DNA of 64,000 bases from positions 62,001 to 126,000 of IMG/VR virus record IMGVR_UViG_3300031951_021456. The stretch is one strand, 5' to 3'. The notes beneath the pieces were generated by a model. That model had not been told where the DNA came from and did no database searches. It saw only the letters and a list, made by a program, of their open reading frames with translations. The translations under genes were made by a program, and so were the position numbers. This document shows, piece after piece, positions 1 to 64,000 of this stretch (positions are counted from its first letter, which is position 1; every line of letters begins with the position of its first letter).

Positions 1-2
1 AA

Positions 3-3000
3 ACGGCTTGTTATACTCTTCCTGATCCTCTTGGGCAGGTTGTTGTAAATAATCCACAATACTCACTCACAAAAGAAACTTTACAAAGAGTTTTTCTTGA
101 GAATGCTATTGGTATTGGTGTCACAAATATCATTTCAAATAGTGCTGGAACCGCTCACACAATTTATACCACATTAGATCATGGACTTGATCCAATTACT
201 TCAGTTTCAATTACGTCTCCTGGAAATGGTTATGGAATTGGATCTGGGAGTAATGAAACTTACTATAATGCTAAATTAGTTAATATTTCTTCATCCGGTG
301 AAAATGCAACAGCGAGTATTATTGTAAATTCAAGTGGATCTATCTCTAGTATTCGTATTATGGATGGTGGCAGCAATTATAATGTTGGAGATAGATTAAG
401 TGTGGTTGGAATTGCAACGACAACTGGATATACAGTTGGAATTGTAAGTGTTGCATCAATTTATAGTCATGTTGGAGAAACAATAAAGGTCAATAAAACT
501 TTAGACCGATACAATACCAGTTATAGAATTACTGGAATTACAAGTAGTAGAGCGATTCAAGTAAGTTCTGCCTCTTCAATAATCTCTCCATCTATATCTG
601 GAATTGGAAGTGTTTCAATTGGACAATGTTATGCTGAATTGACCGGAAAAGCCATTGCAATCTCATCAGTCGTCCATTCATCTGGAATTGCAACTATAAC
701 AACAATTGATTCACATGATTTATACGTTGACAATAAAATTCTTTTTGGTGGATTTACTGAAAGTCCATTTAATAGAGAGTTTTTAGTGAATGGTGTTGTT
801 GGTCTCAATACATTTACAGTAGCTACAGGTAGTACAAATATTTCTGTATCTTTCACTCAAACTCCATATGCCTATAGACAAGGTGCAGCTTCTAATGGTG
901 GCTCTTATACTAATGACAATGAAGGTTTAAGAACTAGAATGATTCCTTTATATTCTGGAATCACTACAACTTTATCTGGAAACATTAATTCCACTATAAC
1001 TACAATTAATGTTTCAAATGCAGTTAATTGTGGTCTAAAAATTGGAGACTATTTACAAATTGATGAAGAATTTGTAAGAATTTCAACAACAGTTGTTTCC
1101 AATACCCTTACTGTTTTTCGTGGGGTTTTGGGTTCAAGAAGTTCTTCACATTCTTCTGGAGCTATTGTTTATAAGATTGGCATTGTTCCCATTGAACTTA
1201 GACGCAACTCTTTACTTCGGGCAAGTGCACATACATTTGAATATAATGGCTTTGGATCTGGAAATTATTCATCAGCTCTACCAGATAGACAAGATAGAAC
1301 CTTATCCCAACAGGAAGAATTATTAGCACAATCAACCAAAGAAAATGGCGGCATCGTTGTTTTTTCTGGGATGAATGCAAATGGTAGTTTTTATGTTGGA
1401 AATAAAAAAGTTAATTCTGCAACTGGAACCGAAGAAATTTTTGAGACTCCAATACCTACTATTACTGGCGAAGATGTCAGTACATTAAGTGGTTACAATA
1501 ATGTAAATACATTTGAAGCGACTATTAATCGCTCTCTGTTTGTTGAAGGTGGGGCTAACAAAAATCTTATTTCACAATTTGATGGACCCGTTGTTTTTAA
1601 TAATAAAATAGTTTCAAATTCTGAAAGAGGATTTGAAGCATCTTCAATGCTATTATATGGTCAAGGATTAACACCAAGAAATTATACAATTGGTTCATCT
1701 GAACCGAAATTATCTGGAAATCCTGGTGATGTTCAATATAATTCAGAGCCAATAAGTGGTGGATTTTTAGGTTGGGTCTATACCACAAATAATCGTTGGG
1801 AAAAATTTGGAAAAATCGGAAGCAGTGGATTATCTGTTGATAATAGTGTCGGAGTTTCTAGTAATGGCTCTTTTGTTGGACTTTCAACTCTTATTGACTT
1901 TAAGACAAGTGGAATTGTTCTGACTTCTTCATATGATTCAGTAAGCGGGATTACAACATTAAATTTTTCTGGTGCTTCACCTTTAGGTAATAGTATTGGT
2001 ATTTCAACTGGTTCTAATAATTTTGTTGGAATGGCAACTCAAATTAATTTTGTCGGTAGTCCAAATATTGATATAATTGGAACTGGTGGAACGGGAATTA
2101 ATACAATAAGAGTCGGAATTTCATCTACTTCTTCAATATTAGCTTCAGGTTTCATTAAAAGAGGTGCAACCGGAACCAATTTCTTAAAAGCTGATGGGTC
2201 AGATGCAACCATTACTTACAATGAGGTTACCAATGCCTTAGGTTATGTTCCTGCAAATTCAGGTTCAGTCTCTGGTGGTTCTGAAACTGGTAATTCAATT
2301 ATTTTAGATCAATTATCATCTTTTAATGGAATTACTTCTACATTTGATTTAAAACTTAATGGGAATCTTTTTGTTCCCCCTGGTGGACCTGCTAATTTAA
2401 TTGTATCTCTTGGCGGAATTATTCAAAGGCCAGGAACTGATTATTTTATTCCTCAAAATGCTGGAATTAATACAAGCAAGATACAATTTACTGATGTACC
2501 TTTATCTGGTCTTTCACACTTTATTGTTAGTCTTGGTGGTCAAGGATCCCTATTAAGTAATGGATCTTGGAACTCTAAAGGAGATTTAGTTGTTGGTCTT
2601 ACTGATAATAATGCAGGTATTTTAAGTGTTGGTGCTAATGGTCAGGTTCTTACCGTTGATAGTAATTCTCCAGTTGGAGTAGCTTGGACTGATGGCCCAA
2701 AAATAATTTTAGCTGGATCTCAAAATACAAGCAGTGGAAATTCAATTAGTTATACAGACATTCCAAGCTGGGCTAAAAAAATTACAATATCATTTGAAGG
2801 GGTTGGTATTAATGGTTCTGGAGATATTCTAATTCAATTAGGAACTAATAGTATAATAACTTCTGGATATGAATCAACAAGTTCAAAAGTTAGTACGGCT
2901 GTTGCAACAATAAATTCAACCAATGGATTCATTGTTGAGAGTGATGGTTTCACTGCCCTAATAGGTGGCCATTTTACTTTAACTACAAATGGAGGAAATA

Positions 3001-3158
3001 AGTGGATTAGTAGTCATACTATGAGAGGTGGCCTTTCTGCTTCTTATTTCGGAGCTGGAAATGTTACATTATCTTCATTATTACAACAAATTCATATTAG
3101 TATTACAAACTCAAATAGTTTTACTTCTGGTTCTATTAATGTCATTTACGAGGGCTAA
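3..3158 (+). CDS. Large tail fibre / virion structural protein, 5'-truncated by the window edge
   Basis: The frame of the 360..3158 ORF is open back to base 3 (TACYTLPDPLGQ...). It is G/S/T/V-rich with repeated GISTG/GIAT units, contains ELRRNSLLRASAHTFEY (typical of cyanomyovirus fibre proteins, from recall) and ends in a fibre-tip-like segment. Confidence 0.75.
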   Translation, partial: TACYTLPDPLGQVVVNNPQYSLTKETLQRVFLENAIGIGVTNIISNSAGTAHTIYTTLDHGLDPITSVSITSPGNGYGIGSGSNETYYNAKLVNISSSGENATASIIVNSSGSISSIRIMDGGSNYNVGDRLSVVGIATTTGYTVGIVSVASIYSHVGETIKVNKTLDRYNTSYRITGITSSRAIQVSSASSIISPSISGIGSVSIGQCYAELTGKAIAISSVVHSSGIATITTIDSHDLYVDNKILFGGFTESPFNREFLVNGVVGLNTFTVATGSTNISVSFTQTPYAYRQGAASNGGSYTNDNEGLRTRMIPLYSGITTTLSGNINSTITTINVSNAVNCGLKIGDYLQIDEEFVRISTTVVSNTLTVFRGVLGSRSSSHSSGAIVYKIGIVPIELRRNSLLRASAHTFEYNGFGSGNYSSALPDRQDRTLSQQEELLAQSTKENGGIVVFSGMNANGSFYVGNKKVNSATGTEEIFETPIPTITGEDVSTLSGYNNVNTFEATINRSLFVEGGANKNLISQFDGPVVFNNKIVSNSERGFEASSMLLYGQGLTPRNYTIGSSEPKLSGNPGDVQYNSEPISGGFLGWVYTTNNRWEKFGKIGSSGLSVDNSVGVSSNGSFVGLSTLIDFKTSGIVLTSSYDSVSGITTLNFSGASPLGNSIGISTGSNNFVGMATQINFVGSPNIDIIGTGGTGINTIRVGISSTSSILASGFIKRGATGTNFLKADGSDATITYNEVTNALGYVPANSGSVSGGSETGNSIILDQLSSFNGITSTFDLKLNGNLFVPPGGPANLIVSLGGIIQRPGTDYFIPQNAGINTSKIQFTDVPLSGLSHFIVSLGGQGSLLSNGSWNSKGDLVVGLTDNNAGILSVGANGQVLTVDSNSPVGVAWTDGPKIILAGSQNTSSGNSISYTDIPSWAKKITISFEGVGINGSGDILIQLGTNSIITSGYESTSSKVSTAVATINSTNGFIVESDGFTALIGGHFTLTTNGGNKWISSHTMRGGLSASYFGAGNVTLSSLLQQIHISITNSNSFTSGSINVIYEG

Positions 3159-3161
3159 TTA

Positions 3162-3335
3162 ATGTCAAAAACTCAAGCAGAGATTTACAAAGATTCAACA
3201 ATTAATGAAAATGATTTAGCAACAGATTCAGTAACAACTCCAAAAATTAAAGATGAGAATGTTACTAGAAGTAAGCTGAGTAATGATGTAAAACCTTCAC
3301 CATTTACAACTAGAGGATTTAATTTACCAATTTAA
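3162..3335 (+). CDS. 57-aa protein with a tail-fibre-type repeat (not in ORF track)
   Basis: MSKTQAEIYKDSTINENDLATDSVTTPKIKDENVTRSKL...; ATG lies 3 nt after the fibre stop, and DSVTTPKI resembles SVTTAKI fibre repeats. Confidence 0.5.
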   Translation: MSKTQAEIYKDSTINENDLATDSVTTPKIKDENVTRSKLSNDVKPSPFTTRGFNLPI

Positions 3336-3673
3336 CCATCTTCAGGAATAATTAAAATGTTGTAGGAAGCAGTTCCTCCAGATAAAGCTAAAGTAATTGA
3401 TCTAGTGTGTGGAATATAAACCTCTGTTGGAATTGCAGTAGAAATTCTATCTAGCCCAACTGTCATAAATTCCTCCCTTCTAATGGACTTGCCAAAGGCT
3501 CTAGCTGCTGGAGAATTAATAATTGCATTAGCAGCATTCATTGAAATTCCTAATCCTTGAGCTGGAGTATAGACATCACTTGCCCCAAAGTAATTAATTA
3601 CAACTCTTACATTACCCCCAGTATTATTAGTCCAAGAGACATTGCCAGTACCAGAAAGAATTGTTGCTGCCAT
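3332..3673 (-). CDS. Hypothetical late protein
   Basis: 113-aa ORF with a late-promoter motif about 20 nt upstream. Confidence 0.55.
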   Translation of the reverse strand: MAATILSGTGNVSWTNNTGGNVRVVINYFGASDVYTPAQGLGISMNAANAIINSPAARAFGKSIRREEFMTVGLDRISTAIPTEVYIPHTRSITLALSGGTASYNILIIPEDG

Positions 3674-3694
3674 GAGAATACAAAATTATTGAAC

Positions 3695-3702
3695 TATTTA
3701 TT
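3695..3702 (-). promoter_or_regulatory. T4-type late promoter (NATAAATA)
   Basis: tatttatt on + reads aataaata on -, just upstream of the 3673 ATG. Confidence 0.5.
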
Positions 3703-4023
3703 AGAATGGTGGTGATCTTGAATTATTATCCAAATTTACTAAATGGTCTTGATTGGACAGTTTTACTATTGGACTGAACTGCACCACAAGGCCTCTGAAT
3801 GGTTCTATAATGTCCTTGATAAATGAAAACAAAATGTCAATTAGTGAAAGAATAATTTTCATCATGTGTTTTATGTGGTTCATGAATTGGGCTACAAGAG
3901 TAATGGAATTATTGATTCGTTACGTTTTTTATTAACTTAACTTTGTTATCTACACTAGCACCTCTTTCAAAATTTGTCAAGTCCCTTCAGTAATGTCAAG
4001 AAACCCTGACGTAGTATAAGTAC

Positions 4024-4055
4024 TTATTGACAGACCTTCAATAATCATGTACGCT
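4024..4055 (+). promoter_or_regulatory. Sigma70-like promoter inside a TTATTGA-N7-TCAATAA dyad
   Basis: TTGACA 4027-4032, 17-nt spacer, TACGCT 4050-4055. Confidence 0.45.
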
Positions 4056-4083
4056 CAGCTTTGTCAAAGATGATGCACGATAA

Positions 4084-4175
4084 CTTAAGTGACTTAAAGA
4101 ACTTAAATACTCTTAAAGATTCTTAAGTTACTTAAATACTCTTAAGTTATTTAAAGATTCTTAAAGATACTTAAG
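4084..4175. repeat. Ten phased (C)TTAA units, period 9-10 bp
   Basis: Units start at 4084, 4093, 4102, 4112, 4122, 4131, 4141, 4150, 4160 and 4170. Confidence 0.85.
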
Positions 4176-4189
4176 TAACAATTAATAAA

Positions 4190-4930
4190 ATGATTCATTA
4201 TCTCTTACAATCAGGAAACATTCTATCCACTGAAAAATCTGCATGTCTTAGAACAGAACATAAAATTACATGGACTGCTCATTCAAATCTTTTTAATACT
4301 ATCAATCATCTTCTATTAACAGATAAACTTTCAGATATTATTCCTGTAGGATCTGTAGAATTTTGTAGAACTTATACTGAAATTGTAGGACTTGAGTTAC
4401 CTGATGATTTTTCATATGGTTCAGTAGATATTTCTTTAATAGAACCATATTTAAAAAGAAAAATCAATAAAACAACTTTTGCGTTAGCAAAAGAATGTAG
4501 TTTCATTAAGCCGGTCTACACTAAACTTTTTACTGGAGACATTAAGAATCGCATTAATGATTCATCGCTTTCAGAATTTGAAGTATGGGAATCTGAACCT
4601 GTAGAATTTACAGCAGAATTTAGATTCTATATCTATAGGGATAAAGTTATTGGTTATTCTCGTTATGATGATTTAGACTGTGATTGTAAAGAACTAGACC
4701 ACCATTTAATTGAAAAAATTATTAAAGTGCAAAACTCTTTCCCAATTGCTTATTCAATTGATATTGGTTGGCGAAATGATATTAATGAGTGGAGTCTTAT
4801 TGAATTAAATGATGCATGGGCCTTGGGTTTTTATAATAATAGTGATACCTCTTCAAAACCCCCAAAAAGCAGTGATTATGCTCTAATGATTGCAGAAAGG
4901 TGGAGAGAAATTGTAAATGGACAGATTTGA
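4190..4930 (+). CDS. ATP-grasp domain protein (DUF4343/R2K-like)
   Basis: FIKP, SEPVEFTAEFRFYI, AYSIDIG and LIELNDAWALGFY motifs. Confidence 0.75.
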   Translation: MIHYLLQSGNILSTEKSACLRTEHKITWTAHSNLFNTINHLLLTDKLSDIIPVGSVEFCRTYTEIVGLELPDDFSYGSVDISLIEPYLKRKINKTTFALAKECSFIKPVYTKLFTGDIKNRINDSSLSEFEVWESEPVEFTAEFRFYIYRDKVIGYSRYDDLDCDCKELDHHLIEKIIKVQNSFPIAYSIDIGWRNDINEWSLIELNDAWALGFYNNSDTSSKPPKSSDYALMIAERWREIVNGQI

Positions 4931-5017
4931 AAGTGTCTATAAAATTTTCAACAGCTTGAAAAGTGATGTATGATTTTGTTGTCAGATACTAGACTTAATA
5001 AAAAGATTAAAATCAAA

Positions 5018-6460
5018 ATGAAAGCCTATAAAATTGAAATTCTCGTCATTGATAATGAGAATATTGGAGAAGAATCTATTAAAGAATACATTAAAAATGC
5101 CAAGTACATTTATCCATCAATTTTATCAATAAAATCTAAAGAAATTGGTGATTGGTCAGATGATCATCCACTTAATAAGAAAGAAACATTTTCCAAAACT
5201 GCTAAAGACTTATTTAACCATATAAGTCATGAAAAATTAAAAGAATGGATTGAAGATCAAGAATACTATTTGGGTTCTCCAGAAGACATTGGAGATGGTC
5301 AACATTTTGAATATTATATTCAACCACATACTTTAGAGCAATTAATTGAGTTAGCACTTGAGGAGTTATCATGACAGATCAAAATGTTATAGATTTAGTT
5401 AAATTACTTCAAAAAGCTTATTCTTCAGTTCCATGGGTGCGAGAAGAAGAACTCAATAAAATTCTTGAAGAAGCAGTTAGTTTAGCTAATAAAATTGAAG
5501 ATGATGAAAATAATTCTAGACATTTTTTATTAAACGATCTTAAAGAAGATCTAATGCGTCTTGAAAAAGGTATATTAGCTAAAAAGAACCAAATTAGAGA
5601 AAAAAGACTAGAATGTAAAAACTCTAAACAAGAATGGTTAAAACCATTGATAAGAGGAACAATAGAAACAATGGAAAAAACCTTGAAAAGTATGGAAGAA
5701 AGAAGAGAAATTATTAAAGAGCAATTGGACACTTTAAAATCTGACCTTGACCATACAGATTGAGGTAATTTGAGTTTATGATATTCTTAGATCAAACACC
5801 ACCGATCAAAATGAAAATCAAACAGATCACGGGCCGGCATCGTCGGGACTTCACTGCAATTTATGAGTGTGAACATTGTGGTGTAACCTACAAAGGAAGC
5901 GGATATGACGACGCCAATTTCCACGATAACGTGATACCTGCGATGAAGTGTTCATCTTGTGGCAAGACTGCAAGTGATGATTATCAACCACTTCAGCCAC
6001 GGTATCCTGAATCTTTTGTCATTTGATTCTGATGGACGCCTTTATCCCTAGCCCGCACAATCTATCGGCCACATTTAAATCATCATTTACAGTCCACCAG
6101 AGAAGTAATAATATCGGCGGCTTACCATACTATCCACCAAATGAAACAATGCAGGAACGACTGGCGCGATGCATTGAGCATGAGTTGTATTATGGTGGCA
6201 ATCATGTGGCTGCAGCCGCTGCAATCGTTAGGGACATTAGTGAAGGTTACATCCAATTCTCCGATGTTCTAGAAGGTGTAAAGGTTGAGCGCGACCTAGC
6301 CATTCGTATGTTGGCTAAATGGTGCACATCCGTTGAATTAAAAGGCTCTGACTGGGATGCCTGGGACGAGCACTATAAAAATGCTGCTCACCGGCCGGGT
6401 CCTTTGCGTGAACTTCTAGACGCAGCCATTATGGAGATCAAGGTGGAGAAAGAGGCATGA
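5018..6460 (+). other. Four small hypothetical CDS (5018-5374, 5371-5763 coiled coil, 5778-6026 CxxC..CxxC Zn-ribbon, 6023-6460)
   Basis: Co-oriented ORFs, several with 4-nt overlaps; CEHC and CSSC in the 82-aa ORF. Confidence 0.65.
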
Positions 6461-6723
6461 ACCACTATAACGAGTCTAACAATACTTCTTATCCTTCTGA
6501 TACTTTGGATGACACTAAAGAAGAGCATATGGAATTCCGTGCAACTGGTAGAATTCTTAATATCCTTAATGAACTTCGCGACAACTACAATCTGAGCAGG
6601 TCTGAAATTATTCGCAGGGCCATTGCTCTTTTCTTCATTGCGAAGAGAGAACAAAAAAGGGGTAACAGATTGGTAGTCTTGAATAGTGATGATGAACTTA
6701 TCTCTGAGATCACCTCTATTTAA
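6457..6723 (+). CDS. Ribbon-helix-helix (CopG-like) DNA-binding protein
   Basis: MEFRAT (beta strand), ILNILNELRDNY (helix), LSRSEIIRRAIALF (helix). Confidence 0.7.
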   Translation: MNHYNESNNTSYPSDTLDDTKEEHMEFRATGRILNILNELRDNYNLSRSEIIRRAIALFFIAKREQKRGNRLVVLNSDDELISEITSI

Positions 6724-6766
6724 ATCTCACAATTATGAAACCTGTCAATCGCTTTCAAACTAAACA

Positions 6767-8164
6767 ATGACAATAAGAAACTTAAGTAATTATTATCTAT
6801 CAAAAGATTATGAAGCCTTATATGAATTGGCGCAGAAACAATCTGTGGTCTGTATAGTAGATTATTTTAGCTGTAGGGATGTTTGTCAAACTTTATATAA
6901 TTCTTATTCAAATGTTATTGAAGTATGCTCCAGAGGTCATGGTTACATTTTTGCTGAAAATATGGAAGACTTTATAGCTATCTGTGAACCTTTGAATCTT
7001 GAATGGATTGTCCCGACGCTTTGTGAGCTGTCACATTCTTGATTACAAATGCTCAAAGTTATTGATAACATTACATCAGCTAACTACACCCTATGAATCA
7101 TCCCACTTCTAAATGGGTAACATTTACCCGAACAATTTGTCCTAAAACTGGAATTCATTATCTTGATGCTCTTGATGAACATGGTCGTCATTGGGCGGCT
7201 CAAATGCACTATGGGCCAGAAAGGTGGCTAACTTTTATTCCAAATGAAAACTGGGCGCCCAGAACCATGTCACAGCCCCTTGAAACATTCACTCAACCAT
7301 GAAACTCTCAGACATTAAAAATGGTGACTTTCTTTATTATACAGAAAGACCTTTTAGTAATTATGCAGATTCTTTAGTTGAAATTTTGGAAATTAATGGT
7401 GAATTGGTCGGACATACTGTATGCACTAATTGGGAAGGTCAATATATTAATGTTCCCTATGAAGAGTCGGAAGATCTTCCACTAGCTCCATATTATGATG
7501 AGAACTGTTGGTATCCAACAACTTATTCTTTAAAAGATGGAGATGCCTCAATATGGATGAATAAAACTTATCCACCAGATAAGCCATCTATTATACCAGT
7601 GAAAGAAATATATGCTCTTTATAAATCCTCTATGTTTTATCCTTATGCTAGTAAAATTGTTGGATTATTTACTGATAAAAATTTACTTGAATTAGCAATG
7701 AATTCCATAAATGTTTCTAATAGTAGTGTTTTCAAATTTTATTACGAAACATATGAACCCAACAAAATTGGAGACTGATCATGAAAGTTTTTGTTCTTTA
7801 TGTAGGTGAAAGGCTTGGACCAATTGATAAAATTATAGGAATCTATACGAATGAAGAACTTGCAAAGAATGCCCTTTCACTATGTCCAAAGTCTACATAT
7901 GAATATTATTATTCATATTTTGAACAAGACCTAAATGTAATCCCAAATCATCCTGAAGGTACTAAAGCCTTTATTTGCTCTATTAGAAATAATGAAGTAC
8001 AATATCTAAGACAATTTTCAATCCTTGAAGATACTAGAAGTATTCATCTTTTTCCTAGTGTTCATAAAAATGGGAATGAATGTACTGTATATTGTTGGGC
8101 AACTGATGAAAAACATGCTGGGCAAATAGCCCTAGACCACTTTAAAAACTGTCATGAGTCCTAA
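6767..8164 (+). other. Four hypothetical CDS (6767-7042, 7093-7302, 7299-7778, 7781-8164)
   Basis: Co-oriented ORFs; the last two share an IY/VF..Y...KIxGxxT..xLA module. Confidence 0.65.
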
Positions 8165-8221
8165 CCACTGGGCCATATTTTGAGCCATAATAACAAGGTC
8201 AACCAAACACCGACACCTCAA

Positions 8222-9040
8222 ATGGCCAAAGTGATTGAAAATGCTAAAGATGCAATTGAATTTTTTGGTGAACCAGTGGTAGCTAGGAGAAAAACTAAAG
8301 TTAGGATCCGAGAAACAAATGGCGTTGAAACATTTGTGAGCAAATATGGACAAGGCACTCTTACGGCCAAACAGGGAATTGATTATGTAGTCATTCCTGT
8401 TGACGGCTCTGATCCATATCCATGCAAGATTGACATCTTTCATAATACTTGGGAAGAGATTGATGGAACAGGAACTTATCGTAAGACTGGATTGTGTAGG
8501 TTCATTCCAATTCCTGAAGGTACTACAGTGGAGCTTAAAACACTGGAGGGGCCAGTAGAAGTTTCGCATCCAAATTACATTGCTCTCGGTGCTGAAGGGG
8601 AAGTTTATTCATATAGTAAAGAATTCATTGAGAAAAATCTTGATTTAATTTATGTTGTCTTTGGTGAAGATTATCTTATATTCGGTGTGTACTCAACTCT
8701 TGAACTTGCTGAAAAATGTAAAGGGGTAAAACCTGGCAGTTTTATTGGTTATTATTCAATAGATGTAGTTACTCCTCCAGATTTTCTTTTATGGCAAGTC
8801 TGCATCTTTACGAAAACTGGCAAGATCGACTCAATTGAACAAATTGATTCATTTAGCTTTGAATATGTAATGCGGTGTGCTGAACAAAATCCTTTCAGTT
8901 TATTTTATGCTAGTTACTGTTTCAGGGTCAAAGCTGAAACCAAAGAAGAAGCTGCAAAAATAGCACAGGAAAAATTCAAAGAAGCATTTAAAAATGATGC
9001 GGAACTAGCACTCGAAAAATTTGAAAATGAAACCAATTAA
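8222..9040 (+). CDS. PGDYG-like domain protein with C-terminal fusion
   Basis: TLTAKQGIDYVV..GSDPYPCKIDIFHNTWE and TLEGPVEV...YIALGAEGEVY. ATG 8222 is preferred because the TTG at 8180 lies in the promoter. Confidence 0.5.
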   Translation: MAKVIENAKDAIEFFGEPVVARRKTKVRIRETNGVETFVSKYGQGTLTAKQGIDYVVIPVDGSDPYPCKIDIFHNTWEEIDGTGTYRKTGLCRFIPIPEGTTVELKTLEGPVEVSHPNYIALGAEGEVYSYSKEFIEKNLDLIYVVFGEDYLIFGVYSTLELAEKCKGVKPGSFIGYYSIDVVTPPDFLLWQVCIFTKTGKIDSIEQIDSFSFEYVMRCAEQNPFSLFYASYCFRVKAETKEEAAKIAQEKFKEAFKNDAELALEKFENETN

Positions 9041-9097
9041 TCTCTTAGTCATTGTCCTCGTCTTTTTGCATTTCTTCTGAATAATCATAAGGCTGCT

Positions 9098-9427
9098 GTG
9101 AGAAATAAATACAGCAGCCATTTTATTAAAACTATGAAAAACCTTTTTGGATTTTTAACATCCTTGTTACTTCTTTTACAATTTGTTTCTCCAGCTTTTG
9201 CTAAAATTCCTAGTGGAGCAATCCCACTAGAATGGAGACCAAACTATAAAGAACAGGTTGAATATATCATTAATAATAAATGTGAATCTAATGGAATTGT
9301 CCCATATTATGGATACACATATTACACTTGTCCTTCAGGTGAAAAATTCTGGGCGGAAGTTTTAGTTCCTGTTGATAATTCTATTCTATATTTCAAGAAC
9401 CGAGACAAACATTCAGATGAATATTAA
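9098..9427 (+). CDS. Hypothetical exported protein
   Basis: Signal-peptide-like MKNLFGFLTSLLLLLQFVSPAFA. Confidence 0.55.
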   Translation: MRNKYSSHFIKTMKNLFGFLTSLLLLLQFVSPAFAKIPSGAIPLEWRPNYKEQVEYIINNKCESNGIVPYYGYTYYTCPSGEKFWAEVLVPVDNSILYFKNRDKHSDEY

Positions 9428-9429
9428 TT

Positions 9430-9795
9430 ATGAAAATCTCTACAACACATAAAAGATTTGCAGATCATTTAGATGACCAAATCGCTCTAGAATACCCTGC
9501 ACGTTTTCTAGGACCCAATTGGAAGAATGTATTGAACTTCTGGATCTATTTGGATACTTTGAGTGGTGAAGAATTTAGGTTAATTTTTGATCGTTATTGG
9601 GCTTTAGATGAAGATGCTAGAGTTTCTGCTATAAATAATGCTCATAAAGCGGCTGAAGCGACTATAGATATTCATTATACATATACAACTCGTGGTGCCG
9701 CCCTTACACTTGCACCTGCTTATGCATCCCTTGAACTCATTGGTTCTCATAAGCTAGAGTCTCTTAATTTTCTTCCTTTGTTTCTAAACCAGTGA
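9430..9795 (+). CDS. MKIS-family paralog 1
   Basis: MKISTTHKRFAD..LEYP.RFLGPNWKNVLNFWIYLDTL ... ELIGSHKLESL.FLPLFLN. Confidence 0.85.
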   Translation: MKISTTHKRFADHLDDQIALEYPARFLGPNWKNVLNFWIYLDTLSGEEFRLIFDRYWALDEDARVSAINNAHKAAEATIDIHYTYTTRGAALTLAPAYASLELIGSHKLESLNFLPLFLNQ

Positions 9796-10163
9796 AAATA
9801 TCTTCTTCTCATCAAAAATTTGCAGATCGGTTAAATAACCAAACTGCTCTAGAATACCCTGAACGTTTTCTGGGACCTAATTGGAAGGATGTATTGAATT
9901 TCTGGATTTATTTGGATACTTTGAGTCGTGAAGAGCTTGATAAAGTCTATGAGCATCATCGTGGTTTGAAAGACATACATATATCAAGGCGTCTTGCTTG
10001 GTGTGCTGCTAAGGATACTATAGGTTATGATTATACAAATGCAGCTGCATTTGCATATTATGTTAATTGTTATAATGCCGCTGGATGTCATGCAACCAGT
10101 GAACTCATTGGTTCTCATAAGCTTGAGACCTTGACGTTTTTTCCTTTGTTCATAAATTTTTAA
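9792..10163 (+). CDS. MKIS-family paralog 2
   Basis: Same terminal blocks; GTG start overlapping the paralog 1 stop. Confidence 0.85.
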   Translation: MKISSSHQKFADRLNNQTALEYPERFLGPNWKDVLNFWIYLDTLSREELDKVYEHHRGLKDIHISRRLAWCAAKDTIGYDYTNAAAFAYYVNCYNAAGCHATSELIGSHKLETLTFFPLFINF

Positions 10164-10171
10164 ACTTATTC

Positions 10172-11320
10172 ATGAATTTACTTAATGGCATTGTAGATAT
10201 ATTCCCATCAATAGAACCACAAAATTTTTTGGAAACTCCAAAAAGAATTAAACTTGGATTTGATCCAACAACAGATTTTTTACATTTAGGTCATGCTGTT
10301 CTTTTAAGAAAATTAAGGCAATTTCAAAATGAAAATCATACTCCTGTAATAATTATAGGTGACTTTACTGCAAGAATTGGAGATCCAACAGGAAAATCAA
10401 AAACTAGAAAACAATTAACCAAAGAAGAAGTAGAATTCAATACCAATGAATTTTTGAATACTCTTTCAAATTTTATTGACCCCGAAAAATCTGAAATTAT
10501 TTTTAATTCTAAACATTTAGAACAATTATCTCTATCTACAATTATACAATTACAATCATTGGTAACAGTAAATCAACTCCTAGCGAAAAGGGATTTTCAT
10601 CAAAGATTTGAATTACAAAGCCCTATCAGTTTGCATGAATTTATGTATCCACTACTTCAAGGATATGATAGTCATGTAATATCATCTGAAATAGAACTTG
10701 GAGGAATTGATCAAAAATTTAACATCTCAATGGGTAGAGATGTTCAAAGACATTTCAAAAATAAAAATGAACAAATTGGAATGTTAATGCCAATTTTATG
10801 TGGTACTGATGGTGCCAATAAAATGTCTAAAAGTTTGAATAATGCAATAAAAATTGATGAACATCCTTTAATAATGTTTTCTCAATTGGAAAAAATTCCA
10901 GATAATTTAGTAGATGAATATATTCTTCTACTCACCGACTGTAATTTGGGAGATTTTTCTCCAGATCCTAGAGAAAGGCAAAAACAAATGGCCTTTGAGA
11001 TTGTTTCAGAATTTTATGGTTCTGAAGTTGCTCTAAAGTCTATGAATGAATCTCAACAGATCGTTTTGTCTAATTCAAATATATCAGATGTCCCAGAGAT
11101 AGTTGTTTCACATTTGCAGTTTCCATTACCTCTTGCAACTTTATTGAGAGAAACTAAATTATCAGATAGTTCATCTGCAGCAAGAAGATCAATTCGTTCA
11201 GGTTGTATTAAATTAGATGGGATTAAAATTACAGATGAAAATATTATGGTTGATATAAATGATATTGAAAATAAAATTATAAGAATGTCAAAGAACTCTT
11301 TTCATCGTTTTGTCATGTGA
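10172..11320 (+). CDS. tyrS: Tyrosyl-tRNA synthetase
   Basis: GFDPT..LHLGH (HIGH), IGDFTARIGDPTG, YPLLQGYD, ELGGIDQKFN, KMSKS and a C-terminal S4-like ARRSIRSGCIKLDG. Confidence 0.95.
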   Translation: MNLLNGIVDIFPSIEPQNFLETPKRIKLGFDPTTDFLHLGHAVLLRKLRQFQNENHTPVIIIGDFTARIGDPTGKSKTRKQLTKEEVEFNTNEFLNTLSNFIDPEKSEIIFNSKHLEQLSLSTIIQLQSLVTVNQLLAKRDFHQRFELQSPISLHEFMYPLLQGYDSHVISSEIELGGIDQKFNISMGRDVQRHFKNKNEQIGMLMPILCGTDGANKMSKSLNNAIKIDEHPLIMFSQLEKIPDNLVDEYILLLTDCNLGDFSPDPRERQKQMAFEIVSEFYGSEVALKSMNESQQIVLSNSNISDVPEIVVSHLQFPLPLATLLRETKLSDSSSAARRSIRSGCIKLDGIKITDENIMVDINDIENKIIRMSKNSFHRFVM

Positions 11321-11517
11321 CAGTAGTTAAACTGTCACTATGGAATACACACACTTCACTTCAGTTTGCTAAGATGAAAAAGAAACTTGGAGATTCCCCA
11401 TGTTTAAAAGTAAGTTCTTTCCTTTAATTCTTTATCTTAGTTTACTCTTTATTGGAATTTCTTTTCCCTTTGCTATTCTAATGATTTATCCAGTATCGCC
11501 CACTCACAAAATTTTTT

Positions 11518-12619
11518 ATGAATTCTGACAACTTTATTTTATGTTATTGTGTTACTCTTCTTTTTGGTTTCGTGGGGTTTGTTAGTTATGGTACTATTAA
11601 AAATCAACCAGAATCTCTATATAGAGAAACTTTTAATAGATCTATTTCTTGTCGTGAAACTATAGGACTAAAACAAATAACAAATTTAGACTATATTTGT
11701 GGCAAACTTCCTCAAATCTCCGAATTCCATACACCTTCTAAATAAAATGACACTCAAACTTACTGCAGTACATTTAGTTGATGAGGGATCTTATTTGGTT
11801 AAGTTCCCATATAATAATAAAAATATCTTGGTTTCTGGAGTTGTACCTGAAAGTTGCAATTATGTTGTAGTTTCTAGCCTTGATGAAATTGTAGAACTTT
11901 ATACACCATCAGCAATTCTAACGCATTATACAAATGATAATGATCCAACTCAAACCATAACCCCAACAATCTATCAACAACAAGTTGATATCCTTCGTGC
12001 TAAAGGAAATTATGATGATTTTTCTGGAGAATTAGTTTTCACAAATCTTGATGATGAATATGCATATAAAAAATTCATTAAAACTTGGAACCCTTTTTAT
12101 GTTAAACAAGAAACCATAAAAAGACCAGTTGAAATTGAAATAACTGAAATTCGCACAAATTCTGGAGATCCAGATATTGTATCTTTATGGAACTCTCCTG
12201 CACTAGGAGTTGATCGTAAACTGTATTCAATTAATCGTCTGGATTTAGCTGTCAAAACTTTAAGAGCCATATGTGGTGATAATAATTGGAATCTTGAGAT
12301 CCCAACACATTCTGGAATTTTATATGCAAAAATTAACAATAGTTATGTTTTTAAAGGTAATGAATTTAAATTTGAGACACATTTTATTGGCACTCTTGAA
12401 CAATCAAAGAGTGAAAAAGCAAGAATTATTAAACTGATCAATGATGTAATAGCCATCCGTAATGCATGTAGGAATAAGATTAATAAAAGAACTGCTGGAT
12501 ATGTTTTAGGAAATCTTAGAATCATTAGTTACAGTGTTCAGTCTTCTACTAAATCTAATATATCAATGAAAATTAATGATCTTATTACTGATATTGAGAA
12601 TGAGCTGATTAAGGAATGA
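11518..12619 (+). other. Two hypothetical CDS (11518-11745 with an N-terminal TM segment; about 11747-12619)
   Basis: ORF track; downstream of the class A promoter at 11317. Confidence 0.6.
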
Positions 12620-12820
12620 AAGCACCCAAAGAGTACAAACAATGGATCAATAGACTGAGAGCTTTATATTCCTCTTAGATAATCCACATATGGAAAGGAA
12701 ATTAAACAACAATAAAAAGCATAGAAAAATAAAAATTGAGACAATTTAACAACTGTCCACCAAATCTCAAAATTCACAAAAAATCCCTTAGTATTAACCT
12801 ACAATCAACCAAAATCAACC

Positions 12821-13357
12821 ATGAGTGAACTTCCTGAATTTATTGCATTTCCTAAAATTCCACGTCTTCAAAAAGATTGTGTAGTTACTGAAAAAATTGA
12901 TGGCACTAATGGTGTTATCTACATCACTCTTGATGGTGATATGTTTATTGGGAGCCGAAATCGTTGGATTACTGCAGACTCAGACAATGCTGGGTTTCAT
13001 CGTTGGGTGATGGAAAATAAAGCTGAATTAGAGAAACTTGGACCAGGTAGACATCATGGTGAATGGTGGGGAAGTGGAATTGGTCGGGGATATAATCTCC
13101 CCAAAGGAGAAAAGCGTTTTTCTCTTTTCAATGTTCATGTTTGGAATGAAGAGAATATTCCTAGCTGTTGTCATGTAGTTCCAACTCTTTACACTGGAGA
13201 ATTCAATACTAATGAAATTGAAAATGCAATGTTAAGTCTCCAAGAAATGGGTTCCCATGCTGCTCCCGGTTATATGAATCCTGAAGGAGTTATGGTCTAT
13301 CATGCTGCTGCTTGTATGTACTTCAAAGCTCCATTTGACAAAAACCACAAAGGTTAA
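12821..13357 (+). CDS. RNA ligase (short Rnl2-like nucleotidyltransferase)
   Basis: VTEKIDGTNG (motif I, KxDGxN), GSRNR, HGEWWG, RFSLF and PEGVMV. Confidence 0.8.
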   Translation: MSELPEFIAFPKIPRLQKDCVVTEKIDGTNGVIYITLDGDMFIGSRNRWITADSDNAGFHRWVMENKAELEKLGPGRHHGEWWGSGIGRGYNLPKGEKRFSLFNVHVWNEENIPSCCHVVPTLYTGEFNTNEIENAMLSLQEMGSHAAPGYMNPEGVMVYHAAACMYFKAPFDKNHKG

Positions 13358-13366
13358 AACAAATCA

Positions 13367-14131
13367 ATGAAATCTGAACTATTTCAATTTGCTGAAGTTG
13401 GTGGAGCTGTTCGGGATTCTTTTCTCGGAGTTCCTTCAAAAGATATAGACTTTGTTGCAATCCCAAATAATACAAATGATTGGAATTATGCAGATGAGGC
13501 TTTTACTAATTTAGTACAGGAATTATTTCATCTAGGATTCAAAGGATTTGATAGTAATAGTGGGAACTTCATTCTAAAGCCTGAATTTTTCACTGCTAGA
13601 GTGCAAGTCCCTAAAGAGAACCCTCTTCATCAACGTACAGTTGTGGCAGATTTTGTTCTATCACGTAAAGATGGACCAAGTTCTGATGGACGTAGACCCG
13701 ATTATGTTCTACCTGGAACTTTGCTTGATGATCTTAAGCGTAGAGATTTTACCATTAATGCAATGGCAGTCTTAGACGGCGAATTGGTAGATTATTTCGG
13801 CGGTCAAAAAGATCTAGAGGATCGCTTAATTCGCTTTGTTGGAGATCCACACGAAAGAATTGCAGAAGATGGTTTAAGAGTTATGAGAGCTTTAAGATTT
13901 GTAATCACTAAAGATTTTATGCTCCATCCAGAGACCTATGATGCTATTAATTGCAGTTTAGGTGCACAGATGTTGACAAAAGTTTCTATTGAACGTATTA
14001 GAGAAGAGCTGGAGAAAATGTTCACCTCAAATACATTGAAAACGATTTCTATTCTCAGTGGCCTTAAAGCTGATCTTCAAGAAGCAATTTTTAGAGATGG
14101 TTTGCGTCTGATGCCGTCTTTGAAGCATTAG
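13367..14131 (+). CDS. tRNA nucleotidyltransferase (CCA-adding)/poly(A) polymerase family
   Basis: VGGAVRD, KDIDF, DLKRRDFTINAMA, DYFGG..DL and EDGLRVMRALRF. Confidence 0.9.
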   Translation: MKSELFQFAEVGGAVRDSFLGVPSKDIDFVAIPNNTNDWNYADEAFTNLVQELFHLGFKGFDSNSGNFILKPEFFTARVQVPKENPLHQRTVVADFVLSRKDGPSSDGRRPDYVLPGTLLDDLKRRDFTINAMAVLDGELVDYFGGQKDLEDRLIRFVGDPHERIAEDGLRVMRALRFVITKDFMLHPETYDAINCSLGAQMLTKVSIERIREELEKMFTSNTLKTISILSGLKADLQEAIFRDGLRLMPSLKH

Positions 14132-14450
14132 ATTGTGACAGATTAAAATGTGTCACCGCAAGAACCCAAACCGAGTTCCCTTGCCATATGATAATAGAGC
14201 ATTAAACAAACCCTCATGCCTTTCTAGTCAATGCTTGTAAGAATTATTGGAACTGCAATTGGAGTGTCTCTCTTACTTTTCATTCTTCTCTTGAGGGGAC
14301 TTCCGGTTCTGTTTCTTCTTAAAATGATTCCTCTAGGAATTCTACTTTTTGTTGCTATTGCATTCATTTATGCTGGCGTAGCAAAAGATAGCTGATCAAA
14401 ATCTCTGATCTTACTGTTTAACTTACCCATTCACTTCACCCTTTTTAACT

Positions 14451-15263
14451 ATGTCTCTCGTAAAAGTTGGTCTAGGTCTTGGTGCTGGCGTCCTGGTTCT
14501 TGCACTTATTTCCGGGCAATGGACAACAATCAATACAGGTGAAAACGGACTTTACACTGGATTTGATGGCCAGGTAAAGAATGAAGTTCTCACCCCCGGT
14601 ATTAAATATGATGGTTTTGGTTCAATTAAAGTCTTCAATACTCGTAAGATTACGGTGACGGCAAATGACCTTCGCCCCAAGACTAAAGATAACACCATCA
14701 TGAAGGAGATGGATGTGACCGTAACCTACAGTATCAATCCCACCTCTCTCTATGATTTCTATACTGGTTATGATATGACCAATCACTCTATCAGCGAAAA
14801 TGGACAAATTCAACTCATGTCCAGTTACATTGCTCGTCTGATTACTTCTGCTGTCAATCAATCTGTGGACGAATTCCCCGCTTTGGTTGTAAACAGCAGC
14901 CTTGGACAGGTTCAAGATACGATTAAGATTAATCTAAGCGAATCTCTAAAGAAAAATGGTCTTGAGGGAAAGATTACCATTGATTCAATCATTGTTGGTA
15001 AAGCTGATCTTCCTGATACTCTTGTTGAATCTGTGAACCGTGTGGTTGCGGCCCAATCTGCAAATAAAGAGCAACAAGTGAAGACTGAAACTGCCCAATT
15101 GAAAGCTGAAGAGAACAAGGCTCTTGCATCTACTGTGACGGCACAATCTCTTGAGTATCAACGTCTTGAAGTTCTTCGTGAAGCGATGAGGAATGGTAGC
15201 ATTCAAAAAATTCTGATTAATGGTGCCAATGTTCTTTCACTTTCTGATAATGTTTTTAAGTGA
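14451..15263 (+). CDS. SPFH/band 7 (prohibitin-like) membrane protein
   Basis: N-terminal TM segment, LTPGIKY, KTKDN..KEMDVTVTYSINP and a C-terminal coiled coil. Confidence 0.85.
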   Translation: MSLVKVGLGLGAGVLVLALISGQWTTINTGENGLYTGFDGQVKNEVLTPGIKYDGFGSIKVFNTRKITVTANDLRPKTKDNTIMKEMDVTVTYSINPTSLYDFYTGYDMTNHSISENGQIQLMSSYIARLITSAVNQSVDEFPALVVNSSLGQVQDTIKINLSESLKKNGLEGKITIDSIIVGKADLPDTLVESVNRVVAAQSANKEQQVKTETAQLKAEENKALASTVTAQSLEYQRLEVLREAMRNGSIQKILINGANVLSLSDNVFK

Positions 15264-15296
15264 TAAATAATAATACCTGATATACGGCAATCTTCA

Positions 15297-15323
15297 GGAG
15301 GAGGGTGAAATTCCCTCCTTTTT
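15297..15323 (+). terminator. Intrinsic terminator-like hairpin
   Basis: ggaggg-tgaaatt-ccctcc followed by ttttt. Confidence 0.65.
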
Positions 15324-15359
15324 AGTACCAATAGTAATGCCGTCTATTAGAGTAGAATT

Positions 15360-15445
15360 ATGCTATCACGCATTTATACATACAAATTACTTTTGAATAA
15401 GTTCCATACTATTATTATGGTAGTAAGAAAAAAAAAATAAGTGAT
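15360..15445 (+). pseudogene. Relic 5' end of a GIY-YIG (Seg-like) homing endonuclease
   Basis: MLSRIYTYK, then a frameshift to TFE*VPYYYYGSKK; matches the recalled cyanophage Seg-type start RIYTYKITFEEVPYYYYG. Confidence 0.5.
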
Positions 15446-16415
15446 GACACCTCTCAAACTTAAAAAGATCACTTCACAAACTGTCCCTCCATAACTCAAC
15501 CAACCACCCAAAGGTACTATGATACTCTCATACACATTGGAACTCCAAATGTTTGATGCCTACAATGACTATCCTTTTGAGCTGCTCCAGTTTTATGAAG
15601 TTATTCTTTCTTCGTCAAGGAAATCAACCATGGATCTTGAACACATTAAGCAGCAGTTAAACTGCTCAGAAGCATGTGCAAAGGATGTTTATCATTTGAG
15701 GAGTTCCCTTGATTGGTCTCTAGAAAAAGAACAAGAGCTAATTAATCTTCATAGTGCTGGTGTTTCTTTGTTGAGCCATGAGTAACAATATTACAGATGT
15801 TTTTAAGTTCAATAAAAACCCCACAGGCTTAACGTCAACTTACACTTATGAGGTTCTTTCCAAAATTTTTGATAATAATTGGCTAACTTATCTTTTTACT
15901 GGGAAAAAACAAAGAGTTAGATATTATATTAGAGAGAGAGAAACATATAGGTATAATAAATGGTCTAATAATTCATTTTCAACATTTAGAGTTTTACATT
16001 ACTTATCTGATTATAGTTTTTATTCATTGAGTGACTGGACATTTGTTCTCTTTTGGGATGATCCATCAGAACCACAAAGAATAATTACAGAAGCAAAGCT
16101 CAGGTATTTTGACAATACTAACATTAATGATGTTATTTTTTCCTCTGACGACATTCCAATTTAATTCAAACTAATCATGAAACTTCTAGTCATTGATCTC
16201 AAAAATCCTGAAAATTCTCATTATAGCGATCCACATAAAATTGCAAGCTTTATGATGGCTAAAACTGTTAAAAATTATCCAATGTTTGCTGTTAGTGATG
16301 GAACCAATTCTTACAACAACTTGTGACTGTGGTGAACTTCAACTGCAAGTTTTGGGACAAATTCATCATAAACGCCATCAACATAAACATACACAATAAA
16401 CTTGGCATAATCTAA

Positions 16416-16511
16416 ATGGAGAAAAAATTCAATCGGAAAAAGAATGAAACTAAAGGACACTTTATGGAGAAAAAATTCAATCGGAAAAAGAATGAAACTA
16501 AAGGACACTTT
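16416..16511. repeat. Perfect 48-bp tandem duplication
   Basis: atggagaaaaaattcaatcggaaaaagaatgaaactaaaggacacttt twice (16416-16463, 16464-16511). Confidence 0.95.
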
Positions 16512-19288
16512 AATGACTGACACATTGATCTGAGGTGTAGTGAGCCAGGTGATATGCTGAACTTGTTCAACACACAACGTTAAAAACCCTAATGAAAATT
16601 GACCTTTCACATTATGTCAGAAAAACTGTAAAAGTTAGATATGCCAATGGCAATGAAGCATTTGGTATAATTACAGTAAGACAATATCTACCTAGTAAAT
16701 TTCTTCAATATAGACTTGTAGATAAAAACCAAAATAGAATTACAGATCATTACGCTTCTGGTAAGTGTTACTATTTTACAGAAAGTTATGACATTGTACA
16801 AATTGAACCTATAACTACTGAAAAAACTATGGATAAACTAGATCTTATGAGCAATTTCTTTAATGCCAAAGATGCACACAAATTGTCAAGTCTTAGTGAT
16901 CCAAATCAACTATTAAAAATAATTCTTGCAGAAATAGAGGAAGTAGCAAGGAATGGAAAATGGAAATATATTACTCGTTCTTATGGTTTTGGCGAAAGTG
17001 TTCTCTATGATATTGAAAACAATTATCCAACTAAAATTAAAGAAGTTTTGAATATGTTGCGTGATTTGGGGTTTACTGCTAAAATTGTAATACATGAAAA
17101 TCAGTTTGTTGATATTTTTCTGCAGGTTACTTGGAATACATAAAAAACTTCTATCATTGTCAAAAAATGCGCAGCCGGAACGGAGAATAAAGTGAAGGAC
17201 ACTTTAACGACTGGCACACACCCATACACTTTGACAAGCGTGCTCCTGCTATGATGAATCTGTTCAGCCAACAAATCTCTAATGATTGGAACAAAGGTTA
17301 GCACAGACTTAGTTGCACGAGTCCAAATTGAAAGGTTTGTAATTTCTATGGATGACCTTAAAGAGTATATGAGAAAAAAATTTAGTGCTGGTGGTTGGTA
17401 TGATGTTGAGTTTCGGATCAATATCTTCTCCCCAGATTCATTAATAATTATATCACGGAAAAGAATAGTTAAGGTGTAAAAGAACATATAGATCTTGTTA
17501 ATTCTGTCTGCAATCCCCACTTCTCATTTATCTAAACAAAATGACTTCTACCACTCCAACTCAAACAATGAAAAAGAAAATTACTAAGGCATTAGTTTGG
17601 AATTTGACCAATATAGTGGAATTGTTTCTCATCTACCAGTGGATTTTTAATGATGTTTATTGGGCAGGAAATCTCATTAAATTTTGGATTGTATTTATTT
17701 TTATTTGTACTCTTGCTGTTATATCTTCACCCGAAGCTGTAAAAAGACAACGTGAAATTGGACGATCTGTTCCTAAAATTTTAGCATATATTTCTTATAT
17801 TTTATCAATTGCTTTGATCGTATCTCAAGGCCATTTTGTTTTTGGTGCACTTTATACACTTTCTGCTTGTTTTGAAATTTATAATTTTGATGGAACTGAT
17901 TAAAATGAAAACCTCTCCTTGGATTGTTGATGGTCATTGTGCAATTCGTGTGTTGAATGGTAGTAATTCTGACCAAATCAAAAATAGGATTGCATTCATT
18001 GAAAAATCTCCTCGTATTCGGTTATCATCCTATACGGGTGATAACGATTATGAAAATTGGGCATATGGCCCTAAAGGAAGCAGTGGTGGAAATCCTGAAA
18101 TAGACTTGACTTATGGATTTGATCCCATTTCTCGTCAATGGTGCGATGAACAATTAACTGCTATTGGTTACACACTAGGAGAATAAAAATGAAACGCAGA
18201 ATCTACAGAAAATATTGGAACCTTATCTTTAAGAAAGTTTTCAATAAGTGTCATATGCATGGCGAAGACATTGAGATTACTTGTTCAAAAATCAGAAAAT
18301 ATAGAAAGTATCTTCAGAGAATGAAGTATCATCATCAACAAAGTGAACAGGATTATCGTAGTGGATATGAGACTTATGGTTATGAAAGTATTGTAGACAT
18401 TGAGACCAGTCTTCTCTACATTTCAGACAGGTTTCATTCTGGATTTCGTTTAGCATGGTTAGTTAATGTTCCTGAAGAAGTTGATAAATTAATGAACACC
18501 TGACCATCTTGTAGAATCTCTCACTTCACACTCATCTAACCATTATGAAAAACTACAGGATTAAAAAAGTAACAGAATCAAATTGTATTATGTATTTTCC
18601 GCAAAGAAAAATTCTTGGATTGTTTTGGATTGATATGTTTAGATATAACCCGTATTATGATGGGTTTGATTCTTATGAAAATGCACATGAAGCACTTTAT
18701 AATGCTATTTGTAAACCTGAAGTTGAATACATTGATGTATATTTTGAAAATGAATGAACACCTGATCATCTGGCACACCTCTATTCACTTTGAGGGGTGT
18801 GCTCGTGCTATGCTGCTTTCAGCAACCAAATTCCAAAATGACTTCTCTTCATCTTGATTCCTCGGTTAGCGGACACCTTTTCAAAGATATTAAAATTTCT
18901 CTTTCTGATGATGAACAAGTTAATATCACACGGTTCATTAAAATTTATTATTTTGGTGATGATGAAATAACAAATGAAGAGATCTTAGACTATCCAAATG
19001 ATGTTGTAGAAGGATACACTGCTGCTCTTGGTAGGTTAAGAGGTGGGTGGTCTACAACACTTTCAATGTCTTTTAATCACAATGGGAATCCTTGTATTAA
19101 AATTTCCGAATATGACATTGCTGGTTATGACGAAATTGACAAAATAAAAGAACAAATAGGTTGTTCTTCAGGTTGTGCAATTGATGTATATTTGCTTAGA
19201 AGAAAATTGGATTGGACACGAGAACAAGAACTTGAGCTAATCAATACTCATAATGCCGGTGTTCCATCACATGTTACATTGCTTTGAT

Positions 19289-19545
19289 ATGAAAGCTAAA
19301 ATTTCTGAGGATCTCTTCAAATTTTCTGAAAATCTATATGGCAATTTTACAATAAAGTGCACACATATGAAATTTTATCCAAAAGCACTCCAACAAACTT
19401 GTTTACTTATCTTTTTACCATGAATCTCTCAGTCAATAGTTTTTATAAAAATTAATGAATAGACAGAATAAGAAGTGGCACAAAGTTAAAGATTTTTCAC
19501 CCGAGACCATATATTATTAGAGAGTTCACCATCCAGCAAATGACT
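19289..19545 (+). pseudogene. Frameshifted paralog of the 15778-16164 ORF
   Basis: EDLFKFSEN.. then, in another frame, TYEILSK..LFTYLFT, versus TDVFKFNKN..TYEVLSK..WLTYLFT in the intact copy. Confidence 0.5.
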
Positions 19546-20080
19546 AACCGACAGCTTTGTATTTTGGTATTTTCCTTGTCTACTCTAGCATTCGCACTTC
19601 AAATTAATAGCCTAATTTTAACATCATTAGTAATAAACATATCCGCAATTTTCGCTATTTACACAAGAAACTAAAATGGAACCTTTTGATCTTTCTACAT
19701 CCCAAAAATTTGAGATTGAGCGCTTTAATCGCGCTATTGATAATACCACAAATATTGAAGATTTGCGTAAAATTGCTAAGCAACTTTTACAGGCTTGGTT
19801 TGTTCAAAAATCAGCAACAAGATGGGTAATGGAAGGCTCTTTAAATCGTAATTTGCCTTCTATTCCACCTCAACCAGAATAAATTTATGTTTGTTCAAAT
19901 TTCTCCTGAAAAAAACATTGAAGTCTATTATATGAACAAGGAGAAGTGTGATAGCTATAATGATTTTCATGGGTATAATGAAAATGACAGTAATTATATC
20001 AGAGAAGGATATTATTATGAGAATATGATTGGAAATTTTAAAAGTCAGAAAGAAGCAATTGAACATGCCAAAGCTAAACT

Positions 20081-20437
20081 ATGAAAATCTCTACAACACA
20101 TAAAAGATTTGCAGATCGGTTAAGAGGCCAACCTGCCCTAAAATATCCTGAATATTTCTTAGGACCTAATTGGAAGGATGTATTGAATTTCTGGATTTAT
20201 TTGGATACTTTGAGTGATGATGATATTAGGTTAATTGATATGAGATATTTTGCTTTATGGGATTTAAATACCTTAAGGAATCTTGCTTGGAAAGCTGCTA
20301 AGGATACTATAGGTGTGTATTATGCAGAAGCATCTATTCTCACTCCTACATATGCTGGGACTTATGTAACCAGTGAACTTATTGGTTCTCATAAGCTTAA
20401 GTCTCTTAAGTTTCTCCCTTTGTTTTTAAACCTATGA
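20081..20437 (+). CDS. MKIS-family paralog 3
   Basis: Conserved terminal blocks. Confidence 0.85.
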   Translation: MKISTTHKRFADRLRGQPALKYPEYFLGPNWKDVLNFWIYLDTLSDDDIRLIDMRYFALWDLNTLRNLAWKAAKDTIGVYYAEASILTPTYAGTYVTSELIGSHKLKSLKFLPLFLNL

Positions 20438-20805
20438 AAATCTCTACAACACATAAAAAATTTGCAGATCGGTTATGGGACCAACCTGTTTTAGAATACC
20501 CTGAACGATTTCTAGGACCTAATTGGAAGAATGTATTGAACTTCTGGATTTATTTGGATACTTTGAGTGCTGAGGATACTGATATAATTCATATGCGCTA
20601 TTTGGTTTTAGGTGAAGATGCTATAGTTTATGCTGAAAACCATGATTGGAAAGCTGCTAGGGATACTATAGGTTTTACATATGCAGATGCAACTTGTCAT
20701 ATAACTTTTACATTTCCAAGCATTTATACAACTCTTGAACTCATTGGTTCTCATAATCTTGAGTATTTGACTTTTCTTCCATTGTTTTTAAAACATAAAA
20801 TTTAA
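20434..20805 (+). CDS. MKIS-family paralog 4
   Basis: Conserved terminal blocks; ATGA overlap with paralog 3. Confidence 0.85.
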   Translation: MKISTTHKKFADRLWDQPVLEYPERFLGPNWKNVLNFWIYLDTLSAEDTDIIHMRYLVLGEDAIVYAENHDWKAARDTIGFTYADATCHITFTFPSIYTTLELIGSHNLEYLTFLPLFLKHKI

Positions 20806-21024
20806 TCAATTATATCCATTAATCTATAATAATATTTTCACGGACACCTTTTCAACTGGCACATTATGAAAACTCTGAAAGATGTTGTTGAGCTAAAATA
20901 AAAAAGTTCACACAAAAATCATGATTCTCTTCATTACTGTTGCAGCAATTGTGCCAGAATCAATCGCATATTCTTTAATTCTTTTTAATCTCCCTCTTGT
21001 TTGAAAAATTATTCATAACAAACA

Positions 21025-22263
21025 ATGGAACTCCGACTGCAACAAAAAAAGGCCATTGAAGTTCTTTCTCAGGCAAATAGAGGAATTATTGCAATGGCTC
21101 CAGGCTCAGGGAAAACTCTCATTCAAATTCATGATTCAAAAAGAATTTTTGAACAATCTGAAGAACCACAGACTGTTGTAGTTGTAGCGCCAAGAATACT
21201 TCTTGCTTCGCAGTTATCTTTTGATTATGGAAAGCACATTAATTGTGCTAAGTATCTCCATGTTCACTCAAAAATTGGAAAGGTAAATCATTATCATACA
21301 ACAGATAAAGAAAATATCAGACAATGGTGTGAAATTCATAAGGAGCACCATAAACTAATTTTTACCACCTATCATTCACTCAAAAAGATTTATAAATCAG
21401 GGATTACGGTAAATACATATATGTTTGATGAATCACATAATTCAACATCTGCTGGGTTTCATGAATATGTGAAAAAGGTAAGTGATAATAATCAAAGATG
21501 CTTCCATTTTAGTGGTACACCTAGATTTAGCAGGGCACCTAAAAATCCGAAAAAGACAAAAAAACCTGGAATGAATGATCCAGTTTATGGTGAAATTATA
21601 GTAAAAGCCACAGCAGCAGAAATGATTAAGCATGGTTATATCTTAAAGCCAAGGGTCATTTCTCATTATCTTGAATGGGTTGAAGAGAGAACTGCACAAC
21701 ATGATGCAACAGATATCTTAAATATCATTAAGACATACAATCTTTCTAAACTTCTTATAAACGTAAGAAAAACATCAAATATGATGGAAATGCTTTCAGA
21801 GACAAATTTTCAAGAGTCTTTGAGAGAACTTGGCTATGATTTATTACATATTACTTCAAATTATGGTCCAGTGTATAATGGTAAAAAAATTAAAAGGGAC
21901 AGATTTTTCCAACTCTTAGATAAGCTTGGTGAATCTATGGATAAAAAATATGTCATTTTAAATTATTCAATTTTAGGTGAAGGAATAAACATTAAATCAT
22001 TAGATGCTGTACTCTTACTAAGGCAACTAAATCTAATAAAACTTATTCAAACTATAGGGCGAGCAATCAGACTCTCTTCTGAGGATCAAAGGGCTATTGA
22101 TAATGGAAGCTTAAAGGCATGTGATTATATGAATTATCTTAAACCTGAAGGTTTAGTAATTATACCTGTTTATGATAAAAGACTTTTAGAGCAATCTAAA
22201 AGTATTACAACCACTGTTGAAGATGTCTATGAAAAGGGAGAACTCCCAATTATGCAAGTTTAA
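21025..22263 (+). CDS. SF2 DEAD/DEAH-box helicase
   Basis: MAPGSGKT (I), FDESH (II), SGTP (III), LGEGINI (V), QTIGRAIR (VI). Confidence 0.9.
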   Translation: MELRLQQKKAIEVLSQANRGIIAMAPGSGKTLIQIHDSKRIFEQSEEPQTVVVVAPRILLASQLSFDYGKHINCAKYLHVHSKIGKVNHYHTTDKENIRQWCEIHKEHHKLIFTTYHSLKKIYKSGITVNTYMFDESHNSTSAGFHEYVKKVSDNNQRCFHFSGTPRFSRAPKNPKKTKKPGMNDPVYGEIIVKATAAEMIKHGYILKPRVISHYLEWVEERTAQHDATDILNIIKTYNLSKLLINVRKTSNMMEMLSETNFQESLRELGYDLLHITSNYGPVYNGKKIKRDRFFQLLDKLGESMDKKYVILNYSILGEGINIKSLDAVLLLRQLNLIKLIQTIGRAIRLSSEDQRAIDNGSLKACDYMNYLKPEGLVIIPVYDKRLLEQSKSITTTVEDVYEKGELPIMQV

Positions 22264-22267
22264 ACTC

Positions 22268-22627
22268 ATGAAAATCTCTTCAACACATCAACAATTTGCA
22301 AATGATTTAAAAGACCAAACTGCTCTAGAATACCCTGAACGTTTTCTAGGACCCAATTGGAAGAATGTCCTGAACTTCTGGATTTACTTGGATACTTTGA
22401 ATGATGAAGAGAGTGAGTTAATTAATAAGCGTTATTGGGCTTCAGAAGATTTAATGAATTTAACAAATCTTTCTTTTAAAACTGCTGAAGCTATTATAGG
22501 GCATGAAAATGCATCTGTAGCTTGGAGTGTCACTCCTTCATTTTCATCTGCTTGTGCAACCTGTGAACTCATTGGCTCACATAATCTAGAGTCTTTTAAG
22601 TTTCTTCCATTGTTTCTAAATATGTGA
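22268..22627 (+). CDS. MKIS-family paralog 5
   Basis: ATG 22268; conserved blocks; stop codon lies inside the dyad at 22624. Confidence 0.85.
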   Translation: MKISSTHQQFANDLKDQTALEYPERFLGPNWKNVLNFWIYLDTLNDEESELINKRYWASEDLMNLTNLSFKTAEAIIGHENASVAWSVTPSFSSACATCELIGSHNLESFKFLPLFLNM

Positions 22628-22700
22628 CACTTTAAAAACTGCCCACCTGCACACAACAACATGATAGATTTTGCTATGATTACTGTGAATTTAAGAACCG

Positions 22701-23213
22701 ATGAACATTTTTGCAACCTCTTTTTGTCCAGAACAGTCTGCAATTGTTCTCCCAGATTTACATATTAAAAAGATGCCAATTGAATGCTGTCAAATGCTTG
22801 CTTATGTTGCATCTCCTTGGATTCACAATTACGGAACTATTCCTAAAAAAGATGGAACACCATACATGACAAAAAGAAACAGCCCTCGCCTTAAACATCC
22901 ATGTACGCTATGGGTAGCAGAATCTATTCATAATGCTCATTGGCTAATTTATCATGGGTTTATGTTGTGCGAGGAATATTTTAGACGTTATGAAAAACAA
23001 ATTGCATGTTATGGATCTCTTTTAAATGCTCTAGAAATATTTCCTGATGGTGACTTTAATAAGATTACACCATTTATTAGAGCTATGCCTGATCATTTGA
23101 AGTTTGATAAGACAATTGACACATTTACAGCCTATAAAAAATATCTTGCATCAAAATCATGGGCAGCAAACAATTATAAAAAACTTCCATCCCGCAAACC
23201 AAATTGGATTTAA
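22701..23213 (+). CDS. Pyrimidine-dimer DNA glycosylase/DenV-related protein
   Basis: MNIF....P..SA..L.D.HIKKMPIECCQML and HPCTLW. Confidence 0.75.
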   Translation: MNIFATSFCPEQSAIVLPDLHIKKMPIECCQMLAYVASPWIHNYGTIPKKDGTPYMTKRNSPRLKHPCTLWVAESIHNAHWLIYHGFMLCEEYFRRYEKQIACYGSLLNALEIFPDGDFNKITPFIRAMPDHLKFDKTIDTFTAYKKYLASKSWAANNYKKLPSRKPNWI

Positions 23214-23219
23214 TTATAA

Positions 23220-23594
23220 ATGAAAATCTCAACTTCTCTTAAATATTTTCAAGACAACTATCACTATGATATTCCTAAACTTGGTTCCAATTATAAGAAT
23301 ATTTTAAACTTTTGGATTTTTATTGATACATTAAATATCAACCAATGGAATAAAATTGAAAAAGCTTTTTATCTAATTGAACAAGGTTACAATCTAACAG
23401 AAATTAAACACTTTGCTGCGGATTTAAACGGCTATGCATATGAAATTCAACTTTCCACATGGGGATGTCCATATAAAAAATATAATTTATCACTAAGATC
23501 TCCAATATTTGCAGCTTATGAACTAATTGCAATGGATAAAATTCTTGATGAAGGAAAAACTCTACAGATTTTACCACTATTTTTAGATTTATGA
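23220..23594 (+). CDS. MKIS-family paralog 6 (divergent)
   Basis: MKISTS..LGSNYKNILNFWIFIDTL...YELIA...ILPLFLDL. Confidence 0.7.
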   Translation: MKISTSLKYFQDNYHYDIPKLGSNYKNILNFWIFIDTLNINQWNKIEKAFYLIEQGYNLTEIKHFAADLNGYAYEIQLSTWGCPYKKYNLSLRSPIFAAYELIAMDKILDEGKTLQILPLFLDL

Positions 23595-24178
23595 ACCCCA
23601 TAAGAAAAACCAACTATCTTTCTATTGATTTAGAACTTAATACTGATGGAACACAAACATATGAAATTTGCGAAATTGGAGTAGCTCTAGGAAATATTGA
23701 TGAAATATTTTTAACAGATTCAAGGGTTATTAAAATTAAGCAGCCTCTATTTGAAAAAACTACAGAAATTACCAAAATTACACAAGAAGAGATTGATTCT
23801 GGGATCTCATTAAATGAAGCTGCTCAATGGCTTTCTGAAATAATTGATACTCATAAGCCTTTTGTAAATCCAGTACAATGGGGTGTTAGTGATTCTTTTG
23901 AATTGTTAGCTGAATTTAAACAGAACAATATTAATTTTCCATATTTTGGAAGACGAATTATTGATGTAAAACACATCTTTCTTTTTATTGAAGCTGCATA
24001 TGGTAGAAGTCTTTCTGGTGGATTAAGAAGTGCAATGGGTAAACATAAGCTCAAATTTTTCGGTACTCCACATAGAGCAGAGTGTGATGCTCACAATACT
24101 TTAAGATTATTTTTTCACCTTTTGAAACGACAAAGAAGTCTTGAAGAAATTATAGTTAAATCTAAATCCATTTTTTAA
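23591..24178 (+). CDS. DEDDh 3'-5' exonuclease
   Basis: SIDLELN, SDS, IIDVK and HRAECDA. Confidence 0.85.
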   Translation: MNPIRKTNYLSIDLELNTDGTQTYEICEIGVALGNIDEIFLTDSRVIKIKQPLFEKTTEITKITQEEIDSGISLNEAAQWLSEIIDTHKPFVNPVQWGVSDSFELLAEFKQNNINFPYFGRRIIDVKHIFLFIEAAYGRSLSGGLRSAMGKHKLKFFGTPHRAECDAHNTLRLFFHLLKRQRSLEEIIVKSKSIF

Positions 24179-24180
24179 TA

Positions 24181-24687
24181 ATGAAAATATATACTGGTAT
24201 TGGAAGCCGTTCAACACCTGAACACATCATAACATTAATTCATGGAATTTCAAAAAAGTTGAATGAACAAGGATTTTTATTGAGATCTGGTGGAGCTAAT
24301 GGGGCAGACTCGGCATTTGAGAAATTCTCAACAAATAGAGAAATCTATTTACCTTGGGATGGATTTAATAGAAGAACACATGATGGATCATCTTATTTTG
24401 AGTTTTTGAAGTGCCCTGCGTGGACCACAGCAACTTCTAGTGTTAATACTTTTCATCCATATCATGAAAAACTTTCATCATCTGCTAGACTTCTAATGGC
24501 TCGCAATTTTATGCAAATTATGGGCGCAGACGGTAAGACTCCCACCAATTTTGTGATATGTTGGACTAAAGAGGGAAAAGATATTGGAGGAACTTCACAG
24601 GCACTGAGAATCGCAAGACATGAAAATATTCCTGTTCTCAATTTGGGGAATCTTAAGATAGAAAGACACTTTACAAACTGGCTGTAA
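24181..24687 (+). CDS. SLOG/DprA-like protein
   Basis: YTGIGSRSTP, LRSGGANGADSAFE and GGTSQALRIA. Confidence 0.8.
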   Translation: MKIYTGIGSRSTPEHIITLIHGISKKLNEQGFLLRSGGANGADSAFEKFSTNREIYLPWDGFNRRTHDGSSYFEFLKCPAWTTATSSVNTFHPYHEKLSSSARLLMARNFMQIMGADGKTPTNFVICWTKEGKDIGGTSQALRIARHENIPVLNLGNLKIERHFTNWL

Positions 24688-24743
24688 AGTGATCTGTTGG
24701 TCTAAAAATTTTGATATGGTAAGCAAGATACACAAGAGAATTT

Positions 24744-26023
24744 ATGGATCTCATTCCAGTTTCTTCGGGCAGATTTGATTCATTTAGGTATCATAATGAA
24801 ACTTTCTATAGATTGAGATTTCAAGATGGTGCTAAATGGTATCGTTATCAATCATCGTTGGAAAGTTTTAAAGAGTTATTATGTGAATATATTTTAATCT
24901 CAAAGTTAGAAGAAGAATATTCTCTTTTTATACGCCCAATTAAAAAACTCACCGAAAACAAGTCTGAACTTAATACAGAAGAAGTTTTCAATTTTGTGGT
25001 TGATGCAATTAAAAATAGAACCAATTATACAAGCTTCAATCAGCAGCCAAATAGTACCAATAAATTAATTGTAGAAAGTAACTCTAAATGCTCATCTCTC
25101 TATATCTGCAGTAAACGAGATGCATATCTGAATAGAAATACTGTGGCAGCATTTTATGATGACCATTGTATAGTGTTTCCATTAGAGAATGTCATCAGGG
25201 TAAATTTAAAGAAATTATATGGATTGTTGTTCTTATTTTTACACCGAGAATATTCAATTCAACTCTATCATTATAGAGAAAATAAAAATGGTTATACCCA
25301 ACAAATTTGGAGACATAAAATTAACCCATCTGCGAATAAAAATGAGAAGATGTTTAGAAATTTTGATGAACCAATTACAATACTTTTTCGTAAAATCATT
25401 AATGATAATGATGACAATTTTACAAATTCCAATCATAAAACTGTCCACTAGAACCACCAAACCTTCCAATTTGATTCTAAAATATCAATGCCTTACAAAT
25501 GAAAACATGCATGTCAGTTCCTAAATTTAAGATTGGAGATATTATTATCTCTAAACTAGGTACAAAACCTGGTAAAATTACCTACACAACCTGGAGCGAT
25601 TATTATGAAGTAACATATCTTCATAATAATCGCTCTGGGGCAATCTCAAAAACCAATGCAATTCTTTATCACGGAGACTCAACAATGACTCAAGATTCGC
25701 TATTTTCTTTCATCAAAGATGATGGATCCATCGGATATGCAACATACCTTGCAACCAATAGTGCAGGAGAATGGGTGGTTGAAGAGAAAGGTAGCTCAGT
25801 TATTCATACCAAACCTAAAGATAGCTTCACTGAAGTTGTTCCATTTACATTTTCTGCAAAATCTGGAAGTCAGACTGTTTCTTTTACCTGCGATGAATAT
25901 AAAGTCTTAGTTGGTGAGCTTCTTCTCCTTGATGGTTCAATTTATCAAGTTACAGGATTAAATACAAAGGCTAAAAATGCACCAAAATTCACTGGAGTAC
26001 GCCTAGTAACCAAACCCTTTTGA
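24744..26023 (+). other. Two hypothetical CDS (24744-25451; about 25511-26023)
   Basis: ORF track. Confidence 0.6.
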
Positions 26024-26032
26024 TAATATTTG

Positions 26033-26055
26033 GGGCTCAATTTAATGAGCCCTTT
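26033..26055 (+). terminator. Hairpin terminator
   Basis: gggctca-atttaa-tgagccc-ttt. Confidence 0.5.
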
Positions 26056-26085
26056 CCATTAATTAAAACCATCTAATAAATCACC

Positions 26086-27630
26086 ATGTCACTTAAAATT
26101 TCCGAAAAAGCTAATCTTAATTATCTTGCAAAAGTTGTAAAACTAACAAATCTTAGAAAGCATCCAAATGCAGATAAATTACAGATAACCACTATTGATG
26201 GAAATAATATCATTACTGGCTTAGATGCTAAGGATGGTGATCTTTATGTGTATTTTTCTCTTGAAAGTTCAATCAATTTGAATTATATTTCATTTTCAAA
26301 TGGATTTAGGGAAAGCTCTTTAAATACTAATAAAGAAGTTGTTGGATTTTTTGAACCAAGAGGTAGAGTGCGGGCGATCTCTCTTCGGGGTGAAAAATCA
26401 TGTGGATATATTTGTCCAGTAAAAAATATCAATGAATGGCTTAATACCTTTACGTCTTTCAATATTACTGAAGAACATCAAGATGTAGAATTTGATATGA
26501 TTTGTGATACGGTAATGTGCGAAAAATATATAAATCGTGAAGCACTTCTTAAAATCTTAAAGGCCAATAAAACTCCAAAGGGTATTAAAAAATTAGCAAA
26601 AGAAACAAAGCTAATTGAAGGTCAATTCGCATTTCATGTTGATACTGCACATCTTCAAAAATATATCTATAAAATCAATCCGCATGATATCATTCATATT
26701 TCCAAAAAGCTTCATGGAACTTCTGCTATTGTTGGAAATATTTTGTGTAAGCGTAAATTATCGCTTAAAGATTCCATTGCAAGATTTTTTGGGGTAAATG
26801 TAAATGAAACAGAATATCAATTGATTTGGTCTTCTAGAACAGTTGTAAAGAATGGCAACTATTATTTGTCTTGGCAAGAAACCCTCTGGAAAAATTTTCT
26901 ATATTATCTCAGCAGTTACAAAAAACCATTTGAATCTTGGGTATCCTTGATTTTAGCTGAAGGTGACCAGAAAAGAGAAGAATTTTTTGGTGATTTGCAA
27001 TATCATAGATCAACTCCTTTGCAACTCTATAAAGATTTGCAAGAGTGGAGTAAAATTATCAAAAATCCACAAACATCTAATCATTATTATTCATATGATA
27101 TTTGGAGGGATGTTGCTATCCAGCTTGAAGATTTTCTTTATAAAGGAATGACATTTTATTGTGAAGTTGTTGGTTATACAAAGGAAGGAGCATATCTTCA
27201 AAAGGGTTATGACTATGGTTGCGATCTAGGAAACTTTGCAATTTACATCTATCGCATCACATATACAAATCCTTCAGGGAAGATATTTGAATTTTCAACT
27301 CAGCAAGTGAAGGCATATTGCAATAAACTTGGCCTAAACATGGTCCCAGAACTTTATTATGGGAGAGCAAAAGACCTATTTGACATTCCTGTAGATGATA
27401 ATTGGCATGATAATTTTATTGAATTAGTTAGCCAGAATTATCTTGAAAAGGATTGTGACATGTGTGTAAATAAAGTTCCAGATGAAGGTATTGTACTCCG
27501 TAAGGAAGATATTGACATTGAACCATACAAATATATAAGTTTTGCATTTAAACTGCGAGAAACAAAAAATGCAGATAATGGCGAAATTGATCTAGAAACA
27601 ATTGAATCTGAACAGTTAGGTGATGCATAA
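26086..27630 (+). CDS. RNA ligase, DRB0094/Rnl5-like with N-terminal tRNA-binding OB domain
   Basis: KHPNADKLQ (OB), RVRAISLRGEKSCG, SKKLHGTS (motif I), YCEVVG, VPELYYG and DEGIVLR. Confidence 0.8.
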   Translation: MSLKISEKANLNYLAKVVKLTNLRKHPNADKLQITTIDGNNIITGLDAKDGDLYVYFSLESSINLNYISFSNGFRESSLNTNKEVVGFFEPRGRVRAISLRGEKSCGYICPVKNINEWLNTFTSFNITEEHQDVEFDMICDTVMCEKYINREALLKILKANKTPKGIKKLAKETKLIEGQFAFHVDTAHLQKYIYKINPHDIIHISKKLHGTSAIVGNILCKRKLSLKDSIARFFGVNVNETEYQLIWSSRTVVKNGNYYLSWQETLWKNFLYYLSSYKKPFESWVSLILAEGDQKREEFFGDLQYHRSTPLQLYKDLQEWSKIIKNPQTSNHYYSYDIWRDVAIQLEDFLYKGMTFYCEVVGYTKEGAYLQKGYDYGCDLGNFAIYIYRITYTNPSGKIFEFSTQQVKAYCNKLGLNMVPELYYGRAKDLFDIPVDDNWHDNFIELVSQNYLEKDCDMCVNKVPDEGIVLRKEDIDIEPYKYISFAFKLRETKNADNGEIDLETIESEQLGDA

Positions 27631-27673
27631 TAATTATCCTTTACTTTAACATTATTGTATTGTTTCTAAACCA

Positions 27674-28042
27674 GTGAAAATCTCCACCACCCATCAAAAA
27701 TTTGCAGATCAGTTAGGCGACCAAACTGCTCTAGAATACCCTGAACGTTTTCTAGGACCTAATTGGAAGGATGTTTTGAACTTCTGGATTTATTTGGACA
27801 CTTTAAGCGCCGAAAAGCGTAAGATAGTTAGTAAGCGCTATAGTGCTTTAGCTGATACTTCAGTAATAAGTTTAACTCATGGTTCTCACTGGGTTCTTAC
27901 ATGGAATGCTGCTCAAGATATTATAGGTAATGAATGTGTATGGTCAGCTTTCCGGGTGATTGGGAGCAGTGTGAACATTGAACTCATCGCTTCACATAAA
28001 CTTGAGTCTCTTAAGTTTCTTCCCCTGTTTTTGAATTTATGA
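27674..28042 (+). CDS. MKIS-family paralog 7
   Basis: GTG start; conserved blocks. Confidence 0.85.
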   Translation: MKISTTHQKFADQLGDQTALEYPERFLGPNWKDVLNFWIYLDTLSAEKRKIVSKRYSALADTSVISLTHGSHWVLTWNAAQDIIGNECVWSAFRVIGSSVNIELIASHKLESLKFLPLFLNL

Positions 28043-28392
28043 AAATCTCTAGAACACATAAAAGATTTGCCGATCATTTAGATGACCAAACTGCTTTAGA
28101 ATACCCTGAACGATTTCTAGGACCCAATTGGAAAGATGTACTGAACTTTTGGATTTATTACGATACTTTGAGTGATGATGTTCTTAGGTTAATTATTAGG
28201 CGCCATCAGGCTATAGAGGATTTAAATTATGTAAAGAATCTTTCTTGGAATGCTGCTGAAAATACTATAGGTGAGTATTATACGCGGGTAGCTTATGATG
28301 TTACACATTCTCTTAGTTATTTAACCTGCGAACTCATTGGTTCACATAAGCTTGAGACTCTCAATTTTCTTCCTTTGTTTTTGAATTTATGA
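28039..28392 (+). CDS. MKIS-family paralog 8
   Basis: ATGA overlap; conserved blocks. Confidence 0.85.
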   Translation: MKISRTHKRFADHLDDQTALEYPERFLGPNWKDVLNFWIYYDTLSDDVLRLIIRRHQAIEDLNYVKNLSWNAAENTIGEYYTRVAYDVTHSLSYLTCELIGSHKLETLNFLPLFLNL

Positions 28393-28847
28393 AACATCTT
28401 CCATCTCTGCTTATTTTATGTGGACTTCCTGGTTCAGGTAAGAGCACTTATTGTAAACAATATTCAAATTCAAATTTTGTAAGACTTTCATCAGATGATT
28501 ATATTGAAAAAGTGGCAAGAGACCAAGGAAAAACATACAATGAAGTTTTTTCATATGCAATTAGAGATGCTGATAGATATTTTAAACAAAAATTAGACTA
28601 TTATGCAGACACTGAATATAACATAATTATTGATAGAACAAATCTTACTGTAAAAACTAGAAGAAAGATTATCAACAAATTTAAAAATCATCAAAAGATG
28701 ATTGTATTTTTTAATGTGCCATTAAATACCATAAAAGAAAGAAACATCAGGCCTGGAAAAATATTTTCTGAAGAAATGTTAGATGATATGTATAGTAGAT
28801 TGGAAATACCAACAGAACTTGAAGCTCAAGTTGTGACAGTTAGCTAA
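28389..28847 (+). CDS. Polynucleotide kinase-like P-loop kinase (AAA_33)
   Basis: CGLPGSGKST, LSSDD, IIDRTNL and ERN.R. Confidence 0.85.
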   Translation: MKHLPSLLILCGLPGSGKSTYCKQYSNSNFVRLSSDDYIEKVARDQGKTYNEVFSYAIRDADRYFKQKLDYYADTEYNIIIDRTNLTVKTRRKIINKFKNHQKMIVFFNVPLNTIKERNIRPGKIFSEEMLDDMYSRLEIPTELEAQVVTVS

Positions 28848-28913
28848 CTGTCCAAAGGTGACAGACTACAAAGGTACTCAATGTTATGATATGTATTATT
28901 GATTCGGAAACTA

Positions 28914-29603
28914 ATGAATTGCGTTCTTGTTGGGGACATTCATTCTCAATTTTCAAAACTTCAAAATGCTCTTAATTACATTGAAAATACTATTGAGGAT
29001 TATTATATCATATTTTTAGGAGATGCATTTGATTCAAGATGTGAAGAATCAAATTCTGTTGGAGTCTACAAAACAATTAAAAATTTACAAGATAAAAACA
29101 AAGCAACTCTCATTCATTCAAATCATCAATGGAAACTTCAACGATATCTTTATGGAAATCCTGTAAGAATTGATCAATCTCTACAGAGAACTCTTGATGA
29201 TTTTCAGAGTTCAGATGTTACATCTATTGAACTTTTAACTTGGCTTGAGTCTTTACCATTTGCTTGTGCATTTAAAGATATTAATGAACAAGAATATCGC
29301 TGCGCCCATGCATATCATAGTTCTAAGCTTCTTATTCCTAGAACTTATGATGGCATACATTGTACTTATAAAGTAAGTGCAAAAATGCGAGATAAATTGA
29401 TTTATGGTGCATTATATGAGGGAACCCGGCTGTCATGGTGGGAACATGAATCAACAAATGAATGGATTCGGGTTTCTGGACATTATCATACTGTTGAAAT
29501 CTCATATACAAAAAAAGCATTGGTATTGGATTCATGTTGCGGGGATGAAAATGGTCTTCTCTCTGTTTTTAATGTAAACACATGGGAGATTTTTCAATTT
29601 TGA
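28914..29603 (+). CDS. Calcineurin-like metallophosphoesterase
   Basis: VGDIHS, FLGDAFD, SNHQ, CAHAY and SGHYH. Confidence 0.85.
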   Translation: MNCVLVGDIHSQFSKLQNALNYIENTIEDYYIIFLGDAFDSRCEESNSVGVYKTIKNLQDKNKATLIHSNHQWKLQRYLYGNPVRIDQSLQRTLDDFQSSDVTSIELLTWLESLPFACAFKDINEQEYRCAHAYHSSKLLIPRTYDGIHCTYKVSAKMRDKLIYGALYEGTRLSWWEHESTNEWIRVSGHYHTVEISYTKKALVLDSCCGDENGLLSVFNVNTWEIFQF

Positions 29604-30124
29604 ATATTAAGGATCATCTTATTGAAAGACATGTTGATCTAAATCTGCATAAGCCACTTCTAGATGATGAAAACATCTCTGCCATATTTTTATGCTATAA
29701 TTTATCTGGACAATTATGTGGCTATCAGAGATATAGGCCATTAGGAGATAAAAAGATTTTTAATAATCCATATCATGGTCGGTATTACACATATAGAAAG
29801 CAACAAACTGTTACAGTTTGGGGAGCAGAATCTTATTTCATTTCAAATGGCCCAATCTTTATAACTGAGGGAATTTTTGATGCAGCAAGAATTACAGAAA
29901 GAAATTGTAGTGCCTTTGCTATGTTATGTAATAGTCCACCAAAAGACTATAAAAATTGGCTCCAAATGTTAGCTAGACCAACTATTGCAATTTGCGATAA
30001 TGATCAGGCTGGCATTGAGCTTTCCAAGTTTACTGATTTTTATGAGATTGCTCCAGATGGTGATTTAGGTTCTTCTCCAAATGACTACGTTTCTTATCTT
30101 TTAACTAAATATGCCAGTCTTTGA
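29582..30124 (+). CDS. TOPRIM (primase-like) protein
   Basis: GYQRY, FITEGIFDA and CDNDQAG. Confidence 0.75.
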   Translation: MGDFSILNIKDHLIERHVDLNLHKPLLDDENISAIFLCYNLSGQLCGYQRYRPLGDKKIFNNPYHGRYYTYRKQQTVTVWGAESYFISNGPIFITEGIFDAARITERNCSAFAMLCNSPPKDYKNWLQMLARPTIAICDNDQAGIELSKFTDFYEIAPDGDLGSSPNDYVSYLLTKYASL

Positions 30125-30280
30125 AGTGTCCATTCTAAGTGAACTTTATTAAAATCTCTGCTAAGTTAATAAAACCTCCTGAGGAATTCTAAATTTATGA
30201 TTCGCGCTCCTCCCAATCAACCAACTGTCCACTCTCTCACCCAAACTCACAGATCTCTGTTATCTTATAGGGGTGAGAGA
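30123..30280 (+). promoter_or_regulatory. Tandem class A half-site promoters of the Ubl operon, with a 10-bp inverted repeat
   Basis: aagtgtcca near 30124 with taagtt downstream; aactgtccac 30223-30232 with tatctt 30261-30266; tctctcaccc 30233-30242 and gggtgagaga 30271-30280. Confidence 0.6.
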
Positions 30281-30324
30281 CAAAAACTCTCCACAAACCC
30301 TCAACTCTACAAAATAACTGCATT

Positions 30325-30594
30325 ATGTCTTCTTTCTCTAACGCTCTTCAGCAACAAGATCCTTCTGCTGTTGTGTATCTGGATGTGAACGGTAACGTGA
30401 TCGCTCTGATGCCCAACGAATACGAGGGGAAAACCCTGACCCAACTTTTCACCGACTTTGGTTCCCGACTCGGCACTAACGTTTCCCGCGTTACAAGCTT
30501 CACTATCAATGGTCAACAAGTGGGCGCCACCGCCGTTGTCCGCCCAGGCGAAACCGTTCGCGGCAACGTTCAAACTGACAGCAAGCAAGCCTGA
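30325..30594 (+). CDS. Ubiquitin-like (beta-grasp) protein
   Basis: Beta-beta-alpha-beta-beta pattern (VVYLDV, VIAL, GKTLTQLFTDFGSRLG, SFTING, VVRPGETVR) with a free tail TDSKQA; first gene of a JAB-E2-E1 operon. Confidence 0.75.
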   Translation: MSSFSNALQQQDPSAVVYLDVNGNVIALMPNEYEGKTLTQLFTDFGSRLGTNVSRVTSFTINGQQVGATAVVRPGETVRGNVQTDSKQA

Positions 30595-30610
30595 TCATCC
30601 TTCAGATTAA

Positions 30611-31774
30611 TTGACCATGAGTCTACCTAGTTTCTGGGTAGACTCTATTTCTTTATCTTTTATTATGACATCTTCTAGATTCCTAAATCTTTATGCTAAT
30701 TATCATGGTGATCAAACCGTTCTTGAGAATCCTGAGCAAGTTCTAGGACCAAATTGTAAAAGTATTTTAGACTTTTGGGAGAGCCTAGATGAAAGTGTTC
30801 TTAGAACTGAATTTGATGGTTCATTTGAGATCTATTCCTGTCCATGGGGGAAATATCTTAGGCCTTGCCGGGATCCTCTAGCTAATTCAGTAATAACAAA
30901 AGAAAATTATGATAAGTTTGAAGTCGCAGAAAATGTCAATAAAATTCCATCAGATATTTGGACTGCATGGATTCTTCTCTGTTTTCATTTTGTGGATAAA
31001 GTTCCAACAAAAATGGAAGTTCTTGTTCGTTTCTTGAGAAATGAAGAAAATCCATCTCAATTTATGGCAGTCGTCCCTAAACAATCTGTTACAGGGGTAT
31101 CAGTAAAAGTTGGAAACTTTAATGATTGCTGTAACCTCTTAACTGGAGAAAAATACACATCATATCCACCAGAAGGTTGGATTCCATGTGGTTCTAGTCA
31201 TAGCCATAATACATTGTTTTCTGGCTGGAGTGATGAAGATAATAAATATGAAATTCCAGATCCAGGGATTCATATTACGGTTGGGGAAATCAACTCAACA
31301 AAACGAACATATCAAATTGCCGCTTCAGTGACAGGAAATTTGAAAAGATTCAAGATTAATTATACTCATCTCATTGATACAACATTTGATGAAGACTCTA
31401 AATTTCATAAAAATGTATTAGAATATGTTGAAATTAGTACAACAAAATATCAATCATGGCCTACGAATGTTAATTATAAACCCCTGCAGCGAAAACTTCC
31501 TCCAGCCAAAACAACTTTCAGCAATATTGAAGAATATCGTGAGTTTATGTATGGGGAATTCACTGATTTTGATGCCTATAAAAAAATTAGTAGAGATCCA
31601 TTTCATTATAGCGATTCGTTTAGATATGTAACTAATACATTAGAGGTTCATCAAATAGCTGATAGCATTGAAGATTTTATCAAAGAGAATCGCAATGATG
31701 CTGATCAACTAGAAGAGTTGCAAAATACTCTGTCTTCATGTCTTATTGATCTTCAACTTGAACTAAACTCATGA
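30611..31774 (+). CDS. JAB/JAMM/MPN+ metalloprotease (deubiquitinase-like) with N-terminal MKIS-family segment
   Basis: E136...H197-S-H199-x7-S207-x2-D210 (GSSHSHNTLFSGWSDED), VVPKQSV and PGIHITVG. Numbering is from the TTG at 30611; the true start may be ATG 30617 or 30665. Confidence 0.9.
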   Translation: MTMSLPSFWVDSISLSFIMTSSRFLNLYANYHGDQTVLENPEQVLGPNCKSILDFWESLDESVLRTEFDGSFEIYSCPWGKYLRPCRDPLANSVITKENYDKFEVAENVNKIPSDIWTAWILLCFHFVDKVPTKMEVLVRFLRNEENPSQFMAVVPKQSVTGVSVKVGNFNDCCNLLTGEKYTSYPPEGWIPCGSSHSHNTLFSGWSDEDNKYEIPDPGIHITVGEINSTKRTYQIAASVTGNLKRFKINYTHLIDTTFDEDSKFHKNVLEYVEISTTKYQSWPTNVNYKPLQRKLPPAKTTFSNIEEYREFMYGEFTDFDAYKKISRDPFHYSDSFRYVTNTLEVHQIADSIEDFIKENRNDADQLEELQNTLSSCLIDLQLELNS

Positions 31775-32592
31775 CATCCATTCTTTTTCCCGAAACGCTT
31801 CCTTCTGGGCTTGTTAATCTATTTCCACCAAAAATCAGTGCAATTTCATATAATTATTCTGGAGATGGATTGCTTTTAAGGGCTCATATGAAAGATAAAT
31901 TTAGACGTTTGCAACAAGATGGTGAATATGCTGCAAACTTTCTTATGTGTCCCATGATTTTTCAGCAAACTTTGGAAATTAATAACCCTGAAACTAGATT
32001 TCAAGTAAGAGAAACTCCCAGCCATTATCCAGAAACCAGAGTATATTTACAGGGAACAAAAATAGTAGATAATAATATTTTTACAACAGTAAAGGATAAT
32101 ATGTCAAATGTATGTGATAGCACTTTTTTAGTTTGCTGGGGTGGAAATTTTAATGTAAAGAGTATAAAAACAATGAAAGGATTTATTGATCTTTTCTTTA
32201 ATAGTTATTTTAATGGTGATTATACTTCACCAAAGGCATTAAGGACATCTGAAGAAAATTGTATTGAGATTAGAGGTGAAATTGCAGAAGATTCTTTTGA
32301 GGCCACTAATTATAAGCTCATTTCAAAGGATGCAAATGCAATCTATACTATTCATAGGCATGATAATCCTTCCATTTTCTTTTGGCTTAAATCTGCCGGA
32401 TTTAATCCAATTGTAGAAAATTCTGACATTATGTTAGTTCCACTTAAGAGTGTTATCCTAACGGATAATGGAATTGATTATCCTGGATTTGTAACACCTA
32501 TTGATCTTTGCCGTAAGAAATGGTTCATTCTCCCTGATGGGAAATTTGTTGGGCAGATGTCCAGTTCACAGACTGTCCGTAACCCCACGTAA
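31771..32592 (+). CDS. Prokaryotic E2 ubiquitin-conjugating-like enzyme (family D / PRTRC protein B-like)
   Basis: SNVCDSTFLVC122WGGN followed by LFFNSYFNGDY matches the N[VT]..[IV]CWG...FF.S.FN.D pattern; ATGA overlap with the JAB gene. Confidence 0.75.
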   Translation: MTSILFPETLPSGLVNLFPPKISAISYNYSGDGLLLRAHMKDKFRRLQQDGEYAANFLMCPMIFQQTLEINNPETRFQVRETPSHYPETRVYLQGTKIVDNNIFTTVKDNMSNVCDSTFLVCWGGNFNVKSIKTMKGFIDLFFNSYFNGDYTSPKALRTSEENCIEIRGEIAEDSFEATNYKLISKDANAIYTIHRHDNPSIFFWLKSAGFNPIVENSDIMLVPLKSVILTDNGIDYPGFVTPIDLCRKKWFILPDGKFVGQMSSSQTVRNPT

Positions 32593-32639
32593 AATCCCTA
32601 AAACCTCCTAGATTAAAAAAGCCTACAACACACTCAAAA

Positions 32640-33353
32640 ATGTTTGATAAAGTTTATCTGCTCGGAATTGGCGGGGGTGGAAGTCACCTTGCTCCAGTTC
32701 TCGTCCAAACTCTCCGCTCACACCCAAAAACTTCATATAGTACAATCACCTTTATTGATGGTGATAAATTTGAGAAAAAAAACCAGAGCCGACAGCTTAT
32801 GGAGCCTAGCGATGTTGGCCTTAACAAGGCTACTTCAGTTGCTAGAATCTGTGAAGATCGTGGATTTTCTGATGTATATTCAATTGAAGATTATGCAAAC
32901 TTTGAGAATCTAGTTCCACTTCTTGAAGATGCTCAGTCTCCACTTGTGATTGCATGTGTAGATAACAATGCAACCAGGGCAGCTATCATTGATGCGATCC
33001 AAAAAGTTTGCATTGATGATAACAAGAAGAACTTCTTCTTTATCACACCTGGTAATAGTGATGCGACCGAAGACCCTAAGGGTCAAGTTTGTTGGTGGGG
33101 GGCAATCAACGGGAAAACTTATGGTCAAAACCCCAAAGAATATGATCTAGACATTCAAAATCCTGATGATTTTATTCCAAGGATTGGTGGATGTATGGAT
33201 ATGAGCGAATCTCATCCACAAGTTCTTTCAGCAAATCATCTTGCGGTGTCTCTCACCCTTTCTCTCGTTCAAACACTGTTGGATGAGAAATTGGATCATC
33301 GTAAGTCTCAAATTCGCTTCAACTGCTACAATCTTACCACTGCCATTTCCTGA
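32640..33353 (+). CDS. E1/ThiF-family adenylating enzyme
   Basis: LLGIGGGGS (GxGxxG), IDGDKFEKKNQSRQ, GLNKA, ACVDN, PGN..GQV and candidate catalytic C185 (GGCMDMSESHPQ..AN). Confidence 0.92.
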   Translation: MFDKVYLLGIGGGGSHLAPVLVQTLRSHPKTSYSTITFIDGDKFEKKNQSRQLMEPSDVGLNKATSVARICEDRGFSDVYSIEDYANFENLVPLLEDAQSPLVIACVDNNATRAAIIDAIQKVCIDDNKKNFFFITPGNSDATEDPKGQVCWWGAINGKTYGQNPKEYDLDIQNPDDFIPRIGGCMDMSESHPQVLSANHLAVSLTLSLVQTLLDEKLDHRKSQIRFNCYNLTTAIS

Positions 33354-33358
33354 AAATC

Positions 33359-33829
33359 ATGTCTGACAATCCTCAAAACGTTAAAGTCAATGCAAGAGTT
33401 CTTAAATTTGATCAACTTCTTCAAGGCATTGAAGAATACGCAAGTTCAATCCGTACTCGTACAGATTCTGCTCTGAGCGAGGATAACATCTGCTCCCGTA
33501 TTGAAGAGATCTTTGGGGAAGAAGAATCTTTCAATAGGCTAGTTGCAGCTATTGTTACTCGTATTGGCATTAATAGCATCGTTAATGGTGTTGTTCGCCA
33601 AACGCAAGGAGACATTAACGAGAAGATTGATGCTACCATTAGCTCAAAACTCTCAGAAGAACCCCTACTTTCCACTGTAAATAGGCTCATTCAAATGCAC
33701 GCCAATGGTCAGGAAATTTCAATTCCTGATATCAATCAAAATCGCAAAATTGAAGACATTCCATTGGATAGTCCAGAAAATATTGCAGAGGTCTGTAGGC
33801 TTCTAGCTGGGGCTGACGCAATTCTCTGA
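33359..33829 (+). CDS. Alpha-helical hypothetical protein, last gene of the Ubl operon
   Basis: Starts 5 nt after the E1 stop and ends just before the terminator. Confidence 0.7.
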   Translation: MSDNPQNVKVNARVLKFDQLLQGIEEYASSIRTRTDSALSEDNICSRIEEIFGEEESFNRLVAAIVTRIGINSIVNGVVRQTQGDINEKIDATISSKLSEEPLLSTVNRLIQMHANGQEISIPDINQNRKIEDIPLDSPENIAEVCRLLAGADAIL

Positions 33830-33839
33830 TTCATTTTGA

Positions 33840-33864
33840 GGGGAGAATTAATCTCCCCCTTTTT
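33840..33864 (+). terminator. Intrinsic terminator closing the Ubl operon
   Basis: ggggag-aattaat-ctcccc-cttttt. Confidence 0.65.
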
Positions 33865-33874
33865 GTTTAAAACC

Positions 33875-34255
33875 ATGAAAATCTCCATTTCACATCAACA
33901 TTTTGCAAATTGGTTAAAGGCTCAAGATGCTCTAACTAATCCAGAAAAATATCTTGGCCCCAAATGGAAAGATGTCCTGAACTTTTGGATTTATTTGGAT
34001 TCAGAAGAGTCTGAGTGGGATGAGCGGCGTTGCACCGCTACTCTGCGTGCCGCTTATAATATTATAGGCTCTGAGTGGGATGAGCGGCGTTGCATCGCTA
34101 CTCTGCGTGCCGCTTATAATATTATAGGCTCTGAGTATGGATATGCAGCTTTTAATGCTCATGTTGGTTATGCTGAAGGGCATGCAACCTGTGAACTTAT
34201 CGCTTCACATAAACTTGAGTCTCTCAGTTTTCTTCCCCTGTTCTTGACCCCATGA
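33875..34255 (+). CDS. MKIS-family paralog 9 with internal 20-aa duplication
   Basis: ATG 33875; SEWDERRC(T/I)ATLRAAYNIIG twice; stop codon inside the dyad at 34252. Confidence 0.85.
   Translation: MKISISHQHFANWLKAQDALTNPEKYLGPKWKDVLNFWIYLDSEESEWDERRCTATLRAAYNIIGSEWDERRCIATLRAAYNIIGSEYGYAAFNAHVGYAEGHATCELIASHKLESLSFLPLFLTP
34010..34136. repeat. 60-bp tandem duplication (1 mismatch) plus 7-bp partial third copy
   Basis: 34010-34069 versus 34070-34129. Confidence 0.95.
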
Positions 34256-34354
34256 CACTTTAAAAACTGTCTACTGGATGACCGATAAGAAAAACTTATC
34301 TGGTATGATTAGATCAATGGAGAAATCCAGAACAACCCACCCTGAGAGAGTCTA

Positions 34355-34561
34355 ATGCCCCAAAATTTCCCAAATTCAACGGCAATTGAAAGTATTTCTG
34401 AACTAATTGATAATAAGGTTACCATTAAATGGAAAAATGGCAATTCATACACATATACAGTATTAAACCCTGAAAGCTTCTTAAGAGATCTTTCCAATGT
34501 AAAATCAGTCGGGAGTTTTGTTAATCGCAAAATTCAAGAAAACACCCTCCAATTAGTATAA
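34355..34561 (+). CDS. KTSC-like small protein
   Basis: STAIESI..VTIKWKNGNSYTY..SVGSFVN. Confidence 0.45.
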   Translation: MPQNFPNSTAIESISELIDNKVTIKWKNGNSYTYTVLNPESFLRDLSNVKSVGSFVNRKIQENTLQLV

Positions 34562-34571
34562 GGTAATTTAA

Positions 34572-35508
34572 ATGTCTTTAAGTACCATTGAACGTCTATC
34601 TCCATTTTCTTCAAGTTTCACTTGGGATGATTACACAAATGAACTCTATCGGTTTTCTGATGATTATGGATATCTTTCGGTTGAACAGATGAAAAATGAA
34701 ATAGAACGGTTTAGGATGTTCAGTTTTACTGATAAAATTAATTTTACAATGACTGTTGAGGATTTCGTTGACTTCTTATTTGATGCAAACTCCAATCACA
34801 CCTGATCCTAATTATCTTTACAACTTATATGAAGAAGAAGAACCAGAGGACCAACCGGAAGATGCCGAGTTTGATGATGAATCAAACTGAAGACATTTTT
34901 CTAAATGATGATTTTGGTTCACAGCTTCATGAATTTTTAGATCCAGAACTTTTACAAATTTTAGACAATTATGAATTTGACGAAAACTGACTTTAATGAT
35001 ATTCTCAAAACCCTTGATGAAGCTAAAACCGCAGATGAACTCTTAACTGCACTTAATAAAATTGGACACAATGAAAACTGTCCCAATGAGGCTTTACAAG
35101 ATCAACCAATGACCTATTCTTGAAATGTAACTACCACTTACACCATGATCAATCTCAAACCAACTGAAAATACCATGAGCACCTCTGAAGAGGCTGCTCT
35201 TATTCTCTCTGATATTTTTGATGGAGATCTTGTCGCACAACAAGCAGCCATTGAAGAATTCTCTCTGTTTACTGATGAAGACATTTTGGACCAAGAAGAT
35301 GCTCTTTATGATCGTTATCTCCCTGTCAGGGAGGTTTCTTCTATCCAAGAGTAATTCCCGCTATAGCATTCATGCAAATGGGTGTATAGTAAATGTAGGA
35401 GACTTAAATTCAGCCTACATGATTGCATACAGAATGGCCAGCTCTTTTGGCCATTCTTTCATTTATGACAATCTTTTCAATAAAACAATTGATGAGTATT
35501 TTGAATGA
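34572..35508 (+). other. Cluster of very small, mostly acidic ORFs (34572-34805, 34783-34890, about 34874-34990, about 35174-35354, others)
   Basis: Examples: MQTPITPDPNYLYNLYEEEEPEDQPEDAEFDDESN and MSTSEEAALILSDIFDGDL... Confidence 0.5.
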
Positions 35509-35909
35509 TCTATTCTAAAAGACATTTAGCATTTTCTGAGTTATTTCCATCAGCATTAACACAACCAGAAGAATTTATAGGTCGTAACTGGAAAAATGTT
35601 TTAAATATTTGGATTTTCCTGGATACTATAGATTGTGCTCAATTACATAGAATATATTCAATCTGCTTTCATCCATGTTATGATTATAAATATAGATCAC
35701 TATTGTCTCAATATTCTTTTGAAGAATGCGAATATAGCAGTGATATTTATAATTTAACTCCTAGTGGATTTGATTATCTTGTATTAGAGCTAATATTAGA
35801 ACAAACATTGATGGAAAATCAAATACCCTTGAGGTATCTTCCAAATCTATGCGATTTTATGCCACTTTTTAAATCGTCCATGGATGGCTCAAATAGCTTT
35901 CAGCCATAG
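35505..35909 (+). CDS. MKIS-family paralog 10 (divergent)
   Basis: ALTQPEEFIGRNWKNVLNIWIFLDTI...LELI...YLP. Confidence 0.7.
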   Translation: MIYSKRHLAFSELFPSALTQPEEFIGRNWKNVLNIWIFLDTIDCAQLHRIYSICFHPCYDYKYRSLLSQYSFEECEYSSDIYNLTPSGFDYLVLELILEQTLMENQIPLRYLPNLCDFMPLFKSSMDGSNSFQP

Positions 35910-35936
35910 TAGTCTAGATTTGACAACAAACTTCCA

Positions 35937-36512
35937 ATGAAACTTTTCACTCAAGTTTTCCACTATCGGGTGTTACAAGAGCTTTCACTTGATGAACTGT
36001 CAAGTTTTAAGGAACACAATAGACTTAGAGTTTTTCATCATAAGGGGACAAGTTGTGTAACTTGTGGTAAAATCGGAACTAGACTCATTCAAGGTGCTGG
36101 TCGGGGTTCAAAACATTGGGATATTTATACAGATGATCTATATCCTTTAACTGTGGATCACATTATTCCAAAGAGCTTAGGTGGAAGTGATGATTTAGAA
36201 AATTTGCAACCAATGTGCGCAGGATGCAACTTCAGAAAAGGAAACGGCAAACCTTATAATCCTGGGCCGAAACCATGGACCCCTAAAGGATACCAACCTT
36301 GTTCATTGCTTGAAGACTTTAACATTTTAATTGGTAAAACTGTCTGGAAGAGAAAAAGATCTAATGGAGGCTTTAAGAAATCAATATATCAATTAGGAAC
36401 TGTTGATACTATTTTTATGGAAGATAATTCGCAACACTACGCCAGAATAACCGATAACCCTCACTCCAAATTTACAATTAAAGCCCTTTACATTCCATTG
36501 AAAGAACAATGA
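35937..36512 (+). CDS. HNH endonuclease
   Basis: CVTC, TVDHIIPKSLGGSDDLENLQPMCAGCN.RKG. Confidence 0.9.
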   Translation: MKLFTQVFHYRVLQELSLDELSSFKEHNRLRVFHHKGTSCVTCGKIGTRLIQGAGRGSKHWDIYTDDLYPLTVDHIIPKSLGGSDDLENLQPMCAGCNFRKGNGKPYNPGPKPWTPKGYQPCSLLEDFNILIGKTVWKRKRSNGGFKKSIYQLGTVDTIFMEDNSQHYARITDNPHSKFTIKALYIPLKEQ

Positions 36513-36754
36513 AAGTCACCAAAAAGTCAAAGAAGCCATTTAAATCTGGAGAAAAGATAGCAACCGTTAAGAGTATAATTTCTCATCCAATTTTAAATAG
36601 ACCAGCATACACTTTTTATGAAGATGATTCCTATGTAGCTTGTGAGACATGCAATATTATTGAGGAATAGTGGACGGTTCAAAATCTGTCCACTATCAAT
36701 TTAAGGAACTCCATAACTGACCTATTATTAAAGAGTTCAACCCAATTCAATTAA

Positions 36755-37389
36755 ATGGCTCGCCTCTCTGAATTGTCTCCAGAAGAATTGTTTGAAAGTC
36801 ACCATATTTGTTTAAACAGGCCAAAAATTCAAGAAGGTCAGCTTACAATTCTTGCAGAAAAGCTCGCTGAAATTGAAGAAAATTTGGAAAAATTGGAAGC
36901 TTCAAAGGCATTAATTCGCTCAGAAGCTCTTAAATTAATGCAAGAACGTAAATCAGATAAACCATTTAATAGTCAGTATGGTAAATTTACAATATGTTCC
37001 GGCAAAAAAACAAAAGTTTTCACATGCCCTAAGGTGAAAAGAGCACAAACAACCCTAGACAATGCAAAAAGAAAAGCAACCGAAAATGGTCAATTTGAGA
37101 CTAAACAAGGAGATGATTCTCTTAGATTTGATTCTGTCCCTTTGAATTAATTAAACCACAACATTAGTTACCCAATAAAATGAAATTCACCGATTTGCGC
37201 CTTAAATTGACTTGGAAACAGCTCATTCTCCTGAGACTGGGGTTTTTATATTTTGGAATCGTGGGAAGTTTATTTCCAGCAAAAACATCTTTGATAATTT
37301 ATGAATGGTTTAGGGTTAATAAAGATGAGTTATATTTAAAAATTATGGCAATCTGTGATTATCTGAGCAGTCAAGATAAAAATTCATAA
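36755..37389 (+). other. Two hypothetical CDS (36755-37150; 37180-37389)
   Basis: ORF track; follow the class A promoter at 36671. Confidence 0.6.
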
Positions 37390-37464
37390 GAACTCCTTAT
37401 CATTCAAAGCTTGACAAACCATAATCTTACCACTATCATTAAAAGATCTTCAACACTTGAACTG

Positions 37465-38040
37465 ATGAATCTCAATCAAGCTGCTCAAAACATGGTTTCT
37501 TTCTGGGAAGATCCAAGGAACATTCCATTCAAGGGCCAATTAATCTCTTTAGATGGCGATACACCATGCATGTGTGCACAAGGCCAAACCCTCTTTAAAG
37601 AGGGCGATTATTCGGTTAATCAGCTAGAGATGATGCCTCAAGAAGTAGCAGATAAAGAAACTGCACGAATCTTAGGAATCTCAGTTTCTCATTCTAGGCT
37701 CTTGCGTAGAATTAATGATTCTTGTCCAGATGCTCCACAAGATGTTCTAACTAATCCAGAAAAATATCTAGGGCATAATTATGAAGCTGTACTGAAATTT
37801 TGGTATCTTTTGGATACTTTGAGTCGTGAAGATTTTGATATAGTTGATAAGCGTTGTTATGATATAGTTTCTGCTTTCTCAGCAGCTTATGCTATTATAG
37901 GCTCTGAGTATGCAAATGCAGCTTTTGATGCTGCCATTGGTCTTGTTGCAGGTTATGCAACTCTTGAACTCATCGGCTCACATAAACTTCAAGAACATGT
38001 TTTTCTTCCTATGTTCTCTTTTACTCAACTTCAGCCATGA
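37465..38040 (+). CDS. MKIS-family paralog 11 with N-terminal CMCAQGQ domain
   Basis: ATG 37465; DVLTNPEKYLG.NYEAVLKFW.LLDTL...ELIGSHKL. Confidence 0.85.
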   Translation: MNLNQAAQNMVSFWEDPRNIPFKGQLISLDGDTPCMCAQGQTLFKEGDYSVNQLEMMPQEVADKETARILGISVSHSRLLRRINDSCPDAPQDVLTNPEKYLGHNYEAVLKFWYLLDTLSREDFDIVDKRCYDIVSAFSAAYAIIGSEYANAAFDAAIGLVAGYATLELIGSHKLQEHVFLPMFSFTQLQP

Positions 38041-38198
38041 ATGAATACTATGACGATGAAGAGTTCCTTGAGGAACAAGAAGTCTCCGATGATGATGATG
38101 ATGATCGTTCAGATGATTACAGTCTAGAGGTTGATCCACCATCAGTTAGATCTGCATCACTGTTGCGTAGATCTTTGCCGATACCTAGGCTTTACTGA
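38037..38198 (+). CDS. 53-aa highly acidic protein (not in ORF track)
   Basis: MNEYYDDEEFLEEQEVSDDDDDDRSDDYSLEVD...; 18 of the first 33 residues are D/E; ATGA overlap. Confidence 0.55.
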   Translation: MNEYYDDEEFLEEQEVSDDDDDDRSDDYSLEVDPPSVRSASLLRRSLPIPRLY

Positions 38199-38274
38199 TA
38201 AGAACTCCTTATCATTCAAAGCTTGACAAGCTCCAAACAATCCACTATTCTGTATTTGTTGTTAAACAACTCCA

Positions 38275-38754
38275 ATGACTTCAACTCTTCAGCTCCAAAT
38301 CAACGGCAACACGGTTTCAGGATCTGCTCAGGAACTTGTTGAACTGCTTCAAAAAATTCCTACGGTTGTTGCAAATAAGCCCAAGAAAAACAGCAGGAAA
38401 AAAGCTACACAAGTCCAACAGACATTTGAACAATTTATCGTTCAACAAATTACACCAGAACTAGGATATGCACTTGCCCAACATGTTGTGGATGTTTTGG
38501 AGGGTATTAAAAATACAGAGCCAGATTTTCGCAAGTTTCGGGCAATGTATAGCAAAGTGGAAACAATTGAGCATCGTCAACTTCTTAAGGTTGTCAGTGC
38601 AGCATATCGTGTGAAATATGCCCGCTTCCAAAAAGAACAATACCTCTCTGCTATTTTTTCAACAATTAAATATGCAACAATCTGCCCCCATTGTGGTTCT
38701 CTTGCTGCAGAATTTATTGTTCGTCTAAAACAAGAAGGTTACTTCAACGATTGA
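38275..38754 (+). CDS. Hypothetical protein
   Basis: Has its own class B promoter (38223); terminator at 38763. Confidence 0.7.
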   Translation: MTSTLQLQINGNTVSGSAQELVELLQKIPTVVANKPKKNSRKKATQVQQTFEQFIVQQITPELGYALAQHVVDVLEGIKNTEPDFRKFRAMYSKVETIEHRQLLKVVSAAYRVKYARFQKEQYLSAIFSTIKYATICPHCGSLAAEFIVRLKQEGYFND

Positions 38755-38762
38755 TCGCACCT

Positions 38763-38786
38763 GCCCCAATTCATTTGGGGCTTTTT
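38763..38786 (+). terminator. Intrinsic terminator
   Basis: gccccaa-ttcat-ttggggc-ttttt. Confidence 0.7.
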
Positions 38787-38805
38787 GCTCTTCAAACAAC
38801 CTCTC

Positions 38806-39162
38806 ATGAAAATCTATCTTGACGATGATGCCAACTACAGAATCACTCCTGATGGTTGGCACAGAACATTTACAGCATCAGAAACCATAGAATTACTAAA
38901 AACCGAACAAGTAACACATCTAAGTCTAGATCATGATCTAGGACCACTTGAAGCTGGAACGGGTTATGATGTTGTGTGCTGGATTGAACAAATGGTTATT
39001 GAGAAACAATTTAATCCACCAATTATGACAATTCATTCAGCGAATCCGGTTGGAAGACAAAAAATGCAAGCAGCTATACAGATGATTTACCACCACTTCA
39101 AAGTAACTCAGCCAACATTGTGGGACGAGTTTATTTCAAACTTACAAACCTCAAATTCATGA
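38806..39162 (+). CDS. Cyclic-phosphate processing receiver domain (cREC) protein
   Basis: MKIYLDDD, LSLDHDLG, TGYDVV and IHSANPVGRQKM. Confidence 0.8.
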   Translation: MKIYLDDDANYRITPDGWHRTFTASETIELLKTEQVTHLSLDHDLGPLEAGTGYDVVCWIEQMVIEKQFNPPIMTIHSANPVGRQKMQAAIQMIYHHFKVTQPTLWDEFISNLQTSNS

Positions 39163-39608
39163 CATACTCTAAGATACATCAAGCAGTTTCAAAAAAACTT
39201 AATACCCCTGAAGTTTTAATTGACCCAGAGAAATTTTTAGGAGAAAATTTCCAAATTGTCCTGGAATTTTGGAAATTTATTGATACACTGCTTCCTAAAG
39301 ATTTTGAGCGTATTTCATCTAGATATAATGAATTACATGAAAGGGAAGGTGATCTTGCAAGAAAGCTTGATTTCTGTTTAGAAGGTATCAACACACCAGT
39401 TAGAATAGCATGTTTTGATTCTGCCTATAATAACTACATGTACTCAACGTCTACATATAGAGCTGTTGCCTTTTCTATAGTTTATGCCACTCATGAATTA
39501 ATTAATTACTATAATAGCGATAATAGCGATAAACAATTGTACTTCCTGCCTTTGTTTGAAGAATTTTTGGTTGAGATTAATAAGAACTCCTTATCTAAAA
39601 CCCCTTGA
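39159..39608 (+). CDS. MKIS-family paralog 12 (divergent)
   Basis: VLIDPEKFLGENFQIVLEFWKFIDTL...YATHELI...YFLPLF. Confidence 0.75.
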   Translation: MTYSKIHQAVSKKLNTPEVLIDPEKFLGENFQIVLEFWKFIDTLLPKDFERISSRYNELHEREGDLARKLDFCLEGINTPVRIACFDSAYNNYMYSTSTYRAVAFSIVYATHELINYYNSDNSDKQLYFLPLFEEFLVEINKNSLSKTP

Positions 39609-39654
39609 CAACTTAAGAGATTTCCATTATTCTTAAATCAATCGCCCAACACCA

Positions 39655-40251
39655 ATGAATCTCAATCAAGCGGCCCAAAACATGGTTTCCTTCTGGGAGG
39701 ATCCGAGAAACATTCCATTTAAGTGCAAATTAATATCTTTTACTGATAGTGGTAAACCTTGCATGTGTGCACAAGGACAAACACTCTTTAAAGAAGGTGG
39801 GTATTCTGTGGATCAGCTAAAGGAGATGCCTCAAGAAGTAGCAGATAAAGAAACTGCACGAATCTTAGGAATCTCAGTTTCTCATTCTTGGCTCTTGCGG
39901 CATATCAACGATTCTAGACTAGGTGCTCCGCAAGATGTTCTAACTAATCCAGAAAAATATCTTGGTCCCAATTGGGAAGCTGTACTGAAATTTTGGCATC
40001 TTTTGGATACTTTGAGTATGGACGAACTTAAGTGGGAAAAAGTTGGAATCCGCTTTTGTGCTTTAGATGAGTTTTATAGATGTTATTCTGAGAATGCAGT
40101 TTTAAAAGCTGCTGAAGATAATATAGAGATTTTCCATGCAAAAAACGTTTTCAATGATTGTTGTCGTGGTGTAGGTTTGGCAACCCTTGAAATCATTGGG
40201 TCTCATAAACTTCAAGAACATGTTTTTCTTCCTATGTTCTCCAACCTTTGA
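39655..40251 (+). CDS. MKIS-family paralog 13 with N-terminal CMCAQGQ domain
   Basis: Close copy of the 37465 gene at both ends, different in the middle of the family domain. Confidence 0.85.
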   Translation: MNLNQAAQNMVSFWEDPRNIPFKCKLISFTDSGKPCMCAQGQTLFKEGGYSVDQLKEMPQEVADKETARILGISVSHSWLLRHINDSRLGAPQDVLTNPEKYLGPNWEAVLKFWHLLDTLSMDELKWEKVGIRFCALDEFYRCYSENAVLKAAEDNIEIFHAKNVFNDCCRGVGLATLEIIGSHKLQEHVFLPMFSNL

Positions 40252-41797
40252 ATGATCATGAAACTTAAAGATCTCATCAAAAATCTGAATAGCCCGTCAT
40301 TTCCATTTTATGGTGATGAGTTTCTTCAAGAATTTGGAATTCATGATTATGTTAATTTACATGATAATGGCTTCACTGAAACATATATAAAAGTCTGGTA
40401 TTGCACTGATACTTGGGTTGGGCTTAAAGTTATTTTACTTGATGATGAACCTATTTGCATTTCAAGACAAAATTGCAGAAAAGGTGATATTCACTATGAA
40501 TGGCTCAATGAAGAAAAATTTCTAAGAACCAAAAGGTTTGTTGAGTCTCTTATTGATGAGCCAGATAAAATGAATATAGCTTATGCAAATTTAGAAGAAG
40601 ATTTTGACTGTTGTTATAGTGTTGAATATACAGGCCAATTGATGGAGAACTTTCATTCAAAAGCCATTCATAATGATAAAAATGTTACGTTAGATTGGGT
40701 AAAAATAAGACAAGAAATACAAAATGATAGAATCACCAAAAATGTCTGGATTTTTAGTGAAGAAGGCCAGGCTTCAGTATGTTTGGATATTAGTGAACTA
40801 AAAATTCCAATTAACACAATTAACTGAAATGAAACAAACTTTCTGGACTTCAAATTCTAATGCTAAGGAAATTCAAGGTTTACTCAAAAAATATAAAACG
40901 ATAAGATTTCGGGCAAATCCTATAATTATTGGAGATAGAATTGAATTTTGTTTGGGGGGAGATGTTGAAGAATTTAATCAATTTAACCAAGATGTAGATC
41001 TAATTGAGGAGAAATTAAAGGAAATTGATAAGAAACCACTGGGATTTTTTGGACAGTTGAAAAACTGGCTCAAAAATGATTTCATCAGCTAAAATTTTTA
41101 GTAAGATTAAATAGCAACACTCAAACAAAAACTATGAAGCCAGTTTTAATCTATCTGTATGTTGCAGCAGCTTTGGGTACTGCAATTGGATTGGGTAATG
41201 CCTCACCTCAAACCTCTGCGAAACAATTAGCTGCTGTAAGTATTTTATGGCCAGTCTATCATGTAGCAGTTTACACCTATAAGACTGCCAAGGACTAATA
41301 AGAACTCCTTATCATTCAAAGCTTGACATTTTTTGAATACGGCGCCAAACTCAATTTATCCAAATGAACATGGCCAACAAATGACAAACCACTCTTCAGA
41401 AAAAAATCAACAGTGGCTGGAAATGGAACAGACACTACAAGATAATGGTGGTAGTCAGCGAGTTAAAAGTATTTTGAAATATGTTTTAATGAATTTGGGT
41501 TACAGTCACAGAAGAGATTCTGTGATTTATTATCCAATTTACAACAAATCAGAAGTTTACTTCAATGGTGTTCTTATTGCAACTATTGATAAAAGACATA
41601 AGGCTGTTATTCTACCAAAATATGAGGAAGTACACCGAACAAAACCCGTAAAAGAAATGGTGAATAGAATTTTGATGCGTTTTTGTGGTGTAAAACTATT
41701 TCAGAAGGATAAAGCATGGTCTATTGTTAAACCATATGAAGATAATATGAATTTGGTTGAATCCATTTCAGTTCCTTTTCATGAATTAGACTCATAA
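40252..41797 (+). other. Hypothetical CDS (40252-40827, 40829-41092, a short membrane ORF from 41134, about 41380-41797)
   Basis: ORF track plus manual reading. Confidence 0.6.
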
Positions 41798-41873
41798 GAT
41801 CTGCTAATGCCTCAGGTGCTTGACAAACCATAATTCTTCCCCTATCATTAAAAAGTCTTCAACCCTTGAGCAA

Positions 41874-42266
41874 ATGAATCTTGCAGAACGTCTTAAGCGC
41901 CATTCTGACTTTTGTTCCGGCCTACCTGGTGGCGTGCGGTTTGATGCTCCCGGCGAGGATCTCAACTGGGCCAACCTCAACTGCGCCAATCTCAGTGACG
42001 CCAATCTCAACTGCGCCACCGGCAACATGAGGGAAATTAAGACCTCTCAATTTGACCAATGGGGCATTACATGGACACGATCCCCGGAAGGTATTGATTA
42101 TCTTCAAATTGGATGTCAACGACATCAACTTGAAAAGTGGAAAAATGCGGATCCACGATGGATTACTGCAATGGATCCGGCAGCGCCTGAATGGTGGGAA
42201 AAATATGGTCAATTTACCATCCAAATGGTTGAGCTTTCACCGGCTGTTGCATGGGGGCACGACTGA
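41874..42266 (+). CDS. Short pentapeptide-repeat protein
   Basis: LNWANLNCANLSDANLNCA followed by LQIGCQRH..W. Confidence 0.75.
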   Translation: MNLAERLKRHSDFCSGLPGGVRFDAPGEDLNWANLNCANLSDANLNCATGNMREIKTSQFDQWGITWTRSPEGIDYLQIGCQRHQLEKWKNADPRWITAMDPAAPEWWEKYGQFTIQMVELSPAVAWGHD

Positions 42267-42326
42267 CGCCGCTTGACAAGCCCGCGTGAATCCCCTAGTA
42301 TCAATGAGCAACTAGGGGATTCCCCC

Positions 42327-43760
42327 ATGATCATTCTCAGCTCTGAACAGAAACTGGCAATTGAAGCCGCAAGAAGACAGAATAGTAATTTAATTATTGA
42401 AGCTGTCGCAGGAGCAGGAAAAACTTTCACACTAATTGAAATTCTCAAAATACTAGAGGGTTCAATTGCCTTTACAGCTTACAATAAAGATATTGCAACT
42501 GAAATATCCCAAAGAATTTCTCCACTGAATCTTGATAATGTAAATGTTGGTACAATACATTCAATGGGGTTTGGTTCTATTCGTAGAGCATTCAAAAATG
42601 TTAAGGTTGATGGAAATAAACTCAATAAATTAGCCAAAGAAGAGTTTAATGGAGAATATGAATATCTACGTGATATCGCAATAAAGGGTGCAGAATTGGC
42701 AAAACAAGTAATGCCAAAAACCTTTGAAGACTGGCATAAAATGTTTGATCATTATAATTTATGGGATATGGTTTCCGAAGATGCTGCAATTGATGCTGCT
42801 CAATATTTGTTAAATGTTTCAAATAGTGTTAAAAATGTTGTAGATTTTTCAGATATGATCTATATGCCAATTCAATTCAATTTAAGAATTTGGCAATATG
42901 ATGTGATTCTATTAGATGAAGCTCAAGATACAAACCGAGCAAGACGAGAATTGATAAAGAAAATGTTAAAGCCTAATGGCATTCTTATTGCTGTAGGTGA
43001 TCCTCATCAGGCGATTTATGGTTTCACTGGGGCTGACCACAATTCTTTAAACATAATCAAAGAAGAATTTAATTCAGAGGTTTTAAGGCTATCAACAACC
43101 TATAGATGCCCAAAGAAAATTGTAGAATATGCTCAAAAATGGGTAGGACATATTAAAGCACATGAATCTGCACCTGAAGGACTATTAGATTTCTGTAAAA
43201 TTACAGATATAAATCCTAATCCAAATGATGCAATAATTTGTAGAAATACTCGCCCCTTAATTGAAATTGCTTACAAACTATTAAGAGAAAATATCTCATG
43301 TAAAGTTGAAGGTAGAAAAATCGGTGAAGGGTTAATTAAATTAATTAATAAGTGGAAGAGTGTCAAAACTGTTTGTCAATTAGAACAAAAATTAGACGAA
43401 TGGGCCGAAAAAGAAATACAAAAAAATAAAGATAAAGAAAAATTCACAGTATGTCAAGATATTGAAGATAGAGTTCAAACAATTAAAGTTTTTATTGAGC
43501 AATGTGAAGAAACTGATGGAATTGCAATTTTAATTCAAAAAATAAAGTCTTTATTTGAAGATAATACTAGCGGTTGTGTTATTCTTTCTACAATTCATAA
43601 AGCAAAGGGAAGAGAATGGAATCACGTTTATGCATTAGGAATGAATAAGTATTCTCCAAGTAAATGGGCCAAAATGGAATGGGAAATTAAACAAGAAAAA
43701 AATCTTTGTTATGTCCAAGTTACTAGATCTAAACATCATCTTACTATTGTTGAAGCATAA
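42327..43760 (+). CDS. SF1 UvrD/Rep-like helicase
   Basis: AVAGAGKT, LDEAQD, VGDPHQAIYGF, TYRCP, STIHKAKGREW and YVQVTRSK; ATG 42327. Confidence 0.93.
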   Translation: MIILSSEQKLAIEAARRQNSNLIIEAVAGAGKTFTLIEILKILEGSIAFTAYNKDIATEISQRISPLNLDNVNVGTIHSMGFGSIRRAFKNVKVDGNKLNKLAKEEFNGEYEYLRDIAIKGAELAKQVMPKTFEDWHKMFDHYNLWDMVSEDAAIDAAQYLLNVSNSVKNVVDFSDMIYMPIQFNLRIWQYDVILLDEAQDTNRARRELIKKMLKPNGILIAVGDPHQAIYGFTGADHNSLNIIKEEFNSEVLRLSTTYRCPKKIVEYAQKWVGHIKAHESAPEGLLDFCKITDINPNPNDAIICRNTRPLIEIAYKLLRENISCKVEGRKIGEGLIKLINKWKSVKTVCQLEQKLDEWAEKEIQKNKDKEKFTVCQDIEDRVQTIKVFIEQCEETDGIAILIQKIKSLFEDNTSGCVILSTIHKAKGREWNHVYALGMNKYSPSKWAKMEWEIKQEKNLCYVQVTRSKHHLTIVEA

Positions 43761-45608
43761 GCAACACTGATCAATAAGAGCTTGACAGACCACACTCAAG
43801 CTCTTATAATGTTAAAGATGCCAACCTACCAATTCTACAATGTCTAATCTTTTCGCCTGGAATGAAACCATTCAAAATCTTTACCCAGTTCAACCAATTC
43901 CTACAGTTCAACAAATTCTAGATGAAACTTCTGTTGGTAATGGTTTCCATAAATTTGCAGTTGAAGGTGGATTTGTTCACCTCACCACTGAAGTTTTCCG
44001 TCTAGCACTAGAAGATGCTTATGATCCCACCATGAGGGATTGGCAATTATCTGTTAAATTATGGGTATCGGATAAGACGGCAGAAACAAATTATTGGGAA
44101 AGAAGGTTACACCAAGCACTTATGAATGCAAGTGATGCATTATCAGGTGTCCATCATATTTTCACACAAAGATTGAAACGTGGTGAATGTAAAATAGAAG
44201 CTCGAGATCTTGAGAATTTAATGGGTGATTATGAAGTTTCAGTTAAAATTCTACAAGACTATGCTAAATATATGGAAAATCTCGTTAAAGATAAGGTAGA
44301 AAAAATCATAAGCAACCCTTATCAATCAACTCCTTGACACTGCCAGCCCCTTGGCATATACTTAAAAGGTCACACAGAGGACTCCAACCATGATCCATGC
44401 ATTTTTAACCACGGGCGCGTGCATTAGTGGTCATATTGGTGACCTTAACTTTAGAAACAAATTAAGGAATGAATCGTCAAGCGTCACGGAGATTCAAGCT
44501 GATGAAGATGAACTAGCTAGAGCATGTTCATTATTGGGAAGAAATCTTCCGCCGGTAAGATTTTACCATTTTGTTGGGGTTAATGCCCAAGAAATTGCAG
44601 CAAATTGGTAGGAATAATAAATTGCTCAAAGAATTAGGAGTTTAATTCTCCTCCAAATAAACTTTCAGATGGTTTATTTGTTCTCGCTTAGTGTAATTGA
44701 GGTTCCTTATTTGGAACCTCTACCTGAGCACATTAGTTTATCATCAAGGAGCCACAATGACAACTGAAACATTTGAAATTCAAATTTTAGTTGACAATCA
44801 ATGGACTAATGATGCCTCTTATTTGGGGCATGGTTGTAAACAAAGCCTGAATAAATTTGATGGTTTAGACACAGCTCAATCAGCAATAGAAAGTTTGATT
44901 GCTGTTGGGTTTGATGGCTCAAAATTAAGAGTAACAAGCCCGTAATACCCATAAGCTTTACTAATCATTCCAACCACCAACTAATCATGAAGATCAGCCA
45001 AGAAGCAAAGATTGTCAGACATCCAATGTCCATTTTGACAATTGACAGGAAAAATGGTATTGAAACAAGGGTTATCAGTCAAATGCCACAAGGAATTTAT
45101 GTTAATGATCGCTTATATTCTTATGCTGAGGCGATCCGTAAAGTAAATCCACTTAATCAGTTACACTGGCCGTCAGATGTTCATACACATGTTCATATGA
45201 ATGCTGTAACTGCATTCCTAAAAACCTTTGAAGCTGCATGTCTTAAAAAAGATTACATCCTTAAAGAGATTATTGTTAATGGTAATGGGTATATCTTTAA
45301 TTTTGACTTGGAAAATCAATCACTCTAAATCATGGCGCTTTTCAGTTTTCTTATTTCTGCATACCCCTATGTATGTTTCATGGTGTTCGGATTTTTTGTA
45401 GGAATTTCAACCTCCAATTGTGAGAGAAACCCAACTATATTTGAGAAATTAGTGCTCATTTCAACTTCTGCAATTTTGGCAATTTTATGGCCAATTGTAT
45501 TAATTATATTTTTTTGGTTGGTTGATCCATAAGCAACACTGATCAATAAGAGCTTGACAGACCACCCTCAAGCTCTTATAGTAAGAAAGTCAACTTCAAC
45601 CACACAAG

Positions 45609-46028
45609 ATGGATACCAACGATTTTTTCACACTTCTCGGACTTGAGCATCATCATGTAATGATAGGCTCTAGAGCTTATATGAATACGCCATATTCTGA
45701 TTATGATTATATGTGTTATATTTTCGATAAAGACGAAATATTACAGACACTTAATAATCGTGGAATTAAGTATAGTGTAAATGCTCACGGGACTATTCAA
45801 ATTCTTGTTAGTTTTTTTAAAACTTCAAAATTTGAAATTCCTCAAACCACTCAAATTCACATATGCTTTATTAAGGATTTTGTAGCATGGGAGAAAGCAA
45901 CTGATTGTATGAAAATAGTTTCTAAAAAAACTGAACTATTTTCTAATTGGTCTAAAAAAGATAGAATTAGTCTTTTCTGTGATTTTGTTGTGTATTTTGG
46001 TGGAGACAGGCCAAAAAACTGCTATTAA
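45609..46028 (+). CDS. Minimal nucleotidyltransferase-like protein
   Basis: MIGSRAY...SDYDY (GS-x-DxD). Confidence 0.55.
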   Translation: MDTNDFFTLLGLEHHHVMIGSRAYMNTPYSDYDYMCYIFDKDEILQTLNNRGIKYSVNAHGTIQILVSFFKTSKFEIPQTTQIHICFIKDFVAWEKATDCMKIVSKKTELFSNWSKKDRISLFCDFVVYFGGDRPKNCY

Positions 46029-47287
46029 ATGGGGTTGATCCATAAGAAATCCTGATCAATGAGAGCTTGACAAACCACGCTCAAGCTCTTATAGTAAGAA
46101 AGTCAACCTCACTTGCACCATGGACAACAAGAGCATTCAAGTCGGTCGGTTGTGGACAGCTTCCCTAGCATGGAAAGATGCTGCAGAAGTATATTTAATT
46201 GCAGGAGATCTCAATAAGTATCGACACTGCAAGAAAGAACAGGCTGATCTTCTTTTGATGAGAGCAAAGATTCTTAAAGAGATTGCTGATGGAAATAATT
46301 CTCCTGATTATGTCTGGAAAGCTAAGATTTCCACATCAGCAGTGCAATTGCCCATAAGCAACACTGATCAATAAGAGCTTGACAGAATCTCAAAAATCCA
46401 TTAGTTTACCTTCATCCGCAACACTGATCATGAACAACAAGGAATTGTTTGAATCGCATTTGAACGAGGCATACATTGATTTATTTCAAAATGATGCAGA
46501 CTATTCTTATGCAGCAGCCAGAAAAACTCCTGCTGAATTGGCATCTTTAATGACAGTTTCTTTAGCCAGGGGTGAAGCCAATTTGGAAGGTGAGGGTATA
46601 ACAAGAGCCTGCAAAGCTGTAGGAATAAAGAAAACCCGTAAAGCAATTAAAGAATTTTTGAATAAGCCATAAAATCTAAAAGATAATTTTAGTCTTAACC
46701 CATTCAACACTCCAATGGAAAATCTTTTTGTCAACATCAACCGACGGTCTGATCCAGATTCACCTAAATGGGTTAGATTGAGTGAGATTCTTACATTTCA
46801 TGATACAATTTTCGGTGTTAGAGTAATTTGCAAGGGAGGACATAAGTTTACCGGAACATTGAAATCAAAATTTCTAATGCATGTAATTGCAAAAACTACA
46901 AATACTACATTGAATGATATTGACTATTCCATTTGATTAATGAAAATCATTAAATTAAGACATCTTTCGCAAAACTCACTCATGAATTATTCAATAGGGC
47001 ATTGGTATATGAAAGGTTGCCTTGCATGTTATAGAAATGCCTTTCTAAATGAAGAAATTTTTTATAACAAAGAGACTCTACTAATTTCTATTGAGAATGT
47101 GAAAAATTCTCGTAATAGTTATATTACAGAAGAGGCATATCAAACTGTTTTGAGACATTTTGAGGCTGGACTTCTTCTTTTTGAATGTCAAAATAAACCA
47201 TAAGCAACACTGATCATTCAATAGCTTGACAGCAGCTCAAAAACCCATTAACTTACTTTCATCCACATCAGGGAGGTTTCCCCGCTC

Positions 47288-47938
47288 ATGATTACTGAAT
47301 CTGAAGTCAATTCTGCGGTTTATACGCTTCTGCGGTCTAAGAATCTTGAGCATCTTAATGCTCATTCGGGGCTTATTGCCAGGATCAGGAGAGAATGGAA
47401 TTCTTTCAAGAAATCTGCAATAAGTCTAGGGTTTAACCCAGAAGAACACCGCTTAACTGCATACAATATTGCTGAAGGTGATCTATGGGATCATGCTGCA
47501 CATGACTGGATTTTAACTAGAGAAGGTTGTGGGTGTGGTTTCTGGGATGGTGATTGGGAAAAGAATATGGGAGAAAAGCTAACCGAATTGTCCAAGACTT
47601 TCGGGGAGTTGGATGTATATTCTGAACGGGGCTATGTTTATAGCGAGTTCCCATGTAATATCAATAAGATTGCAACTTATTGTTTTATTAAATATAAAAA
47701 CTTCAGCCAACGCGGGGCCAGCCTCATTCAATTCCCACAGAAAAACGCAACTTCATATCTGGTTAAATTACCTGAGATTGATAAACACTGGAGAAGGATT
47801 AACTGTAGATGTGTATCTATAGATGGTGGGTTTGAATTTATAGATTGGTGTCATGTGAAGGGAGAAAAAATTTGTCTAGGGAATATATTAGGTAGAATTT
47901 ATGTACCTGTAGATGATGTTGTTAAAGTTGAACTATAA
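47288..47938 (+). CDS. Two-domain hypothetical protein, paralog of 50279
   Basis: Shares SEVN.A, REW.SFK.SA..GF.PE.HR, AHDWI, INKIATYCF.KY and KLPEID..WRRI with 50279. Confidence 0.75.
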   Translation: MITESEVNSAVYTLLRSKNLEHLNAHSGLIARIRREWNSFKKSAISLGFNPEEHRLTAYNIAEGDLWDHAAHDWILTREGCGCGFWDGDWEKNMGEKLTELSKTFGELDVYSERGYVYSEFPCNINKIATYCFIKYKNFSQRGASLIQFPQKNATSYLVKLPEIDKHWRRINCRCVSIDGGFEFIDWCHVKGEKICLGNILGRIYVPVDDVVKVEL

Positions 47939-49616
47939 TGGATTCTAATCAATGGAGGCTTGACAGCGAGAGATAAACCCCTTACAGTAACAGAGTAATC
48001 CACCACACTCAAAACAATGTCAACAAAAAGAGAGCTTCAAAGTGAAATTGAAAGTTTGAAAAGAGACATAGATTGCATAACCAATAGAATTAAAGAAAGA
48101 GAAGAAGAATTATCTAAGTATTCAGCACCAGATCGCATTAGAGATGCTGATGTTGGTGAAACATTGGCAGATGGTTGTGTATTGATAGATTTTCTACGTG
48201 GCAAAGACCGAGCATGGGCAATTCTAGGCGCACCCGTAGAAACCATTCAGTACACTACGCTTAAAGATATGGATAAAATTAAAAAAGAATTATCATTAGG
48301 CCCAGAATGGTTTCTACCTACACACCAAATTGCTAAAAGTATTTGCATTGATCCTTGCCATTTTGAACTTCTCCCGGTGGGTGAGTATTGGACATCTATT
48401 TCTGAGAATGAATATATTCTCATTGCGGAGAATAACGCGCTTGTATTTGCCACCTTAAGATACGCGAATAACAACAATCTTTCTAGACTGGCTTGGTATT
48501 GTAAGATTGTTGAGTTTAGTGTGCATCCATCATACGATTATTTACCTTATTGATCTATAAGAACGACTTATCAATAAAAGCTTGACAAGCCATAATTCTT
48601 CCCCTATCATTAAAAAGTCTTCAACACTTGAATCAATGACTGATCAAACTGCTCGCCAGCGTGCAATCCATGCAGCTAACATGCAATGGGCTGCACACCT
48701 AAAGCGAACCGCTCAAAAAGCTGCTCAAGATGCAGATAAAGCTTCTCTAGCAGCCTCTCAAGCACATGACCGAGTAAACACTCTTCGTGCAGCATTAGCG
48801 GCTGCTCATGCTAATCTTCAAAGTTCAATAGCAGCAGCCATCACAACACAAGATATTTCAAATAATGCTAAGCTAAATGCCATAGATGCTCGTACAGATT
48901 ACCATACTTTTATGGATAGTATCAAATAATTGTATCATGAAAAACGGTTCATATTGGTCGGATAAAAGAGACATTCCAAGCGGAAAATATGGTAAGACTA
49001 AGCTGCCTGACTGTGAATGTACTGGTATATTTACATGTAGAGTCTGTTTAGATTATAGTATTATTAGGGACAAAATCTTTCCAAACTCATGAAAAGTTTT
49101 CACCAACAACTGGCAACATTCAAAGCTCTTGACAAACAAAAAAGAGAGAATCCTTTTCGTAAGGAATGGATAAATTCACAGTCTCTCCATTATACAGAAA
49201 GATGGAAAAAAGAAGCTGATATTATTAAAAGGTATGTTGAATTATCACGAGGAAAGTTTCCTGATTTTGTTCTAGAGAATTTTTATTGCTTAAAATATAT
49301 GATAACAGGGGAAGCTTTTAATCTTGGCTGGGGTTTTGAATGTAATAATGTAATTTATTGGAAAGATACAAAAAGAGAGATAATGGCTGAATGGATGGAT
49401 AGATATAATCACACATGCGATTATCTAGGACCAATTAAAAGAGTAACCATGCTGGAAAGTATGCTGTATAATAGATTCAATTTTATAGGGCCAATTGAAC
49501 GAAAAATCTTGCATGAAAGTATGCGGAGTGACTCATATGGAATTCTAATGCCTCAAGGTCTTGACAAAAGCACTTGAGACATTCTAGTATAAACAAGTAA
49601 TCCACAGAGGGTTCCC

Positions 49617-52600
49617 ATGGCTCCTATTCACTTCCACCGCGACAATAATTTGAAAGAAGTAATTGTTGCAACAAATAAAATCAATAAAGTATGTAATATT
49701 ATTCAACCGCAGATCATAGAAACTTTAAGACCTTTCAGGGGCAAAAAAATAATTAAGGTAACTCCTTATCGTACTCTAACGAGTAAAGTTTTTGAAGTTC
49801 TCAATCCAGTTTTAGAAGAATACCGAAAAACAATGGGAGGTATGTATATCTTGGATTATCAATCTAATTATAGTCTGTCTTTGAAAGTTCAGGTGCCGTA
49901 TAAATTGCATTATGATGATGGGGGGTTTCAAGGCAGTTTGTCTCATTTTCTTTATTTGGGTTTTTTGGAAAACAGTACTTACCTTAAGGACGAAGATCTA
50001 AAGTTATGTAAGAGTAAGGAAGATTATGATTTTGATGAAATTAAGTTGAAAATGGTGCAGCTTAAACAGTTGGAAGAACAATTTGATGCATTAAAGAGTG
50101 AATTATCGCGCTTCTTGCGATAAGGAATAGACCATATTACTCCCCGGTTTGCTAGTCTTACTGGGGATTTTTTGTGTTTAATGTTTTAATGTGACACTTT
50201 AAGAACTGGCACATTCTTAACCACCTTTCCGCCCTTACCTGCTGTAGGATAAACAAGCAAACAAAGGGAGGTTCCCCCGTGACTACACAATCTGAAGTTA
50301 ATGCTGCAATTGCAGCATTGTATATTTCCGATGAATTTGATGATAAAAAGGTTACTAAATCTCTAAACTCTCGTATAAAAAGAGAATGGTTATCATTCAA
50401 AGCTTCTGCTATAAATATAGGTTTTGACCCTGAAAAACATAGAACATTTACGCTAGATAAATCTAAAGAAGACTTATGGGGTTATGTTGCACATGACTGG
50501 ATAATGATTCGTAATTTGGGATTTTTAGACGGCCATTGGCAAAAAGATAAGGCAGAGAAATTAGCAGAAATTGCAAAATCTTTTGGCCGGTTGGAAGTAT
50601 TTCAACAGGGTGATTATATCTTTCCACGTTCAGATGAGTATATCAATAAGATTGCAACTTACTGCTTTCTTAAGTATAAAGAAGTGTCACACTCACATTT
50701 GAATAAAGATGGTTATGGTAAGACTTCATCGCCATATATGATTAAGTTACCCGAGATTGATAATCAATGGAGGAGAATATATTCTTTATGCTATTCTAAT
50801 ACATCAACCGAAATCATTACAATAAAAGGTGAAACATTATTATTGGGGAATCTATTATCGGATTTTTGTATAGCAGTTGGAGATACAGTTAAGATTAATT
50901 TGTAGGTATAACAAGCTCTCATAAGAGATGCTAATGCCTTAAGGGTTGACAGATCCCCTTAAGACATTCTAGTATAAACAAGTAATCCACAGAGGTTTTT
51001 ATGCACTCCCAACATCCAGCAATTATTGAATGTTTGAATAGTTTCAATTTTGAAAATGTTCACAAAATAATGGTACTTCTAGATTGGAAATATGCTATGC
51101 CTGCACCACCATATTATGCTGAGGTTCCTAATATAGAACGGCTGAAGGAATGCGCAGAATATCTATTGCGTCTATCTGTGCAGCATAGATGTGATTGGAG
51201 TAGTGGTGGATTTGAAGCGAAATATATTGTCGGGTGGGATGGTTTTGTTAAGCTTCGCTTATGCTTCGTGGCAGTTGATTGTCAGGTGAATTGTAAAGAA
51301 TAAGCTAGTCTTACTGGGGATTTTTTGTGCTTAATGTTTTAATGTGACACTTTAAGAACTGGCACAGTCTAGAGAACCATCCAGCCCTTAGCTGCTTTAT
51401 GATATGGAGGTATTCATCCAGGTATTTCATGGCTACGCCAGCATTCAAAACAAAAAAAGGTGACCTTACAGCTTATGCCTTGGCTTGTGGATATATTGAA
51501 AAGGTGGAAATTGGAGATGATATAATAGTTCTGCAAGCTTTGGATTGCCCTAATGTATATCTCGTTTCGTTGTGGGAAGGTAAATATAATTCCCATGATA
51601 AAGATTATCGCTTGCTAACTGATGCACGAAGAGAGTTTAAGAAGCTCGTCTCTATGAAAAAACGTGCTGACACTTTAAGAACTGGCACGTTCTCAACCAC
51701 CTTTCCGCCCTTAGCTGCTGTATGATGACAAGGTAAACAAAGGGAGGTTCCCACCATGCCCATCACAATCTATGAATTCGGTGAATTGTCAGATGAAGCA
51801 AAAAGCATTGCATTAAATACCTTTCGTTATATCAATGTTGACTGTAACTGGCATGAAACTGTATGCGAAGATGCAGAAGTAATCGGATTAAAGATTACAG
51901 AATTTGATATTGATAGAAATACCATAAAGGGACATTTGAAACAAGATTTTTTGGATGTATGTAGGCTAATAAGAAAAAATCACGGTAAAGATACGGAAAC
52001 AAGAGACACCGCCAAAAAGTATCTTAAAGAATATATTGCAGAATACTATCGTTATAGGGGCAATGATACACAAAATTTACCAGATTTGCTGAAAGGCTTC
52101 CAATGTGAAGATGAAGCAAAGGATATAGAGATAGATTTTGCCCTCGCACTTTTGGAGGATTATTTCATCATGTTGAGAAGAGAATATGAATATCTCACAT
52201 CTGATGAAGCAGTTAAAGAATCAATTGAATTAAATGAGATGAAATTTCTAGAGAATGGTAATGTGACATAAGCAGTGCTTATCAATAAAGGCTTGACAAT
52301 CCATATTCTTACCTGTAGTATTCTTTCATCCACATCAGGGAGGTTCCCACTATGTCTCAAATTCGTCTCACCGGCCTTGATCTATTGAAGCATCATAAAA
52401 GTCAACATGAAACAAGGCACTTAAAGGTGATGTTTGCTGGATATATTAAAGATGGATTTAAGCCATCATATACAGAATACTATTCAGCATTACTTCCACT
52501 AATGTTATGGAATAAAAAGTATGAAAATACAATGAACAATGGAGGTTCTAAAATTGTTCAAAGTCTAGTGACACATCTGGTGGCGGGTGCAGATTATCAG

Positions 52601-54743
52601 AAAGAAAATGATCGGGTGTGTTATTTGAGTAATGGTGATGCTGCTATTTACTATTATGGGCAGTTAATATGCATTGTAAATTTTAATAATAATTATATAA
52701 CGATTCAGCCCAATTTAATGAGAACAAAATCCACAAAAGAACGTTTGAATAGAATTTTGATGAAATTCACTGGATGTCAACTATTTCAAAAAGAAAAGAA
52801 GTGGTATGTTTATGATCCAGAAAGAGATCAAGATAGTTTAGTGCCTGAGGGAGCTTGCTTCAGAGTAGATTTTATCGGCTCCTGTCCAGAATAGGACATA
52901 AGAGATACTAATGCCTTAAGTGATTGACAGATCCCCTTAAGGCATTCTAAGATAATCAAGTAAACCAAGGGAGGTTCCCCAATCATGGCTCAAACTTTCA
53001 ACAATTGGTCTGAAGTTCCTGCATCAATTGAAGCAAAGATCCGAAAAATTTGGAATGGTGACGGAGCTTCAACATACGAAAAAAGTCATGATGAAAACGG
53101 TGAAGAAATTACAGTCTATAAATTATCAGACTACAAAGTGATTTTCAATACTGATTTTTTGACCGATGCTCAGAAAATTAAATTCTTTGAGTTGGCATGG
53201 ACCTATAGATTAAATCTTGCAGACTTTCTGCATAATTTAACATTTGAACCTGAATGTGTAAGGATATATGATGAAGTATATCATATCCCCGGAATTGTTG
53301 TAGGAACCTGGCCACATTGCAACCTATATGGTGGGATGGATGAAAACGGACATATTCATACTCAATTATGGTTCAGCTTTCTTAAATCTTATCAGAGCTA
53401 AAAACATGTAGGCCTATAAGAGATACTAATACCTTAAGGTCTTGACAAAAGCCCTTAAGGTATTTTAGTATAATCAAGTAAACACATCAGGGAGGTTCCC
53501 ACCATGATTGATTCTTTATATCAAGATGGAGAGATTAGATTTTTGAGGCATTTTTCTACAAGAGGAGGTAGATATATTTCAAATAGGCTAAATCTAAAGG
53601 GAAAAAATGCAGAAAAAATTAGCAATAGTCTGTCAGGTTTCTTCTGGAATTTACATGCTGCAATTGTGGTTAAAAATTTGAATGAAATGAAAGCCAATAA
53701 AATTACTAATCCATATGTAAATGGCTGCAAAATGATATATGAAGAAATTCTTGAGAATCCGCAATATATGTTTCTTCCAAAATGGGTTAAGGACGATTTA
53801 GTTATTGCTGGTAAATTTTTGAGTTACGAAAAATAAGACAATCTTCCATCTCTAGGGTGACACTTTAAGAACCGGCACACCCTAGAGAACCTTCTGGCCC
53901 TTAGCTGCTGTAAAATAAGCAAGTAAACCACAAGGGAGGTTCCTTTGACTGCAACAATCTATCAACAATTACTTGAGCACTCTAAAGGTTTAATAGAGAT
54001 TCATGAAACTGATTTAACCATTCACGATCAAAACAGAATAAAGACATTTGAGCCAGGTTCAAAATGGTTATGGGTTTGTTATCAGTGTGGAACATATTTA
54101 ACAAAATGGGAGAGTAAATTCACATCAGAACTTTTATATTATATCGTGGAGAGGAATGGCTGTCCAGATTGCAAAGTCTTCATCATTGAATGTAATGAAG
54201 AATTAAATGGAAATGTTATAGAGAAACAAGCAGCAGAATTGTGGATTCAAAAGAAATATGAGAATTCCTTATCAATAAAGGCTTGACAAACCATACTCTT
54301 ACCTGTAGTATTCTTTCACTCACATCAGAGAGGTTCTCATGTTTTTAGGTAAACATCAAAAAGGTCTCATTACTTATCTCGTAAAACGGAAAAATTACAC
54401 TGGCATTTGTGGCCAAGATATGAGAGATGTTCTTAATAGGCTAGTAAAAAGAGGTATAATTAAGTATAAAAAAATTGAGTATAATTATGGAACATATGAA
54501 TATGAAGTAACATTAACTATTCCAGATATTCATTACATTACATCTGAAGAAGCTAATAATATGAATAGTTTTCAGCGATATAAAGAGCTTAGGGGTGAAC
54601 CTTATAGAGAAGGATTCTTTTTTATTACAAACCCACAATTACTTTCTAATAAGACACATTATTCACGACAACATGAAGAATTTGGACCATTCTCTAGTAT
54701 AGAAGAAGCTGTTGTATTTTATGCAAGTAATAGAAAATTTTAA
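49617..54743 (+). other. Cassette array of hypothetical CDS (49617, 50279, 51001, 51429, 51756, 52352, 52985, 53504, 53945, 54339)
   Basis: Each has its own promoter, most with a GGGAGGTTCC ribosome-binding leader. Confidence 0.7.
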
Positions 54744-54765
54744 TAAAATGTGTTTTTAATCGTTT

Positions 54766-54920
54766 TTATTGATAATCATTCTCAATAAGGTGTTTTAAGT
54801 GTTTTATTGATCTTATTGATAATCATTCTCAATAAGGTGTTTTAAGTATATTGAAGGTCTTAAATGTTTTATTGATAATCATTCTCAATAAGGTATTTTA
54901 GGTATTTTAGGTATTTTAAG
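54766..54920. repeat. Three copies of the 23-bp near-palindrome TTATTGATAATCATTCTCAATAA (Fur-box-like), followed by ggtatttta repeats
   Basis: Copies at 54766-54788, 54813-54835 and 54869-54891. The core TGATAAT-C-ATTCTCA is one mismatch from the 7-1-7 Fur box. Confidence 0.9.
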
Positions 54921-55055
54921 TGTCTTATTGGTCTGATGATCTTAGCGGACTAGGACCACACACTCTAAGACACTCAAGGACAGAAGAAAAACCGGCACAA
55001 TAAAACCCACAGAACGATCATAACCGCTAAGATGTAAAAGTCATTCAATCATTCC

Positions 55056-58000
55056 ATGGCCACCCACAACATTTTTCCAGCCTACAAAGGGCTAGTTAAA
55101 GTGTCCAAACTGCGCAAAAAGATTGGCCAACAAAGATATACAATCTCAGCAAAAATCACCCCAGACTTTACATTTGAAACAATAATTCCAGCATATAACA
55201 GAGAGGATGCAATTTTCCGTGCTACAGCATACTTTCCAAATGGAAGATTCGTCAAAGTGAATAACAAATGAGACTGTGACACTTTAAGAACTGGCATGTT
55301 CTCAACCACCTTTCCGCCTTTAGCTGTAGGATATGGAGGCAAACAAAGGGAGGTTTCCCGTGAAATTGATCAGTAATCACGAGGATAACATTAAAAGGGA
55401 GCTTTATACAATTGAAAATAATGGGGATAAATTTACACTCATTTGGTATGTTAATCCAACTACAAAAACAATTATTGATGTTGAACTGAGAGATGCATCC
55501 GGGGTATCTGTTTTTGATCCTGCCTTACTTGAGGAGATTGAAACCTTTGTAGTTGATACACTTATTGAACGTCAATCTTAAGATAAGCATTTCTTATCAT
55601 AGACTCTAGAGTGCTCAAAGTGTGCTAGAGTCTTAACTATAAATCAAGGGAGGTTCCCGCAATGGCTAAAGAAACCACATCACAGATTGTTTCAAAGTAT
55701 AAGTGTCTCATTGTAAACATTTTAGCAGGAGCTAAAATAACCAAACCGACGGGTCTTGAGCTTATGGGGCAATTGAGTAATTTGTGGTCAGATGAAGAAT
55801 TTAGCAGCTTGTCATTATATGCAAAGGAAGAACTATTTGAATACTCAGACAATAAAAGGATACAGCTTACTGATGAATATACAGTATCACTTTACACTGA
55901 TGATAATGGCAATAAAAGTATATCAAACAAAACCGAATTTGCATGTGAGCCATCCATTTATTGGTATGAAGTCAAAGAGATATGCTCAAATGATGGAACA
56001 ATGGTAATAATCAAAACACCTACAGATAAAGTATATCTTGAGTAAGTCTTATAGGTATATTAAGCTCTCATAAGAGATGCTAATGCCTTAAGTGATTGAC
56101 AGATCCCCTTAAGGCATTCTAGTATAGTCAAGTAAACCAAAGGGAGGTTCCCCATGGCTAAAGAAAGTTTCAGGGAAAAGATCATCGGCTTGGCTATAGG
56201 TTGTGATTATACACATGATGACTCCTGCGCAACATGGGAATCAATAGCACGGGAGCTGATTGCTCAGATGAGCGAACAAGATTGCCAGGATTTCTATGAT
56301 TATTTCATGGACAATTGCATGTAACTGATAAGCTCCAATCTTTCCACCAACACCGCTTTTTTCACCATGGCTAATTTGATTGATTCTGGAATTGACTACG
56401 GAATGGGACGGACTAATGTTGATATGGATAATGGGATCCGTTACGGCTTCATTCCCGCTAATGATCTTGCATCCCACGCATGGGATACTATCATGAACGA
56501 CGGTGAAGATTTAGACTATACGGAAGCAATTGAAAATTTGAAAGATGAATTAGCTAGAACGATAAAAAGCACAGTGGAAGACTATGATCCCCGTTTCGAC
56601 TGCAAACAAGCAGCAGAGGATATAGTGGATGCAATGGAATTTATTCTAGAGTCTAGCGGAGATTGCACAAGGTACAAATACGAAAATAAAGGGTTGGAAT
56701 TTTCTACGTTATCCGATGGCGATTTAGTAGTGATAAAATCCCCGTACTTTACCTACTGCGGCCACTGTTCCCCTTGCGCGCCTGGTGGAGGTTATCTTAA
56801 GTCTGGGGGATCTGTAAAGACCTACTGTCTTGGACCGGAATGGTTTGACGAGAATTCCCCTATACCCTACGTTTGCTATAGAGTGTCAGACGGATCCCCC
56901 TTGTCTCCTCATGACTACTTGCATCCACAAGACGGGCTAGTTTTAACTGTTTCAATAGAACCTTAAAAGAATAAAGGAAATAAGGCAACCAAAATCTATT
57001 AAGAGACTTCAATAAGCGATGGAATAATTCTAGTATTTGATTGCAGATACTCTGCTCATTATATCAATCCTTGTGGCTTTTAGGTATATCAGGCTCCCAT
57101 AAGGTATTCTTATCATTCAAAGCTTGACAAGCCATAATTTTAGTCTTATTGTTCCTTTGTTCACTCATTCAGGTTTCAATCATGCGCAAAATTGAAGAAA
57201 AGATGATTGATGCAATCAATTATCGCAAAAATTGGTCTTGCGATAACACAATGGTTGAGATTTTTGATAATGAAATTATCGTCAAATTACATTTTCACCC
57301 CATCGCTAGAATTAATAAAAATAGCATTAAACTTTCATCGTTTGGTTATGAAACAAGAACCACAAAATCTAGACTTAATGCTATTCTTAGTCACTTTGGT
57401 AAAGAAAGAATCTATCAGCAAGATTTTGTTTGGTATATAAATAATGAACTTTTTATTGATGGAATGTCTATATCATTGGTTTAATCTTATGAGAGCTTGA
57501 TATACCTTAAGACATTAGAAAATCTTATAGGTATATCAAGCTCTCATAAGGTATTCTTATCATTCAAAGCTTGACAATATCCCTTCAGACACTCTAAGAT
57601 AAACAAGTAAACAAAAAGGAGGTTCCTTTGAGCACTGAGCTAGAACGAATCCAAAAAGAAAAATTCAAAGAATGCCTTAAAGGTCTTCCAGAATTTATTA
57701 TGTCTGGAGCAACCTATGAGCAGTGCTTGCTTAAAGTTTTGGAAGAATGTGATTGGTGTTTCTACACTCAAGAAGAAGATAATTTAGTTAAATCTATTCA
57801 CTCTTACTTCTCCAAACCATGAGACTACCATCCATCAAGACAATCTCATCAAATTTTCCAGATCTTTCAAAGGAAGATGTAAAGAAAGTTAGACAATTAC
57901 TTGAGAAGTATTACTATAGACCTATCGTATGTTTGCAAAAAATAAACAAGGTAATTGAAGGCCACGGCCTTGAGTATATTGCAGATGTGGAAGATGATGG

Positions 58001-59667
58001 AATAAATTTTAATGGCGTGGAATATGTCAATATGGGTGATAGTTATGCTTCAACAATTTGCTATGATCGTAGTAGTGGGAGAATGTTTATATCATGCTGG
58101 GAAGATGTAGTCGTGAAAAATCTTAAGCGCTTCGGAGGCCCATAAGATCTTTTAATGTCTCAAGGGTTGACAGGAGATAATTTTAGTCTTATTGTTCCTT
58201 TGTTCATTCATTTTTCATCATGAATCTTTCACAAGGAGAAATTAAAATTATTCTTGAATCCCATTGTAGGCGCTATCTTGATATGTTAAATCAAGAAGAA
58301 CTTTATAGTTATGCACTTAATTCTATGATGAATTCTTATGAGAAAAATCCAGGCTACTCTGACACTGATCTAAACCTTTTAGTTCGTGATATATTTAAGC
58401 TTGAAGGAAATGATGTCGATTCTGTATCAGAATTCTTAACCGGTTGCGGGATCTCCGATGATAATGTGGATCAGTTAATAGTAGATAGTCTTATTGATAG
58501 TTAAGAGGTTTATCAAGCTCTCATAAGATCTTCTAATGCCCTTAAGGGTTGACAGATGCCTTGAGACACTCTAAGATAAACAAGTAAACAAAAAGGAGGT
58601 TCCTTTGGACTATTCAACAGCCTACAATCATCATGAAAGACTGTTGGGTGTTATGGATGGTTTGTATATGAATGCCCGCTTAACAAAAACGAGACACCAT
58701 AAATTGCGGAAAGATGTTAAACTATATGTTTGGGAGGATGAAGGCCTTAAAAGGTGCCCACAATGGGTTAAAATAAGTTTAGTGCAACATTGTGAACATT
58801 TATCCAAAAATATAAGCGAATGGCAAAGATGGGCATATAAGGGATCGGATGGTAAATTGTATCTTTCATATACTGATCTTAGCAAAGATGATCAGAATAA
58901 AGTAGATTTAGGAGAGATTGAAGGTCACCATTATTGGCTTGAGGAAACGAATAAAGATATAATTGTGCGGGGCGATGATGGGATTTTAACTATAACAAAG
59001 ACTAGGAGATTGACAGAATTCTATTATTGATTAGTTGCATTCTCTCCCCGGTTTGCTAGTCTTACCGGGGATTTTTTGTGCTTGAATGTTTTAATGTGAC
59101 ACTTTGAGAACCGGCGTCTCTCCAACCACCCTTAGCTGCTGTAGGATATGGAGGTAAACAAAGGGAGGTTCCCATGGCTAAAGAAAGTTTCCCAGACTAT
59201 AAAAGACACGTCACACTTCAACACCGAAGAATAAACTCAAGCGGTTATGATCGTTATGGTGTTTACTATGGCATCGGGCAACGACTTTACTATATTGCCG
59301 CCTTATCTGAAGATGGCATGGATTATATTTATCAAGATGAGTTTCGGGCAATTGATAGACAGGATGCAATCAATCAAGCCAGGGATATATTCCCAAATGG
59401 AAAGTTTACTGGTGCTAAAAAATGAAAAGATATAATTATAGATGGCCTCAACAGTTAGTATTTGGTCACTTAAATGCAGGTGAATTCTTTAGCTTTGCTG
59501 GAGACAGTGTAGTCTATCAAAAATTAAGCACTTTAATGTTTGTTGAAGTGGAAGCTAGAGTGATTGGACAAAAGATAATGGCAAAAATTAAACCTAATGC
59601 AACTGCAAAAAGAGTGAAGAGTTTACAGTTACCTGTTACAGATTGCATGAATTCTTTATTTCCATAA
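55056..59667 (+). other. Cassette array of hypothetical CDS (55056, 55360, 55662, 56154-56324 not in track, 56367, about 57182, 57628, 57819, 58220, 58605, 59174, 59422)
   Basis: Promoter/RBS cassettes in front of most ORFs. Confidence 0.7.
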
Positions 59668-59744
59668 GATCTTCTAATGCCCTTAAGGGTTGACAGATGC
59701 CTTAAAGCAATCTAGTATGAACAAGTAAACCAAGGGAGGTTCCT

Positions 59745-60230
59745 TTGACCACTAATTATTTTCAAGGTCTCAACAATGTTGCTGAGATTAAATCTCAGTA
59801 TAGAGAATTGGCTAGAAAGTTTCATCCTGATCTTGGAGGTTGTCTTGAAACTATGAAGACAATAAATTTACAGTATCATAACGCGCTGAAAGGTGAAAAC
59901 AATAAAGAATACGATGGACATACTTACAAATATAATAGCAAAACAGAACAGGATATAATGGACAAAATTAATGAGCTTCTGAAGCTAAATGATATACAGA
60001 TTGATCTCATAGGACTTTGGGTATGGATTCGTGGGGAAACTAAACCACATAAAGATAAGCTTAAAGAAATGGGTTGTTACTGGCATAGTAAGCGTGTCTG
60101 CTGGTATTGGAAGCCTAAAGGTTATTCAGGTTCCCGTAGAACTAATCCGGGGAGTTTGGATGAATTAGCTAGAAAGTATGGAGCGCAAACTTTTAATAGT
60201 ATGGGAACAAAAAGACTCGCAGCAGTGTAA
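59745..60230 (+). CDS. J-domain (DnaJ-like) protein
   Basis: IKSQYRELARKFHPDLGG...MKTINLQY; TTG start after a strong SD. Confidence 0.85.
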   Translation: MTTNYFQGLNNVAEIKSQYRELARKFHPDLGGCLETMKTINLQYHNALKGENNKEYDGHTYKYNSKTEQDIMDKINELLKLNDIQIDLIGLWVWIRGETKPHKDKLKEMGCYWHSKRVCWYWKPKGYSGSRRTNPGSLDELARKYGAQTFNSMGTKRLAAV

Positions 60231-60391
60231 ATTGATCAGTTACAATCTCTCCCCGGTTTGCTAGTCTTATCGGGGATTTTTTGTGCCTGAATGTTTTAAT
60301 GTGACACTTTAAGGACTGGCACAGTCTTAACCACCTTTCTGCCCTTAGTTGCTGTAGGATATGAAGGCAAACCAAAGGGATCTTCCCAACC

Positions 60392-60532
60392 ATGGCCAAA
60401 CTTGAAATTATGTTGACCGCTTATCTCGCTATCCTTCTTGGATGTGGTGGTGGTTTCGCGATTGTTGGAGCAGTCTCCACCATCACAAAATGTGCGACAC
60501 CGACACCGTTTTGTGTTGACGTGAATAGCTAA
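60392..60532 (+). CDS. 46-aa membrane microprotein (not in ORF track)
   Basis: MAKLEIMLTAYLAILLGCGGGFAIVGAVSTITKCATPTPFCVDVNS; own class A promoter; flanked by 79-bp direct repeats. Confidence 0.6.
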   Translation: MAKLEIMLTAYLAILLGCGGGFAIVGAVSTITKCATPTPFCVDVNS

Positions 60533-60644
60533 ATCGGTTTCAATATGCATTCTTGATCAGTTACAATCTCTCCCCGGTTTGCTAGTCTTACCGGGGATTT
60601 TTTGTGCCTGAATGTTTTAATGTGACACTTTTTGAAGTGTCTTT

Positions 60645-60960
60645 ATTTTTGTCGTTTGTGGCGCACTGTGATATAATGGGCGTTTTAGTAAGTTTGCTCT
60701 ATAGTATGTGTGTATTATTAGGTATGTAGAACAGTTGTATTATAGTATATGTGTACTGTGGACAGTTGCCTAGCCGTCCGTGGCCGCCGTCGTCCGTGCC
60801 TAGCGTAAGATAATAAAGATAAGAAAGATAATAAAGAAAGATAACCCCTAAAGTGCGTTTTAAATAAAAATTCAATGGGTCCCATATCACTTAAAACCAC
60901 CCCTGCGTCTTAAAAAAAAAATTTCGCCCAAAAAAATTTCGCCAAAATAGGTGAAGTAAA
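60645..60960. other. Structured non-coding junction between early (+) and late (-) blocks
   Basis: GC-rich patch 60771-60805, aagataa repeats about 60806-60845, and aaaaaaatttcgcc twice (60915, 60930). Confidence 0.5.
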
Positions 60961-61114
60961 ATTATTCTCTATTAATCCTCAGAGTAATCAAATTCATTCC
61001 TAAATCAAGAGCATCAAGACCATTCTCATTCATTTGAGAGTTTTTCTGTCTAGATAATATCACTTAGATAAACTTTTTGTTTGGAAATATTTAAACAGAT
61101 TTTCTCAAATGGTA

Positions 61115-61582
61115 TTATGAGAATTTATTTTCTGTTTTATTTTTAATATGAATTTTTGTCCTTAGTTTAAATTTTTGGGGGGCTTTATCTCTGTATTTTT
61201 TTGGTATTTTTGGAGCATATACCATACCAGAAGGTTCTTTAGAGATATGTTTTTTGGCATAATCTGGGTCCATTACTGAAGTGTGATATTTTCTACCCCA
61301 GTCATCAACAGCCTGTTGGCCAGAAGTTTTTACAACTTTCCCTGGAGGATTTTTCTTAATATCTTTGGTTGGAACTCTAAATGATATTATTTTAGTTTTC
61401 TTTTCACCATGTCTTTGACCAAAGCTTCTAGCAATTTCTTTATTTGTTGAGGCATAAACCTCGCTAGTATTAAACCCAGATTTTCTAATTTTTCTTTCAG
61501 AACTTTCTGGGGTGCCATGATAGTACCTTGTGAACTTTACTTGTTGCTTAGCTTCTTCAATGAATTCATTAAAGGTTTTCAT
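61115..61582 (-). CDS. Putative capsid-packaged ADP-ribosyltransferase-like protein
   Basis: N-terminus MKTFNEFIEEAK; YYHGT..IRKSGF..VYAST. Confidence 0.5.
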   Translation of the reverse strand: MKTFNEFIEEAKQQVKFTRYYHGTPESSERKIRKSGFNTSEVYASTNKEIARSFGQRHGEKKTKIISFRVPTKDIKKNPPGKVVKTSGQQAVDDWGRKYHTSVMDPDYAKKHISKEPSGMVYAPKIPKKYRDKAPQKFKLRTKIHIKNKTENKFS

Positions 61583-62124
61583 TTTTGATTAGGTATTCTT
61601 TTGGGATTTTGTCTGGGTTTCTTAGGATTTCTTATTGTTGGTTGAGGATTTCTATCAATAGATTGATTTGCAACATCTTTATCAACCATGACGTAAGAAC
61701 CCTTCATATCATAGTGTGCATCTGGCACTCTAACTATTCTCTCACCTTTTTTAATTGCCTCAGCAGATTGAACATGTGGACTTATTTGTTTAGCTCTTTG
61801 GGTTAATTCGTCGCCCGAATACTTTTTAGATAATGATTTCACCTTTTCTGTGTAGTCTTTTTTTGATGTTGTGCTTTTTATCTTTGGATTTACGATTTTT
61901 AGATCAACCCTAGATTTCCCATACTCTCCCCCAATTCTAGAAGAGGGTGTAGTGTAAACTGTTTTATGCCAGTATTGTGCATCTCTAGGGTGATAAGCTC
62001 CAGTTGAGCCGGGTTCAAAACCCTTTTGTAAGATTTTATCTCTACTTTCTTTAGATGTATAATGAGCAGTTCTTAAGATTCTCAGATTTTTTGCTTCTTC
62101 AATGAATTCATTAAAGGTTTTCAT
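61579..62124 (-). CDS. Putative capsid-packaged ADP-ribosyltransferase-like protein
   Basis: N-terminus MKTFNEFIEEAK; AHYTS..KILQKGF..TVYTTP. Confidence 0.45.
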   Translation of the reverse strand: MKTFNEFIEEAKNLRILRTAHYTSKESRDKILQKGFEPGSTGAYHPRDAQYWHKTVYTTPSSRIGGEYGKSRVDLKIVNPKIKSTTSKKDYTEKVKSLSKKYSGDELTQRAKQISPHVQSAEAIKKGERIVRVPDAHYDMKGSYVMVDKDVANQSIDRNPQPTIRNPKKPRQNPKRIPNQK

Positions 62125-62618
62125 TCTATTCCTAAGCGTTGGGCTGCTCTATCCATTCTTGAAGCAAGTGTTCTTTTTTGGGCTTCCTTTTTCAAGATAT
62201 CTGGATTTTCTCTTCTTTGTCTTGCATATTCTCGGTCGCTTTCAATTTGAGCTTTTCTTTCTTCAGCTCTTTTTCTTGCTTCTTCTCTTCTATCTTCAAT
62301 GGCCTTTTGTCTTTGTGCTGAGCCTGGTATTTTTTGATAGCCTCTTACAGTTGCTCTAGTGGCTTCAATTGCCTCAAGAATATTTGAGAACCATTGTTCA
62401 CTCATAACATCTGCAATTACCTCAGCACTTTCAAGTGACTTTGCAAAGCCCTCATTGACAAGATATTCTTTTACCAGCTTTGCTCTATCTTTTCTTATCC
62501 CCATTAGCTCTTGTTCAGTTTGAGCCTTATTGGTTTGATTTTTTCTTGGGGGATTTTTTAGACTATTGGAGCGTCTTTCAATGGCTCTTTTTAGTTCTTC
62601 GTAGCTTTTTGTGTCCAT
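62121..62618 (-). CDS. Putative internal head protein
   Basis: YLVNEGFAKSLESAEVIADVMSEQWFSNILE motif (recalled from cyanophage small proteins) followed by a charged coiled coil; late promoter upstream. Confidence 0.5.
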   Translation of the reverse strand: MDTKSYEELKRAIERRSNSLKNPPRKNQTNKAQTEQELMGIRKDRAKLVKEYLVNEGFAKSLESAEVIADVMSEQWFSNILEAIEATRATVRGYQKIPGSAQRQKAIEDRREEARKRAEERKAQIESDREYARQRRENPDILKKEAQKRTLASRMDRAAQRLGIE

Positions 62619-62631
62619 GAGTTTTTGCTAC

Positions 62632-62639
62632 TATTTATC
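62632..62639 (-). promoter_or_regulatory. T4-type late promoter
   Basis: tatttatc on + reads gataaata on -, 13 nt upstream of ATG 62618. Confidence 0.65.
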
Positions 62640-62679
62640 TTACCTAGATAGTGCGCTACAAATTAAACATGAAATAATT

Positions 62680-63513
62680 ATGGCAAAAGGCTTTCAAATT
62701 AAGGCGCGGGAAACGATGGAAGTTCCAACTTGGGACTATGAACGAATTAAACAGAAGATGCAGGGTAAGACCATTGTATTATGTCTTCCGGGAAGAAGCT
62801 GCTCTTATAGTTTTTTGAAGAGTTTTGTTCAACTCTGTTTTGAACTGGCTGGGAATAATATGAAATTTCATATCAGTCAAGACTATAGCAGTATGGTGAA
62901 CTTTGCTCGCTGTAAGGTATTGGGTGCTAATGTTTTGGCTGGACCTAATCAGAAGCCTTGGCAGGGGCAGCTAGATTATGATTATCAACTTTGGATTGAT
63001 AGTGATATTGCATTTAACCCTGAAAACTTTTGGCAGCTCTGTGATCTTGCTCTTCCAGATGATGCTGTTTCGTATGAAGAAGTTCTTAATGATTCTGGGG
63101 AACTTTTAGGTCATCGTCAGATCATTGATGAATCTAAAACTCATCCTATTTCATCTGGTTGGTATTCAACAGAGGATAGAGTTCATACAGCTTGTGCATT
63201 TTGGCTAGAGGCTGATGAGTTTCGCAAAAATGGTGGTGTTATGAATATGGAAAAGATTGATACTATGCTTGCTCGTAAAAAACCATTTACATGTGATTAT
63301 GTTGGTGGTGGGTGGCTTATGATTCAAAAGGGTGTCTTTGAGAATATGGAATATCCTTGGTGGCCTCCTATGCTACAAACCTTTGAAAATGGAGCAATTG
63401 TTGATTTTTGCGGTGAAGATGTTGGATTCTGTTTGAAGGCCAAAGAAAAAGGCTTTAAAATCTGGGTTGATCCTAGAATTCGCGTTGGACATGAAAAAAC
63501 CTTTCCTATCTAA
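62680..63513 (+). CDS. GT-A fold glycosyltransferase
   Basis: LWIDSD (DxD), VGGGWLMI, GEDVGFC and WVDPRIRVGH; ATG 62680. Confidence 0.8.
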   Translation: MAKGFQIKARETMEVPTWDYERIKQKMQGKTIVLCLPGRSCSYSFLKSFVQLCFELAGNNMKFHISQDYSSMVNFARCKVLGANVLAGPNQKPWQGQLDYDYQLWIDSDIAFNPENFWQLCDLALPDDAVSYEEVLNDSGELLGHRQIIDESKTHPISSGWYSTEDRVHTACAFWLEADEFRKNGGVMNMEKIDTMLARKKPFTCDYVGGGWLMIQKGVFENMEYPWWPPMLQTFENGAIVDFCGEDVGFCLKAKEKGFKIWVDPRIRVGHEKTFPI

Positions 63514-63515
63514 TC

Positions 63516-64000
63516 ATGCTAAACATTCTATACGATGGCCGCATTATCCATCAACAAGTTACAGAAGAAGAAGCAGCGGCAATTCTTCTTGAATTAGCTG
63601 AACAAGCCTATAAAGGCGAAATTGATCAAGACAAAATAGACTTTGAATATCTTTAAAGGAGAAAAACAATGGCAGTAAAAGCAAAAACTAATGAACAACA
63701 AATTCATTCGAGACCAAAGAAATCCAGACAAGGAGATGGAAAGCATACAAAATTTGCAGCAACCTCAAGAAATGGTTCCCGAAAAAAGTCTCGCGGTCAG
63801 GGATGTTGAAGAATGGATTGAAAGAGTCTCTCAGTCTCGCCCAGAGCTGAGGGGCTTTTCTATATGTCCATTTGCAAAAACTGGAGTCTATAAAATCATT
63901 GAATGTCTAGCTAAAGACATTGAAATTGAGAATGGATTTGATGTGATCATTTATATCATTGAGGAATCAGATCTTGATAAGATCAATGAATGGGTGAATC
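63516..64000 (+). other. Three small cyanophage-type CDS (63516-63656, 63669-63809 K/R-rich, 63772 to window end)
   Basis: Manual translation: MLNILYDGRII...; ...KKSRQGDGKHTKFAATSRN...; ...EWIERVSQSRPELRGFSICPFA... Confidence 0.55.

What the first reader, a model, noticed from the sequence alone, without database searches (positions are those of the whole stretch)
9430..40251. Thirteen-member paralog family with constant ends and a hypervariable core
Seen: 13 genes share an N-terminal block (LEYPERFLGPNWKxVLNFWIYLDTL) and a C-terminal block (ELIGSHKLxxLxFLPLF). In the closest members these blocks are near-identical in DNA, while the roughly 50-aa middle differs in every copy. There are three tandem pairs, two copies with an extra CMCAQGQ domain, one with an internal duplication, and the N-block is fused to the JAB protease. 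Inference: a recombination-diversified effector or adaptor family (constant scaffold plus variable target-binding surface). It could supply substrate receptors to the phage Ubl system, by analogy with F-box/ankyrin expansions in eukaryotic viruses.
Basis: partly seen in the sequence, partly recalled or inferred. Interest (0 to 1): 0.78.

Follow-up and report, generated by a model that had tools for sequence, protein, structure and literature searches.

The report
Forty-copy diversifying phage protein family
A large T4-like phage known only from metagenomes carries at least 40 copies (13 in this window) of a small helical protein of unknown function and unmatched fold, with ends held constant and a middle that diversifies, which is what a battery of specificity variants for dealing with the host would look like.

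Summary
All 13 genes exist. So do the three tandem pairs, the two long forms with the CMCAQGQ extension, the internal duplication (60 nt x 2.1) and the N-block at the start of a JAB peptidase.

The window is part of a 248-kb T4-like phage contig. That contig holds at least 40 members in arrays of up to five. A second 243-kb phage holds about 30.

The family has 426 clusters at 50% identity, all from metagenomes and all unannotated. It has no Pfam, PHROG, NCBIfam, PADLOC or PDB match. It was not found in cultured phages or in 185,579 bacterial species genomes.

AlphaFold models are confident (pLDDT 96.6 and 92) and all-alpha, with no fold match (best Z 4.0).

The ends are kept by purifying selection (omega about 0.25), not by DNA homogenisation, because synonymous divergence is uniform along the gene. 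The middle has omega 0.65, and a site class with omega 2.3 is supported.

Gene-conversion tracts, mosaics, slippage duplications and lineage-specific bursts are all present.

The link to the Ubl operon is weak. Only this phage and its close strain have the N-block on the JAB, and the operon occurs elsewhere with no family member nearby.

Most likely this is a diversifying binder family for host interaction.

The parts
9430..9795 (+). family member, 121 aa, first of tandem pair 1
   Evidence: seed of the HMM, E 5e-60; alignment A1
9792..10163 (+). family member, 123 aa, GTG start overlapping the upstream stop (pair 1)
20081..20437 (+). family member, 118 aa, first of pair 2
20434..20805 (+). 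family member, 123 aa, ATGA overlap with the upstream copy (pair 2)
22268..22627 (+). family member, 119 aa, single; the start is the ATG at 22268 (the listed ORF runs from a TTG at 22217)
23220..23594 (+). divergent family member, 124 aa
   Evidence: E 6e-14, 3.5e-26 with the broad HMM
27674..28042 (+). family member, 122 aa, GTG start, first of pair 3; lies between the RNA ligase and the kinase
   Evidence: family members at the corresponding place in L049
28039..28392 (+). family member, 117 aa (pair 3); the protein modelled
   Evidence: AlphaFold2 pLDDT 96.6, all-alpha
33875..34255 (+). family member, 126 aa, with an internal tandem duplication
   Evidence: Tandem Repeats Finder: 60 nt x 2.1 copies, 98% identical, at 34010-34136
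35505..35909 (+). divergent family member, 134 aa
   Evidence: E 1.6e-12 for the N-block only; full length E 2.3e-22 with the broad HMM
37465..38040 (+). long form, 191 aa: CMCAQGQ/HTH-like N-extension plus the family domain (the listed ORF runs from a TTG at 37411)
39159..39608 (+). divergent family member, about 149 aa from the ATG (the ORF runs from a GTG at 39120)
   Evidence: E 2.7e-16, 4.5e-33
39655..40251 (+). long form, 198 aa, with the CMCAQGQ extension; modelled
   Evidence: AlphaFold2 pLDDT 92, pTM 0.87
30665..30802 (+). family N-block (about 45 aa) forming the N-terminus of the JAB peptidase
   Evidence: HMM E 4e-9 / 5e-10; translation; present only here and in P0261 among 77 JAB homologues
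30665..31774 (+). JAB/MPN peptidase carrying the N-block (context)
   Evidence: H-S-H-x7-S-x2-D motif seen in the translation; many homologues carry PF14464
30325..30594 (+). 89-aa probable ThiS-like Ubl (context)
   Evidence: nearest Atlas clusters carry ThiS, score 0.90; conserved upstream of the JAB in other phages
31771..32592 (+). 273-aa probable Prok-E2_D-like E2 (context)
   Evidence: nearest Atlas clusters carry PF14460, score 0.91; no direct Pfam hit
32640..33353 (+). E1-like ThiF adenylyltransferase (context)
   Evidence: Pfam PF00899 E 1.4e-11; BilD model 5.8e-7
33359..33829 (+). 156-aa conserved fifth gene of the operon, function unknown (context)
   Evidence: syntenic in L027, L047, L048 and L049
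33840..33858 (+). GC-rich hairpin followed by a T-run, between the operon and member 33875
   Evidence: terminator-like site

Best explanation
This is a phage-restricted, lineage-expanded multigene family. It encodes small (about 120 aa), soluble, mildly acidic, all-alpha proteins built on one scaffold.

Anatomy. The N-terminal 45 residues (helices 1-2 and the invariant LGPNW..VLNFW turn) and the C-terminal 25 residues (ELIGSHKL..FLPLF) are capping elements held by purifying selection. The three helices in between carry the variable positions, some of which are positively selected. In some relatives they carry a variable number of Ala-rich AAxxAAxx repeats.

Evolution. New copies arise by tandem and segmental duplication. 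They are reshuffled by gene conversion, change length by slippage-type internal duplication, and are lost or fused between close strains. This is birth-and-death evolution.

Function (inferred, not shown). The copies are specificity variants of one protein-binding module. They are made in the infected cell and each recognises a different, variable target, most plausibly host defence or takeover targets. The constant caps supply the fold and perhaps a common docking surface.

The N-cap on the JAB peptidase of this one phage lineage is a recent graft. It hints that the cap can act as a portable docking piece, but it does not show that the family works through the Ubl pathway.
For: Shown:
- 13 copies in the window and at least 40 in the genome, in arrays of up to 5 with overlapping stop and start codons.
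- 426 clusters at 50% identity, all unannotated.
- Found in no cellular genome and no cultured phage.
- Confident single-domain helical models with no fold or sequence match.
- Omega is 0.27/0.65/0.25 for N/middle/C, with uniform pS.
- M2a beats M1a with 2dlnL 30.7. About 11% of sites have omega 2.3, and 10 of the 12 candidate sites lie in the middle.
- Gene-conversion tracts at global p<=0.003.
- Between strains at about 94% ANI, family genes are among the fastest-evolving proteins in their regions (pN 0.04-0.11, omega 0.37-0.79) and show indels, a chimera and a mosaic.
- Separate clades of copies in each phage.
- Five copies have short internal tandem duplications.
- Median pI is 5.7 and there are no hydrophobic segments.

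Inferred: that the family acts as a binder, and that its targets are host proteins.
Against: - No partner, expression time or location is known.
- Mean omega in the middle is below 1. The site-model test can give false positives when paralogues recombine and the alignment of the variable part is uncertain.
- Other small accessory ORFs in the same regions evolve almost as fast.
- Fusions to an RHH domain and to an HTH-like extension could point to gene regulation rather than host-protein binding.
- I could not map the variable sites onto the model surface, because model coordinates are not returned.
Confidence: 0.5

Rival explanations
1. The paralogues are interchangeable substrate receptors for the phage-encoded Ubl conjugation system. 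The constant N-block docks on the E2, E1, JAB or Ubl, and the variable helices pick the protein to be modified or de-modified.
For: - The N-block is the N-terminus of the JAB peptidase in this phage and its close strain.
- The operon Ubl-JAB-E2_D-E1-p156 is real and conserved.
- Family members flank the operon here, in the second large phage and in L049.
- Several contigs carry both the family and the operon.
Against: - The fusion is present in only 2 of 77 JAB homologues. It is absent from the second phage with about 30 copies and from L049.
- In L047 and L048 the operon has no family member within 10 kb.
- The family sits at about 17 places around the genome.
- A terminator-like hairpin separates the operon from member 33875.
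- With more than 40 copies of the same 5' sequence in one genome, an accidental recombinational graft is easy.
Confidence: 0.13
2. Packaged internal or ejected proteins, as with the T4 internal proteins. The constant N-terminus targets the proteins into the prohead, and the variable body acts in the next host cell after injection.
For: - The phage is T4-like, with a gp23 capsid protein, a prohead core protein and an S77 prohead protease.
- The extreme N-terminus is strongly conserved (M1, S4, H7).
- T4 internal proteins are likewise polymorphic behind a constant leader (own knowledge).
Against: - The C-terminus is conserved as well, and the N-block is an integral part of the folded domain.
- I saw no conserved L/I-x-E protease site at the block boundary in the wider family, whose consensus there is ALTNP (judged by eye).
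- Most copies lie among nucleotide- and RNA-metabolism genes rather than in the head module.
Confidence: 0.1
3. Regulatory modules. The domain is a partner-switching or sensor domain of DNA-binding regulators. The short forms would be truncated decoys or anti-repressors acting on the long forms.
For: - The long forms have an HTH-like ETARILGISVSHS motif whose last helix is helix 1 of the family domain.
- One relative is fused to a ribbon-helix-helix domain: PF01402, 24.7 bits against a cutoff of 20.5.
Against: - Short forms lack the first HTH helix and are acidic.
- Only a few of 426 clusters carry such fusions.
- Forty regulators in one phage would have no precedent.
Confidence: 0.1
4. A non-adaptive expansion. 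The duplicates spread by recombination and carry no individual function; the variable middle simply drifts.
For: - Mean omega in the middle is 0.65, and about a third of sites fit omega = 1.
- Copies are gained, lost and truncated between close strains.
Against: - All 40 reading frames are intact and the ends have omega about 0.25.
- The family persists across 426 clusters and in corresponding genome positions in divergent phages.
- The models are confident across the variable helices.
- M2a is preferred over the nearly neutral model.
Confidence: 0.07

Closest known systems
Expanded multigene families of large eukaryotic viruses (poxvirus ankyrin/PRANC, giant-virus F-box/BTB/ankyrin, ASFV MGF360/505)
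   Same: Dozens of paralogues in tandem arrays, lineage-specific bursts, a constant part plus a diversifying part, and gain and loss between close strains. The comparison itself rests on own knowledge.
   Different: No sequence or fold similarity. The host is a bacterium. Each protein is one small domain rather than a docking domain plus repeats. No docking partner is known.
T4 internal proteins IPI/IPII/IPIII (constant capsid-targeting leader, polymorphic body)
   Same: A T4-like phage, a constant N-terminus, a variable body and small size.
   Different: The C-terminus is constant too. The constant N-part is 45 aa and structural. There are 40 copies instead of three. Packaging was not tested.
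Bacterial Bil and related Prok-E2/E1/JAB/Ubl operons (Hor et al. bioRxiv 10.1101/2023.09.04.556158; Chambers et al. 10.1101/2023.09.26.559546)
   Same: The neighbouring operon has the same parts list: a ThiS-like Ubl, a JAB, an E2-like protein and a ThiF E1.
   Different: It is phage-encoded, has a fifth conserved gene (p156), and its E2 is of the Prok-E2_D type according to language-model neighbours only. The paralogue family is not a described component of any such operon.
Diversity-generating retroelement targets
   Same: A conserved scaffold with a localised variable region.
   Different: There is no adenine bias in the mismatches: 29% against 29% base content. The arrays are 99.98-100% identical between samples.
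Immunity protein/antitoxin-type small helical binders (e.g. the PT1-PIM1 complex, PDB 8ows)
   Same: This is the best structural match of the family domain: Z 4.0, 80 residues, for the long form, and Z 2.5 for the short form. One relative has an RHH fusion, as many antitoxins do.
   Different: The Z-score is within the noise for helical proteins by the tool's own note. I did not establish which protein chain A is. There is no adjacent toxin gene.

Membership tests
Any curated family (Pfam-A, PHROGs v4, NCBIfam, PADLOC) | significant profile match | tested here: not met
   No hit at E<=0.1 for short, long or divergent members apart from sub-threshold noise. The PDB profile search returned nothing at E<=10.
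F-box / ankyrin / PRANC viral adaptors | F-box or ankyrin repeat recognisable in the sequence | tested here: not met
   No Pfam match. The fold search gives only one ankyrin protein, at E 5.4 and TM 0.15.
F-box / ankyrin / PRANC viral adaptors | the constant domain docks on a ligase component | not testable with these tools
   No complex prediction or binding assay is available.
DGR variable protein | mismatches confined to template adenines | tested here: not met
   A-fraction of mismatches is 0.28-0.29, equal to the A content of 0.29.
DGR variable protein | the variable region differs among otherwise identical genomes | tested here: not met
   Contigs from three other samples are 99.98-100% identical through the arrays.
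DGR variable protein | a reverse transcriptase and template repeat nearby | not tested
   Only selected ORFs were scanned with Pfam.
T4-type internal proteins | the constant part is limited to a short N-terminal leader that ends at a prohead-protease site | tested here: not met
   The constant N-block is 45 aa and folded into the domain, and the C-block is also constant.
T4-type internal proteins | presence in the virion | not testable with these tools
   Needs proteomics.
Death-fold (DED/PYD/CARD) | six-helix bundle match above background | tested here: not met
   About 15 death-fold chains appear, but at Z 2.0-2.8 with 54-67 residues aligned.
JAB/MPN peptidase (30665-31774) | JAMM motif H-x-H-x7-S-x2-D | tested here: met
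   HSHNTLFSGWSDED is seen in the translation.
JAB/MPN peptidase (30665-31774) | profile match to Prok-JAB | tested here: inconclusive
   The protein itself has no Pfam hit, but 22 of its 76 homologues carry PF14464.
E1 / ThiF (32640-33353) | ThiF adenylation domain | tested here: met
   PF00899 E 1.4e-11; BilD and E1-E2 models; MccB in the PDB at E 1e-3.
Prok-E2_D (31771-32592) | profile match to an E2 family | tested here: inconclusive
   No Pfam or PADLOC hit. Language-model neighbours carry PF14460 at score 0.91, and 10 of the 10 best agree.
ThiS/MoaD-type Ubl (30325-30594) | beta-grasp family match and a C-terminal Gly-Gly | tested here: inconclusive
   No Pfam hit. Atlas neighbours carry ThiS at score 0.90. 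The protein ends in ...RGNVQTDSKQA, not GG, so it would need processing.

The most novel reading that the evidence does not exclude
The family is a phage-encoded library of exchangeable target-recognition subunits. They plug through the shared N-cap into the phage's own Ubl-E2-E1-JAB machinery. That would be a bacterial-virus counterpart of F-box/cullin adaptor expansions, letting one conjugation or deconjugation system be aimed at dozens of host proteins.
Probability: 0.13. Interest if true: 0.95.

Novelty: new variant of a known kind. Interest (0 to 1): 0.75.

Why it matters
Paralogue expansions of this size are a hallmark of large eukaryotic viruses in arms races with host immunity. To my knowledge they have not been described for phages. 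Here at least 40 copies take up about 6% of the DNA and roughly a tenth of the genes.

This gives a new, confidently modelled fold, a natural series of about 40 sequence variants on one scaffold, and closely related strains that differ in copy content. That is ready material for finding what large T4-like freshwater phages need to recognise in their hosts.

If the caps dock on the adjacent Ubl machinery, it would be the first adaptor system for a prokaryotic-virus ubiquitin-like pathway.

Tried and rejected
- **Family libraries.** Pfam, PHROGs, NCBIfam and PADLOC gave nothing for the family. PDB searches by sequence and by profile gave nothing.
- **Fold searches, short form.** Foldseek against PDB, AFDB clusters and BFVD gave nothing below E 1. 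VIA-wide gave a best Z of 3.4. The best Atlas shape match (TM 0.64) is an unannotated, mostly viral cluster.
- **Fold searches, long form.** Best Z was 4.0.
- **ESM Atlas feature neighbours.** NACHT C-terminal helical and SNaCT domains scored 0.6-0.69, below the level the tool calls a lead.
- **Cultured phages.** tBLASTn with a family member and with the JAB found nothing.
- **Bacterial genomes.** The first attempt failed because the alignment was not conserved enough. The second found no relative.
- **Promoters.** The sigma-70 scan found no more sites than chance, and the T4 late motif TATAAATA is not enriched or placed before family genes.
- **Upstream sequence of member 33875.** I first read it as a relic of a C-block. 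It is the 3' arm and T-run of a hairpin.
- **N-block on the second phage's JAB.** I first took a tBLASTn alignment to mean the second phage's JAB also had the N-block. Reading the translation showed it does not.
- **Positive selection by counting.** NG86 counting gave pN/pS of 1.2-1.5 in the middle. The maximum-likelihood estimate with codon frequencies is 0.65, so the counting result was not used as evidence of positive selection.
- **DGR idea.** Rejected.
- **Literature.** Searches found no description of the family.

Full report
**What is there**

A motif scan and an HMM built from the eight closest copies recover 13 + strand ORFs between 9430 and 40251, plus the N-terminus of the 387-aa ORF at 30611. 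The alignment shows the N-block (..ALEYPERFLGPNWKxVLNFWIYLDTLS) and the C-block (ATxELIGSHKLxxLxFLPLF). Within the window, S4, G28, L35, W38, D42, E102, I104, P116 and F118 are invariant.

- Three pairs have overlapping stop and start codons.
- Two long forms carry the CMCAQGQ extension.
- A 60-nt unit is repeated 2.1 times at 34010-34136.
- The N-block opens the JAB protein when it is read from the ATG at 30665.

One detail is overstated. Within the window the blocks are 65-90% (N) and 68-83% (C) identical in DNA, which is not near-identical.

**Genome context**

The window is positions 62001-126000 of a 247,932-bp IMG/VR contig. The phage is T4-like. A strain at about 94% ANI carries a gp23 capsid protein, a T4-type prohead core protein and an S77 prohead protease. 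The window itself has a tail-fibre protein, TyrRS, helicases and an RNA ligase. The nearest cultured phages are Synechococcus phages B3 and B23, with a UvrD-type helicase at 56% identity. Neither the family, the E1 nor the JAB was found in either by tBLASTn.

**Size and range of the family**

In the 195 kb of this genome that I could read there are at least 40 full copies. They lie at about 17 places, in arrays of up to five, on both strands. A second phage of 243 kb has about 30 hits.

The profile finds 208 proteins in the 90% collection and 426 representatives at 50% identity. All are unannotated and come from metagenomes. None was found in one genome for each of 185,579 bacterial and archaeal species. 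There is no match in Pfam, PHROGs, NCBIfam, PADLOC or PDB sequences.

**Structure**

With a 125-sequence alignment, AlphaFold2 gives a single all-alpha domain with pLDDT 96.6 and pTM 0.89. The helices are at residues 5-14, 31-41, 46-57, 62-77 and 79-100, with a short C-terminal helix on the LPLF motif.

The long form gives pLDDT 92 and pTM 0.87. Its extension has two short strands and four helices packed on the family domain.

Neither model has a fold match. Foldseek finds nothing below E 0.4, and VIA-align gives a best Z of 3.4 and 4.0, far below the tool's own background for helical proteins. The proteins are mildly acidic (median pI 5.7) and not hydrophobic.

**How it evolves**

- *Counting method.* For 25 core paralogues, NG86 gives pS 0.38/0.36/0.45 and pN 0.12/0.43/0.17 for N/middle/C. 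Synonymous divergence is uniform, so the constant ends are held by selection on the protein, not by homogenisation.
- *Maximum likelihood.* A GY94+F3x4 model gives omega 0.27, 0.65 and 0.25.
- *Site model.* My own implementation reproduces IQ-TREE's M0 (omega 0.427). It prefers M2a over M1a with 2dlnL 30.7: 53% of sites at omega 0.14, 36% at 1 and 11% at 2.3. Sites with posterior above 0.9 are columns 57, 64, 86, 87 and 119, and 10 of the 12 sites above 0.5 lie in columns 46-96. Recombination and alignment uncertainty can inflate this test.
- *Recombination.* It is real. A GENECONV-like permutation test finds two globally significant identical tracts. One covers the N-block, between copies at 8 kb and 179 kb.
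- *Close-strain comparison.* Against the strain at about 94% ANI, one copy has lost its N-block and is fused to another ORF. An extra zinc-ribbon-fused copy is present. A C-block duplication is absent. One copy has a different middle type from a point inside the gene. Orthologues have pN 0.04-0.11 and omega 0.37-0.79, at the top of their regions.
- *Tree.* Each phage has its own clade of copies, about 28 in one and about 12 in the other. Older subfamilies, such as the long forms, are shared.
- *Slippage.* Five copies carry short internal tandem duplications. Long forms in other phages differ by the number of Ala-rich AAxxAAxx repeats.
- *Not a DGR and not phase variation.* Contigs from other samples are 99.98-100% identical through the arrays. 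Mismatches show no adenine bias.

**The Ubl operon and the proposed link**

The genes at 30325-33829 are:
- an 89-aa protein whose nearest Atlas clusters carry ThiS;
- a JAB peptidase, identified by the JAMM motif and by homologues with PF14464;
- a 273-aa protein whose neighbours carry Prok-E2_D;
- a ThiF E1;
- a conserved 156-aa protein.

The same five genes, in the same order, occur in at least four other phage contigs.

Evidence for a link is the N-block on the JAB and the presence of family members beside the operon here, in the second phage and in L049.

Evidence against a link:
- Only 2 of 77 JAB homologues have the N-block: this phage and its close strain. All the others start with an acidic tail before ILRTxxDG.
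- The second phage's JAB also lacks it.
- L047 and L048 have the operon with no family member within 10 kb.
- A hairpin with a T-run lies between p156 and member 33875.

With 40 copies of the same 5' sequence in the genome, a recombinational graft is an easy accident, although it has been kept in two strains.

**Other clues**

One relative is fused to a ribbon-helix-helix domain. The long forms have an HTH-like motif that ends in family helix 1. Other relatives have unrelated N- or C-extensions or are tandem double domains. The pair between the RNA ligase and the kinase has counterparts at the same position in a divergent phage.

**Verdict**

The family is a new, phage-only, massively expanded set of small helical proteins with conserved caps and a diversifying centre. 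It evolves by duplication, gene conversion, slippage and probably positive selection.

The most likely role is a set of specificity variants of one binding module used against variable host targets (confidence about 0.5). The Ubl-adaptor idea remains possible but rests on a single young fusion (about 0.13).

**Limits**
- Co-occurrence could be judged only within 10 kb of the operon.
- No interaction could be tested.

Noticed in passing
L027:7161-7397 (second phage, IMGVR_UViG_3300042560_001323): A group I intron (Rfam RF00028, 54.8 bits, E 5e-13) interrupts the JAB gene directly after the GSSHSH of the catalytic JAMM motif. The frame resumes at about 7437.
   Followed up: partly
window 10172-11320: The phage encodes a tyrosyl-tRNA synthetase (tRNA-synt_1b E 4e-67, with an S4 domain). 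Elsewhere in the same genome lineage there is an AspRS-like gene (L045 2967-4856). The window has no tRNA genes.
   Followed up: no
window 26086-29603: An RNA-repair-like cassette: RNA ligase, an AAA_33/PNK-like kinase and a metallophosphatase. A family pair is inserted between the ligase and the kinase. The same order is seen in L049.
   Followed up: partly
window 30619-30645: A 12-bp stem hairpin followed by a T-rich run lies between the Ubl gene and the JAB start. It could set a higher Ubl-to-enzyme expression ratio.
   Followed up: no
window 16416-16512: A perfect 48-nt x 2.0 tandem repeat outside the family.
   Followed up: no
window 14451-15263: An SPFH/Band_7 protein (E 7e-17). It is also found near the Ubl operon in L047 and L048.
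   Followed up: no
L049:3359-4555: An IS605 OrfB/TnpB-like gene (Cas12f1-like_TNB) sits inside a related phage contig.
   Followed up: no
P0330 (615 aa): A JAB homologue fused to a ThiF domain in one protein.
   Followed up: no
window 29582-30124: A 180-aa protein just upstream of the Ubl gene has a weak DnaG/Toprim-like PADLOC hit (E 0.013). In L049 this position is occupied by a family member.
   Followed up: no
window 35937-36512 and L049:13417-13893: An HNH endonuclease gene lies downstream of the Ubl operon in both phages.
   Followed up: no
genome positions 9187-9624, 32353-32778, 51036-51470, 212025-212492 (outside the window; L005, L012, L002, L015): Further family copies carry short in-frame tandem duplications, for example a doubled C-block and AAGDAGFY x4.
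   Followed up: partly

Follow-up and report, generated by a model that had tools for sequence, protein, structure and literature searches.

The PRTRC system (TIGR03734-03741), which corresponds to the operon type "6d" of Iyer, Burroughs and Aravind (PMC1779556), is found on plasmids and ICEs and combines a stand-alone small ubiquitin-like protein (Ubl), a JAB peptidase with an extra N-terminal domain, an E2-like Cys protein and a short ThiF-type E1 in the order ParB-E-C(Ubl)-F-B(E2)-A(JAB)-ThiF. The system is functionally uncharacterised, and no biochemical data exist for it. In contrast, the type II BilABCD (CEHH/6C) antiphage ubiquitination system, which is encoded by bacteria and not by phages, provides the experimental model for JAB pre-processing of a Ubl whose conserved Gly is followed by a removable tail, for conjugation dependent on the E1 and E2 Cys residues, and for erasure by the JAB (PMC10557695). 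In type II CBASS (Cap2/Cap3), E1, E2 and JAB chemistry is likewise used for protein conjugation in phage-host conflict; however, the E1 and E2 are fused, the substrate is the CD-NTase itself, and there is no free Ubl. Phages of the lambda/T1 type also encode a beta-grasp protein (gpI) paired with a JAB (gpK), but this pair has no E1 or E2, sits in the tail module, and its JAB is fused to NlpC/P60 (PMC1779556).

Here, we analyzed a 64,000-nucleotide stretch (the window; positions 62,001 to 126,000 of IMG/VR record IMGVR_UViG_3300031951_021456) of an uncultivated marine phage contig of 247,932 bp, which carries cyanophage-like tail fibre, helicase and RNA ligase genes. A preliminary description of the window had proposed a complete phage-encoded ubiquitin-like conjugation system (Ubl-JAB-E2-E1-ORF) within a tightly packed operon with its own promoters and terminator, and our analysis confirmed this observation with three exceptions, given below. 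Every motif quoted in that description is present at the quoted residue numbers and is conserved. Five tightly packed genes are present at the stated coordinates on the plus strand (Table 1), and the same genes in the same order recur in about 20 distinct viral or metagenomic contigs (40-370 kb) at 24-55% protein identity, which is far more than chance. None of 50,697 GenBank phage records has this arrangement. A terminator-like hairpin with a T-run (33840-33858) sits 11 nt after the last stop codon, and comparable hairpins follow the fifth gene in most related loci. The cassette is a distant, previously undescribed phage branch of the PRTRC system.

Table 1. Features of the cassette, in window coordinates
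Feature	Coordinates	Strand	Length	Remarks
Start of conserved upstream mini-ORF, M-I-R-A-P-P	30197-30214	+		RAPP codons 30203-30214; candidate regulatory leader or arrest peptide
Leader hairpin	30269-30301	+		About 25 nt upstream of the modifier start codon; conserved at nucleotide level
Ubiquitin-like modifier precursor	30325-30594	+	89 aa	Predicted beta-grasp core (about residues 15-82); flexible tail ending D-S-K87-Q-A
Intra-operon hairpin plus T-run	30619-30655	+		12-bp stem occupying 30619-30645; resembles an attenuator or mRNA-end structure
JAB/JAMM metallopeptidase	30665-31774	+	369 aa	From ATG 30665; mechanical ORF 30611-31774, 387 aa; JAB-N-like domain, JAMM domain, helical C-terminal region
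E2-like protein	31771-32592	+	273 aa	Candidate catalytic Cys122; start overlaps the JAB stop by 4 nt (ATGA)
ThiF-type E1 (adenylating enzyme)	32640-33353	+	237 aa	Candidate catalytic Cys185
Fifth gene	33359-33829	+	156 aa	Candidate adaptor, specificity factor or substrate
Terminator-like hairpin plus T-run	33840-33868	+		7-bp G+C-rich stem; closes the operon

The first exception concerns the proposed promoters, which are not supported, as 18 sigma-70-like hits were found against 16.3 +/- 4.0 in shuffled sequences and none of them lies in the 200-nt upstream spacer. Second, the JAB gene most likely starts at ATG 30665 rather than at TTG 30611, since the intra-operon hairpin occupies the intervening region and the homologues lack the first 60 residues. 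An equivalent stable hairpin, in most loci followed by a T-run, is present at the same place in 13 of 15 related loci, with no sequence conservation. The third exception is the C terminus of the modifier, which had gone unnoticed in the preliminary description. While the Lys corresponding to K87 is invariant in 135 of 135 modifiers and is followed by Gly in 131 of them, with 0-3 trailing residues, the modifier of the window ends K-Q-A, and two of its three closest relatives, which end K-R and K-N, lack the Gly as well. Canonical adenylation of a terminal Gly cannot be assumed for this phage.

The modifier, for which 238 homologues were found, was modelled by AF2 (pLDDT 80.9) with the topology b-b-a-b-b-b. 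In a Foldseek search of the PDB, all top-50 matches were beta-grasp proteins at a probability of 0.97-1.0, and the top hits (TGS, SUMO, ubiquitin, ISG15) reached a probability of 1.0 and TM scores of 0.5-0.68. Like PRTRC protein C, the family ends in Lys-Gly with an optional short tail; however, no Prok_Ub hit was obtained in Pfam, and sequence similarity to Prok_Ub was not significant by hhalign.

In the JAB protein, E136, H197-S-H199, S207 and D210 (387-aa numbering) of the E…HSH-x7-S-x2-D motif are invariant in 41 family members, which satisfies the definition of JAMM/MPN+ metallopeptidases. Of these members, 39 hit Pfam Prok-JAB (best E value of 1.6e-6), although the window protein itself gave no Pfam hit and DUF2016 (JAB-N) was not detected in it. 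Alignment by hhalign to PRTRC protein A gave a 92% probability (E value of 5.6e-7 over 154 columns), spanning the N-domain and the JAMM motif. Compared with PRTRC, the JAB has an extra C-terminal region of about 130 aa, and in this phage it also carries an N-terminal module of about 45 aa borrowed from a neighbouring paralogue family. In four loci, group I introns sit exactly inside the JAMM motif, as expected for a conserved, functionally constrained site.

The E1 shows the residues of E1-like adenylating enzymes (ThiF/MoeB/Uba), as G9xG11G12xG14, D40-G-D42, N48, R51-Q52, K63 and D108 are invariant in 23 distinct sequences and C185 is the only invariant Cys. The protein matched Pfam ThiF above threshold (E value of 1.4e-11; 44.5 bits against 28.1), and profile hits in the PDB went to TcdA, UBA5, Uba1 and the NEDD8 E1. 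The best NCBIfam hit was TIGR03736 PRTRC_ThiF (E value of 1.3e-12), but at 47.6 bits against a cutoff of 144.75. Nevertheless, hhalign to PRTRC ThiF gave a 98.4% probability (E value of 4e-15) and aligned C185 with the invariant PRTRC Cys. The E1 thus constitutes a homologue, but not a member by the curated threshold, and no other protein of the cassette reaches a PRTRC or Pfam family threshold.

In the E2-like protein, N113, C122-W-G, N148 and D150 (the latter two within the FFNSYFNGD stretch), D245, W251 and Q262 are invariant in 41 members, and hhalign to PRTRC protein B (Pfam Prok-E2_D) gave a 70% probability (P value of 4e-5) and a score of 41.5, whereas thirty control comparisons scored 10-18. 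The N…C-W-G loop aligned with the N-V-x-x-x-G-x-I-C-x-G loop of Prok-E2_D. However, PF14460 was reached only faintly, by 2 of 41 members at an E value of 0.0095, and no His is invariant in the family, although an absolutely conserved downstream His was described for 6d E2s. The protein is also larger than the PRTRC E2, with extra N- and C-terminal domains. The AF2 model (pLDDT 92.7) has four strands (62-105), then the N113…C122 loop, then two helices, and the spacing and context of N…C resemble the HPN…C loop. In the UBC-like fold of E2s, the catalytic Cys lies on the loop after a four-strand meander and is preceded by a conserved Asn. Yet this confident model had no significant structural neighbour in the PDB or BFVD; UbcH5A scored only an E value of 0.88 (TM 0.24/0.37) and the best hit overall an E value of 0.13, so that the E2 fold was not confirmed structurally.

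The fifth protein, always encoded last in the cassette, evolves fast, with only 15-53% identity across clades and a length varying from about 110 to 182 aa. It had no match in Pfam, PHROGs, PADLOC or the PDB and no similarity to PRTRC protein E or F.

Collectively, profile comparison ties the E1, the JAB and the E2-like protein to the PRTRC lineage, the E1 and JAB over nearly their full length. The locus differs from PRTRC in its gene order, in its location in a jumbo phage, and in the absence of ParB, protein E and the alpha-hel2 protein (F) from the cassette and its flanks. The cassette shares with Bil the separate Ubl, E2, JAB and E1 genes and the Gly-plus-tail arrangement of the modifier family. 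PADLOC models matched only the E1, and weakly (BilD, E value of 5.8e-7 over about 95 residues) and none of the other four proteins; BilD is about 450 aa long and has a separate CYS domain, no CapH/CapP-like regulators are present, and neither BilB nor the Bil E1 structures, although contained in the PDB library searched, appeared among the listed matches of the E2 model. As for type II CBASS, we found separate E1 and E2 genes, a dedicated Ubl, no nucleotidyltransferase or effector in the cassette, and only weak E1-domain matches to E1-E2 models. Unlike the lambda/T1 pair, the cassette includes an E1 and an E2-like protein and sits among replication and RNA-metabolism genes.

With moderate confidence, we interpret the locus as a phage-borne cassette for ubiquitin-like protein conjugation and deconjugation, a very divergent branch of the mobile-element 6d/PRTRC lineage, with conjugation as the best-supported mechanism. 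In this view, the hairpin and T-run after the modifier gene would let modifier mRNA outnumber the enzyme mRNAs. The JAMM peptidase would trim the short tail after the conserved Lys-Gly and could also cleave conjugates, as suggested by the 0-3-residue tails and by the experimentally shown behaviour of BilC. The E1 would adenylate the exposed C terminus with ATP and take it onto Cys185, whereupon the modifier would pass to Cys122 of the E2-like protein and then to lysines of target proteins, with the fifth protein probably acting as adaptor or first target. Of this scheme, our analysis established the hairpin structure and the conserved residues of the E1, whereas the effect of the hairpin, the processing and erasing, the adenylation chemistry and the entire transfer step are inferred. 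As the cassette is a fixed, syntenic part of a jumbo-phage lineage and its nearest relatives sit in plasmid establishment and replication modules, we think that it most likely modifies phage or host proteins as part of the infection programme.

The interpretation offered in the preliminary description was thus partly supported. The viral nature of the element and the complete candidate write/erase set were borne out, and the assignment to E2 family D and the PRTRC analogy were right in direction. However, no evidence bears on targets, on the suggested takeover of the host or on activity against Bil or CBASS, and the proposed location in an early region is plausible from the neighbouring genes only.

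Counter-defence is a less supported, and in our view unlikely, alternative, in which the phage would erase host conjugates with its JAB, or flood or mis-tag components of host Ubl-based immunity (Bil, type II CBASS, Bub) with its own modifier. In support of this, the known bacterial E1/E2/JAB/Ubl systems are antiphage (PMC10557695, PMC10097602, PMC11601596), the cassette lies among likely host-interaction and RNA-repair genes (RNA ligase, kinase, metallophosphatase and, in related loci, ADP-ribosylglycohydrolase), and the fast-evolving fifth gene fits an arms-race interface. Nevertheless, an eraser would need only the JAB, yet the full five-gene set is conserved, no component other than the E1 resembles Bil or CBASS models, and the nearest relatives are PRTRC proteins, not defence-system proteins. 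Still more doubtful is an exclusion system that would work like Bil, tagging structural proteins of competing phages to block superinfection. Phages commonly carry defence systems, and Bil is reported to conjugate a Ubl to phage tail proteins (Hör et al. 2024); however, the cassette is a fixed component across a divergent lineage of large, apparently lytic phages and not a sporadic accessory island, and the PADLOC result and the lack of CapH/CapP-like regulators do not favour this reading. Least likely is a sulfur-carrier or other non-conjugating pathway of the ThiS/MoaD-ThiF type, in which the modifier would be thiocarboxylated to make a modified nucleoside or cofactor, the JAB would only mature it and the "E2" would be an unrelated Cys protein. 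In support of this, the E1 is short and ThiF-like with no UFD or separate Cys domain, the E2 fold is unconfirmed and JAB/ThiS/ThiF sets without conjugation exist (PMC1779556); however, no rhodanese, cysteine desulfurase or sulfurtransferase was found in or beside the cassette, the C terminus is Lys-Gly, or non-Gly in four members, rather than Gly-Gly, and the third gene is specifically related to Prok-E2_D around its invariant Cys.

A bolder possibility, which we advance only tentatively, is that a whole lineage of jumbo phages runs its own ubiquitin-like tagging cycle during infection, using an E2 with a fold elaboration not yet seen in any solved structure, with its expression set by a leader peptide of the ribosome-arrest type (M-x-R-A-P-P) and an intra-operon attenuator, and with the modifier activated at a non-glycine C terminus in the clade of this phage. 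The upstream mini-ORF and the hairpin after the modifier gene are both new features. In the four closest loci, all four third-codon positions of R-A-P-P vary, while none of the eight first and second positions does, and this is the only RAPP in all six frames of the window; RAPP and RGPP are published ribosome-arrest motifs (PMC10951233, PMC12992588). The leader is also better conserved at the nucleotide level than the approximately 50%-identical proteins would lead one to expect, and in its hairpin RNAalifold predicted 12 pairs, of which seven are invariant and two keep pairing through changes on both sides.

The stretch analyzed here is part of IMG/VR contig UViG_3300031951_021456, which is 247,932 bp long. 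The window has about 34% G+C and carries nearly all of its genes on the + strand. The genes include a tail-fibre protein related to those of cyanophages, helicases, an RNA ligase and a homologue of tyrosyl-tRNA synthetase (PHROG 9270, E value of 8e-77). No tRNA genes were found in the 64-kb window. The window is therefore a piece of a large uncultivated phage. It carries five + strand ORFs arranged as a cassette, in which the second and third genes overlap by 4 nt and the last stop codon is followed by a terminator-like hairpin with a T-run. The observation made in the preliminary description, a tightly packed set of genes for a ubiquitin-like modifier (Ubl), a JAB peptidase, an E2-like protein and an E1, held and proved to be conserved. 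In contrast, the promoters that it had assigned to the operon were not confirmed, as sigma-70-like matches were not more frequent than in shuffled sequences (18 against 16.3 +/- 4.0) and none of them lay in the 200-nt upstream spacer.

Coordinates of the cassette, its neighbours and the related features discussed in the text (L numbers denote related phage contigs)
Feature	Sequence	Coordinates	Strand	Size or remark
Tyrosyl-tRNA synthetase homologue	window	10172-11320
RNA ligase, P-loop kinase, metallophosphatase and primase/TOPRIM-like gene	window	26086-27630, 28389-28847, 28899-29603, 29582-30124		directly upstream of the cassette
Small-protein paralogues flanking the cassette	window	27674-28042, 28039-28392, 33857-34255, 35505-35909
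Conserved leader with mini-ORF	window	30190-30301
Conserved leader with mini-ORF	L002	3660-3800
Conserved leader with mini-ORF	L003	515-650
Conserved leader with mini-ORF	L005	2790-2920
Invariant leader hairpin	window	30269-30301
Modifier gene	window	30325-30594	+	89 aa
Hairpin between modifier and JAB genes	window	30619-30645		12 bp
JAB gene	window	30611-31774	+	387 aa as the mechanical ORF; start most likely ATG 30665
N-terminal module fused to JAB	window	30665-30800		first ~45 codons
E2-like gene	window	31771-32592	+	273 aa
E1 gene	window	32640-33353	+	237 aa
Fifth gene	window	33359-33829	+	156 aa
Terminator-like hairpin with T-run	window	33840-33858
Paralogue with internal tandem duplication	window	33836-34255		just downstream of the operon
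Group I intron in JAB gene	L028	5405-5641
Group I intron in JAB gene	L030	5432-5672
Group I intron in JAB gene	L031	5414-5654
Group I intron in JAB gene	L035	6212-6485
E2-family gene with four-Cys insert	L006	6969-7985
E2-family gene with four-Cys insert	L008	7038-8126

To examine the distribution of the cassette, we searched protein collections and found only 5 close relatives of the E2-like protein, whereas 183 relatives of the JAB protein and 238 relatives of the small modifier protein were retrieved. An exhaustive HMM search revealed 43 E2-family clusters at 50% identity. Reading the DNA around these hits yielded about 20 distinct contigs of 40-370 kb, which were analyzed with HMMs on called ORFs, and in all of them the five genes stand in the same order: small protein, JAB, E2-like, ThiF and small variable protein. 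Three more divergent loci (L032, L033 and L035), located on contigs of 125-371 kb, keep JAB, E2 and E1 but have no recognisable modifier gene; their JAB proteins are 480-540 aa long, and L032 shows the order E2-JAB-E1. Initial scans of IMG/VR with narrow patterns had found only the contig that carries the window. None of the 50,697 GenBank phage records has the JAB or E2 family: the search gave no nucleotide match and no tblastn hit for E2 or JAB, and only weak, partial hits for E1. So far, the cassette is known only from uncultivated phages.

Scans of the five window proteins against Pfam, PHROGs, PADLOC and NCBIfam recognised only the E1, which matched Pfam ThiF (1.4e-11), TIGR03736 PRTRC_ThiF (1.3e-12, a score well below the cutoff of that model) and PADLOC BilD (5.8e-7). 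Profile searches against PDB gave hits of the E1 to TcdA, UBA5, Uba1 and the NEDD8 and SUMO E1s. In 23 distinct family members, the residues G9, G11, G12, G14, D40, D42, N48, R51, Q52, K63, D108 and N109 are invariant, and Cys185 is the only invariant cysteine. Profile-profile comparison with PRTRC ThiF proteins taken from plasmids gave 98.4% probability over 198 columns and aligned Cys185 with the invariant PRTRC cysteine.

The JAB protein of the window itself received no Pfam hit; however, 39 of 41 aligned family members hit Prok-JAB (best E value of 1.6e-6), and the full JAMM signature (Glu, His-x-His, Ser, Asp) is invariant. Profile searches of the JAB alignment against PDB sequences gave nothing, but an hhalign comparison with PRTRC protein A (DUF2016/JAB-N plus Prok-JAB) yielded 92% probability over 154 columns that cover both the N-domain and the catalytic motif. 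Three results suggested that translation most likely starts at the ATG rather than at the beginning of the mechanical ORF: the homologues lack the first 60 residues, a 12-bp hairpin occupies the region just upstream of this ATG, and the first ~45 residues encoded from it constitute a module shared with a family of small paralogous genes that flank the operon. In four related contigs (L028, L030, L031 and L035), the JAB gene is interrupted by a group I intron (Rfam RF00028, 55-83 bits). In L030, where both exons were translated, the intron lies exactly between the H-S-H and N-T-M codons of the JAMM motif. The JAB gene of the window has no intron, and a search against Rfam found no known RNA in the window.

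The E2-like family has eight invariant positions: N113, C122, W123, N148, D150, D245, W251 and Q262. Its consensus N-V-x-x-x-G-x-I-C-W-G aligned with the N-V-W-x-x-G-x-I-C-x-G loop of PRTRC protein B, which is Pfam Prok-E2_D. The profile-profile score was 41.5 (70% probability, P of 4e-5), while nine unrelated alignments, 20 column-shuffled versions and a reversed version scored 10-18. Homology to Prok-E2_D is therefore supported, whereas family membership by the Pfam threshold is not, because only 2 of 41 members gave faint hits. A profile search of the E2 alignment against PDB sequences gave nothing, and a scan of genome contigs for PRTRC protein B returned a single locus. AlphaFold2 produced a confident model (pLDDT of 92.7 and pTM of 0.90) with a four-strand meander followed by the N113…C122 loop and two helices, plus extra N- and C-terminal beta-rich parts. 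Nevertheless, Foldseek found no significant neighbour of this model in PDB (best E value of 0.13; UbcH5A, E value of 0.88) or in BFVD, so that a classical UBC fold was neither confirmed nor excluded. The E2 assignment thus rests on sequence-profile homology, the active-site loop and the gene context and not on a demonstrated fold match. Most family members are 320-380 aa long and carry in the N-terminal domain a four-cysteine (C-x2-C … C … C-P) insert, probably a zinc ribbon, as seen for example in the related contigs L006 and L008; the clade of the window has lost it.

For the modifier, a 135-sequence alignment gave an AlphaFold2 model with a pLDDT of 80.9, a b-b-a-b-b-b topology and a disordered tail. 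All top PDB matches of this model were beta-grasp proteins, namely, TGS domains, SUMO, ubiquitin and ISG15, at probability 1.0 and TM of 0.5-0.68, while the comparison of the modifier sequences with Prok_Ub was not significant. Lys87 is invariant in 135/135 sequences and the next residue is Gly in 131/135, followed by 0 (48 sequences), 1 (25), 2 (61) or 3 (1) further residues. This is the pattern of a Ubl precursor trimmed by a peptidase, as shown experimentally for BilA and BilC (PMC10557695), and PRTRC protein C ends in the same way, G-T/A-K-G with an optional tail. However, the window protein is one of the four exceptions and ends K87-Q-A; of its three nearest relatives, two end K-R and K-N and the third ends K-G. 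The 'VRG' sequence is not a conserved site, and a cleavage site after the 'RG80' dipeptide was rejected, because position 80 is Gly in only 71/135 sequences.

The fifth gene is always last in the cassette. Its product varies in length from about 110 to 182 aa and shares only 15-53% identity between clades. No relative was detected in Pfam, PHROGs, PADLOC or, by profile search, among PDB sequences, and comparison with PRTRC protein E and protein F revealed no similarity.

Inspection of the noncoding regions showed that a stable hairpin, in most loci followed by a T-run, lies between the modifier and JAB genes in 13 of 15 loci examined, although its sequence is not conserved. We infer that the structure itself is under selection and that it may represent a partial terminator or mRNA end that would let the modifier, a consumable, be made in excess over the enzymes. 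In the clade of the window (the window, L002, L003 and L005), the 5′ leader of the modifier gene is conserved at the nucleotide level more strongly than the ~50%-identical proteins would suggest. It contains a mini-ORF that starts M-(I/P)-R-A-P-P, in which all four third-codon positions of R-A-P-P vary and none of the eight first and second positions does. This is the only RAPP in all six frames of the window, and it is followed by an invariant hairpin. In addition, the related contig L028 has an upstream ORF containing N-R-G-P-P. RAPP and RGPP are published ribosome-arrest motifs that bacterial proteomes avoid (PMC10951233, PMC12992588), and therefore the leader may encode a phage arrest peptide. 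In the published cases, however, the motif sits at the C-terminus of a longer peptide, and ribosome stalling by this six-residue version remains a hypothesis.

The composition of the cassette matches operon type 6d of Iyer et al. 2006, with Ubl, JAB with JAB-N, E1, E2 lacking the classical His and a fast-evolving accessory protein (PMC1779556), and this type is the PRTRC system of plasmids and ICEs. Nevertheless, the phage cassette differs from it in gene order, in the absence of ParB, protein E and the alpha-hel2 protein F, in the lack of an invariant His following the E2 Cys, in the larger E2 and JAB proteins and in being carried by a phage. Bil, CBASS and Bub share the chemistry but not detectable family membership. 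A lambda-type tail-assembly Ubl/JAB pair was ruled out by the genomic context and by the presence of E1 and E2. Our literature searches found no description of a phage-encoded Ubl/E1/E2/JAB cassette; two jumbo-phage reviews contain no mention of JAB, ThiF or Ubl, and the two occurrences of 'ubiquitin' in one of them are unrelated to such a cassette.

Collectively, these data suggested, with somewhat better than even confidence, that the cassette performs genuine Ubl conjugation and deconjugation, in which the modifier would pass from E1 Cys185 to E2 Cys122 and then to target lysines, with JAB maturing the modifier and erasing conjugates. The conserved gene order, the invariant residues and the profile homologies are results of our analysis, while activation, transfer, trimming and deconjugation are inferred from them. 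The main reservations are the unconfirmed E2 fold and the missing C-terminal Gly in this particular phage. The interpretation offered in the preliminary description was supported in part. As for the biological role, the cassette could serve modification within the infection programme, counter-defence or exclusion. Ubiquitin-like conjugation in bacteria has so far been shown only as host immunity against phages (CBASS, Bil and Bub), and the mobile-element PRTRC version has had no known function since 2006, nor was one characterised in the papers we found. A complete, conserved and clearly selected cassette on the virus side would show that phages also use protein tagging, would offer a compact five-gene system to reconstitute and could shed light on what PRTRC does on plasmids. 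Furthermore, the family includes a confidently modelled E2-like protein with no structural neighbour in the libraries searched and natural variants whose modifier lacks the C-terminal glycine, and both bear on how E1/E2 chemistry evolved.

The genes surrounding the cassette showed further features. Of the four genes listed in the table as lying directly upstream, the first three (RNA ligase, P-loop kinase and metallophosphatase) look like an RNA-repair set, and related loci add an ADP-ribosylglycohydrolase (L003 and L005) or an enzyme of the CCA-adding/poly(A) polymerase family (L006 and L008). The multi-copy family of small proteins that flanks the cassette here and in L002 and L003 shares the N-terminal module E-N-P-E-x-F-L-G-P-N-W-K-D-V-L-N-F-W and the C-terminal motif F-L-P-L-F-L and gave no database match. 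In this phage alone, the N-terminal module is fused to the JAB peptidase. Finally, the paralogue just downstream of the operon contains an internal tandem duplication of about 20 residues (W-D-E-R-R-C-x-A-T-L-R-A-A-Y-N-I-I-G-S-E, present twice).

What the first reader, a model, noticed from the sequence alone, without database searches (positions are those of the whole stretch)
30325..30594. Ubl ends in ...DSKQA, not Gly, and has distinct codon usage
Seen: the last Gly is G80, inside the final strand; the tail ends K87-Q88-A89; the only lysines are K36 and K87. The gene is rich in C-ending codons (aac, ttc, acc, gcc), unlike its AT-rich neighbours. Established: canonical Ubls conjugate through a C-terminal Gly; I recall some CBASS Cap2 substrates ending in Ala. 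Inference: a highly expressed modifier with non-canonical Ala chemistry or JAB-dependent maturation, or a decoy that poisons host E1/E2 enzymes.
Basis: partly seen in the sequence, partly recalled or inferred. Interest (0 to 1): 0.62.

Follow-up and report, generated by a model that had tools for sequence, protein, structure and literature searches.

The report
Phage ubiquitin-like protein lacking terminal glycine
This is a real, probably heavily expressed ubiquitin-like protein that heads a jumbo phage's own E1, E2-like and JAB conjugation cassette; its relatives nearly all carry a reactive Lys-Gly end, but this phage and its closest kin have replaced the glycine with Gln, Arg or Asn while keeping every enzyme active site.

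Summary
ORF 30325-30594 (+) encodes 89 aa ending D-S-K-Q-A. The last Gly is G80, inside the predicted final strand, and K36 and K87 are the only lysines. C-ending codons make up 76% of two-fold pyrimidine codons, against 19% in 42 other genes of the window.

It is a beta-grasp Ubl: AF2 pLDDT 81, with best PDB folds SUMO, ubiquitin and ISG15. It heads a cassette of Ubl, JAB, a divergent E2-like protein and a short ThiF-type E1. That cassette recurs in more than 15 phage contigs with 35-63% GC.

The would-refute test is half met. Of 91 distinct family members, 79 have Gly after a near-invariant Lys (tail [ST][ED][ST]-K-G), followed by 0-2 extra residues in most. Seven have Ala. Only the window (and one unrelated member) has Gln.

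The allele is neither an error nor decay:
- It occurs in five independent assemblies.
- It is 99.3% identical in DNA where the neighbouring JAB and E1 genes are 94.5%.
- Sister phages end K-R, K-N and K-G.
- All E1, E2-like and JAB catalytic residues are intact.

High GC and C3, an own promoter-like box and a terminator hairpin are family-wide. This argues for high expression rather than recent transfer. Whether Gln88 or Ala89 can be activated remains untested.

The parts
30224..30275 (+). Promoter-like element upstream of the Ubl gene: an ACTGTCCAC box, a spacer of about 25 nt, then TGTTATCTTATAGGGGTG
   Evidence: Both boxes are invariant or nearly so upstream of the Ubl gene in 8 homologous loci. 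The ACTGTCCAC box occurs 17 times in the window against 6.8 expected, and several copies sit in intergenic gaps followed by a TAtnATTA-like -10. Function is inferred, not shown.
30325..30594 (+). Ubl gene: 89 aa beta-grasp protein with tail T84-D85-S86-K87-Q88-A89
   Evidence: ORF. AF2 gives pLDDT 81 and beta-beta-alpha-beta-beta-beta topology. Foldseek top hits are SUMO2/3, ubiquitin, ISG15 and NEDD8. There are 85 representative homologues.
30586..30591 (+). Codons CAA GCC (Gln88, Ala89), at the place where relatives have GGC or GGC GCC (Gly, or Gly-Ala)
   Evidence: Position 88 is G in 79, A in 7, Q in 2, R in 1 and N in 1 of 91 family members.
30619..30655 (+). Intrinsic-terminator-like hairpin plus T-run directly after the Ubl gene
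   Evidence: Stem of 12 pairs and a TATTTCTTTA tail. An equivalent hairpin with a T-run follows the Ubl gene in most homologous loci shown (none evident in L007). The listed ORF 30611.. starts at TTG and runs through the hairpin. The likely JAB start is ATG 30665.
30665..31774 (+). JAB/JAMM metallopeptidase, 369 aa, with an N-terminal 45-aa extension borrowed from a local paralogue family
   Evidence: Invariant E118, H179-x-H181, S189 and D192 in 11 homologues. Homologues hit Pfam Prok-JAB.
31771..32592 (+). 273-aa protein, probably a divergent E2-like carrier (N113 ... C122-W123) with a C-terminal SH3/Tudor-like domain
   Evidence: Invariant N113, C122 and W123. AF2 pLDDT is 90. Foldseek finds no match. 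VIA-align matches residues ~13-180 to about 20 UBC E2 structures at Z 4.2-5.0, and residues 225-273 to SH3-like folds at Z about 5-5.8. One homologue has a weak Prok-E2_D hit. Inconclusive.
32640..33353 (+). Short (237 aa) ThiF-type E1-like adenylating enzyme with invariant Cys185
   Evidence: Pfam ThiF 1.4e-11. Invariant G9xG11G12xG14, D40, D42, N48, R51, Q52, K63, D108, N109, R113 and C185 in 20 homologues. PDB sequence hits are TcdA, SAE2, MccB, UBA5, UBA1 and Cap2.
33359..33829 (+). 156-aa protein of unknown function that follows the E1 gene in most related cassettes
   Evidence: Homologues lie directly after E1 in L015, L017, L018, L028, L029, L001 and L011. None was found in L024, the closest relative. 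A role in the system is not established.

Best explanation
The ORF encodes the modifier of a phage-borne ubiquitin-like conjugation cassette: Ubl, JAB peptidase, E2-like carrier and a short ThiF-type E1.

In the family as a whole, a flexible tail of fixed length ends in Lys-Gly, followed by 0-2 disposable residues in most members. By analogy with BilA/BilC, the proposed cycle is as follows. JAB trims any extra residues. E1 adenylates the exposed carboxylate and takes it onto Cys185. The E2-like Cys122 receives it and passes it to a target amine. JAB can also reverse the conjugate.

The Ubl gene is its own small transcription unit, with a promoter-like box, strongly C-ending codons and a terminator. 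This would make the substrate in large excess over the three enzymes.

The window's protein is a K-G-A to K-Q-A variant. It sits in a small clade where the reactive position drifts (G, N, R, Q) while the rest of the tail, the whole protein and all enzyme active sites stay conserved. I therefore think the system is still in use and that this clade tolerates, or has adapted to, a non-Gly end. The most likely route is Gln88 exposed after removal of Ala89.

Shown: the fold, the cassette, the family consensus, replication of the allele, its conservation, and the codon bias. Inferred: high expression, JAB trimming, the thioester relay, and tolerance of Gln.
For: - Fold: beta-grasp.
- Cassette: Ubl-JAB-X-E1 is conserved in many phage contigs, including high-GC ones.
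- Family tail: K at position 87 in 86 of 91 members and G at position 88 in 79 of 91, with 0, 1 or 2 trailing residues in 44, 16 and 18 of the K87 members. The tail has no length variation.
- Precedent: BilA has a conserved Gly plus up to 9 residues, and BilC cuts Gly97|Ala98 (10.1101/2023.09.26.559546).
- Allele is real: SKQA is present in 5 independent assemblies, and the Ubl DNA is 99.3-99.6% identical where JAB and E1 are 94.5%.
- Clade pattern: the E1 tree gives the clade (L028 K-N, L029 K-G),(L015 K-R,(window, L024 K-Q-A)) with support 95/96, and L017 K-G-A outside it.
- Enzymes intact: catalytic residues of E1, E2-like and JAB are invariant in the non-Gly phages too.
- Possible co-adaptation: window and L015 share changes at positions invariant elsewhere. 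These are E1 T13G in the Gly-rich loop, E1 R23Q/S, and JAB F188W next to the JAMM Ser189.
- Expression signals: codon bias, terminator and promoter-like box are family-wide.
Against: - In the Cap2 system, changing the C-terminal Gly to Ser, Val, Arg or Trp abolishes thioester formation and conjugation; only Ala is tolerated (PMC10097602). A bulky Glu also kills defence (10.1101/2022.03.31.486616). By that precedent Gln88 should be a poor E1 substrate.
- 87% Gly plus 8% Ala across the family says the ancestral E1 wants a small residue.
- The shared E1 and JAB changes in window and L015 stem from one lineage. They may be plain phylogenetic signal, and L028 (K-N) lacks the E1 changes.
- The E2 assignment rests on weak structural scores (Z about 4-5).
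- The E1-Ubl complex prediction gave no verdict.
- No expression or conjugation data exist.
Confidence: 0.55

Rival explanations
1. Conjugation-dead variant. In the window's clade the Ubl has lost its reactive Gly. It now acts non-covalently, for example by binding or blocking its own E1 or JAB or some other partner. The enzymes are retained for another substrate or have not yet decayed.
For: Cap2 and Bil-type E1s need Gly or Ala (PMC10097602; 10.1101/2023.09.26.559546). Position 88 is the most variable tail position in this clade (G, N, R, Q), as expected once the constraint is lost. JAB and E1 show moderately relaxed substitution patterns against L024 (32 nonsynonymous to 25 synonymous codons, and 15 to 19).
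Against: The Ubl itself is the best-conserved gene of the cassette. The tail motif [TS]-D-x-K is kept. All catalytic residues of the three enzymes are invariant in these phages. No other Ubl-like substrate gene is seen in the cassette.
Confidence: 0.25
2. Direct Ala chemistry. Ala89 is itself the activated C-terminal residue, without JAB trimming, on a tail one residue longer than usual.
For: Seven family members have Ala at the reactive position, two of them as the last residue. Cap2 accepts a C-terminal Ala (PMC10097602).
Against: Tail length from the last strand to position 88 does not vary in the family. K-G-A is a common precursor-type ending (P0029, P0049, P0063, P0072, P0091, L017). In E. 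aridi BilA the equivalent trailing Ala blocks adenylation (10.1101/2023.09.26.559546). The sister phages end K-R and K-N with no Ala.
Confidence: 0.12
3. Decoy that poisons host E1/E2 enzymes such as Bil or Cap2. The non-reactive end traps host enzymes.
For: Only the general idea that a Ubl with a blocked end can occupy an E1 site, as seen for BilA Ala98 in crystals (10.1101/2023.09.26.559546).
Against: The gene always travels with its own E1, E2-like and JAB genes. Most family members have a normal reactive Gly. There is no sequence similarity to BilA or CD-NTase tails. PADLOC finds nothing for the Ubl.
Confidence: 0.03
4. The odd codon usage marks a recent horizontal acquisition from a GC-richer donor rather than high expression.
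For: Gene GC is about 0.51 in a window of 0.35.
Against: The Ubl gene is richer in GC and in C-ending codons than its locus in the related phages, with the contrast weaker in L005 and L010. This includes phages of 61-63% GC, where C3 reaches 0.64-0.73. The bias is specifically C over T in two-fold codons. The gene tree follows the cassette. The bias is therefore an old, maintained trait.
Confidence: 0.05

Closest known systems
BilABCD (bacterial ISG15-like) anti-phage ubiquitination systems (10.1101/2023.09.04.556158; 10.1101/2023.09.26.559546)
   Same: The same four parts: beta-grasp Ubl, E2, JAB deubiquitinase and E1. The Ubl has a conserved Gly followed by a few disposable residues that the JAB removes (Gly97|Ala98 in E. 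aridi). The family here shows the same K-G(+0-2) pattern, and K-G-A endings are common.
   Different: - The cassette is carried by lytic-looking jumbo phages in a DNA-metabolism region, not by bacterial defence islands.
- E1 is 237 aa with a single adenylation domain. It has no inactive adenylation domain and no separate CYS domain.
- The E2-like protein has no Foldseek match and carries an extra SH3-like domain.
- Only a weak PADLOC BilD hit (5.8e-07) and none for the other three proteins.
- The window's Ubl lacks the universally conserved Gly.
Type II CBASS Cap2/Cap3 (PMC10097602; 10.1101/2022.03.31.486616)
   Same: A homodimer-type short E1 domain with its catalytic Cys close to the adenylation site. 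A JAB partner. The reactive C-terminal residue is Gly or, less often, Ala, the same G/A split as in this family (79 G, 7 A).
   Different: Cap2 is an E1-E2 fusion, and its substrate is a CD-NTase tail, not a beta-grasp protein. No CD-NTase or effector gene is present here. In Cap2 systems bulky C-terminal residues abolish conjugation.
ThiF/MoeB with ThiS/MoaD, and MccB/PaaA-type E1-like enzymes
   Same: Single-domain E1-like adenylating enzymes of similar size. MccB and TcdA are among the best PDB sequence matches. MccB activates a non-Gly (Asn) C-terminus.
   Different: Those systems have no E2 and no JAB partner. ThiS and MoaD end in Gly-Gly and carry sulfur. MccB has an N-terminal peptide-clamp domain and acts on a heptapeptide. 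The matches cover only the Rossmann part, at E 1e-6 to 1e-5.
Phage tail assembly Ubl (TAPI) with JAB-NlpC/P60 TAPK (PMC1779556)
   Same: A phage-encoded beta-grasp protein with a C-terminal Gly next to a JAB peptidase.
   Different: TAPI/TAPK lie in the tail module and have no E1 or E2. Here the cassette has E1 and an E2-like gene and lies among replication and nucleotide-metabolism genes.

Membership tests
Ubiquitin-like beta-grasp modifiers | Beta-grasp fold | tested here: met
   AF2 pLDDT 81 with strands 17-21, 24-28, 56-61, 64-66 and 77-82 and helix 38-49. Foldseek top hits are SUMO2/3, ubiquitin, ISG15 and NEDD8, with target-normalised TM mostly 0.55-0.68 and E about 1e-3.
Ubiquitin-like beta-grasp modifiers | Flexible C-terminal tail ending in Gly (or Gly plus a removable extension) | tested here: not met
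   The window ends K87-Q88-A89. Family position 88 is Gly in 79 of 91 members. The feature is met by the family but not by this allele.
Ubiquitin-like beta-grasp modifiers | Genomic linkage to an E1-like adenylating enzyme | tested here: met
   ThiF-type E1 at 32640-33353. The linkage is conserved in every related locus long enough to show it.
Ubiquitin-like beta-grasp modifiers | Covalent attachment to targets through the C-terminus | not testable with these tools
   This needs MS or biochemistry. The complex prediction gave no verdict.
BilABCD | Operon of Ubl, E2, JAB and E1 | tested here: inconclusive
   Ubl, JAB and E1 are present. The fourth gene is only weakly E2-like (VIA Z 4.2-5.0 to about 20 UBC structures; one weak Prok-E2_D hit; nothing in Foldseek).
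BilABCD | E1 with an inactive plus an active adenylation domain and a mobile CYS domain | tested here: not met
   E1 is 237 aa and matches only one ThiF domain. The BilD architecture is taken from 10.1101/2023.09.26.559546.
BilABCD | Universally conserved Gly in the Ubl followed by up to 9 residues | tested here: not met
   The window has Gln at that position. Most relatives meet the feature.
BilABCD | Profile match to Bil proteins | tested here: inconclusive
   PADLOC gives BilD 5.8e-07 over residues 29-126 of E1 only. Ubl, JAB and X have no hits.
CBASS Cap2/Cap3 | E1-E2 fusion acting on a CD-NTase C-terminus | tested here: not met
   The genes are separate and no CD-NTase is in the cassette. 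Cap2 matches are weak.
JAMM/MPN+ metallopeptidases | Glu ... His-x-His-x7-Ser-x2-Asp motif | tested here: met
   E118, H179, H181, S189 and D192 are invariant in 11 homologues. Homologues hit Pfam Prok-JAB.
UBC/E2 fold | UBC fold with a catalytic Cys a few residues after a conserved Asn | tested here: inconclusive
   N113 and C122 are invariant and 9 residues apart. Structural similarity is only middling. No residue-level superposition was available.
E1 superfamily (ThiF/MoeB/Uba) | Gly-rich nucleotide loop, the Arg/Gln and Asp residues of the adenylation site, and a Cys for the thioester | tested here: met
   G9xG11G12xG14, R51-Q52, K63, D108-N109, R113 and C185 are invariant. Pfam ThiF is above its cut-off.
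MccB-type peptide adenylating enzymes | N-terminal peptide-clamp domain and a short peptide substrate ending in Asn | tested here: not met
   The match covers only the Rossmann part (query positions 5-74 or 7-134; MccB residues about 115-235). The E1 has no extra N-terminal domain. The substrate candidate is an 89-aa beta-grasp protein.

The most novel reading that the evidence does not exclude
A small clade of jumbo-phage Ubl systems has evolved E1 and JAB enzymes that work on a bulky C-terminal residue (Gln, Arg or Asn) instead of Gly or Ala. Hints are E1 Gly-loop T13G, E1 R23Q/S and JAB F188W. This would be ubiquitin-like conjugation without the small-residue rule. Alternatively, a C-terminal amide residue may be used for MccB-like chemistry rather than a thioester relay. 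More broadly, the whole cassette would be a phage-owned protein-tagging system used against host or rival-phage proteins.
Probability: 0.15. Interest if true: 0.8.

Novelty: new variant of a known kind. Interest (0 to 1): 0.6.

Why it matters
Ubiquitin-like conjugation in prokaryotes is currently known mainly as a bacterial anti-phage weapon (Bil, Cap2/Cap3). In my literature searches I found no description of a complete Ubl/E1/E2-like/JAB cassette owned by lytic jumbo phages.

This family recurs in phages from 35% to 63% GC, so phages seem to tag proteins too. The targets could be host defences, rival phages or their own proteins.

The family offers a compact, single-domain E1 and an E2-like protein with no clear structural relative.

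The window's clade is a natural experiment on the rule that the activated residue must be Gly or Ala. Either the rule is broken here, or a Ubl has been kept for a non-covalent job. Both outcomes can be tested with simple biochemistry.

Tried and rejected
- Pfam, PHROGs and PADLOC found nothing for the Ubl.
- Megablast of 10 kb and tblastn of the Ubl against GenBank phages found nothing useful.
- The word-index protein search found only two Ubl relatives. The full HMM scan was needed.
- Complex prediction on E1 plus Ubl gave no verdict (median score 0.20, mark 0.32). It counts neither for nor against binding.
- Foldseek found no match for the E2-like protein.
- hhalign of that family against the 323-aa gene of the bacterial relatives showed no similarity.
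- Maturation at G80 is rejected. G80 lies inside the last strand and is not conserved in the family (G 41, A 32, V 9).
- An RNA element in the C-rich leader is rejected. Rfam gave only a sub-threshold chance hit, and RNAalifold found no consensus pairs. The conserved blocks look like a promoter.
- The antisense ORF 30307-30588 is rejected as a gene. It is codon-aligned and open only because the sense gene avoids TTA, CTA and TCA; it is broken in L007 and L010.
- Sequencing error is rejected.
- The alignment-based viral scan with the 60-sequence Ubl alignment failed for lack of a conserved stretch. A sub-family alignment worked.

Full report
**1. The observation**

ORF 30325..30594 on the + strand encodes 89 residues ending ...V-R-G-N-V-Q-T-D-S-K-Q-A. 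G80 is the last glycine. K36 and K87 are the only lysines. The final codons are AAG CAA GCC TGA.

The gene stands out in composition:
- GC is about 0.51, peaking at 0.55, in a window of 0.35.
- Third-position C is 0.40, against 0.10 in the next two genes.
- In two-fold pyrimidine-ending codons, 16 of 21 end in C, against 19% in 42 long ORFs (Fisher p = 3.5e-8). The next highest gene reaches 0.46.

A slightly longer antisense ORF (30307..30588) exists. It is exactly codon-aligned with the sense frame and stays open only because the sense gene uses no TTA, CTA or TCA codons. It is interrupted in two homologues.

**2. What the gene is**

AlphaFold2, run on a 60-sequence alignment, gives a beta-grasp fold with pLDDT 81. 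Strands are at 17-21, 24-28, 56-61, 64-66 and 77-82, with a helix at 38-49. Residues 83-89 form a floppy tail.

Foldseek's best PDB matches are SUMO2/3, ubiquitin, ISG15, NEDD8 and TGS domains. E is about 1e-3 and target-normalised TM is mostly 0.55-0.68.

The window belongs to a 248-kb IMG/VR contig, so this is a jumbo phage. Almost all genes are on one strand, among helicases, a primase-like gene, an RNA ligase and a phosphoesterase.

**3. The cassette**

Three genes follow the Ubl:
- **JAB/JAMM peptidase.** The likely start is ATG 30665. E118, H179-x-H181, S189 and D192 are invariant in 11 homologues.
- **A 273-aa protein.** N113 and C122-W123 are invariant. It is modelled confidently (pLDDT 90). 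It has no Foldseek match. With VIA-align, residues ~13-180 hit about twenty UBC E2 structures at Z 4.2-5.0, and residues 225-273 hit SH3/Tudor-like folds. One homologue weakly hits Prok-E2_D. I call it probably E2-like but unproven.
- **A 237-aa ThiF-type E1.** All adenylation-site residues and Cys185 are invariant in 20 homologues. Its PDB sequence matches are spread thinly over TcdA, SAE2, MccB, UBA5, UBA1, PaaA and Cap2. PADLOC gives only weak BilD and Cap2 hits.

The order Ubl, JAB, X, E1 recurs in more than 15 distinct phage contigs. These include two of 61-63% GC.

**4.

A profile of eight cassette Ubls, searched against 1.84 billion representatives, found 85 proteins. With the loci, that makes 91 distinct sequences.
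- The residue aligned with K87 is Lys in 86.
- The next residue is Gly in 79, Ala in 7, Gln in 2 (the window and the unrelated P0032), Arg in 1 and Asn in 1.
- Among members that keep K87, 44 stop at that residue, 16 have one more residue and 18 have two more.
- The tail does not vary in length.
- G80 is not conserved (G 41, A 32, V 9), so it is not a maturation site.

This is the pattern described for BilA: a conserved Gly followed by up to nine residues, with BilC cutting Gly97|Ala98 (10.1101/2023.09.26.559546). The Gly/Ala split also matches Cap2 substrates (PMC10097602).

K-G-A is a frequent ending in the family. The window's K-Q-A is therefore most simply a Gly-to-Gln replacement in that background. 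The codons are AAA GGC GCC in L017 and AAG CAA GCC in the window.

**5. Not an error and not decay**

The same ending occurs in four further assemblies from other samples. Against the 35-kb relative L024, the Ubl gene differs at 2 of 270 bases. JAB and E1 are each 94.5% identical.

The E1 tree places the window in a supported clade (95/96): (L028 K-N, L029 K-G),(L015 K-R,(window, L024 K-Q-A)). L017 (K-G-A) falls outside it. So the reactive position has changed at least twice in this clade. The rest of the tail ([TS]-D-x-K) is kept.

All catalytic residues of E1, E2-like and JAB remain invariant in these phages.

Window and L015 share changes at positions that are invariant in all Gly-type cassettes:
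- E1 T13G, in the Gly-rich loop.
- E1 R23Q/S.
- JAB F188W, next to the JAMM serine.

This fits co-adaptation of the pockets. It stems from a single lineage, however, so it is weak evidence.

**6. Codon usage and expression**

The Ubl gene is richer in GC and in C-ending codons than its own locus in the related phages (less markedly in L005 and L010), including the high-GC ones where C3 reaches 0.64-0.73. It is followed by a hairpin plus T-run in most loci shown (none evident in L007).

Upstream lies a conserved pair of boxes: ACTGTCCAC, about 25 nt, then TGTTATCTTATAGGGGTG. The first box recurs at other intergenic sites of the window.

Together these indicate an old, maintained trait of a separately transcribed, heavily translated gene. 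They do not indicate recent transfer. High expression is an inference; no expression data exist.

The family is also lysine-poor. The median is 3.1% and the mode is two Lys, against 7.3% in the window's proteins. That would limit self-conjugation.

**7. Mechanism and rivals**

- **Best reading (0.55).** This is a phage-owned modifier that is still in use. JAB trims Ala89, and E1, the E2-like protein and JAB handle a Gln end that this clade tolerates.
- **Main rival (0.25).** The clade's Ubl is conjugation-dead and acts non-covalently. In Cap2 systems Gly-to-Ser, Val, Arg or Trp abolishes thioester formation and conjugation (PMC10097602), and Gly-to-Glu abolishes defence (10.1101/2022.03.31.486616).
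- **Direct use of Ala89 (0.12).** This is disfavoured by the fixed tail length and by sister phages ending K-R and K-N.
- **Decoy for host enzymes (0.03) and horizontal transfer as the cause of the codon bias (0.05).** Both have little support.
- The complex prediction gave no verdict.

**8. Comparison and novelty**

The parts list matches Bil. The E1 architecture, the E2-like fold, the carrier (lytic jumbo phages) and this allele's missing Gly do not. I file it as a new variant of a known kind, not as a Bil member.

My paper searches found no description of such a phage cassette. The older phage Ubl-JAB pair (TAPI/TAPK) lacks E1 and E2 (PMC1779556).

Distant cellular relatives exist in Planctomycetota, Verrucomicrobiota and CPR MAGs. 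Their E1 is 25-32% identical to the phage E1. Their Ubl ends A-G-E-K-G plus an extension. In the two loci examined (L047, L062) the order is AAA+ ATPase with a proteasomal OB domain, Ubl, an unknown 320-aa gene, JAB, E1.

Noticed in passing
L047:1131-5720, L062:1046-5711 and about 15 further genome-contig loci (L035-L065): Bacterial MAGs (Planctomycetota, Verrucomicrobiota, CPR and others) carry distant relatives of the cassette. In L047 and L062 the order is a proteasomal-type AAA+ ATPase with an OB domain, a Ubl ending A-G-E-K-G plus 0-40 residues, an unknown ~320-aa gene, JAB, then E1. The phage E2-like protein has no detectable homologue there.
   Followed up: partly
window 47271-59744: The motif GGGAGGTTCCC occurs 13 times against 0.7 expected, always on the + strand and in the sites checked a few bases before a start codon. 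Most genes in the first 47 kb have no Shine-Dalgarno-like sequence at all (5 of 34). This suggests two translation or regulation regimes in one phage.
   Followed up: partly
window 12752, 22638, 25440, 28847, 30224, 34266, 36685 (+) and 60766 (-): ACTGTCCAC-type boxes (17 against 6.8 expected), several of them in intergenic gaps and followed after ~25-30 nt by a TAtnATTA-like element. This is a candidate phage promoter class, and the Ubl gene carries one.
   Followed up: partly
window 27674-28392, 33836-34255, 35505-35909 and the first 45 codons of 30665-31774: A multi-copy family of ~120-140-aa proteins (N-terminus M-K-I-S-x-x-H-Q-x-F-A ... E-R-F-L-G-P-N-W-K-D-V-L-N-F-W). It has several copies per phage in the related loci examined (seven or more hits in L018). 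Its N-terminal module is fused to the window's JAB protein and that of its 94%-identical relative L024 but is absent from the other JAB homologues.
   Followed up: partly
window 34010-34136: A perfect-looking 60-nt tandem duplication (2.1 copies, 98% match) inside paralogue 33836-34255. It duplicates a 20-residue block and raises local GC to 0.48.
   Followed up: yes
window 33359-33829: A fast-evolving 156-aa gene follows E1 in most related cassettes but is missing from L024, the 94%-identical relative. It could be an accessory or target protein of the system.
   Followed up: partly
window 31771-32592 compared with L001, L005-L011 and L018: The E2-like proteins of the more distant phages carry a 70-100-residue Cys-rich insertion (C-x2-C ... 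C ... C-P-x-G, probably Zn-binding). It is absent from the window, L015, L017, L028 and L029.
   Followed up: no
window 10172-11320 and 26086-27630: The phage encodes a full tyrosyl-tRNA synthetase (Pfam tRNA-synt_1b, 4e-67) but no tRNA gene in this window. It also encodes an RNA ligase with an OB-fold domain.
   Followed up: no
window 30233-30243 and 30270-30279: An inverted repeat (CTCTCACCC / GGGTGAGAG) brackets the conserved TGTTATCTTATA box. L001 seems to have a different but also complementary pair (GACCCC / GGGGTC). It may be an operator. No RNA consensus structure was found.
   Followed up: partly
P0055, P0061, P0073, P0099 (L023:158-2281): Very long bacterial proteins (707-1661 aa) match the Ubl profile 4-14 times each. 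The one examined (P0061, L023) has faint MucBP-type Pfam hits, suggesting a surface protein. They are probably beta-grasp repeat arrays unrelated to conjugation.
   Followed up: partly

What the first reader, a model, noticed from the sequence alone, without database searches (positions are those of the whole stretch)
30707..30790. JAB protease carries the conserved block of the expanded paralog family
Seen: GDQTVLENPEQVLGPNCKSILDFWESLD versus GDQTALEYPERFLGPNWKDVLNFWIYLD (paralog 7), 18 of 28 identical by eye. The family C-block is absent. Inference: a physical link between the Ubl cycle and the 13 paralogs, such as a shared docking module on the E1/E2 or on a common target. The alternative is a passive recombination scar.
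Basis: partly seen in the sequence, partly recalled or inferred. Interest (0 to 1): 0.72.

Follow-up and report, generated by a model that had tools for sequence, protein, structure and literature searches.

The report
Paralog-derived N-terminal patch on phage JAB protease
The phage's JAB deubiquitinase-like protease does begin with about 43 residues copied from a 40-copy phage gene family, but related phages lack this piece, so it is more likely a tolerated recombination patch than a proven link between the two systems.

Summary
Residues 15-42 of the JAB protein (30707-30790) match the paralog N-block 18/28, and the match runs without gaps from Met1 (ATG 30665) to about residue 43. A family profile finds it at E 1.5e-8 among all genome ORFs. 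The C-block is absent.

The window holds 13 family ORFs. The whole 248-kb freshwater T4-like cyanophage genome holds 40.

The protein is a JAB: its model has the MPN fold, and E118, H179, H181, S189 and D192 are conserved. The block must be translated, because no in-frame start exists before residue 110.

The evidence leans against a functional link:
- Only one of 76 JAB homologue clusters (91% identical) has the block.
- None of the 23 related viral loci has it, including a 243-kb phage that carries about 30 paralog matches.
- Four other large phage records have the Ubl-JAB-E2-E1 cassette and no paralogs.
- Homologues carry a short acidic tail in place of the block.
- Seven conserved hydrophobic family positions are replaced in JAB.
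- One natural variant deletes the GPNC core in frame.

A complex prediction gave no answer.

Best reading: an in-frame recombination patch in a tolerant N-terminal tail. A docking function is not excluded.

The parts
30325..30594 (+). Ubl-like gene (89 aa), first gene of the cassette
   Evidence: It is conserved upstream of the JAB in 20+ loci. One orthologue each hits ThiS (E 0.006) and Ub-Mut7C (E 0.004). Orthologues end in ...SESKG plus 0-3 residues, whereas the window and L001 end in ...DSKQA. GC is 0.52 against 0.33 for the genome.
30619..30645 (+). Terminator-like hairpin (12-bp stem) with a T-rich tail, between the Ubl stop and the JAB start
   Evidence: Found by the scan. The same layout (hairpin, T-run, then ATGAC) lies before the JAB in L002, L019, L010, L013 and L015. 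The JAB start context is therefore native and was not imported with the block.
30665..31774 (+). JAB/JAMM protease gene (369 aa from ATG 30665)
   Evidence: ATG 30665 is conserved in L001, while the upstream ATG 30617 is AAG there. The gene caller on L001 uses the same start. The AF2 model has the MPN fold, with Foldseek probability 1.0 to PfJAMM1, to a bacterial Ubl-deubiquitinase complex (8tyx_B), to Cap3 and to an Rpn8/Rpn11 complex (5u4p_B).
30665..30793 (+). Paralog-derived N-block, residues 1-43
   Evidence: Shown. It keeps S4, L20, P23, L27, G28, P29, N30, L35, F37, W38, L41 and D42. It replaces family positions 7, 10, 14, 26, 31, 39 and 40, mostly hydrophobic or aromatic, with residues seen in at most 7 of about 230 family sequences.
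30707..30790 (+).
   Evidence: It is 18/28 identical to the paralog at 27674-28042.
30746..30757 (+). Twelve bases (codons G28-P29-N30-C31) deleted in frame in a natural variant
   Evidence: In read-laying run X7, a 1,091-nt contig spans 30344-31446 and is the only form in that run. It lists no other difference before 31098.
30794..31774 (+). Conserved JAB family body: N-terminal beta region, MPN core and C-terminal helical hairpin
   Evidence: Homology to 75 clusters starts at residue 41-46. pLDDT is mostly above 80 for residues 45-260 and 330-369.
31016..31018 (+). Codon of E118, the invariant upstream Glu of the JAMM site
   Evidence: Invariant column in A4.
31199..31240 (+). JAMM motif H179-x-H181-x7-S189-x2-D192
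   Evidence: Read directly from the sequence. These are invariant columns in the 66-sequence alignment A4.
31771..32592 (+). E2-like protein (273 aa)
   Evidence: It is conserved after the JAB in 20 loci. N113, C122 and W123 are invariant. One orthologue hits Prok-E2_D at E 0.003. There is no PDB sequence hit. The assignment is weak.
32640..33353 (+). E1-like ThiF-family adenylating enzyme (237 aa)
   Evidence: Pfam ThiF E 1.4e-11 and PADLOC BilD E 5.8e-7. The G-x-G-G-x-G motif and C185 are invariant.
33359..33829 (+). Fifth cassette gene (156 aa), function unknown
   Evidence: Orthologues follow E1 in L019, L002, L003 and L004-L007/L012.
27674..28392 (+). Two tandem paralogs (27674-28042 and 28039-28392) about 2.3 kb upstream of the cassette
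33875..34255 (+). Paralog directly downstream of the cassette
   Evidence: L002 and L019 also have paralog arrays directly downstream of the cassette.

Best explanation
The block is a lineage-specific, in-frame patch of about 40 codons. It was copied from the 5' end of a member of the phage's large helical-protein family into the JAB gene.

The patch lies just after the native start (ATG-ACA). It replaces the short, acidic, variable tail that precedes the JAB body in all other orthologues. The likely mechanism is illegitimate or short-homology recombination, or template switching. This is inferred, in a genome where paralog arrays flank the cassette.

The patch is necessarily translated. It sits outside the catalytic MPN core and lacks helices 3-6 and the C-block, which complete the six-helix bundle in real family members. 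It has also lost seven conserved positions, mostly hydrophobic or aromatic. It therefore cannot fold as the family does.

Most likely it is a tolerated appendage on a permissive N-terminus and does not couple the Ubl cycle to the paralogs.

Shown: the homology, the obligatory translation, the absence from orthologues and the native start context. Inferred: the recombination mechanism and the lack of function.
For: - The homology is significant.
- There is no in-frame ATG, GTG or TTG between 30665 and residue 110, and the family's conserved body starts at residue 44.
- 75 of 76 homologue clusters lack the block. They carry tails of 0-67 residues, mostly short or rich in T, E and Q.
- All 23 IMG/VR cassette loci lack it.
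- G003 (243 kb) has about 30 family matches, on both sides of the cassette, yet its JAB has no block.
- G001, G002, G004 and G005 have the cassette and no family member.
- The hairpin, T-run and ATGAC start context is shared with loci that lack the block.
- The residues at block positions 7, 10, 14, 26, 31, 39 and 40 are seen in 0-7 of about 230 family sequences.
- The AF2 pLDDT of the block is 39-66 and no packing is predicted. In the paralog the same segment is part of a bundle with pLDDT 95.
- A natural variant deletes GPNC in frame.
- A profile search of 1.84 billion representatives found no other fusion of the block to a foreign domain among the 150 hits listed, of 300 in all.
Against: - The block keeps 12 of the family's conserved positions.
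- Its synonymous sites are as scrambled as chance. Third-codon identity at identical residues is 0.456, against 0.675 among paralogs. This could mean long retention under purifying selection. It could equally mean that the donor was an already divergent paralog.
- The block is kept in two lineages about 6% apart in DNA and in several freshwater samples.
- An in-frame patch with two junctions is less likely by accident than a simple 5' replacement.
- The deletion variant rests on one assembled contig from one sample.
- AF2 confidence for the block is limited by an alignment only two sequences deep.
Confidence: 0.5

Rival explanations
1. Functional docking or tethering module. The retained helix-turn-helix of the N-block binds the same partner as the paralogs' conserved N-terminal face. 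That partner could be E1/E2, a paralog or a common host target, and binding would recruit the deubiquitinase to it.
For: Family-invariant residues (S4, L20, P23, LGPN, L35, F37, W38, L41, D42) are retained although synonymous sites are saturated. The block is conserved between the window and L001, with 1 change in codons 15-43. Other JAMM enzymes use non-catalytic extensions for recruitment (general knowledge of Rpn11, CSN5 and BRCC36). In the same lineage the Ubl C-terminus also changed, from G to QA, which hints at co-ordinated remodelling of the cassette.
Against: The block is absent from every other orthologue, including the genome with 30 paralog matches. The cassette exists without paralogs in four large records. 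The bundle-core residues are lost and the rest of the fold is missing. There is a natural GPNC deletion. The low divergence in codons 15-43 is not exceptional, because many 100-nt windows show 0-2 differences. The complex prediction for E1+E2+paralog scored 0.00, which is neither support nor evidence against.
Confidence: 0.25
2. Cis-acting role on the JAB itself. The helical N-terminus would pack on the C-terminal helical hairpin or over the active site. It would then change oligomerisation, stability or auto-inhibition without involving the paralogs.
For: The model has a confident C-terminal helical hairpin at residues 328-368 that could pair with added helices. The hydrophobic-to-polar changes in the block are compatible with adaptation to a new structural setting.
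Against: AF2 does not pack the block on anything, with pLDDT 39-66. The first 14 codons diverge fast between the window and L001, with 10 of 42 nt different. There is a natural GPNC deletion.
Confidence: 0.12
3. N-terminal sorting signal, for example a T4-type capsid-targeting sequence shared by the paralogs and the JAB. Both would then be packaged and injected.
For: The block sits at the extreme N-terminus in nearly all family members. T4-like phages use conserved N-terminal targeting peptides on otherwise polymorphic internal proteins (my own knowledge, not tested here).
Against: In the paralogs the block is an integral part of a folded bundle and is not a free peptide. No (L/I)-x-E cleavage motif is evident. 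The late-promoter motif TATAAATA is not enriched in the window, with 6 found against 7.3 expected. The region looks like an early-gene region.
Confidence: 0.05
4. Chance resemblance, or a mis-called start.
For: None beyond the short length of the block.
Against: E 1.5e-8 against genome ORFs. The alignment runs without gaps from Met1. No downstream start codon exists. The ATG is conserved in L001.
Confidence: 0.01

Closest known systems
Prokaryotic JAB/JAMM deubiquitinases of Ubl operons (BilC of Bil systems, Cap3 of type II CBASS, archaeal JAMM1)
   Same: It has the MPN fold and a complete E...HxHx7Sx2D site. It is encoded next to a small Ubl-like protein, an E2-like protein and a ThiF-type E1.
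   Different: It is encoded by T4-like cyanophage genomes and not by bacterial defence islands. Gene order is Ubl-JAB-E2-E1-X. No PADLOC model matches the JAB, E2 or Ubl. It is larger (369 aa), with an N-terminal beta region and a C-terminal helical hairpin. Only this lineage carries the paralog-derived N-block.
Eukaryotic JAMM enzymes with non-catalytic recruiting extensions (Rpn11, CSN5, BRCC36)
   Same: A catalytic MPN core with helical extensions. Foldseek hits have E 4e-5 to 1e-3.
   Different: In those enzymes the extensions are conserved and build defined complexes. Here the N-block is absent from nearly all orthologues.
The window's own 40-copy family (about 120 aa, N-block ...LGPNWKDVLNFWIYLD..., C-block ...ELIGSHKLESLxFLPLFLN)
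   Same: Residues 1-43 of the JAB align with the family N-block from Met1.
   Different: The JAB has none of helices 3-6 and no C-block. Seven conserved core positions are replaced. The family has no Pfam, PHROG or PADLOC match and no fold match.
Polymorphic genes of T4-like hyperplastic regions that share a conserved N-terminal segment (T4 internal proteins with a capsid-targeting sequence)
   Same: A conserved N-terminus on variable small proteins in a T4-like phage (analogy from my own knowledge).
   Different: The block here is 45 residues of a folded bundle. There is no cleavage motif and no sign of late expression.

Membership tests
JAB/JAMM (MPN+) metalloprotease | MPN fold | tested here: met
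   The AF2 model has pLDDT 80 overall and mostly above 80 in the core. Foldseek gives probability 1.0 to PfJAMM1 (5ld9/5lda), to a bacterial Ubl-deubiquitinase complex (8tyx_B), to Cap3 (9ild) and to an Rpn8/Rpn11 complex (5u4p_B).
JAB/JAMM (MPN+) metalloprotease | Catalytic motif E...H-x-H-x7-S-x2-D | tested here: met
   E118, H179, H181, S189 and D192 are present and invariant in 66 sequences. The motif reads HSHNTLFSGWSDED in the ORF.
JAB/JAMM (MPN+) metalloprotease | Zn-dependent (iso)peptidase activity on a Ubl C-terminus | not testable with these tools
   Needs biochemistry.
Window's 40-copy helical family | N-block (profile positions about 9-51) | tested here: met
   hmmsearch E 2.6e-9 and 1.5e-8. 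The alignment has no gaps.
Window's 40-copy helical family | Conserved hydrophobic or aromatic positions of the block (7, 10, 14, 26, 31, 39, 40) | tested here: not met
   The JAB residues L, Y, H, V, C, E and S occur in 0-7 of about 230 family sequences at these positions.
Window's 40-copy helical family | Variable helices 3-5 plus the C-block, forming a six-helix bundle of about 120 aa | tested here: not met
   The profile match ends at position 51 of 127. The JAB continues directly into the conserved beta region of JAB orthologues. The JAB is not a family member. It carries a fragment.
Bil (bacterial ISG15-like) Ubl conjugation system | Ubl + E1 + E2 + JAB encoded together | tested here: inconclusive
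   E1 is solid and so is the JAB. The E2 and Ubl rest on weak single-orthologue Pfam hits and conserved Cys/Gly positions.
Bil (bacterial ISG15-like) Ubl conjugation system | Sequence membership by PADLOC Bil models | tested here: not met
   Only E1 matches BilD, and weakly (E 5.8e-7). The JAB, E2 and Ubl have no match.
Bil (bacterial ISG15-like) Ubl conjugation system | Ubl with a C-terminal Gly, exposed or followed by a few residues | tested here: not met
   Orthologues end ...KG plus 0-3 residues. The window and L001 end ...KQA.
Bil (bacterial ISG15-like) Ubl conjugation system | Bacterial anti-phage defence function | not testable with these tools
   Here the cassette lies in phage genomes: G000 is a virus record, as are the IMG/VR records.
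T4-type capsid-targeting sequence | Short N-terminal peptide ending in an (L/I)-x-E prohead-protease site, with late expression | tested here: inconclusive
   No such motif is seen by eye. The late-promoter motif is not enriched. No proteomics is available.

The most novel reading that the evidence does not exclude
The conserved N-terminal face of the 40-copy family is a handle for one common partner. That partner could be a host factor or the phage's own Ubl machinery, and the family's common Lys32 could serve as an acceptor. In this lineage the deubiquitinase would have borrowed the handle so that it is delivered to the same partner. That would wire a phage-encoded ubiquitin-like cycle to a diversifying effector family.
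Probability: 0.15. Interest if true: 0.7.

Novelty: new variant of a known kind. Interest (0 to 1): 0.3.

Why it matters
If the block were functional, it would be a rare case of a viral deubiquitinase retargeted by a module taken from an expanding effector family. It would also give a handle on two unknowns at once: the phage-encoded Ubl cassette and the 40-copy family.

As the evidence stands, it mainly documents in-frame module capture in the plastic early region of a T4-like cyanophage. It also shows that the N-terminus of this JAB family tolerates replacement.

The surrounding context may be worth more than the block. There is a conserved five-gene Ubl-JAB-E2-E1-X cassette in many large cyanophage genomes. 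There is also a helical family with no known fold relative that reaches 30-40 copies per genome.

Tried and rejected
- GenBank phages. The 10-kb region (megablast) and the JAB protein (tblastn) found nothing. Only the tail-fibre ORF placed the genome among T4-like cyanophages.
- Family libraries. Pfam, PHROGs and PADLOC gave nothing for the paralogs.
- Fold searches with the paralog model. PDB, AFDB clusters, BFVD and the wide VIA search gave nothing significant. The best Z was 3.6, with scattered weak hits to DED, PYD and CARD six-helix domains. The ESM Atlas feature hits were all under 0.7.
- Alignment A3. Paralog N-block fragments added to the JAB alignment were misplaced by MAFFT, so A3 was dropped.
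- Whole-record search of L004. The record is not held.
- Window versus L001 divergence as a test of selection on the block. Divergence is patchy, from 0 to 23 differences per 100 nt. One change in codons 15-43 is therefore not informative.
- Synonymous-site saturation as proof of selection. Rejected as decisive, because divergent paralog pairs are almost as saturated (0.537) and the donor may already have been divergent.
- A closer donor paralog. None was found among 248 family sequences, where the best identity is about 57-61%.
- 'The block supplies the start codon'. Rejected, because the start context is native.
- Complex prediction of E1+E2+paralog. No answer.
- Literature. Searches for a cyanophage Ubl/JAB/E1 system found nothing specific.
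- A possible 3' junction microhomology. GTTCTTAG is shared with the paralog at 28039, but offset by 3 codons. It was noted and is too weak to claim.

Full report
**What is there**

The window is bases 62001-126000 of a 247,932-bp genome with 33% GC. The genome is held as a virus record. Its tail-fibre ORF places it among T4-like cyanophages. The sequencing runs that hold it are freshwater metagenomes.

Around the finding lies a co-directional cassette:
- a small Ubl-like gene (30325-30594);
- a 387-codon open frame, of which 369 codons from ATG 30665 are the JAB gene (to 31774);
- an E2-like gene (31771-32592);
- a ThiF-type E1 (32640-33353; Pfam E 1.4e-11; PADLOC BilD E 5.8e-7);
- a fifth conserved gene (33359-33829).

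The same five genes in the same order occur on an ENA contig (L001), on JGI and ENA contigs (L002-L004) and on IMG/VR viral contigs.

The quoted peptide is codons 15-42 (30707-30790). It matches the paralog at 27674-28042 at 18 of 28 positions. A profile of eight paralogs finds the JAB ORF at E 2.6e-9 among window ORFs and E 1.5e-8 among all 1,917 genome ORFs. The match covers only profile positions 9-51 of 127, so the C-block is absent.

The alignment runs without gaps from Met1 to about residue 43. The window has 13 family ORFs and the genome has 40.

**The protein is a JAB**

No Pfam model reaches it directly, but several homologues carry PF14464 (Prok-JAB). An AF2 model built on 66 homologues has an MPN core. 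Foldseek gives probability 1.0 to archaeal JAMM1, to a bacterial Ubl-deubiquitinase complex (8tyx_B), to Cap3 and to an Rpn8/Rpn11 complex (5u4p_B). E118, H179, H181, S189 and D192 are invariant.

**The block must be translated**

- ATG 30665 is conserved in L001, and the gene caller used it there.
- The upstream ATG 30617 is AAG in L001. It and TTG 30611 run into a terminator-like hairpin with a 12-bp stem at 30619-30645.
- The next in-frame ATG, GTG or TTG after 30665 is at residue 110, inside the conserved body.

**Homologues do not keep the block**

Seventy-six homologue clusters were found. In 75 of them, similarity to the window's JAB starts at residue 41-46, at a motif of the form (S/T)-I-L-R-T. 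Before that they carry tails of 0-67 residues, mostly short or rich in T, E and Q.

Only P0001, which is 91% identical and lies on the syntenic contig L001, has the block (E 2.4e-12 with an N-block profile). None of the 23 IMG/VR loci has it in the JAB.

**The cassette and the family are separable**

Five large viral records carrying the cassette were searched. Four of them (258 kb, 284 kb, 161 kb and 370 kb) have no family member.

The fifth, G003 (243 kb), has the closest block-less JAB at 52% identity. It has about 30 family matches, some directly on both sides of the cassette, yet its JAB lacks the block. L002 likewise has five paralogs directly after the cassette and a JAB without the block.

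The fusion therefore arose once, in the window/L001 lineage, in a setting where paralogs flank the cassette.

**How the patch sits**

The layout between the Ubl stop and the JAB start is the same in loci with and without the block: a hairpin, a T-run and then ATGAC. The start context is therefore native. The foreign piece is an in-frame patch from about codon 3 to codon 43, and it replaced the variable tail. The block did not bring in the promoter or the start codon.

**What the family is**

The family is found in 300 clusters at 50% identity among 1.84 billion representatives. Nearly all are 115-140 aa with the block at residues 1-45. No other fusion to a foreign domain appears among the 150 hits listed.

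AF2 gives a very confident six-helix bundle (pLDDT 94.7). The N-block forms helices 1-2 and the C-block forms the end of helix 5 plus the tail. No fold or sequence relative of known function was found.

The N-block is thus about 40% of a single compact domain and is not a module that folds by itself.

**Signs of decay or re-purposing in the JAB copy**

Against about 230 family sequences, the JAB keeps S4, L20, P23, L27, G28, P29, N30, L35, F37, W38, L41 and D42.

At positions 7, 10, 14, 26, 31, 39 and 40 the family has H, F, L, F/Y, W/Y, I/L and Y/F. The JAB has L, Y, H, V, C, E and S, each seen in 0-7 family sequences. In the JAB model the block has pLDDT 39-66 and packs on nothing. The alignment there is only two sequences deep, which limits this result.

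In freshwater run X7, the only contig covering the region carries a 12-nt in-frame deletion at 30746-30757. It removes G28-P29-N30-C31, the most conserved part of the block. No other difference is listed from 30344 to 31097. This is one contig from one sample.

**Is the block under selection?**

This is not settled. Third-codon identity at identical residues is 0.456 between the JAB and the paralogs. It is 0.675 among paralogs overall and 0.537 among the most divergent paralog pairs.

The block is therefore not a recent conversion from any present paralog, and no closer donor exists among 248 family sequences. Long retention under constraint would explain this. So would capture from an already divergent paralog.

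Between the window and L001, codons 15-43 differ at 1 of 87 nt and codons 1-14 at 10 of 42 nt. Divergence along the region is patchy, so neither figure is decisive.

**Direct test of docking**

A complex prediction of E1, E2-like and a paralog scored 0.00. The tool states that this is neither support nor evidence against.

**Verdict**

The block is real and homologous. The most economical reading is a tolerated, lineage-specific recombination patch in a permissive N-terminal tail (confidence about 0.5).

A docking or recruiting role has a confidence of about 0.25. A role in cis on the JAB itself has about 0.12. Neither is excluded, and both need experiments.

The first half is met. The second half is suggested by the block-less orthologues and by the deletion variant.

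Noticed in passing
window 30325-30594; L001 9661-9930; L002 1740-2015; L004 9671-9937: The Ubl-like gene has 51-54% GC in genomes or loci of 33-39% GC. The anomaly is conserved across distant orthologues and is unexplained.
   Followed up: partly
window 30577-30594 (end of the Ubl gene): Orthologous Ubls end in ...SESKG plus 0-3 residues. The window and L001 end in ...DSKQA, so the usual terminal Gly is replaced. This is the same lineage that gained the JAB N-block.
   Followed up: partly
window 30746-30757: The natural variant in run X7 deletes exactly codons G-P-N-C of the block, in frame.
   Followed up: partly
whole genome G000 (e.g. window 9430-10163, 20081-20805, 27674-28392): There are 40 family ORFs in 248 kb, often in tandem arrays whose stop region overlaps the next start. 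The N- and C-blocks are highly conserved and the middle is variable. The fold is a confident six-helix bundle with no known relative. Weak structural echoes of DED, PYD and CARD death-fold domains (Z 2-3) and Atlas feature hits to NACHT/STAND-associated helical domains (scores under 0.7) are leads only.
   Followed up: partly
window 37411-38040 and 39655-40251: Two family members carry a shared N-terminal extension of 70-90 residues with a Cys-rich motif. The family therefore does take part in domain shuffling in this genome.
   Followed up: no
window 33875-34255: The paralog directly after the cassette contains an internal tandem duplication of about 20 residues (SEWDERRC.ATLRAAYNIIG, twice).
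   Followed up: no
window 30665-30706 versus L001 10001-10042: The first 14 codons of the JAB differ at 10 of 42 nt between two genomes that are otherwise about 6% apart. This is a local hot spot, either a recombination mosaic or fast evolution.
   Followed up: partly
window 33359-33829: A fifth gene of unknown function is conserved after E1 in several of the cassette loci (L019, L002/L003, L004-L007/L012). It may be a further component or a target.
   Followed up: no
P0158 (134 aa, 8-kb contig; near copy of a genome paralog): A family N-block breaks off after ...FLGPN and continues as unrelated sequence. This may be another chimera or a frameshift.
   Followed up: no
P0070 (615 aa, Logan contig): A JAB homologue cluster whose precomputed Pfam annotation is ThiF. 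This suggests a JAB-E1 fusion in some relatives.
   Followed up: no
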